27,292 bases of DNA from IMG/VR virus record IMGVR_UViG_3300005541_000285. One strand, given 5' to 3'. The notes beneath the pieces were generated by a model that saw only the letters and a list, made by a program, of their open reading frames with translations, was not told where the DNA came from and ran no database searches. Shown here piece after piece: positions 1-27,292 of this stretch. The position numbers were made by a program, and so were the translations under genes. This DNA comes from a virus (taxonomy: Duplodnaviria > Caudoviricetes). Within the stretch, counting starts at the first letter, position 1. Each line of letters begins with the position of its first letter.

Positions 1-237
1 CTACAGCGCCGGTGTCTGCCCTAGCGAATAGACTGCGTACAATACCAACGTTGAAGCGGCCGCGTCCGGATTGTCCGGGGTCGGCAGCGTCAGCGGCACA
101 TCCCAGCTCGCCGGCAAACCCAAGGCTGCACGCGTAAGGGGCGTCAGTGCGATGATCGCGGCTACCGGCGCCGGCAACCCTACCGTGTTGCGCGGAAGAT
201 AGACCAATGAAAAAATCCCGCCATTCGCATCGACCAT
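1..237 (-). CDS. Small hypothetical protein after the tail fibre gene (78 aa, MVDANGGIFSLVYLP...)
   Basis: C-terminal part of ORF 1..459. ATG at 237 is preceded by AGGAG. The upstream part of the ORF overlaps the fibre gene in another frame. Stop TAG at 1-3. Confidence 0.6.
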   Translation of the reverse strand: MVDANGGIFSLVYLPRNTVGLPAPVAAIIALTPLTRAALGLPASWDVPLTLPTPDNPDAAASTLVLYAVYSLGQTPAL

Positions 238-254
238 TAATCCAGCTCCTGTAG

Positions 255-857
255 CTAAAAGCCCACCGCGATCCAGTAAAAGCCGGTGAGACCGGCCTTC
301 GTTCCGCTCGCCACCGCGACCGTGCCGCTGCCATCCCAGTCGGAGAAAAAGCTGATTGAATTTCTGCCCAGCGGCGTTACCGTCTCGAGCGCCAACGCCG
401 AATTTATCAGTGCCCCATCGCCCGCCGTATTGTTCGTAGCGTAAAACCCGCCCGCCCACTCATTGGCGTTGCTGAAAGCGCTCGGCAGCGTCACGGTGAA
501 GACCGCGTTCTCGACGCCACCTCCGGCCAACCCGGCAAATGAATAAAATCCCCATTGGATTATCATTTGTATCTGCCCGCGGCTGACGTCGGCAAAGGGC
601 ACGGCAATATAGCCATTCTGACCCATCGAGCCGCTGAACAGCGCCTCGAAGGCCTGTAGAAGCCCGATATTCGCTATATTTGTGTCCTGCCGTCCCTTTA
701 TGTACGAGGTCCGATTAGCCAACTGCTGATGAGGCTGATTACTCAGACCGATTCCGCCGAAACCCGCGCCGACCGCCGCTCCCTCCACCGCATCGGTCTG
801 CTGAATCTCATAAATCTCATTCGCACTGAACTCCGGACTATCGATTAATGTCGCCAT
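255..857 (-). CDS. Short tail fibre / receptor-binding protein with gp53-like C-terminal domain
   Basis: N-terminus IYEIQQTDAVEG...GLSNQPHQQLANRTSYIK is a typical myophage fibre N-terminus. C-terminus has GYI...IIQWG...VTLPSAF...FYWIAVGF. Lies downstream of baseplate J/I. Confidence 0.75.
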   Translation of the reverse strand: MATLIDSPEFSANEIYEIQQTDAVEGAAVGAGFGGIGLSNQPHQQLANRTSYIKGRQDTNIANIGLLQAFEALFSGSMGQNGYIAVPFADVSRGQIQMIIQWGFYSFAGLAGGGVENAVFTVTLPSAFSNANEWAGGFYATNNTAGDGALINSALALETVTPLGRNSISFFSDWDGSGTVAVASGTKAGLTGFYWIAVGF

Positions 858-870
858 CGCCGCGCACCGC

Positions 871-1515
871 CTAGAAGGTTAGCGTCCACGTTCCTGAATA
901 GTTGCCCGCGCCCGTGTACCCGAAGGCCGGCACGCTCACGTGCGCGATCAGTGGTCCCGGCGCCTGATGAAACGCCACCAATGTCCAGGTCACGCTGCCG
1001 TCCGTCGTCGTCCCGTTCAGCGTCGTTGACCATCCGGGCGCAGCGCCACCCGTCGTCCCGCTGATCGTGCAGCGCTGCACATTACCGTCACCATCCACCA
1101 GCAGGTTGCCCACCACCTTGGCCGCTCCCGCCGTCCATGACGGATTTGAACTCCCCTGCACGGCGGGCAATGCCACATTTGCCGAGTTCGCAAACAATCC
1201 CAGTTCCTGAATCGTCACGCCGTTCGCGCCGTAATCGGTCGTCAGCAATGAGTAGTTGAACTCAACGCTCCCACTGGATGGAAAGGTGTGCGCCCCGACG
1301 CCGTTATAGTAAGCCGGGGCCGCCGCTAGTCCGGTGTCGGTTACCGCCGGGGCCGTTGCCCCCGAGCCGAAGCCCACCGCACTGACGTACTGTCCGGAGG
1401 TGATTCCAGCCACCAGGTTCGCCAACGCCGGCAGCCCGGCATTGACGAAGATGTTGCTGCACTCCCAGATGATCCGTCGCCGCTCATATAAACGCACTAT
1501 TCCTGTTGGCCGCAT
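871..1515 (-). CDS. Tail collar/fibre-attachment-like protein with inserted Trp/Thr-rich putative carbohydrate-binding module
   Basis: NIFVNAG...AVGFGSGATAPAVTDTGL...IQELGLF...WTLTF pattern of collar-type proteins. Position between gpI and the fibre. Confidence 0.65.
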   Translation of the reverse strand: MRPTGIVRLYERRRIIWECSNIFVNAGLPALANLVAGITSGQYVSAVGFGSGATAPAVTDTGLAAAPAYYNGVGAHTFPSSGSVEFNYSLLTTDYGANGVTIQELGLFANSANVALPAVQGSSNPSWTAGAAKVVGNLLVDGDGNVQRCTISGTTGGAAPGWSTTLNGTTTDGSVTWTLVAFHQAPGPLIAHVSVPAFGYTGAGNYSGTWTLTF

Positions 1516-1625
1516 AACTTTCCTCGATTCCCTCGCATATCTGCGACACGCGCCGCACTGCTATCTCACTAAGCGATGCCCGACTGCTGCCGGCAATCGC
1601 TCATCGCCTTCCTGTTTCTCCACGC

Positions 1626-2459
1626 TTAGCCATTCGCCGAGATTGCCGCGCCCTGCACCACGACTCCCGAGTCCGCAACCACAGGCTCATTCGCCCCATA
1701 AGTAATTCCGGCATGATAGAAGTGTTTGGCGTAGGTCGGCATTATCGACTTGCTGTCGGCGACCGGCCATGCCATCGCGCTAATCTGATCCGTCGGCGCA
1801 GGCGCGTTGTCATTCTGCTTGAAAATGCTCACGACGGTATCCAGCGGGACCGGCGTGAAATCCTTCACTCCCGCCAGATTCAACCAGAGCGAATCCAAAT
1901 ACGCCCGCACAGGCTTGAAGAAATTCACCGCCGCGATAATCCGGGCCGGATCACCCGCGCCCACCGGCTGATTAATCTGATTGATTACGACGCGAAAGAC
2001 CGCCCAGCCCTCGCTCGTCGGATATTGCGATCCGCCCCAGCTCGCCTGCCCTTCCTGCAGCGTAACCTCATTCCAGCCAAGCGCCGCCAATGCAGTCTTT
2101 ATCGCGTAGGGTGTCCCTCGTGTTCGATGAAGTGGAATCGCCGCGCCGAGCAGCGTGCGCAACGACGTATAATCCGATACTCCCGCCGCATCCGCGGTTG
2201 AACTCAGTGTATCGATGTCAGTCAGCGAGTCGATATCCGTCAGCGCATCGATTGATTCACCACTGCTCGATCCCAGTTGCCATTGCGGCGCCAGCATGTC
2301 GAACTGCCACGCCAGCAACAGCAAACTGCTGTCAGGCGCCGAGTCCAGCCGATACACGAGCGTCGGGCTCAGATCGAGCGCTCCCAGCCGCTGCGTCAGT
2401 TGCAACAGCGCCTGGCCACGCACGTCATTGATCGACGGTTGAACGGTTAGGGATGCCAT
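1626..2459 (-). CDS. Phage tail protein I (P2 gpI-like baseplate wedge)
   Basis: LLLLAWQFD, AIPLHRTRGTPYAIKTAL and FFKPVRAYL motifs. Follows gpJ. Confidence 0.85.
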   Translation of the reverse strand: MASLTVQPSINDVRGQALLQLTQRLGALDLSPTLVYRLDSAPDSSLLLLAWQFDMLAPQWQLGSSSGESIDALTDIDSLTDIDTLSSTADAAGVSDYTSLRTLLGAAIPLHRTRGTPYAIKTALAALGWNEVTLQEGQASWGGSQYPTSEGWAVFRVVINQINQPVGAGDPARIIAAVNFFKPVRAYLDSLWLNLAGVKDFTPVPLDTVVSIFKQNDNAPAPTDQISAMAWPVADSKSIMPTYAKHFYHAGITYGANEPVVADSGVVVQGAAISANG

Positions 2460-2464
2460 CGGCT

Positions 2465-3634
2465 TCAGCTATGGATTGGCCCGGTTGCCTGCGACAAAGC
2501 AATTGACGTGCAATTCGCCCACTGTCCGGCCGATAGCGGCGTATATGACGGCGAAGTGAGCGTAACCTCATACACCCCTGACACCGATACTGCCTCGATT
2601 ATCTGACTCGGCACGATGTCCCGCTGAATCCGCGAGGCCAGCGCTACTGCAAACGCTTGCACCGCGGCGCTAGCGGCCGCCATAGTCGCCACCGGATCAG
2701 CGTCAGTGTACAGCGTTAGCGTCCCAGCAATCTTATAATCAACTTCCGCCACCGGCAGCACATTAACCGTGTCAGTCAGCGGTCTTACGCTGTCGGCGCT
2801 CAGCGCGCTGAGCACGTTGCTTAGTAGAGTCCCGCCCGCTATGCCGGCATTGTTCGGCGCTGGCGCGGGTTGAGTATTGATCGGGCCTGTCAGTACAAAC
2901 ACTGTCACCTGGCCCGGCGCTGGGGAAACGACTTGTGCGTCGATTATCGCGGGGTCGGCCCCTAGCGCGAAAAATCGATACGCCCCCTCCGGACCTGCCA
3001 CGCTGAATTCGTTCGGCGCCGCCTGAATCCGCGTCCGCAAGTGATCGTCAGTCTCCGGCGCCGAGCCTCCGCTACTGACGGCAGTGTTGGCGACCGACGC
3101 GATTAGCACGCTCGGATTCAGCTGGATGCTGATTTGCCCGGCCAAATACCCATTCGCGCCCGAACCAGTCGCTGTCGCCGTCGCCGCGACGTTGCCGCTC
3201 GATTGGCCGGCCGCGATCGTCATTGCCTGGTCAGTCGTAAATGTATACTGTCCGTCCGAGCTTCCCACCGGCGTACCCGCTGGCACCGTGTAGGATACCG
3301 GTAGCGTTGCCGCTAGCGTAAATTGCAGCGTCGTCACCGCGCTCTGCGCCGTCAGACGCGTGACGCCCAACAATTGACCCAGGTAATCGATCATCGGAAA
3401 CGTTGCGTAGGCCAGCAGATTCTGTTGCCCCGCATACTGTATCGCGTTGCGCACCAGCGACTCGCGATACGCGTATAGATTGATCAGCAGACGCTCCACC
3501 TGCGCCGGCTGTAATGTCCGGCCCGCTGCCGTCTCGAACTCGGCAATCATGTCCGCCAAGATCAAGTTGGGATCGAGGCCGTCGGCATCGTTGACGAACA
3601 CCGGCGGCGGTAGGGTTGGAATAGCCGCTCCCAT
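2465..3634 (-). CDS. Baseplate J/gp47 family protein
   Basis: GGSAPETDDHLRTRIQAAPNEFSVAGPEGAYRFFA and VRPLTDTVNV motifs. Confidence 0.92.
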   Translation of the reverse strand: MGAAIPTLPPPVFVNDADGLDPNLILADMIAEFETAAGRTLQPAQVERLLINLYAYRESLVRNAIQYAGQQNLLAYATFPMIDYLGQLLGVTRLTAQSAVTTLQFTLAATLPVSYTVPAGTPVGSSDGQYTFTTDQAMTIAAGQSSGNVAATATATGSGANGYLAGQISIQLNPSVLIASVANTAVSSGGSAPETDDHLRTRIQAAPNEFSVAGPEGAYRFFALGADPAIIDAQVVSPAPGQVTVFVLTGPINTQPAPAPNNAGIAGGTLLSNVLSALSADSVRPLTDTVNVLPVAEVDYKIAGTLTLYTDADPVATMAAASAAVQAFAVALASRIQRDIVPSQIIEAVSVSGVYEVTLTSPSYTPLSAGQWANCTSIALSQATGPIHS

Positions 3635-3699
3635 CAGAGCCTGCTCCTCTTATCGATTGTTTCTGCGTCCACGATGCCTACAACTCATCGCGCGCCTGT

Positions 3700-4167
3700 T
3701 TAAAAACCTTGCGCCGCGGGAATTATGTTTACTTGGGTCACCTGTGGCGCGTTGGTAATGCTTCCCGCGCTTCCCTGCGCGCCCAGTTTTAGTCGCCAGG
3801 TTGCAGCCACACTTAAATGAGCGCCTGATTGCGTCGACCCGCCGACCACTGGCGCCACGGTTACCCCAATCAACTCAATTCGGGGCTCCCAGCGGATGAT
3901 CGCTTCAGTTACCTCCCGCACAATCGCCGCAGTGGCTACGTTGATTGGATAATCCACATATTTCCATAAATCGATGGCGAATGTCGGGCGTAATGGGTCT
4001 GATCCCTTCGGTGTCGTTAGAATTATCTGGACGCACTGATTAACATCCTGCAGCGCCTGAACGACGTTTCCGATCCCGGCGCCCGCTGCGCCGCCCGCGG
4101 TCGAGTCCAGCATCAAGGACCAGTCCGCCGAAGTGATATCCCCGAGAGTAATTGCGCCGGCGGGCAT
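3700..4167 (-). CDS. Baseplate wedge gpW/gp25 family protein
   Basis: QCVQIILTTPKGSDPLRPTF...EAIIRWEPRI motif. Confidence 0.9.
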   Translation of the reverse strand: MPAGAITLGDITSADWSLMLDSTAGGAAGAGIGNVVQALQDVNQCVQIILTTPKGSDPLRPTFAIDLWKYVDYPINVATAAIVREVTEAIIRWEPRIELIGVTVAPVVGGSTQSGAHLSVAATWRLKLGAQGSAGSITNAPQVTQVNIIPAAQGF

Positions 4168-4206
4168 TTATCGAGCTGCTCCTGGTTGCATACTCTTCAA
4201 TCTCAC

Positions 4207-4746
4207 CTATTCGGACAGTACTTTCACGCTCGCGCTGGTTATCGTTCCCGTCCCGGCAGGACAGGTCACCGAATCCCCCAGGCGCGCCACGCCTCTTAGT
4301 GGTGCGGTCCCTAGATTAATCAACCTCTGGGCAACCACGTTAACGTTGCCTGCGGCGTCGATGTTGATCTCCGCGCCGCTCGCCGTTACGTTTACAGTAC
4401 CCCCTGAAGGAAGCGTGATCGCCAACGCGTGCTGCGAACGATCATACTCGAAGGCCGCCCCGTCCTTGGCGCTCCAATGCAATTTGTCCGCGGTCATGCC
4501 TGGCGGTGGGGTATCCACCGTCGAATAGATCGCGCCCAGAACCGCCCCGTCTTCATCAAATTCATCCATCAAGCACACGACCTGCTCTCCGATGTCCGGA
4601 AGGAAATAGCCCTTATCACTTTGGCTCTTTAACACCATCACAGGCAGCCACCAGCTCTGCATTTGGTCGCGATCCGGAAACGTCACTCGCACGCGGCATC
4701 CCGCAGCATCCTGCGCCTGCACTATTCCAACGCGAAACGCGCTCAT
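4207..4746 (-). CDS. Baseplate spike protein V
   Basis: Start reassigned to ATG at 4746 (MSAFRVGIV), which has a GAGAGGGG RBS. Motifs RVRVTFPD...SWWLPV...LPDIGEQVVCL...GAVLGAIYS and DGAAFEYDR. Confidence 0.9.
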   Translation of the reverse strand: MSAFRVGIVQAQDAAGCRVRVTFPDRDQMQSWWLPVMVLKSQSDKGYFLPDIGEQVVCLMDEFDEDGAVLGAIYSTVDTPPPGMTADKLHWSAKDGAAFEYDRSQHALAITLPSGGTVNVTASGAEINIDAAGNVNVVAQRLINLGTAPLRGVARLGDSVTCPAGTGTITSASVKVLSE

Positions 4747-4784
4747 GTTGAGCCCCTCTCGGCCGTCCTTCGCCACTCTCGAAT

Positions 4785-5813
4785 TCACCCCGTCGACGCG
4801 ACAGAACTGCGTAACTGTCTCGCGGACACCTCGGTTGTATAGCCACTCGACCGGGTCAACCGATGGCGCGCCAACTCGATAAGGTAGTTTCCGTCGTTCA
4901 CGCCAAACCCCGTAAGGGTGATTACGTTCCCGGCAACCAACGTCGTCGACCCTGGCGCTTTCAACCTCGCAGTCCGCTGCTTCGCGTTCATATCGTGCAA
5001 CACGCTCTGTGCTTTGAGAAGTGCCTGTTCGATGGTCTCGCAACGCGCGACCATCTTGACTGTGTCGCCGGTCGGCGCTTGCATCGCTGACGTTACGCTT
5101 TGCGTTATCAGTTCCTTGGTGTACGGCTGCTGATAACTCACCTGTGCATCTTTGAAAATTTCATGTGTCTTGTTCGTAAAGCCGAATGTCAACAAGTCCG
5201 AGCGCCCTAATACCATCGCGGGCGTACTGCTTTCTAAAGTAGAGATCGCGTAAAATACCATTTGCGTTCCGCGTACCGTGAACTCATAACCTTGGGCTTT
5301 GGCGAGACGTCGCAAAAACTCCAGATCCGTCTCTTGTCTCTGCGTTATGCGCTCGAACGCAACGTTGAGCGAATTATCGGCCCCAATTACACTTAGGGAG
5401 TACTTGCTGGCGATCGTAGCCGCTATCTCGGGCAGCGTTTGGTCTTCGTATCCAAGGCTGTTCCGCGTGCGCGTCGCCGGCGTGATCCAGGCTTCCAAAC
5501 AGCGCATGTAAACACTGTCCGGCGGGCCGCTGAGCTCCACTTCATCTACCTCGAAGTCCCCGCAGGGCAGCAGGACGTCCCGTTCGTATCCTAGGAGCAG
5601 GGTCAACCGATCACCCAGTTGCGGAGACCACGGTCCTTGCCACAACTTTTGGTGATCCTCGAGCGTGACTTCAATCTCGCTCGCCGCGCCTTCTAACCGG
5701 TCTTCATAGGTAATTCCGGTGACCATCGACGAAATGTCCGCCGTGATGTTGACGCCTTGATAGGTTAATACCCATTGCGGCGCTCTTACCGCATACCCGA
5801 GTGCAGCGCTCAT
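4785..5813 (-). CDS. Late control D / baseplate hub protein
   Basis: ITYEDRLEGAASEIEVTLED, GEFEVDE-like CGDFEVDEVELSGPP, RITQRQETDLEFLRRLA and GNYLIELARHRL...GYTTEV motifs. Confidence 0.9.
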   Translation of the reverse strand: MSAALGYAVRAPQWVLTYQGVNITADISSMVTGITYEDRLEGAASEIEVTLEDHQKLWQGPWSPQLGDRLTLLLGYERDVLLPCGDFEVDEVELSGPPDSVYMRCLEAWITPATRTRNSLGYEDQTLPEIAATIASKYSLSVIGADNSLNVAFERITQRQETDLEFLRRLAKAQGYEFTVRGTQMVFYAISTLESSTPAMVLGRSDLLTFGFTNKTHEIFKDAQVSYQQPYTKELITQSVTSAMQAPTGDTVKMVARCETIEQALLKAQSVLHDMNAKQRTARLKAPGSTTLVAGNVITLTGFGVNDGNYLIELARHRLTRSSGYTTEVSARQLRSSVASTG

Positions 5814-5860
5814 TCAAGTTCTCTAGCCAGGAGACCGTTGCATTCTGCCGCCTAGCCGCA

Positions 5861-6085
5861 TCACAATGCGGGCTTCCAGGGCGGCAAATTCGCGGTCTGA
5901 GCTTGGCTTACCTGCAGAAGTGGAATTGCCAGAATTATTCCGGAATCAAAGACTGCGGATATTGGGACTTGCGGATTCGCCATAATTATCGAAGTGTACA
6001 ATGTTGGGTCGCCGTAATATGCCCACGCCAGCAAATCCCACCGCTCACCCGCGAGGGTCGTGTGGCTTATGTACTGCGATGCCAT
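5861..6085 (-). CDS. Tail protein X (LysM-like)
   Basis: GERWDLLAWAYYGDP...IIMANP...LPPWK motif. Confidence 0.9.
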   Translation of the reverse strand: MASQYISHTTLAGERWDLLAWAYYGDPTLYTSIIMANPQVPISAVFDSGIILAIPLLQVSQAQTANLPPWKPAL

Positions 6086-6097
6086 TTGACCTGACTT

Positions 6098-6754
6098 CTA
6101 GGTTGCTGCGCGCACAATTGCGCTCGCAAGAATGTCCGACGGCATACTCTGGGAAATCACGGGAGCAGTGCTCGGATTAGCCAACAATGGTGACACCCCA
6201 ACTGTTGCGAACGAAGGAGCTAGGTAGGCAGTAGCGGTGGTAGGGCTTTGTGAGGACACTCCGGAAGGCATGCTGTAGCCAATTGCGCCGGTTACGCCTC
6301 CCACCGGAGCGGGCACTACTGCGATTGGCGCGAACGAGGGTAACGGCAGCAAAGTCGGGTTCAGCTCGCTGGTGAGTGCCCACTGTTTCAGATCCACTCG
6401 AACAGTGGCTGACAACATGTCGCCCTGATCACTCATTTGCTTTGCAACTATTTCGAGTGTGGTAATTACGAAATACCCTCGGTGATCACCGTTGCCAAAC
6501 ACTAAAGCACGCGCCTGATGGTCGGCCGCCGCGGTTTCCAGAGCCGCGATCTGCACCGTCGGATTGCTGAATGAGGTATGAAACAGCATCTCGAGACTGA
6601 TTGCTTCGAGCCCGTACCCAATCCATTGCAGTCTCGGCAAATCTTCAATTACCCGCTGCTCGACATAGTTCCAGTGTTGCGCGCGCACCAACCTATTTGG
6701 TGCAGTCAGCGTCGCAAATACGATTTCGCCTAACACTGCGAGCATGACACCCAT
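6098..6754 (-). CDS. P2 gpU-like tail protein with Pro/Ser/Thr-rich C-terminal extension
   Basis: LAVLGEIVF...PRLQWIG...LVFGNGDHRGYFVIT...VDLKQW motif. Lies upstream of X and D. Confidence 0.85.
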   Translation of the reverse strand: MGVMLAVLGEIVFATLTAPNRLVRAQHWNYVEQRVIEDLPRLQWIGYGLEAISLEMLFHTSFSNPTVQIAALETAAADHQARALVFGNGDHRGYFVITTLEIVAKQMSDQGDMLSATVRVDLKQWALTSELNPTLLPLPSFAPIAVVPAPVGGVTGAIGYSMPSGVSSQSPTTATAYLAPSFATVGVSPLLANPSTAPVISQSMPSDILASAIVRAAT

Positions 6755-6808
6755 TCACCTCTTGAAGGCTTTGCTTCGCGCGTGCTCATTGAGCTTATTC
6801 ACGTCGCC

Positions 6809-8023
6809 TTAAAAGCTTGAGCGGTTTTGTTTCGCCGCTTCGCGCCTGAGCAGATCACTCAGTTCGTACGCATGCTCGCTCATTATTCTTAAGATTCGCT
6901 GCTCAAGTCCGCCGGAGCTTTCGTCACTGTGGACGACCACCGTGGGCGAGTAATTGACGATTTGGCCTTCAGCGGCCGCGACTTTTCCGCCCCGGTCGGC
7001 TCGTGCTGCACCTCTGATTTCCTCGACCGATCCTCGGGATCTCGTTAACGGAACAGTCGCCATCGCAGCTTTACGTAATGTCACCACAGTGTTGGTTAAG
7101 GTATGGCCTTTCTTATCATGGCCGACCGTGCCGTTCGACGACGACGAGGGTTGCGCCAAAGAAACGAGCGGTACACTTATCGACTTTAATTCGAGTACTC
7201 GGTTCCGCGCTAGCGCGACCAAGGAGCGCAATGTCGGCCCTCGGCCATTTTGCATCACGAGGCCGAGTTGCGACGTTTGAGTCATCGTCGTTGCTTGATC
7301 GTCGCGGCCGCCAAGAGCGCGCGCCCCAGTCAACCTCTTTAGTCGGGCAACCTTCACAGATAGCGAGGCAGAAGTGGGTGTTTTCAGCTCGAGAACGCTC
7401 CCTCCAGGTCGCGTTGTGGAGTCGCGGCTATTGCGAGTGTTCAGCCTGCTCAAGACTGCACGAATTCCGCGATTCATTGTTCCGGCAACTGAGTGCAGCG
7501 GTCGCCGGATCGCTGCGAGGGTCGCGATCGATGTCTGCAGCGATCGCATTCCCGCTTGAGCAATACTTTCGTTGTCTACTGCGAGCGGCACGAGTAGAGC
7601 ATTTAAGTTTCGTGTGTCTAGGGTGAGCCCGACGCTATTCGCCACACGCGTGTTTGAAGCGGGGTTGGACGCTAGACTCTGATCACTGCTGCCGTGTGAC
7701 GCATCTGTTCGGGCTGAGAACAACCAGCGTCTCAACCAGTTCATTCGTGCTCCCGCGCCTTTGCCGGCACTGGCTTTAAGCTGAGCAATCATTGACAGCT
7801 TGCCTGAAGGATTGAGTCTAGGCCCGGGTTTGGCTTGCTCTCGAGCAAACGCAGAGTCGGGCTCGTTTGTGCCAACTGCGGCGAACGGAATAACTAGCTT
7901 CCAAAAGGCCCGCGACCCGCGGACCGCTGCCTGGGTCCTCTCTAACACCCGACTCGTACGAGTCAGCTGCGCTTCAAGCCTCCCCATTCGCGGTTGGTCC
8001 CTCTCTATAGAGTCAAAGCTCAT
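6809..8023 (-). CDS. Atypical or degenerate tape-measure-position protein
   Basis: Occupies the tape measure slot between chaperone and gpU. The C-terminus IVNYSPTVVV...ILRIMSEHAYELSDLLRREAAKQNRSSF resembles tape measure C-termini. The rest lacks typical tape measure features. Confidence 0.55.
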   Translation of the reverse strand: MSFDSIERDQPRMGRLEAQLTRTSRVLERTQAAVRGSRAFWKLVIPFAAVGTNEPDSAFAREQAKPGPRLNPSGKLSMIAQLKASAGKGAGARMNWLRRWLFSARTDASHGSSDQSLASNPASNTRVANSVGLTLDTRNLNALLVPLAVDNESIAQAGMRSLQTSIATLAAIRRPLHSVAGTMNRGIRAVLSRLNTRNSRDSTTRPGGSVLELKTPTSASLSVKVARLKRLTGARALGGRDDQATTMTQTSQLGLVMQNGRGPTLRSLVALARNRVLELKSISVPLVSLAQPSSSSNGTVGHDKKGHTLTNTVVTLRKAAMATVPLTRSRGSVEEIRGAARADRGGKVAAAEGQIVNYSPTVVVHSDESSGGLEQRILRIMSEHAYELSDLLRREAAKQNRSSF

Positions 8024-8338
8024 GCTGGCGTACTCTCTTCTCGGCCATCGAACGGCTTCGCATTCTTTGTCAGCCGGAACACCCGGTCTTTTTTAGTTCG
8101 CGAAACGACCGACGTGTGGCGCCGTGATCGGATGCCTTAAGCCTTTGTCATTCGCCTCAGCGGATGCTTCTTCACTGTCTTCGCTAGTTGTCATTTCTGC
8201 GAAGCCTAGGTCACTCGAAGATCCACTTCCTTGTGCTTGCCCGCGCAAACAACTTGAGCATTGCATATAGTCGATGTCGACATTGAGGTTCCTTTGAACG
8301 GAATGTGCTTGATTGTTCGAGTTTGCTCGCTCTCACCT

Positions 8339-8515
8339 TCAGTCTCTTTCTGCCGAGCGATCCAACTCTCGGCCGCGCTCGGCGATCTGCCACCAATAAG
8401 CTGCCTCGGTGAGACTCATTTTCTTCAACTCCGCGAGACAAAATCCAAATGCGATTAATTCTGCGATTGCTTCTGCGCTCAGGAGGCTGCGCTGGACGCT
8501 CCTGGCGCCGCCGGA
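8339..8515 (-). CDS. -1 frameshift extension of the tail chaperone (E'/T segment), giving a 145-aa fusion from start 8775
   Basis: Slippery A AAT TTT at 8521-8515. The -1 frame reads SGGARSVQRSLLSAEAIAELIAFGFCLAELKKMSLTEAAYWWQIAERGRELDRSAERD*, which resembles P2 GpE'. Not in the ORF track. Confidence 0.8.
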   Translation of the reverse strand, partial: SGGARSVQRSLLSAEAIAELIAFGFCLAELKKMSLTEAAYWWQIAERGRELDRSAERD

Positions 8516-8775
8516 AAATTTGCGCTCCGCTCTCCCTCCATCACCGCGGACTGCAATACGAGGCCGTCCTCAGCCGACAGCTCCAGCACATCTTCGTATA
8601 CAACACGCTTGCCATCGAGCACTATTACTTCCGCGATTAGGGCCGTTGCGATGATCATTGGTTCGCTGCTGAAACCCGTGGTCCGATGCGCCTGCAGCAG
8701 ATCTCGCACCTTCGCTTCACGCAGCGTCGCGCTGCGCCCGCTCGGCAGTGTTATGGTTTTTGTCTCCTCGTTCAT
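8479..8775 (-). CDS. Tail assembly chaperone (P2 E / lambda G equivalent)
   Basis: ITLPSGRSATLREAKVRDLLQA...EDVLELSAED pattern. Directly after the tube gene. AGGAAG/GGGAGG RBS. Confidence 0.8.
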   Translation of the reverse strand: MNEETKTITLPSGRSATLREAKVRDLLQAHRTTGFSSEPMIIATALIAEVIVLDGKRVVYEDVLELSAEDGLVLQSAVMEGERSANFPAAPGASSAAS

Positions 8776-8923
8776 TGCTTACTTCCTCCCTCATACTTGA
8801 CTTCTTTGACGCTGAATCCACGCCCGCTACAATGCGGTCGGAGTTCATCCAATCCGCGTTGTTGTCGCGTTTGGGACAACCCGCGTTTCGACGGGACTTT
8901 TGTGCTCTGGAGCCCGCGCGTCG

Positions 8924-9442
8924 TCATCCGCCCAGATTAGTACGGAACTGAGCCAGTTGATCGACTCCATTGACGACGTAAATGTTCGCTAGCACGTCGT
9001 ACAAATGAATCTGGGAGCCTGCGATGTATAATTCAGAGTGATAGACGCTGATTGTTGAACTGACGTCCAGGTTCTCGTGGGCGCGGAATAGTAAACCGCC
9101 AGCATCTTTAAAGACTCCGGTCATCAGGTACACAACCGGCAGTTCGGCCGTACGTCCCTGGCTCGTATACTGCTCGAGGCTGCCCCTAACCTGGAACAAG
9201 TGCGACGTAAATGGACTATCAGCCGCTGTGAGCACTTCTGGGTAAAGTGATGCCCACTTGATTCTAGACTCTAGCTTGTCCACTCCCGCCCAGAATTCCG
9301 CCATTCCGGCCATGCCCAACGCCTTGTGATCAACCATCTTATGGCGCGGCTGACCGAGCGCAATTTCCTCGGCGCGGCCAAGCAGGCCCACACCGTCCAT
9401 GTAGATGTTGGCATTAGTGAGTCGATTGACTGATACATCCAT
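8924..9442 (-). CDS. Major tail tube protein (P2 FII-like)
   Basis: LTNANIYMDGVGLLGRAEEI...ALGMAG...GVDKLE...DVLANIYVVNGVDQLAQFRTNLG pattern. Confidence 0.92.
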   Translation of the reverse strand: MDVSVNRLTNANIYMDGVGLLGRAEEIALGQPRHKMVDHKALGMAGMAEFWAGVDKLESRIKWASLYPEVLTAADSPFTSHLFQVRGSLEQYTSQGRTAELPVVYLMTGVFKDAGGLLFRAHENLDVSSTISVYHSELYIAGSQIHLYDVLANIYVVNGVDQLAQFRTNLGG

Positions 9443-9503
9443 GCGTCGGTTCCTCGGTCTTTGCTACTTTAGTTGGCTGTTCACTCGGGAGCGTCCCGCT
9501 CTT

Positions 9504-11258
9504 CTACGCAGTTAGCGAAGTTGCGCTCTGGGCGCTCGTCGTTCCCAGTTGGCTCAGCAGCGTCGAGTCAATGTAAACGTTAAACGTGATACGCTCCGCC
9601 GGCGGTGGGGGCATAACGTCGATATCGAAAACTAGCTGCCCGGCCGCGATAGCGCTTGGCGGATTTTCCGCTGGGTTGTACGTCGCCGAGCCGGCAACCA
9701 ATGCTCCGCGCTGGATCAGCGTCCTGATGAAAGAATTCACGCTCGCAAGAATCGCCGTTATTAATGCGTTGCTGATCGGCTGATCGATGAACTGCAGCAT
9801 CGATAATTCGACCGATTCTTCCAGCACGTCCATCGTCCGCCGAACACTGATGAAATTGTCCGGCGTCGTTATCGTCGGGTAGCCTGCGCTGCGGTTTCCC
9901 CACACCCGCAAGCCGGTGCCAAAAGCATTAAAAACCGTCAGAATGCCGGCCGCGTTGAGATTATTGACGTCCGACGCCGCATCCAAAATTGAGGCGTAGA
10001 GCGTTACATCCGGTCCCAGTATGCCATTCACCTGCATGTTCGACGCTGACCACCAGTAGCCTTGTGCCAAATCCCTTGCCGCAATTGCGCCGGCCACCCA
10101 TGACGAATAGGGACCGACCGCATTTGCGTTCGCCTGGGTTTGTACTGGCAGTGCGTTATTGAGAGTCACGCCGGTCGGCACAATCCCGGTGTCGAAAAAC
10201 TGCTCTTGCGGGTAACACAGAACAACCCGTGTCGAGCTCGTATCGAAGGCGTTGCCGGCAACCCCACGGTTCGCAATCGCCGTCGCCACCGTCGTACTCG
10301 GCGGTGAATCGACTAAGGCCACACCCCTTATAGTTCCCGCAATCGTCGTCAGCGCGGACGCCACGTCGGCGTTTTGCGCAAAGCCGGGTGCGATGAGCAC
10401 TTTCGGAAAGAATCCCATAGTGCCGTAGGTCGTGAGCCAGCCCTGCATGCCGCTGTAAGTACCCGCGGCCACAGATCCGATAATGTTCGCGTCTTGCACT
10501 TTGGTCGGATCTGCATAGCTGAACGAAGTAATCACGCTTCCCAGTGCCGGAATCGTGCTACCAACGTTGAGCGTAATGACGCCATTAACCGGATCGAGAG
10601 TGTAATCGGTCTTGGCCGAGTAAGCCGTGCCGGAATAATAACTATAGCTCGCGAGTACCGCCTGCGTGTTCCCGATCGCGCCGCCGGCGATTACGCTGAT
10701 GCTTCCGGTCCGCGCGTCGAGGCTGAAGTCTGTCCCCTGCACATAGGTGTGGCCCGCCGGATTGCTGGTCAGCACCAGCGACGACGCCTGCACTTCGCCA
10801 TGCGTCAGCTGCACAGTCGCCGGCGTTCCGGCGAACGTGTGCGTCTCACCGCTGACGGCCGCAGTGGTCGTCGGCAGCACGCTTAGGTTGTTTATCCCCA
10901 TGTGCGCGAGGTTGACCGCACCTGCCGCGCTGAATGTCTGCGATGATACCACGTCACTGAAATGCAGTGCCGGATTGAACACGTTTATCGTAATTACCTG
11001 ACCCGCACCCTGAGCTTGAATCGCCGCGAGCGCGTACGGAATCGTGTAGCCTTGCACCAACGGCCCGAAGTTGGCGGCATCTAGCGCCGAACTCACCAGG
11101 ACGGGCGAATTCAGCGCCGGCGCAATGGCCGGCGCCGCCACCGCCCACGTCGGCGCGGTCCCTACCAGCCCGATCACAGATGACTTCACTACCGTGATCG
11201 GCACCGGACCGGTCGTCGTCTCAATTACCTCAACTCCATGAAGAAAAGATGCCGCCAT
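9504..11258 (-). CDS. Contractile tail sheath protein (P2 FI-like)
   Basis: FLHGVEVIE, SVIGLVGTAP, PKVLIAPGF, GYWWSASN, GLRVWGNRS, FISVRRT and PPPPAERITF motifs. Confidence 0.95.
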   Translation of the reverse strand: MAASFLHGVEVIETTTGPVPITVVKSSVIGLVGTAPTWAVAAPAIAPALNSPVLVSSALDAANFGPLVQGYTIPYALAAIQAQGAGQVITINVFNPALHFSDVVSSQTFSAAGAVNLAHMGINNLSVLPTTTAAVSGETHTFAGTPATVQLTHGEVQASSLVLTSNPAGHTYVQGTDFSLDARTGSISVIAGGAIGNTQAVLASYSYYSGTAYSAKTDYTLDPVNGVITLNVGSTIPALGSVITSFSYADPTKVQDANIIGSVAAGTYSGMQGWLTTYGTMGFFPKVLIAPGFAQNADVASALTTIAGTIRGVALVDSPPSTTVATAIANRGVAGNAFDTSSTRVVLCYPQEQFFDTGIVPTGVTLNNALPVQTQANANAVGPYSSWVAGAIAARDLAQGYWWSASNMQVNGILGPDVTLYASILDAASDVNNLNAAGILTVFNAFGTGLRVWGNRSAGYPTITTPDNFISVRRTMDVLEESVELSMLQFIDQPISNALITAILASVNSFIRTLIQRGALVAGSATYNPAENPPSAIAAGQLVFDIDVMPPPPAERITFNVYIDSTLLSQLGTTSAQSATSLTA

Positions 11259-11277
11259 TTTATTCTCACCGTCTTGA

Positions 11278-11300
11278 TAACCGCCATTGAATAGCGGCTA
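11278..11300 (-). other. RNA stem-loop in the gp37-sheath spacer
   Basis: Minus strand TAGCCGCTAT-TCA-ATGGCGGTTA forms a 10-bp stem with G-U pairs. No U tract follows. Confidence 0.5.
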
Positions 11301-11336
11301 GTATGCTAACTCCAGCCTTTAGTTTCTGGCTCGTTG

Positions 11337-12173
11337 TTAATTGGTCGGCGCCGTCGGCGACTGTCCGCCCGTGGCAACCGCGATTACGACTTCCGCATAA
11401 CTGTAACCCACACTGACCGTCGCTTCCGGAGGAATGGAGCCTGTGGGCAGCCAGACGACGATTCCGTTTACGCTGTCAACCGTGTAGTCCGTGCCAAGTG
11501 TGTATGGCGCGCCGGTCGGCGCCGCCGACACGATGACTTCTGAGATATTTGCATTGCCGAGCTTAATCTCGCCGGCGGCGTTGAAGACGAGCTGAGCCGC
11601 AGCGACGACTCGGAGGGTCTGACCTCCTTGCTCCTGCGTCACTGCTTCAATCAGCAATGGGAAGTTGTCGATTGTAGACGGCTCAACGGCTGCGGTCGTG
11701 AACGCGAAGATGCTTTCGTAAATCCATACACCACCCTCTTTGTCGCGTTCTAGAAACTGATCTTTCAAGGGATACATTTTAGTGCATCCCCCAATCTGAA
11801 ATCCGGTGAGCGCGCCTCGAATCGCTTCCAGCAGCGCGTACGCACCCGGACTCGGCCCCCCTGCGTCGCCTCCATAACTCCAGCCCAGATCGCGCATCAT
11901 TAATCTCACCGCGAACCGCAGCGTGCGTTTTTGCACCACCGCTGCCGTGTCGATTAAGTCGCCATAGGCGGCGCCGTCGTAGCGTACCAGCGCCGCGCCG
12001 ACTCGATGGGTTAATCGATAGCTCTCGGGACGATCAGGGTAGTGCGCGATCTCAATCGAGTTAATCTGGCTGCCTAATTGGCTGACGATCGCGTTTTCCA
12101 ACGTCGCGATATCCAGTGGCGTCGGCGGTATAAAAGAAATTCCCGCCCACGCCGTATCGAGCATTACCGCCAT
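11337..12173 (-). CDS. Mu-like Gp37 tail completion protein with extra C-terminal 'GTDY' beta-module
   Basis: YPDRPESYRLTHRVGAALVRYDG...GAYALLEAIRGALTGF...GGVWIY pattern. Lies between gp36 and sheath. Confidence 0.85.
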   Translation of the reverse strand: MAVMLDTAWAGISFIPPTPLDIATLENAIVSQLGSQINSIEIAHYPDRPESYRLTHRVGAALVRYDGAAYGDLIDTAAVVQKRTLRFAVRLMMRDLGWSYGGDAGGPSPGAYALLEAIRGALTGFQIGGCTKMYPLKDQFLERDKEGGVWIYESIFAFTTAAVEPSTIDNFPLLIEAVTQEQGGQTLRVVAAAQLVFNAAGEIKLGNANISEVIVSAAPTGAPYTLGTDYTVDSVNGIVVWLPTGSIPPEATVSVGYSYAEVVIAVATGGQSPTAPTN

Positions 12174-12176
12174 TGC

Positions 12177-12635
12177 CTAGTAACCCTTTAGTGATCCGCG
12201 ATCGAAAACCCGCTGTGGTAAGACCCCTGACGAATCGCCGCCGGCCTGGGTCAGTACCGCGTCCTGCGCCTGCGGCGGCTCGACGTTGTCCGCCGAGAGC
12301 CCTAGTGTCACCTCGCCGCGCGCAACCTGGACTAAGAGCGCCACCGCATCCTCGTACCGTTTTCGCGCGTCCGCTATATCGTGAAGTGGTCGGAGGCCTT
12401 GCAGCCGATACATCGCGATGTCGCAGGTCAGCCGGTTAAGCACTGCCGGTGGATCACTAAGCGGCAACAGGAAGCGGCTTTCCAGGTAACCGTCGATCTC
12501 CGCGCTGGCGTCATCAACGACCTGCTGTAATGCCGTTGTGTTTACCACCGTCTGCGTAGGATCCTCATTGGTCAATTGCACGAGATCCCGGTTCGGATAG
12601 CGTGCGATCATGTCATTTGGAGTTGCGTAAACCAC
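12177..12635 (-). CDS. Mu gp36-like (DUF1320) head-tail connector
   Basis: YAT..DM...DASAEIDGYL..RF.LPL...P..L....CDIAMYRL...RKRYEDA pattern. Confidence 0.9.
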   Translation of the reverse strand: MVYATPNDMIARYPNRDLVQLTNEDPTQTVVNTTALQQVVDDASAEIDGYLESRFLLPLSDPPAVLNRLTCDIAMYRLQGLRPLHDIADARKRYEDAVALLVQVARGEVTLGLSADNVEPPQAQDAVLTQAGGDSSGVLPQRVFDRGSLKGY

Positions 12636-12723
12636 TCGGATTTCCTGCTGCGATTGCTTCTGTGATGCGCCAGCACGGCCTTCGGTTAGGCAAGTCCTGC
12701 CTGACGCTTTTAATCGTTTTCGA

Positions 12724-13680
12724 TCAGACCAGATACTCGCTGACGATCAGTTGGGCGCTGCCTTTCCAGATGTTGGAAGTTGGCACTGTCGCGCTATTTC
12801 CGGTGCCCACCATGAACTCCGAGTGCAGCAACTGCCGCGCGACCTCTTCGAGCGCAGGCGGCACTAGCAGGAACGCGCTCGTTGGATCCGTCAGCGCGCC
12901 AAACGGATTGCCACCGTCGGTCTTGATCGACCGCATCGCCGCCCGTGCCGCCCCGTAGTTCGCGGGCACGCTCAAATCGGTATTGCTCGCGTATGCCAAC
13001 TGCCACAATCCGACTCCAGTATTGGCCCGCCCGTCGACTCCAAAGCGAAACTCCCGCCGATTGAATACCGATTCGTCGGTCAGCGTGTTCATGCGCGTCA
13101 TCGTGTACTCGCGTCGCAGCTGAAAGATAAACGGCCGCAGCGCTCGCGACGCGTCCAGCAAAAACCACCAAGGCCCCGAACCGCTGGAATTGATATTGCC
13201 GGCAGTCGTGTCGCGCACATCGCCAGCCGCGCTCAGCGGTCCCACGGGATGCGTCCCGGAGAAGAAGGGCTGGCCATCAAAGCTCAGTACGCTGCCCGGC
13301 GTGTTCACCGCGTTCTTAATCATCGTAAACAAAAGAACGTCAGGATGAACTTTCGTGTCCCACCCCAGTTGTTCGATGATCGGCTCGTAAACGCCGTAGT
13401 TATCGTCCTCAAGATCGTTACGATCGATACTGATCGTGTCTTCGAAATTCCGGTTCACGATCGTATAGGTGTGCGTCTCCAGCGCCTGCACCACGCGGCT
13501 GCCGAGCCACTCACGAAACTTGGTGGTCCGGCCCAGCCATGGATAAGTGGTCTGGCGCGACGTCGAGCGCACAACCGTCGCGATCTTTTCGTAATAAGAC
13601 GGCGGTTTCTCGAAACCGCGCTGAAAAATGACGTCAAAGCCGGTGAATAACGCCGTAAGGTTCGCTGCTGTGATTTCCAT
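12724..13680 (-). CDS. Mu-like major capsid protein gpT
   Basis: YPWLG...FREWLGSR, FEDTISIDRNDLEDDNYGVY, DGQPFFSGTHPV, WFLLDASRALRPFIFQ and FRFGVDGRAN.G.GLWQLAY motifs. Confidence 0.95.
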   Translation of the reverse strand: MEITAANLTALFTGFDVIFQRGFEKPPSYYEKIATVVRSTSRQTTYPWLGRTTKFREWLGSRVVQALETHTYTIVNRNFEDTISIDRNDLEDDNYGVYEPIIEQLGWDTKVHPDVLLFTMIKNAVNTPGSVLSFDGQPFFSGTHPVGPLSAAGDVRDTTAGNINSSGSGPWWFLLDASRALRPFIFQLRREYTMTRMNTLTDESVFNRREFRFGVDGRANTGVGLWQLAYASNTDLSVPANYGAARAAMRSIKTDGGNPFGALTDPTSAFLLVPPALEEVARQLLHSEFMVGTGNSATVPTSNIWKGSAQLIVSEYLV

Positions 13681-13711
13681 GGGTACCTGCCCTTGAGAGA
13701 AACTCGCTTAC

Positions 13712-14410
13712 TTAGACCGCCGCCGCAGACTGATGCCAGAAATCGACCCAGACCTGCCCGCTGGGATCGATGTTTACGATTCTTCCGGCGACGCTCCGGC
13801 TTGCCGGGCCCCAGTTGTAGTCGACGAAGATCGTTGACGCCGCGGCGATGGCCCCGCCGCTTACAAGCATCAGGAGTCCAGCCTGATAATCGATCACGTA
13901 GTCAATCCCCTCGCTGTAAACCGTTCCGCCGGCCGACGTACTGTGCACTTTCACTTTCGCAATATTCTCGTGACCCAGCACCGAAATCTGCGGGACCGCA
14001 GTCGGCGGCAGGGTCACCGATTGCGCGACTACTGCCGTTGCTGCGCTGCCATCACTGAGCGAGACCGAATTGTCATCAACTGCAAAGGCCATCATTCCGA
14101 TCTGCGGCGCCGCGATTGAGCCGTCATTGACCGCGTACATGAACACACCGCGCCGCGCGACAATTGAGATCGCGCCCGCCGCCCCTGGATTGTTGACAGC
14201 GTCCTGGCCGGGAAGGCCGTTGAATACCATCTCAGTACGCCCGATTAGCTTGAGCCCGGCGATGCTGGACGCGGGCACCGCGTAACCGTTGGCATCGAGC
14301 GCCGCCATGCTGCCAAGATAGATCGTCGTGTTCGCTTCGACCGGGTAGACTTGCATCCGCCCGCCGTCAGCAGCTTCAGGAGTATTGCGTGAATTAGTCA
14401 GTGCCGCCAT
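13712..14410 (-). CDS. Capsid cement/decoration protein (DUF2190-like) with inserted 'GTDY' module
   Basis: Start reassigned to ATG at 14410 (MAALTNSRNTP). Motifs YPVEANTTIYLGSMAALDANGYAVPA, FAVDDNSV and SVAGRIV..GQVWVDF. Lies between protease and capsid. Confidence 0.8.
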   Translation of the reverse strand: MAALTNSRNTPEAADGGRMQVYPVEANTTIYLGSMAALDANGYAVPASSIAGLKLIGRTEMVFNGLPGQDAVNNPGAAGAISIVARRGVFMYAVNDGSIAAPQIGMMAFAVDDNSVSLSDGSAATAVVAQSVTLPPTAVPQISVLGHENIAKVKVHSTSAGGTVYSEGIDYVIDYQAGLLMLVSGGAIAAASTIFVDYNWGPASRSVAGRIVNIDPSGQVWVDFWHQSAAAV

Positions 14411-14493
14411 TGTTCCACCGTGTGAGATCAGATTTGTTGTTCGCCGCAATTGCCAGCGTCGCTAACCAAGTAGTTCAGTTTCGCACTTGAAGA

Positions 14494-15603
14494 TTACAAC
14501 AGGCCGGCCTCAGGAAGCGCTCTCGCCGTCTTGCGCCGAGCATAGTCAGTAGCCCGCAGCCCCAGGCGCGTACAGATTGCCAACTCCACCGCGCTGAGCG
14601 CCTCGACGCCTGCCTCGCTCGACAGCTGGCTCCCGCCTCGGTTAGCACGGCTTCGCGGTTCGCTCTCAAGCTCGAGCGTTCCCAATGCAAGCGCCGGCTG
14701 TCGCGCGACAAACTGCGCGAAGCCCTCGGCATCCGCGGCGCAATACTCGATCGCCCATTCGCGCTGCGCCGGCACGATCTTCCCCGCTCGCATCGCCCCC
14801 TCCACCGCCCGCTCGCTCACTTCACGGGCCCGCTCTGCCCGCAGAGCGGTTAGTTCGCGCGCCGCCTTCTGATAATGTTCGGCGGTAACGTGTTGCACGC
14901 GATCGAGTGTTTCGCGGCCCGTCGCTTTGTTGACCGCCTGATTCTTTTCGCTCTGAGCTTCCATCAGTTGTTGCGCAGCTTCGACGATGTCCTCCGCCGT
15001 CGCTTCGGCTTCCAGTCCCAGAACCTCGCGGAGAACCCCAAGCAGCTCATCCATCGGCATATCCGCCCCACTTTCGGTCCCATCGGGCGCTCCGGCTTCG
15101 CCTCGTCCGCGGGCCTCCACCCGCGCCCGCGCTGCAATCGCTCGCAAATACAGATTGGGATTGTTCGTCAGCGCTGCACGCAACAGCCGCGCCACCACCC
15201 CCTCTGCGTCATGCTCGAACACCGGCGAAACGTAGCGATACTCCCGCGTCGCCAGCGCCGCCGCGCCATGTTGCGTCCACTCGACACGAGCCCACAGCGC
15301 CCCATTGCGCTCCGCCAACTCTTTGATCCAACCAGCCGCCGGCGCTGGCCGCCCCTCCGGCGCGCCGAGGTCGGTCGCGTGGTCGTAATCGATCGGCAGC
15401 CCGGCCTCCATCTGCAGCGCTTGTGTCGCCGCGATCACCTTCGGCACGTCCTCCAGACGATACGGTCCGCGCCCATCACGCCCGCTGAACCGTCCGGCGG
15501 GAATCAGCTCAATCCACGCCGGCTGCGTCTCGTCTGCCGACGACGCGCATACACCAACGCGCGTCGCATCAACACGCTCTATGCTCTCGACTGTCGCGTT
15601 CAT
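14494..15603 (-). CDS. Mu-like prohead protease I with C-terminal scaffold (Z) region
   Basis: WIELIPAGRF.GRDGRGPY, LPIDYDH, APAAGWI, VEWT, EYRYVSPVF and AALTNNPNL motifs. Start is uncertain: 15603 is chosen because 15657 lies inside the putative activator box. Confidence 0.9.
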   Translation of the reverse strand: MNATVESIERVDATRVGVCASSADETQPAWIELIPAGRFSGRDGRGPYRLEDVPKVIAATQALQMEAGLPIDYDHATDLGAPEGRPAPAAGWIKELAERNGALWARVEWTQHGAAALATREYRYVSPVFEHDAEGVVARLLRAALTNNPNLYLRAIAARARVEARGRGEAGAPDGTESGADMPMDELLGVLREVLGLEAEATAEDIVEAAQQLMEAQSEKNQAVNKATGRETLDRVQHVTAEHYQKAARELTALRAERAREVSERAVEGAMRAGKIVPAQREWAIEYCAADAEGFAQFVARQPALALGTLELESEPRSRANRGGSQLSSEAGVEALSAVELAICTRLGLRATDYARRKTARALPEAGLL

Positions 15604-15612
15604 CACTCGGCG

Positions 15613-15658
15613 ATTCTCCCAGTTCATTCGCGATTCTACTAGGGTGAAATGTTTCACC
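15613..15658 (-). promoter_or_regulatory. Putative Mor/C-activated late promoter (PI equivalent)
   Basis: Perfect palindrome GGTGAAA-TG-TTTCACC at 15643-15658. A -10-like GAGAAT lies 22 nt downstream of the shared 16-mer on the minus strand. Confidence 0.65.
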
Positions 15659-15698
15659 AGGGCTCTAACTCTACTACTTAGTAAGGGCGGGACACTGA

Positions 15699-17102
15699 CT
15701 ATACACTCGACGCCGTGCTGTCGCCGTGCTCCGCGCTCAAGCCGGCCGGCCGCAAGACCGGATCATTCGCCACTGCCGCCGCCAGCCCGAGCTTCTCGAG
15801 CACCGCCTTCTGGCTGACGCGCAGCCCGCGATCGGCCAGTTCCGCCACGATATCCGCGAACACCTTGACGTCCTGATCGTCCGGCAGCGCGAGTTCCAGC
15901 TGTGGATAGCGCCGCTGCGGTCCCGCATTCAGGTCGATCAGCGGCCGCAGAAGATCCCGCGTCAGCGTCGCTCCCAGCCGCTGGGCATCCGCGCCCAGGA
16001 TGTCCCGCCGCACCATCTGATGAACCTGCGCGGCCGCCCGCGACCCGCCGCCGCGCGGCAGTTCGGTCGTCAGCGTCTGACCCAGCACCGCTTTGCTCAG
16101 TTGCCGATCTATATACTCAGTGAAGCGCTCATATAGATCAGTGCTGCCCGATTGCCGCGCTTGCGTAAACTCGATTATCATCGAATCCGGAATTATGGCG
16201 GCCGCGTCGGTCCCGATATTGCCGACCGCCTGCAGCAGCGCGCTCTTGTCGTTCTCAGTCGCGCCCGCACCGTACTTGCCGAGCCGCAGCGGCTGCCCGA
16301 AGACCTCCGCGAACGTCACCCAGTCCTTCAGCACGTAATTCTTGAACAGGTAAGCCCAGGCTGCTGCCCGCGCCAGACCTCCGCGAATCGGCAGGCCGCT
16401 CTTGGCTTGTCCGTAATGCACCACGAACTTGAAGGGCGCCAGCGGCGCCGTCAGCGGCTGTGCCCCGATGCCCCCAGCGTTGCGCGCGACCCGGCCCGCA
16501 GGCAGGAGCCGCGCGTCCACATGTGTATAGCCACTGTCCGTAGTTTGCGGTATCGATTGACCCTCGCCTTGCAGAGTGCGCACCAGTAGTTCGCGTCCCG
16601 AGATCCAGTCGAACAAAAACCAGCGCGGATCCCGCCACAACAGCCGCGTCGGATACCATTCGGCGCCCGCGGTATCCCAGATGATCTCAGTCGCGGAAAA
16701 GCCTTTGCCGATGGCGTCGAGCATGTCGAACAGGGCCTCGCGCAGATTCAAGGTGCCCTGCAGCAGAAACTCACTCGCCATCGCCGCCAGCCGCACATCC
16801 GCCGCCGAATTCGACGCCGGCCTGATTACTACATCCAATTGCGCCACGGCCTGCTTGCGCGTCCCCAGCACCGCGAGGTAGTGGAGATCCTTCTCCTCCA
16901 TCTCCTCTGCCAGCTCCAGGTACAGAAACGGATCGCCGAATTCAGCCTGACGCAGCAGTCCGGTCAGCTTCTCCGGAGTCAGCCCGGCCGCCGGATGCAT
17001 TACTGAATATATATTTCGCACGCCGGCCAGAGTCGGACCGGCCTGCTCTTCGCGTAGCTGCCTGGTTTCGACCTCGCGGCCGTAGGCATCATACAGGCTC
17101 AT
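15699..17102 (-). CDS. Mu gp29-like portal protein (DUF935)
   Basis: LAEEMEEKDLHY..VLGTRKQAV, LDAIGKGFS..EIIW, FKNYVLKDWVTFAEVFGQPLRLGKY and SKAVLGQTLT motifs. Confidence 0.95.
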   Translation of the reverse strand: MSLYDAYGREVETRQLREEQAGPTLAGVRNIYSVMHPAAGLTPEKLTGLLRQAEFGDPFLYLELAEEMEEKDLHYLAVLGTRKQAVAQLDVVIRPASNSAADVRLAAMASEFLLQGTLNLREALFDMLDAIGKGFSATEIIWDTAGAEWYPTRLLWRDPRWFLFDWISGRELLVRTLQGEGQSIPQTTDSGYTHVDARLLPAGRVARNAGGIGAQPLTAPLAPFKFVVHYGQAKSGLPIRGGLARAAAWAYLFKNYVLKDWVTFAEVFGQPLRLGKYGAGATENDKSALLQAVGNIGTDAAAIIPDSMIIEFTQARQSGSTDLYERFTEYIDRQLSKAVLGQTLTTELPRGGGSRAAAQVHQMVRRDILGADAQRLGATLTRDLLRPLIDLNAGPQRRYPQLELALPDDQDVKVFADIVAELADRGLRVSQKAVLEKLGLAAAVANDPVLRPAGLSAEHGDSTASSV

Positions 17103-17293
17103 GACATCACCATTTCGAGGTCTTGCCCGATACCACCATTAGCGCGTTTAACCACCTGTTAACGCTTTTCTGAAAACAATTTGTTTCGACCGCGCTTATA
17201 CAGACTAATCCGTTATTTCGATCTGACTATTGCCTGGAAGAGCTTGAAAGCGCCGCCCCGGCGGAGAGAAACGCCCTTAGCTTTGCGGCGAAT

Positions 17294-18850
17294 TCACCAC
17301 GCCCCCGCGAGCGTTCGCAGGCGGCCGCCGCGCCGCAGCGCCGACAGCTCGTCACCGGCAGCCGTTCCATCCCAGAGGTCCGTTCTTTGTTCCGACCGGT
17401 GGGCGCGCGCCGCGGCGCGATACTCATACGCCGCCGGCGTCACCGTGCTGGCCCAATGCGCAAGCGCCGCCGCGATCGCGCTGTCGCCGTGCCGCCGACC
17501 GCCGTCCGTGTCATGTCCCCGTCGTTCCGGCGCCCGCGCAATCCCGCGCTCGAACACCAGCGCCCGATGGTCTTCGAGAATTGCTGCATCGCGCGGCAAG
17601 TCGATCAAGTCGTCCTCAAACGCCGCTTTGTAACGCGGCATATTGTCGCGATACCACTCGGCCGTCAGCATCACCTGCTGAATTTTTGCGCCATAGCGCT
17701 GCATCGCCCGTTCGGCCAGAAACTGGCCATTCCCCCGCGCATCCATCGCCCCCGCGGTAAAGCACGGCAGCCGGTCGACCACGTAGAAGAAAATCTCTTC
17801 CTGTTGGGTGAACGGTATGTTGCGCAGCTCGACCACAAACGGCGTATGCCGCCGCAGGCGCTCGCTCAGTTGCAGCGGCCAGATCACCGTCAGATCACCC
17901 GAGCGCCCGAAGTCCTCCCCAACAAAGCTCAGCGCGTCCGCACGCAACCCTGCGAGAGCCGGCGCAATCTGCTCGGCGCAAAAATCCGCCGCCGCCCGCT
18001 GACGCTCCTTTTCCGGCCGCTGCGCGAATTCTGCCGGCATCGCCCAGCGCGCCACCGGCGCCCCCGGCCGCATCCGCGCTTCGATCAGCGCCGACGGCAG
18101 AAACGCCCCGCCGCTGGCCCGCGGCACGCAGTCCAACTCCTCCTCGGCGTCCTCGCCGTACTGCGCGAATACCTCCTCGCGCCACGCCGCCTCCGCCGCG
18201 GCGCTCCACGGCCGGCCGTTTTTCGCGCAAATCCGATGAAACAGCCCGTCGCCGATCGCGTCCTCTATAGTCACTCGATGCAGTGAGTAGTGTTTGCGCC
18301 CGGCCCGAATCTCATTAACCAGTTCGTTGAACGGATTCGCCGCCCCGTTATGCGTCGAGATCACCCGCACCTGCCCGCCCCACAGCGTAAACGCCAGCGC
18401 CGCCTTCAGCAGCCCGCGCAAATCGTCGTGAAACGCTGCCTCGTCGATCACCGCACGTCCCTGCTTGCCACGCAGGCTCGACGGCCGCGACGACAGTGCG
18501 ACGATCTTCCGTCCCGAGCTGAAGCGCACCCGGTACGCCACGATGTCGCGCCGCCCATCACCCACCGCCACCTCTTCCACCGCCCGCGCCGCCTTGTCCA
18601 TCTGCCGCGCCCACACCGCCGCGGCCTCAACGAACTCGAGCGCCATCTCCTTGTTGTAACCCAGGTACCAGGTGTCCACGCCGTCGCGCCCCGCCGCACT
18701 GAGCACGCTGTCCGCCGCCTCAGTCCACGTCAGTCCCACCCGCCGCGACTTTTCTGCCACCTTGACCGGCGCGCGGTCGGCCAGCCAGCGCATTTGGTAG
18801 GGCAGCAGAATCGACTTCATGCCCTTCGCTATTTCGCTGACTACCGCCAC
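17294..18850 (-). CDS. Mu gp28-like terminase large subunit
   Basis: LLPYQ..W...EKSRRVGLTW, LRGKQG, Walker B VIDEAAF, ISTHNG, nuclease G.DFGRSGDL and RHGDSAIA motifs. Alternative start is ATG at 18820. Confidence 0.95.
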   Translation of the reverse strand: MAVVSEIAKGMKSILLPYQMRWLADRAPVKVAEKSRRVGLTWTEAADSVLSAAGRDGVDTWYLGYNKEMALEFVEAAAVWARQMDKAARAVEEVAVGDGRRDIVAYRVRFSSGRKIVALSSRPSSLRGKQGRAVIDEAAFHDDLRGLLKAALAFTLWGGQVRVISTHNGAANPFNELVNEIRAGRKHYSLHRVTIEDAIGDGLFHRICAKNGRPWSAAAEAAWREEVFAQYGEDAEEELDCVPRASGGAFLPSALIEARMRPGAPVARWAMPAEFAQRPEKERQRAAADFCAEQIAPALAGLRADALSFVGEDFGRSGDLTVIWPLQLSERLRRHTPFVVELRNIPFTQQEEIFFYVVDRLPCFTAGAMDARGNGQFLAERAMQRYGAKIQQVMLTAEWYRDNMPRYKAAFEDDLIDLPRDAAILEDHRALVFERGIARAPERRGHDTDGGRRHGDSAIAAALAHWASTVTPAAYEYRAAARAHRSEQRTDLWDGTAAGDELSALRRGGRLRTLAGAW

Positions 18851-18909
18851 TGGCTATTACTCACTGTTCTAAGCGCCGCGGAATCCGGAGCGTCAGTTGG
18901 TCTCTCGAC

Positions 18910-19470
18910 TCACTTCGTAACTTCCAGCAACGCGTTGCGGATCGCCTCGGTCGTCTCCGGCGTCAGCCCCCCACCGTCCTTAGCCACCGCTTCTACCAGC
19001 TTCGCTTCGGCCTTCACCGCCCTCGCCTTGAGCAGGACCCGCCACTCTTCAACCGACTTGCGATGCATGATCGTCGCGCGGCTCATCTGCGCCACGCTCG
19101 TTGCCAGTGCGCCCAGGTTGATCTGCTTGGCCTTCGCCGGCGTCAGTTCGATCAGCACGGCGAACAGTTGTTGTTGCACCAGCCGCAGCATCGCTTCTGT
19201 GATCTGGCAGTCGTCGTCCGGCGCCGCCTCGAGCAACGCCCGCGCCTGCGCCGTCGCCCGCTCCAGCGCCGCCATCTTGCCCTCTAGTTGGTTGCCGTAT
19301 TTCTGCACCGATTGGCGGCTGATGATGCAGCCCTGGGTTCTTAGCCACGCGCTCAGCTCGGTGTAGCCGCTGAAGTTGCGCTCGACCAGCCGCCGGTCCA
19401 GCTCGGCCCGCAGCTCCGGCGCCAGGGTTCTTAAGATTCCTCGTGAAGACATAACCTGCGGCACTCTCAC
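18910..19470 (-). CDS. Mu gp27-like (DUF3486) putative terminase small subunit
   Basis: L..ELRAELDRRLVERNFSGYTELSAWL...G..ISRQSVQKYG...GLTPET.EAIR pattern. GTGA overlap with the upstream gene. Confidence 0.85.
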   Translation of the reverse strand: MRVPQVMSSRGILRTLAPELRAELDRRLVERNFSGYTELSAWLRTQGCIISRQSVQKYGNQLEGKMAALERATAQARALLEAAPDDDCQITEAMLRLVQQQLFAVLIELTPAKAKQINLGALATSVAQMSRATIMHRKSVEEWRVLLKARAVKAEAKLVEAVAKDGGGLTPETTEAIRNALLEVTK

Positions 19471-19784
19471 CAGTAGCGCTTCGGCCGCGCCACGCCGGGC
19501 GGCGCCGGCGCCGTATACTCAACCAGGTCAACGCCGTCCGCGGTCAGCTTCGCGTACCAGCTCCCGTCGTCTTCCTGCCCCACCTCGGCCAGCTTGAGAT
19601 CGCTCAAATAGTCCAGCTCGCGCCGCACGCCGGCCGGCCCCAGCCCCAGTCGCAGATCGTCCAGCACCCGCAGGATGATCTCCTCGCCCACTCCGATCGG
19701 CCGCCCGGCGTCCAGAATCCGCAAAATCCGCCACCGCGCTTCTTCCCGCTGCCTTTGTCCCATGTCCATAGCTCGTTTACTCAT
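19467..19784 (-). CDS. Mu gp26-like winged-helix protein
   Basis: RWRILRIL...VRRELDYL...AKLTADGVDLVEY....PGVARP pattern. ATGA-coupled and directly upstream of gp27. Confidence 0.8.
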   Translation of the reverse strand: MSKRAMDMGQRQREEARWRILRILDAGRPIGVGEEIILRVLDDLRLGLGPAGVRRELDYLSDLKLAEVGQEDDGSWYAKLTADGVDLVEYTAPAPPGVARPKRYW

Positions 19785-20134
19785 TTCAGCGCCTCTTCCG
19801 CGCCGCCCATCCCGCCGCGCTCATATAGCCTTTCGCGCAGTTCTGAGATTTCCATCCGCATCTCTGCACGCAACGCATCGAGCTTCGCCTCGAGCGTATT
19901 ACTGAACCTAATCCAGTCCTCGCGCCGCACGTAATCCACCGGCAATTGCGCCTTCAGCTTCAGCAACTCGCGCTCGACCGCGTGCGAAAACTCACTCCCG
20001 TCGCGGCTCAGCGTCGCGAGTCGATTACCCATTTCCCTCCCGTACTGACCCAGCAGCCAGCGCAACGCCGCCAGGTTAAGCCCGATTAGGGTCACAAAGG
20101 CCAGCGCGAAGGTCGCAATCGCATCCCAGTTCAA
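19781..20134 (-). CDS. Membrane-anchored coiled-coil protein in the Mu gp25 position
   Basis: N-terminal hydrophobic helix and LKAQLPVDYVRREDWIR...EAKLD motif. TTG start with GGGAGA RBS. Confidence 0.7.
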   Translation of the reverse strand: MNWDAIATFALAFVTLIGLNLAALRWLLGQYGREMGNRLATLSRDGSEFSHAVERELLKLKAQLPVDYVRREDWIRFSNTLEAKLDALRAEMRMEISELRERLYERGGMGGAEEALK

Positions 20135-20156
20135 TGACTATTCTCCCAAGACCCAG

Positions 20157-20370
20157 TCCAGTGTCATCTCTCATTCATCCCGGTAGCAACAGGTCAACCC
20201 GTGCTGTCATCGAGCGCGGTGAGCAACGCGAACGCAGTCGAAAGCCTGCCCTGAGCGTAGCCGAAGGGGACCCCGAACAGCTTCGCGCCAGCGAAGCCGG
20301 TACTGGTTCCTGCGGGCGCGCCTCCGCGCGATTCGATTTGTTCAATGAATTTCTAACTCGTGACACTGGA
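20157..20370. repeat. MITE/REP-like non-coding insertion with terminal inverted repeats
   Basis: Perfect 10-bp inverted repeat TCCAGTGTCA (20157-20166) / TGACACTGGA (20361-20370). Internal CCTGCCCTGAGCGTAGCCGAAGGG (20245-20268) resembles widespread REP-like palindromic units. Confidence 0.6.
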
Positions 20371-20379
20371 TTCCGCGCC

Positions 20380-20616
20380 TCAGTGCTCCGTCGGCTCTGT
20401 CGACTCCTTGAGCTTGACTGCGGCCGACATCGCCAGGAGCACCGTCGCCAGCCCAGCCCCATATGCCGCCGCATCCGTCGCGTTAAAATGCCCGTGGCCG
20501 AATACCGCCGCCGCCCAAAACACCACGTAGGCGCCGGCCCCCAGGACGCCCACAATCCGCGCGGCGTCATAGGTTATGTTGTCCTTGCCGGTCAGGGCAT
20601 CCTTCAGCCATTTCAT
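20380..20616 (-). CDS. Small two-TM membrane protein, holin candidate
   Basis: 78 aa with two hydrophobic segments and a charged C-terminus, located in the lysis cassette. Confidence 0.6.
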   Translation of the reverse strand: MKWLKDALTGKDNITYDAARIVGVLGAGAYVVFWAAAVFGHGHFNATDAAAYGAGLATVLLAMSAAVKLKESTEPTEH

Positions 20617-20643
20617 AGTATTCGCGTCCGCTTACCCAATTGA

Positions 20644-20967
20644 CTATTTATGTGCCTGCGTCGCCGCCTGGCCTTGTACCGGCGCCGGCGGCGCCGCGCA
20701 GCCCGCAATTAGCGTGTCGCGCTCGCGCACCGCCCCCTTGAGGATTATGACCGTCGCCGCGTAACTCCGGAGCGTCTCCGCCGGGCTTGAGCCCGTGCGC
20801 AACGCGCCGATCGGCAGGACCGGCCGCGCCGGCGGCGGCGCCGCGCAATAGACCGGTCGATCGACCGGGATGCGCACCTCGACCGGCTCGGCGGGCGGCA
20901 GAAATGGCGGGGCGGACGCGCAGCCTGCAAGCTGGATCAGGATCAGCGGGAGGAGGCGCCTTACCAT
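20644..20967 (-). CDS. o-spanin (Rz1-like lipoprotein)
   Basis: Start at ATG 20967 gives MVRRLLPLILIQLAGC, a signal peptide with lipobox. Pro-rich with Cys residues. Overlaps the i-spanin 3' end. Confidence 0.8.
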   Translation of the reverse strand: MVRRLLPLILIQLAGCASAPPFLPPAEPVEVRIPVDRPVYCAAPPPARPVLPIGALRTGSSPAETLRSYAATVIILKGAVRERDTLIAGCAAPPAPVQGQAATQAHK

Positions 20968-21359
20968 CGTCCCAGCTCCGGTCCCTGCGCGTCGCCCCAT
21001 GCAATAGCTCCCATGCAGCCGTCAGGCACAGTTGTGCGGCTGAGCGCCGCCGCTTGCGCCGCCGCCTGCTGCTCAATTTGCGCCCCGCTGCGCGCCGCCG
21101 CCACCGCCCGCGCCGCCGCCGCTTGCGTCGCCGCCGCCGCGCGCGCCGTCAAATCTGTTAACGCGGCGTTCTGATGCTCGACCGCGGCTTTCATCGCCTG
21201 ATTCGTCGCGCTCAATCCGGCCAGCTCGGCCTCCAGCGCAACGCTTTGCCTCCGCGCCGCGTCGCGCTGATGCACCAGCAGGGCGCGATAACCCACTAGC
21301 GCCCCGACCAGTGCGATCAGCGCCAGCGGCTTCCACATGCTGCCTATTAGCAACGGCAT
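20961..21359 (-). CDS. i-spanin (Rz-like)
   Basis: N-terminal TM, Ala-rich coiled coil and a C-terminal Cys. Immediately upstream of the lipoprotein. Confidence 0.78.
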   Translation of the reverse strand: MPLLIGSMWKPLALIALVGALVGYRALLVHQRDAARRQSVALEAELAGLSATNQAMKAAVEHQNAALTDLTARAAAATQAAAARAVAAARSGAQIEQQAAAQAAALSRTTVPDGCMGAIAWGDAQGPELGRW

Positions 21360-21410
21360 TGCGACATCGCCTCTTTCCTGCTCAGCCTTCGGCCTGCCTG
21401 CCGCGGCCTT

Positions 21411-21725
21411 CTACTTGCCCGCCGTGATTGCGGCATTGTGCTCGACCGCCGCCGCCACCGTCGCCGCCCCATGATCGTCCACCGCCGCCGCGTGCTTGCT
21501 GATCGCCCCGGCCAACTGCTCGATCGCGGCCGCATGATGATCCGTCGCCGCCGCGTGCGCGTTGCCCCTTCCGCTCCCGACCGTATGCTCGAGCCGTCCG
21601 AGCCGCGTTTCGAGGCTTTTCAGCAAGGCCGCCGCCTCCGCCTCAAGCTTGCGCCCATACAGCGTCCCCAGCATGAAGCCGCCCAGCGCCGTCACTACGT
21701 AACCGCCGATTTCTGCGTAATCCAT
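21411..21725 (-). CDS. Single-TM Ala/His-rich protein in the lysis cassette
   Basis: ATG at 21725 with AGGAG RBS. TM segment IGGYVVTALGGFMLGTLYG is followed by a predicted coiled coil. Confidence 0.6.
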   Translation of the reverse strand: MDYAEIGGYVVTALGGFMLGTLYGRKLEAEAAALLKSLETRLGRLEHTVGSGRGNAHAAATDHHAAAIEQLAGAISKHAAAVDDHGAATVAAAVEHNAAITAGK

Positions 21726-21793
21726 CTCGCTCTCCTGTAAGCGTTTCTTCAAATGGGCCCGCGCGCCGCGCCGCAGGTAGTTTCGTCACTGAT

Positions 21794-22345
21794 TTATTCG
21801 TAGGCCCGTCGCAGCCACCCGGCCAGAAACCGTTCACGCTCCGCCGCCTCCCGGCTGCGCCCAGCCGCGATCTCGCGATAGACTCCCGCCGCCTCCGAAC
21901 GCAGCGCCGCCAGCAACGCCTCGCCATCCACCGCGGCCGCCGCCGCCCGCGTCGCCGGCCCCAGGACGCCGTCCTCCCCCACCTCGTGCCCGCAGGCCCG
22001 CAACGCCCGCTGAACACACCGCGCCGCCGGCTCCGGCCCCAAATTCACCGCCAAATTGAAAAGTTTGCTGCCAATCGCCGCCGGCAGCGCACTGTAGTCG
22101 TAGCGCGCCCACCAGTCGCGATAATAAATCGCCGCTGCCGCCGTGCGTGTCAGGCCTGCAATATCCACTTCCGGATACTGCCGCTGGCTGATTCCATACT
22201 TGGTCTCGCCGCCGCCATCCGCCGGATCGTCAACCAGCCCGCCCTCATCCCCCAGCACCTGCTCCAGCGCTGCAACAAACGCCGGCGGATAGCTAGTCGC
22301 GAGCCCGCTATCTATCTCTCCCGTCGATGACGCTGCTTCACTCAC
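21794..22345 (-). CDS. Endolysin, glycosyl hydrolase 108 family with peptidoglycan-binding domain
   Basis: EGGLVDDPADGGGETKYGISQR, AIYYRDWW, VQRAL...DGVLGPAT and FLAGWLRR motifs. Start is uncertain (GTG at 22345 preferred). Confidence 0.9.
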   Translation of the reverse strand: MSEAASSTGEIDSGLATSYPPAFVAALEQVLGDEGGLVDDPADGGGETKYGISQRQYPEVDIAGLTRTAAAAIYYRDWWARYDYSALPAAIGSKLFNLAVNLGPEPAARCVQRALRACGHEVGEDGVLGPATRAAAAAVDGEALLAALRSEAAGVYREIAAGRSREAAERERFLAGWLRRAYE

Positions 22346-22353
22346 AGTTCGGC

Positions 22354-22397
22354 AACCTACGCGCAATCGTCAGTCCGCATAAGGGTGAAATGTTTCA
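22354..22397 (-). promoter_or_regulatory. Putative Mor/C-activated late promoter (Plys equivalent)
   Basis: TGAAACATTTCACCCT (22397-22382) is identical to 15656-15641. A -10-like TAGGTT lies 22 nt downstream. Confidence 0.65.
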
Positions 22398-22852
22398 GCC
22401 CCAGCTGCCCGGACAGTCACCCGGTCGGACCCCGGCTGGTCCTCGGCGGACGCCCCGTCGCGTTCACGCGCGGCCCGCTTGAGCGCCGCGCGCCCAGCCG
22501 CCCGTTGCTCCGCCAATACCTGAAACACCCGCCGCCGCGTGCAACCCGCCTCCAGCGCGATCGCATCGATACTCAGCCCGCGCCGCCGCAACTCGTGAAT
22601 CCGCGCGCGCCGCGACGGCGGCCGCGGCACCTCCACACGATCGCCCCCAAACGTCCGCACCAGTTGCGCCGCCGCCACCGCGCCGATTACCCGGTTCAGC
22701 TCCTCCGCCGACGCCGTGCTCAACGGCACGTACAGCCGCGCACCGCCAAACGCCTCAACCAGCTTGCGCGTCGCCTCCTCGCCCACCGCCTCGCGCAGAT
22801 CCTCGAACAGCGAAGTGCGCCGCTCAGCCCCGTGTCCCGTGCTGCCGATCAC
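22370..22852 (-). CDS. Mor/C-family transcription activator
   Basis: VGEEATRKLVEAFGGARLYVP...FGGDRVEVP...GLSIDAIALEAGCTRRRVFQVL pattern. GTG at 22852 with AGGAGG RBS directly after the upstream stop. Confidence 0.85.
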   Translation of the reverse strand: MIGSTGHGAERRTSLFEDLREAVGEEATRKLVEAFGGARLYVPLSTASAEELNRVIGAVAAAQLVRTFGGDRVEVPRPPSRRARIHELRRRGLSIDAIALEAGCTRRRVFQVLAEQRAAGRAALKRAARERDGASAEDQPGSDRVTVRAAGAETFHPYAD

Positions 22853-22853
22853 C

Positions 22854-23231
22854 TCAAACCTCCTTGCCGATGTTCGCCGCGCGCGCCGCGCGCAGTCCAC
22901 ACGCCAATCCCTCCACCAGCCGCGCAAACGTCACATCCGCCGCCTGCCGTTGCACGACCGCCCTACACGCATGCATCACGCTCGAATGATCACGCGCGAA
23001 TGCCAGCCCGATCCGTGGAAACGACGCCCATCTGGCGTGTCGTGTACCGCGATAGGCGCCTTGCGCGCCGCGTTCGCCCGACAAATCCCGGCATAGATAC
23101 ATCGCTACCTGCCGCGCCGTCGCCACCGGCCGCCGCCGGCTGCGCGATAACAGCTCCGCCCGCGTCAGTTGAAAGGCCTGCGCCACCTGTTGCTGAATAT
23201 CGTCAATTAAGCCGAAATCTCGGGTCCCCAT
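22854..23231 (-). CDS. Stand-alone DnaA C-terminal (domain IV) DNA-binding protein
   Basis: IDDIQQQVAQAFQLTRAELLSRSRRRPVATARQVAMYLCRDL...SFPRIGLAFARDHSSVMHA matches the DnaA domain IV pattern. No AAA+ domain. ATG at 23231 preferred. Confidence 0.88.
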   Translation of the reverse strand: MGTRDFGLIDDIQQQVAQAFQLTRAELLSRSRRRPVATARQVAMYLCRDLSGERGAQGAYRGTRHARWASFPRIGLAFARDHSSVMHACRAVVQRQAADVTFARLVEGLACGLRAARAANIGKEV

Positions 23232-23359
23232 AACTTTTTCTACTTTAGTGAAAGACACCGTTATGCCATACTTAAGGCTCAACTACAGTGTATGAACTTT
23301 ATCCGTGATAACTCGCGTTGCGTTGTGGATGGGTAAATATATCCCATAGTAGGAGAATT
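23232..23359. promoter_or_regulatory. AT-rich divergent control region with candidate operators
   Basis: Lies between divergent regulators. Inverted repeats TTATC-CGT-GATAA (23299-23311) and ATGGG-N9-CCCAT (23329-23347). Confidence 0.6.
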
Positions 23360-24031
23360 ATGTCAACAGACGTAGAGAATGAATTTCGCCGACGCCTCCG
23401 CCTGATCATGCAGCAATTCGGCTCAGTGGCTGACTTGGCCAAGGCCGTCGGGGTCTCGGACAACGCAATTTACAAATGGGTCTCAGGACGTGGGCAGCCC
23501 AGCATGACGAGTCTAGTCAGCCTTGCTCAGGCCGCCGGAGTTTCGGTTGAATGGCTCGCCACGGGCCATGGCGGCTCAACCAAAGATCAGATGGACATCG
23601 CGAAAACCCGCAACGTCTCCGCCCCTGCCGTCGTCTCCCTGCCGCGCGAGGTCGTCGCTCTCGCCGAATCAGTTTCCCAGCTCAGAAGCACCCAAATCGT
23701 TGATTACTTGAGCTTTCAGGCCGAATGGTTGCGACGGCAACTCGGAGTCGAGCCCACACAGGTCGCTTTGATCGAAGCGCTCGGCGACGCGATGGCGCCC
23801 ACGATCGATGAGGGCGACCTTTGCCTGATCGACTTGCGCAGCCCGCGTGTCAGGTATGACGGGCTCTATGCGCTGTACGACGGAGTCGATCTTTCAATCA
23901 AACGTCTGCAGCGCGAGCCCGACGGGACGATCACCATTCGCAGCGACAACCCGGCCTATAGCTCGCAGCGGGTGGGCGCCGAAGAAGTCGTGCTGGCCGG
24001 GCGCGTCCTGTGGATTGGCGGCAAAGCCTAG
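23360..24031 (+). CDS. CI/LexA-like repressor (XRE HTH plus S24 domain), catalytic Ser apparently replaced by Ala
   Basis: ATG at 23360 with AGGAG RBS. HTH LAKAVGVSDNAIYKWVSG...GVSVEWLATG. S24 motifs GDAMAPTIDEGD, IKRLQ and IRSDNPAY. Confidence 0.9.
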   Translation: MSTDVENEFRRRLRLIMQQFGSVADLAKAVGVSDNAIYKWVSGRGQPSMTSLVSLAQAAGVSVEWLATGHGGSTKDQMDIAKTRNVSAPAVVSLPREVVALAESVSQLRSTQIVDYLSFQAEWLRRQLGVEPTQVALIEALGDAMAPTIDEGDLCLIDLRSPRVRYDGLYALYDGVDLSIKRLQREPDGTITIRSDNPAYSSQRVGAEEVVLAGRVLWIGGKA

Positions 24032-24286
24032 CCGTCGATTAACTTTGCGGCGATGGCCCTGAAGATTCCGCTGGTGACAGCGCTTAAACGATCTCGGTTG
24101 AGGTTGCCCGACCTGACGCTACGTCGATCCGAATGGCGAAGCTTGACCCTCACATCATCCACGCCTAGCTTAACGAGAGCCGTCGAGGCTTAACGCTGCC
24201 CCGCCGCCTTTGTTCGCAGTGCTCACCGCCGGTAAGCTGTCGCCAAGGCCGCTGCATCAAAATCCAATGTCCGTAGTCCAAATCTG

Positions 24287-25192
24287 ATGTCTGCTATAAT
24301 CATGGACGGCCGCATACTGAGCGCGCGCCTCCAGCCGCAGTTGCGCGCTCATGCGGATGAAATCGTCAAGCACTGCGGCATAACCCCAACCCTTGGTGCA
24401 ATTTGGGCGGGCGATGATGCGGCGTCGATCCAGTACGTGCGCAACAAGCGACGGATGGCTGAGGACCTTGGCTTCTCGACCGAGATCATAACGATGCCCG
24501 CGGCGGCCGCAACCACCGAAAATCTGCTCGCCACCATCCAACGCTTCAACGATGATCCGCGGATCACCGGCATCCTTTTGCAGTTGCCGCTGCCCGCACG
24601 CGTCGACACCTTTCGCCTCTTCGACGCGATCGCTCCAGCAAAAGACGTCGACGCCGTCGGCGCGAGCAGTCTCAGCGGCTTCTACCGCGGCGAGTGGGGT
24701 CGCTTCATTCCTTGTACACCGCGCGGCGTGCTGACGCTGCTCGAACATCACGCCGTGCCGGTCGACGGGATGCGCGCGGCGGTAATTGGCCGCAGCGATA
24801 TCGCGGGCAAGCCGCTCGCGCTCATCCTAGGCGGTCGTCTCATGAATGCCACCGTCACCTGGTGCCATCGCCATACGCTGAATCTCGCCGAAATCTGTCG
24901 CGACGCCGACCTTCTGGTCTCTTGCGCAGGCGCCGACCTCGGCCCCGATCGTTTCCTCGTTGACGCCGGCATGGTAAAGCCGGGCGCCTGCGTCATCGAT
25001 GTTGGCTTTCGCCGTATCGCCCCCGGACGCTTTGCCGGCGACGTCGATTTCGCCGCGGTCAGCCAGGTCGCAAAATGGATCACCCCGAATCCTGGCGGCA
25101 CTGGCCCGATGACGGTCGTCGCCCTCATGCAGAATCTCATCGACGCGGCGCGCTATCGCCTCGGCCTTGAACGCGCCCACTACACAGTGTGA
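24287..25192 (+). CDS. folD: Bifunctional methylenetetrahydrofolate dehydrogenase/cyclohydrolase
   Basis: YVRNK, GILLQLPLP, KDVD, PCTPRG, VIGRSDIAGKP, VIDVG, GDVDF and ITPNPGGTGPMT motifs. Confidence 0.96.
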   Translation: MSAIIMDGRILSARLQPQLRAHADEIVKHCGITPTLGAIWAGDDAASIQYVRNKRRMAEDLGFSTEIITMPAAAATTENLLATIQRFNDDPRITGILLQLPLPARVDTFRLFDAIAPAKDVDAVGASSLSGFYRGEWGRFIPCTPRGVLTLLEHHAVPVDGMRAAVIGRSDIAGKPLALILGGRLMNATVTWCHRHTLNLAEICRDADLLVSCAGADLGPDRFLVDAGMVKPGACVIDVGFRRIAPGRFAGDVDFAAVSQVAKWITPNPGGTGPMTVVALMQNLIDAARYRLGLERAHYTV

Positions 25193-25195
25193 AGC

Positions 25196-27292
25196 ATGGA
25201 CCCTCGAACCGACGTTACAAGCCATAGCGACTCCGCCCAGACGGCTACCGCCGCGAGCGAGAAACGCACGCTCTCGGCAATCCTGATTGGACCGGCGCGC
25301 GACGTCCGTGACCCGCACGTCTTTCACAGCCTCTCGCTGGTGGCCTTCCTGGCCTGGGTTGGGCTGGGCTCCGACGGACTAAGCTCGTCGTGCTACGGTC
25401 CGGAAGAAGCCTTTCTCGCGCTGGGGCCGCACAAGTATCTCGCGGTCTTTCTCGCGATGCTCACCGCGCTCACCGTCTTCATCATCTCAGCCTCCTACTC
25501 GCAAACCATCGACGAATTCCCCTCCGGCGGCGGTGGTTATCTGGTCGCAACCAAATTGCTGGGCCCGCGCGCCGGCCTCACCTCAGGCGCCGCTCTGGTA
25601 ATCGACTACGTCCTCACCATCTCGATTTCGATCGCGAGCGGGGCCGACGCCATCTTCAGCTTCCTGCCCGTCGGATGGCTCCCCTACAAATTTTGGATCT
25701 GCGTCTTCGTCGTCATCATTCTAATCGGGATGAATCTGCGCGGTGTCAAAGAGTCGGTCTTGATCCTGCTGCCGATTTTCATTGCTTTCGTGATTACGCA
25801 CGTCTGGCTGATAGCTTATGCGCTGATCGTTAAAGCTCCCGTGCTGCCACATGTCACTGCCGACGCGATGCATCAGGTGCGCGAAGGCATCCACGGCATC
25901 GGCTTCGTCGCCCTCGCGATCATCTTCCTGCGCGCCTACAGCCTCGGCGGCGGCACCTACACCGGTATCGAGGCGGTCAGCAACGGCCTGCCCATCCTGC
26001 GCGAGCCGCGCACCGTCACCGGCAAGCACACCATGATCTATATGTCGATCTCGCTGGCCTTCGTCGCTGGCGGGATCCTGTTTGGATATATGCTCTATGA
26101 TGTCGGCCCGGTGCACGGCGAGACCCTCAACGCTGTGCTCTTTGAGCGGATGGCCACGCATTGGCATCTCGGCCGCCTCGCGGTCGGCCGCCCGATCATC
26201 ACCTTCACGCTGCTCACCGAAGGCGCTCTGCTCTTCGTCGCCGCGCAGACCGGTTTCGTCGATGGTCCCCGCGTGCTCGCCACGATGGCGACTGATCGCT
26301 GGCTGCCGCGGCGTTTTTCCAACTTGAGCGCCCGGTTGGTGACGCAGGACGGCGTGCTCGCGATCGGCCTGGCGGCTGGCGTCATCCTGGTCGGCACCCA
26401 CGCCAACGTCGATCTGCTGGTGGTGCTCTACGCGATCAACGTCTTCGTCACCTTCACGCTCTCGCAGCTCGGGATGACGGTGCATTGGTGGACGGCGCGC
26501 AAGACCGAGCCGCACTGGATGCATAAAATTGCTATCAACGGCATTGGCTGCGCCTTCACCGGCCTCATTCTGATTCTCACCGTGACCCTCAAATTCAACC
26601 AGGGCGGGTGGGTTACGATCGTGATGACCGGCGGGCTGATCGCGGTCTGCTACGCCGTGCGGATGCACTATGACCGCGTGCGCAAGGCCATCGCCCAACT
26701 CGAAGCCGACATCCTGCCGGAAATCTTCGCCGCCGACGAAAAACCGCCCGCCGAGCGCGACCCCAACGCGCCCACCGCGGTCATCCTGGTTAATGGTTTC
26801 AACGGCCTTGGGCTCGCGACTTTGACGACGATTCAGCGGCTGTTCGGTGCGCAGTTCCGCAATGTCGTTTTTCTCGGCGTCGCAGAGGTTGACTCGTCGC
26901 AGCTCAAGGGACCAGAGGAGGTCAAGGACCTCGAGCAGCATCTCGCCGACGACTTGGTCGAGTATTGCCGCTTCGCCGCCGACCTCGGCTTCTATCCCGA
27001 ACTGCGCGCCGGCATTGGTCCTGACGTCGTGATCGAGCTCAACCGTCTCGCGCTTGGAGTTGCGCGCGAGTTCCCGCACTCGGTCTTTTTTGCCGGCAAA
27101 CTGGTCTTCACCGGCGAGCTCGACGGCTATATCAGCCGCTTCCTGCACAATCACACGGCGCTCGAATTGCAGAACCGCCTGCAGGCCAACGGCCTCAGCC
27201 TGGTCATCCTGCCGGTGCGCGTGATGGCCTCCCACCCCCCGCCCAAAGTCGCCCTCGCAACTCCCTCCCCCGCCCCCGCAATCAACGCCTAA
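25196..27292 (+). CDS. APC-superfamily permease (KimA/YdaO-like K+ or amino-acid transporter)
   Basis: GSDGLSSSCYGPEEAF, FPSGGGGYLVA, YTGIEAVSNG and LYAINVF..FTLSQLGM motifs. About 12 TM segments plus a soluble C-terminal domain. 3 nt after folD. Confidence 0.88.
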   Translation: MDPRTDVTSHSDSAQTATAASEKRTLSAILIGPARDVRDPHVFHSLSLVAFLAWVGLGSDGLSSSCYGPEEAFLALGPHKYLAVFLAMLTALTVFIISASYSQTIDEFPSGGGGYLVATKLLGPRAGLTSGAALVIDYVLTISISIASGADAIFSFLPVGWLPYKFWICVFVVIILIGMNLRGVKESVLILLPIFIAFVITHVWLIAYALIVKAPVLPHVTADAMHQVREGIHGIGFVALAIIFLRAYSLGGGTYTGIEAVSNGLPILREPRTVTGKHTMIYMSISLAFVAGGILFGYMLYDVGPVHGETLNAVLFERMATHWHLGRLAVGRPIITFTLLTEGALLFVAAQTGFVDGPRVLATMATDRWLPRRFSNLSARLVTQDGVLAIGLAAGVILVGTHANVDLLVVLYAINVFVTFTLSQLGMTVHWWTARKTEPHWMHKIAINGIGCAFTGLILILTVTLKFNQGGWVTIVMTGGLIAVCYAVRMHYDRVRKAIAQLEADILPEIFAADEKPPAERDPNAPTAVILVNGFNGLGLATLTTIQRLFGAQFRNVVFLGVAEVDSSQLKGPEEVKDLEQHLADDLVEYCRFAADLGFYPELRAGIGPDVVIELNRLALGVAREFPHSVFFAGKLVFTGELDGYISRFLHNHTALELQNRLQANGLSLVILPVRVMASHPPPKVALATPSPAPAINA

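Follow-up and report, generated by a model that had tools for sequence, protein, structure and literature searches.

Here we analysed a 27,292-nt stretch of DNA (the window) carrying a Mu-type packaging, head, contractile-tail and lysis gene set with host genes at both ends. Its source is the soil-bacterial family Ca. Binataceae, whose members are uncultured. As an earlier note on this DNA had proposed, the genes from terminase to lysis are intact-looking and run in Mu order; all are open frames on the (-) strand, and the repressor alone lies on the (+) strand (Table 1). Only a DnaA-type HTH gene and a Mor gene lie between the repressor and the endolysin, as the note had counted, and the spanins, frameshift signal and promoters that it listed are also real.

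Table 1. Features of the cluster and its folD flank, with positions in the window.
Feature	Position	Strand	Evidence or remark
78-aa ORF, last gene of the cluster, past the short fibre	1..237	-	Homolog at the equivalent position in G002, 55% identical
Short tail fibre, 200 aa	255..857	-	Weak PHROG tail-fibre matches; conserved across 12 aligned genomes
Tail-fibre-associated protein	871..1515	-	phrog_5417/4176; 18 loci
Baseplate wedge: P2 I-like, J-like, gp25/W-like	1626..4167	-	PF09684, PF04865, PF04965
Spike (start likely near 4750), hub gpD, tail X, gpU	4207..6754	-	PF04717, PF05954, PF05489, PF06995
Tape measure, 404 aa, short, fast-evolving	6809..8023	-	15-22% identity, 10 relatives
Tail assembly chaperone, -1 slippery heptamer at 8515-8521	8479..8775	-	Heptamer and open -1 frame
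Tail tube and contractile sheath (Ig-like insert in sheath)	8924..11258	-	PF04985, PF04984/PF17482
Neck: gp37 terminator, gp36 adaptor	11337..12635	-	PF09646, PF07030
Major capsid protein and decoration-like protein	12724..14449	-	PF10124, phrog_1731
Protease/scaffold gpI (ORF limits; true start downstream of box)	14494..15657	-	PF10123
Late-promoter (predicted Mor) box 2	15641..15656	-	Identical to box 1
Portal, protease directly after	15699..17102	-	PF06074
Large and small terminase (TerL, TerS)	17294..19470	-	phrog_2, PF11985
Mu gp26-like and gp25-like small genes	19467..20134	-	phrog_436, phrog_462; 41 loci each
Holin-like small membrane protein, conserved family c36	20380..20616	-	61-80% identity to relatives
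Spanins: o-spanin lipoprotein 20648-21000, i-spanin 20961-21359	20648..21359	-	Rz-like PHROG matches, lipobox-like sequence, homologs
Lysis-region single-pass membrane protein	21411..21752	-	Homologs in the same place
Endolysin, GH108 and PG_binding_3	21794..22366	-	Domain matches
Late-promoter (predicted Mor) box 1	22382..22397	-	Identical to box 2
Mor/C-family late activator	22370..22927	-	PF08765, phrog_836
DnaA C-terminal-type HTH	22854..23282	-	PF08299
cI-type repressor, HTH and S24 peptidase	23318..24031	+	Domain matches
Host folD, flank, outside the system	24287..25192	+	Domain match

The left end of the element lies at about position 1, and from -183 outward there are host genes for a histidine kinase, an aminotransferase and the Tad pilus. 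At the other end the repressor stops at 24031 and folD begins at 24287, the 255 bp given in the note. One contig from the source run covers positions 11029-24900 with zero differences (the run may be the window's own source), so this junction was assembled from one molecule. Profile searches found no MuA or MuB inside the element, in agreement with the note, nor in the DNA past its left edge, where it had allowed that they might sit. With six 300-bp mini-Mu ends from the same genome as queries, no end homology was found at the cluster edges, and the single match, of 14 bp, falls inside a gene; no Mu end of this kind is recognisable there, though a diverged one may exist. The neighbourhood of folD, which the note had expected to be informative across relatives, was not: no relative has folD as the neighbour. 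The DnaA-type HTH gene is phage-derived; in the transposase-bearing relative G004 it stands after MuB. The c36 protein would be the holin, judging by its position and hydrophobicity. The sheath, gp37 and decoration protein cross-match with each other.

The cluster is a family trait. TerL was matched in 98 of 128 family genomes, mostly in single copy, and in 36 of the 39 genomes of the largest genus. The Mu capsid family occurs in 26/29 family genomes versus 6/171 genomes of other families of the class, where one of the six is full length. MuA was found in 27/128 family genomes, and searches of two highly contiguous ones, G080 (one contig) and G096 (two contigs), did not find it. All 34 genomes compared share a compact regulator module, with a repressor-Mor gap of 377-2175 bp that leaves no room for MuA/MuB. 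Neighbouring genes are shared within genera and, on the tail side, across five genera. Whole genera are without the cluster (g8, 0/6; g19, 1/6, the one copy belonging to a different lineage). Damage is seen in single genomes: G106 has lost portal and protease by deletion, the protease is cut in G020, the cluster of G010 is missing both chaperone and tape measure, and no endolysin or spanin match was obtained in G002.

The note had held that a host-kept element should show capsid and terminase trees congruent with the host and dN/dS below 1. Across 40 genomes, the TerL+portal tree shares 19 of 37 splits with the RpoB/C tree (random mean 0.18, max 3), with a patristic correlation of r=0.83, and 15 of its 21 strong splits are present in the host tree. 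In 17 genomes the head and tail modules gave r 0.46 and 0.74. Three strong splits are at odds with the host tree. Over 26 pairs dN/dS was 0.02-0.30 for TerL and 0.05-0.24 for portal, and over four pairs it was 0.05-0.08 for the capsid, far below 1 as anticipated; TerS and Mor were near 0.8 in the G000-G002 pair. Cluster-gene dS follows rpoB dS (rho 0.75-0.78). Between G000 and G002, tail-gene dS is about twice head-gene dS, which together with the three conflicting splits indicates that some exchange happened. Family-wide presence, host-congruent trees, low dN/dS and the shared regulator module strongly support a host-kept, Mu-derived, non-replicating system, and its domestication by Ca. Binataceae is well supported.

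The two late boxes are conserved, and the cluster appears to be one part of a larger regulon. This genome has 10 exact box sites and none of the reversed pattern, and a fixed -10 element accompanies 39 of 51 box sites, compared with 9 in shuffles. Boxes also lie upstream of a relocated fibre-like gene and of two orphan small terminases elsewhere in the genome; the relocated gene has its own box in G000, G008 and G018. The fibre-like proteins are mosaic and 21-37% identical. The AlphaFold model of the 993-aa fibre-like protein has a pLDDT of 38. Atlas matches were under 0.9 and are leads at most. The cluster itself is often split in relatives, in many of them at box 2, and in G080 the two halves lie 1.25 Mb apart on one contig. 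The exact box is not present in the free relatives G149:C22 and G004. Mor is predicted to bind the box, which would place these loci under shared control; with no replication of its own and genes across several loci, the system then resembles gene transfer agents (GTAs).

The virion set, described in the note as near-complete, does include terminase, capsid, sheath, baseplate and lysis genes. It departs from that description in the absence of both gpF, the Mu pilot gene, and gpG, the tail-completion gene, and in a short, degenerate tape measure. In 20/20 ordinary Mu-like loci gpF follows the portal, where the cluster has the protease; gp37 and gp36 are separated by 3 bp, and the intact relative G149:C22 has gpG at that place. 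The two families are found in 10/128 (gpF) and 4/128 (gpG) family genomes. A weak gpG family match at C44 was rejected, as it lies in an unrelated prophage-like region. The packaging motor is conserved, with 185 near-invariant TerL positions among 41 cluster copies. In the tape measure, conservation is restricted to the last ~50 aa, and its body has a dN/dS of about 0.3-0.75 with no GC3 bias; the C-terminal motif is common to the cluster copy and the full-length mini-Mu tape measures. That 7/66 loci have no tape measure after the chaperone had suggested its loss in several lineages, which proved mostly wrong: in 7 genomes (genera g4, g16, g20 and g23) the gene now sits between terS and terL, with the G010 cluster still lacking one. 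The slippery heptamer with an open -1 frame occurs in 61/66 loci. One source lists Mu gpG mutants as non-infectious and describes SPP1 particles without the protein as spilling DNA outside the cell (PMC11099176). With no gpF or gpG and a short, fast-evolving tape measure, the particle probably cannot perform phage-like injection.

The cluster resembles Mu, BcepMu and phiE255 in its Mu-type TerS, TerL, portal, protease, capsid, gp36, gp37 and Mor, and its TerL is 56% identical to those of BcepMu and phiE255. The Mu neck is likewise portal, gp36 and gp37 in the Mu structure (PMC11915804). Unlike these phages, the cluster is host-inherited and has no ner, MuA, MuB, gam, gemA, Mu ends, gpF or gpG, and its tape measure is 404 aa versus 690 aa in Mu. 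Of the marks of a transposable prophage it retains the Mu-type head, neck and late activator; MuA/MuB, mini-Mu-like TG...CA ends with a 5-bp duplication and patchy, variable sites are lacking. With the GTAs RcGTA, BaGTA, VSH-1, Dd1 and VTA, the cluster shares vertical inheritance, purifying selection on virion and packaging genes, no replication genes, a short tape measure and a spread over several loci, in which fibre and packaging genes are scattered. It differs from them in its Mu ancestry, contractile tail and Mor activator. One review describes GTAs as multi-locus and vertically inherited, and as hard to find outside alphaproteobacteria because they look like broken prophages (PMC11841831). 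RcGTA delivers to the periplasm, depends on competence genes and has a tape measure of ~216 aa (PMC7296036).

The genome-wide search for MuA/MuB proposed in the note did return three MuA genes; all are in separate mini-Mu elements with their own ends. These lie on other contigs and measure 10-13 kb. Besides MuA/MuB, mini-Mu elements encode a TerS-like protein, a protease, a chaperone and a full tape measure, and they have no capsid, portal, TerL or sheath gene. Two extra TerS matches and a cI match at C29 of this genome are not mini-Mu. Such elements are widespread in Ca. Binataceae, and the capsid-less layout recurs in 13 of 20 loci with a full tape measure that were fetched from relatives; some mini-Mu also carry a Mor, hub or fibre homolog. 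The ends are TG...CA with 5-bp duplications, which are clear in G025 and G092, less so in G089 and G155, and were not found in 5/9 relatives tried; an inverted-repeat scan for ends was dominated by chance pairs. Being mobile and self-replicating without these virion genes, mini-Mu are probable satellites on gene content, and they may hijack cluster particles. They resemble P4 and PICI/SaPI in size (10-14 kb), in having their own replication/integration genes, in TerS-like and head-assembly genes and in having no virion of their own, and differ in MuA/MuB transposition, their ends and duplications, and a full tape measure with chaperone. No viral contig was found with the mini-Mu tape measure as query.

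In the working that we propose, relief of the cI-type repressor would switch on the HTH gene and Mor, and Mor would then act on late boxes in the cluster and at the scattered loci, where the fibre-like gene and the two orphan small terminases sit. TerS/TerL would pack heads from the chromosome, because there are no replicated copies and no Mu ends; no sequence sign of a head too small for the cluster was seen. Endolysin, holin and spanins would lyse the producer, and the tape measure would serve as a spacer with a conserved tip. Lacking gpF and gpG and having a reduced tape measure, the particle would free its DNA outside the cytoplasm, and the recipient would take it up through ComEC, DprA and ComM, in the manner of RcGTA. 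Mini-Mu elsewhere in the genome would exploit cluster particles or those of related phages. The genes comEC, dprA and comM are present, and are also present in the cluster-less G013 and most control genomes, which makes them non-discriminating for a GTA. One guessed RNA run gave short pieces 85-98% alike and no evidence of expression. Particle production, packaged content, delivery and gene transfer are all predicted here from genes. On balance we consider it nearly an even call that this inherited, selected cluster makes DNA-filled, short-tailed contractile particles that package host DNA, with a GTA as its most likely identity.

The loss of gpF and gpG and the degenerate tape measure fit a competence-dependent GTA and also a PBSX-like killer (or decoy). 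PBSX of Bacillus subtilis is host-kept and repressor-controlled, with capsid, contractile tail and lysis genes and no replication. The cluster shares all of this, and differs in its Gram-negative host, Mu-type head and dispersed regulon. A killer of this kind would puncture the envelope of related strains with its contractile tail, DNA in the heads being passive assembly cargo and variable fibre-like proteins setting the targets. Sheath, tube, spike, baseplate and lysis are indeed conserved while gpF, gpG and the tape-measure body are lost or relaxed, and the mosaic fibre-like proteins would suit this role. Selection on terminase, portal and capsid is, however, as strong as on the tail, and the retention of additional small terminases behind the late box points to packaging being important; we regard the killer as a somewhat unlikely but substantial alternative. 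Tailocins normally drop terminase, portal and capsid, and Mu-derived R-type tailocins consist of a contractile tail and a lysis cassette that were domesticated from a Mu-like source; in the cluster, by contrast, head and packaging genes are kept under selection.

It is improbable that the cluster persists mainly as a resident helper of mini-Mu, as one part of a two-part transposable virus. The three mini-Mu here, the capsid-less loci of relatives, the TG...CA ends with 5-bp duplications and the carriage of the tape-measure gene that the cluster degraded, sometimes with Mor, hub or fibre, would be explained; however, most cluster genomes have no MuA and the cluster is kept. In weak, unresolved trees the protease, hub and Mor of mini-Mu mostly branch near free-phage copies and not within the cluster clade, one mini-Mu is in the cluster-less G123, none of those mapped supplies gpF, the gpG family is too rare, and G149:C22 is a possible intact helper. 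Quite improbable, too, is an anti-phage trap in which the Mor of an invading Mu-like phage triggers the cluster, which would spoil phage assembly or kill the cell early by means of its lysis genes, short tape measure and spare TerS. Close kinship with same-family Mu-like elements, orphan TerS copies behind the box and fast evolution of TerS and tape measure are consistent with it; a repressor and activator of its own and a full ~30-gene virion set go beyond a trap's needs, and the exact box is missing in the free relatives. An ordinary defective prophage in slow decay could account for whole-genus losses, single-genome damage and the degenerate tape measure, and is very improbable. Largely refuting it are the single copy kept across the family, trees that follow the host's, dN/dS well under 1 at dS 0.2-1.3, the conservation of frameshift site and promoters, and genes relocated with their own boxes.

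If the GTA reading is true, gene-transfer particles would have a further, new origin here. Comparison is possible across an entire soil family, with another ancestor (Mu), a contractile tail, an activator that can be named (Mor) and a box that lists the regulon, which opens the system to direct tests by induction and by sequencing of particles. From the combined loss of pilot, tail-completion and tape-measure functions one can predict what a phage gives up on ceasing to be infectious, and this pattern could be used as a genome screen. Mini-Mu would count as satellites spreading by replicative transposition. Our literature search, covering mainly non-subscription papers, found no report of a Mu-derived GTA, a Binatota GTA, a natural mini-Mu satellite or signal-peptide fibres. 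More speculatively, and rather doubtfully, Mu may have been split in two and fixed in the family: a disarmed, Mor-run, multi-locus contractile GTA with secreted disulfide-rich fibres, and mini-Mu that would restore infectivity via their own terminase subunit, protease and full tape measure.

The family has 33 MuA matches, and their classification covers those with sufficient flanking DNA; it omits G034, G061, G064, G070, G072, G106, G110, G114, G129, G015, G030 and G118, and second copies in G004, G079 and G149. Coordinates suggest that the G106 and G072 loci are fuller prophages (MuA, TerS, gpF) and that those of G061, G064, G129 and G010 are mini-Mu. The capsid also matched 80 IMG/VR contigs, and at least some of these are likely host loci rather than viruses.

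The Mu-type cluster occupies the minus strand of the window from Mor through to the short tail fiber, with the cI-type repressor oriented opposite to it and ending 255 bp short of folD, as the earlier note had placed it. Host genes start 183 bp beyond the left window edge, so the 24-kb cluster lies wholly inside the window and no Mu early region is concealed past that edge. The retention of promoters and of the frameshift signal is likewise borne out, with two identical 16-bp late-promoter boxes ahead of the endolysin and protease genes and an open -1 frame at the chaperone site in 61/66 related loci. The virion gene set described as near-complete holds in part: the Mu-type cluster is there, without the pilot protein gpF after the portal or the tail-completion protein gpG in the neck. 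A single Ig-like module is repeated in the sheath, gp37, and decoration protein (window 9504-14449), and the G+C of the tail half (0.54-0.60) is lower than that of the head half (0.62-0.70). In most relatives, an RNA-recognition-motif protein (PF00076; locus L030:14576-14899 and homologs) lies between the tail chaperone and the tape measure; it is absent from the window.

The relatives carrying the cluster are Ca. Binataceae, and as many as six of the genomes in the tallies for the family are unpublished (G006, G075, G076, G153, G156, G157). The capsid was matched in 22/36 genomes of the family and 0/24 of other families, a count that also takes in unpublished G022, and the Pfam capsid family in 26/29 versus 6/171. 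Of the 128 genomes of the family with a completeness of 85% or more, 98 have a TerL match, spread over 21 of 28 genera; other Mu-like elements match as well, so the cluster itself occurs in at most this many. Genera g8, g9, and g30 and most of g19 have no match, and these gaps complicate the picture of a host-kept element. TerL trees placed 51 copies, 41 in a host-tracking group, to which a second tree added G010, and 9 as other Mu-like elements or long branches. Parts of the cluster are lost in G106, G020, G002, and G010, and some breaks in damaged clusters may be assembly errors. In genus g11 (G016 L061, L238, L357; G142; G143), another Mu-like lineage is scattered across several contigs and includes a full tape measure; it may represent a second domestication.

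Trees, dN/dS tables, and gene maps were made from published genomes, while the 80 named loci may include unpublished ones. The expected congruence with the host is strong: across 40 genomes, the TerL+portal and RpoB+partial RpoC trees have 19/37 splits in common, against a random mean of 0.18 and maximum of 3 in 1000, with a patristic r of 0.83, these being FastTree trees without bootstrap and the related genomes not independent. Fifteen of the 21 strongly supported element splits are also in the host tree, and three contradict it (G030 and two within genus g29). For 17 genomes, correlation with the host is r 0.46 for the head module and 0.74 for the tail module. For 26 chosen pairs, dN/dS by the Nei-Gojobori method is far below 1 (TerL 0.02-0.30, portal 0.05-0.24), and synonymous distance tracks that of rpoB. 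Flanks are common to members of one genus, and the tail-side flank to five genera; synteny next to folD did not hold up, as no relative compared has folD at the cluster edge. Repressor and Mor are 377-2175 bp apart in 34/34 genomes with both genes on one locus, less than the room needed for MuA and MuB together, which agrees with the proposed loss of the early region and indicates a single, early loss. In the intact relative G149:C22, a near-complete Mu-like prophage (L242, L333, L334), ner, MuA, MuB, gam, gemA, gpF, gpG, and a full-length tape measure are all present. It has head genes and early genes that diverge from the repressor, and its gpF carries a fused ADP-ribosyltransferase domain. 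In G004, a DnaA-type HTH lies directly 3' of MuB.

Within the family, gpF was found in 10/128 genomes and the gpG family in 4/128. In ordinary Mu-like loci spanning portal to capsid, gpF is 3' of the portal in 20/20; gpG queries matched 8/20 ordinary loci, hence the gpG search is less sensitive. The tape-measure frame is in place in 59/66 loci, and in 7 genomes the gene has moved between terS and terL. Cluster tape measures are about 260-520 aa, compared with about 590-700 aa in mini-Mu and phage copies and 690 aa in Mu (PMC11915804). The body has a dN/dS of about 0.3-0.75, lacks GC3 bias, and shows what look like compensating frameshifts; conservation is confined to the tip, which contacts the hub and spike in Mu. 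Tail-completion proteins are described as directing DNA to the cytoplasm, with gpG mutants of Mu given as non-infectious (PMC11099176). Together, these losses and the degraded tape-measure body indicate that packaging and puncture are under selection and phage-style injection is not.

The cluster is very probably a particle system, of one sort or another, that the host maintains. It does not qualify as a transposable prophage or as a tailocin; judged from its genes, it has the genomic features both of a gene transfer agent (GTA) and of a killer particle like PBSX of Bacillus subtilis. In RcGTA, the tape measure is short and DNA is ejected into the periplasm, where competence proteins take it up, and the neck and tail parts described there include no tail-completion protein (PMC7296036). 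The short tape measure and, to the extent of that description, the missing tail-completion protein are shared with the cluster. This likeness, with the loss of gpF and gpG, leads us to favor a GTA, tentatively, over a PBSX-like killer, which we regard as less likely. The competence genes comEC, dprA, and comM are in G000, the genome of the window, and are common elsewhere too. Among cultured phages, BcepMu and phiE255 come closest (TerL 56% identical), and the literature searched gave no report of this system.

A whole-genome search for MuA/MuB, suggested in the earlier note, did return three MuA genes in G000, but each is in a separate mini-Mu element outside the cluster. These encode repressor, ner, MuA, MuB, GemA, protease, and full tape measure, plus a chaperone in two and TerS and gp26 in one, without capsid, portal, TerL, or sheath. 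Their protease is 66-69% identical to the cluster protease across the N-terminal domain. The matching duplication suggests that the split element inserted in the end of its neighbor. The full tape measure was matched in 30/128 genomes. Twenty loci with it were retrieved from relatives, and in 13 of them a transposase accompanies the tape measure and no virion shell gene is present; some of these also carry hub, Mor, a TerS fragment, or a fiber homolog. By gene content, mini-Mu elements are probably transposable satellites. As to a helper, most proteins that the mini-Mu elements share with the cluster group apart from the cluster clade, in trees that are weak; one mini-Mu is found in a genome that lacks the cluster, and genomes without MuA still keep the cluster. 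In three mini-Mu elements (L351, L353, L355), small Kelch-repeat proteins are encoded beside the protease; the mini-Mu of G025 carries a Dam methylase and that of G112 a MutL-like ORF.

Features outside the window in G000 and relatives
Feature	Location	Strand	Remarks
993-aa fiber-like protein	G000 C9:23363-26344 (L381:3364-6345)	minus	behind box
Mini-Mu	G000 C41:26090-38960 (12.9 kb)		TG...CA ends, 5-bp duplication; the three mini-Mu are L330-L332
Mini-Mu	G000 C17:6523-16561		
Mini-Mu, split	G000 C17:1-6521 with C2:1-5495		matching duplication
Orphan Mu gp27-type small terminase	G000 C25:5319-5882 (L382)		box upstream
Orphan Mu gp27-type small terminase	G000 C14:36595-37104 (L383)		box upstream
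Operon of secreted-looking proteins, unknown family	G000 C26:39579-43844 (L384); G002:C20 (L407)		behind box
Moved tape-measure-like gene	L235, L234, L230, L233, L249, L254, L255		genera g4, g16, g20, g23

By analogy with Mu-type late control, Mor is predicted to bind the box. The exact box has 10 sites in G000 and 0 for a reversed-pattern control; a looser pattern has 12 versus 0-1 in five shuffles, and a fixed -10 element lies downstream of 39/51 sites versus 9 in shuffles. Boxes outside the window precede the 993-aa protein gene, the two orphan small terminases, and the operon common to G002, one protein of which has weak SGNH-hydrolase likeness. Small-terminase matches number six each in G010 and G142. 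In many relatives, portal and protease are split by host genes precisely at the second box, with the halves 1.25 Mb apart in the one-contig genome G080. The exact box occurs in 44/128 genomes, many with a single chance-level site, and is near absent in genera g29, g20, and g27, so clades without it presumably rely on a diverged version. G146 (L391-L400) has 51 exact copies with the -10 element, many upstream of ordinary host genes (PBP1B-like and rsmG-parA-like, by eye), and in genus g13 it apparently now serves the host as a general promoter element.

Homologs of the 993-aa protein close the tail operon in relatives, and in G008 and G018 the same fiber-like gene has relocated together with its box. 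They belong to a small family (42 proteins) in which beta-helix and lectin domains occur. By eye and hydropathy, 13/15 start with a signal-peptide-like hydrophobic stretch (two are cut short), and 15/15 contain 10-30 cysteines, both unusual in a phage appendage. These proteins could possibly be secreted as an appendage and attach to the particle when the cell lyses. G000 also has another, unrelated prophage-like region at a contig end (C44:43400-57700).
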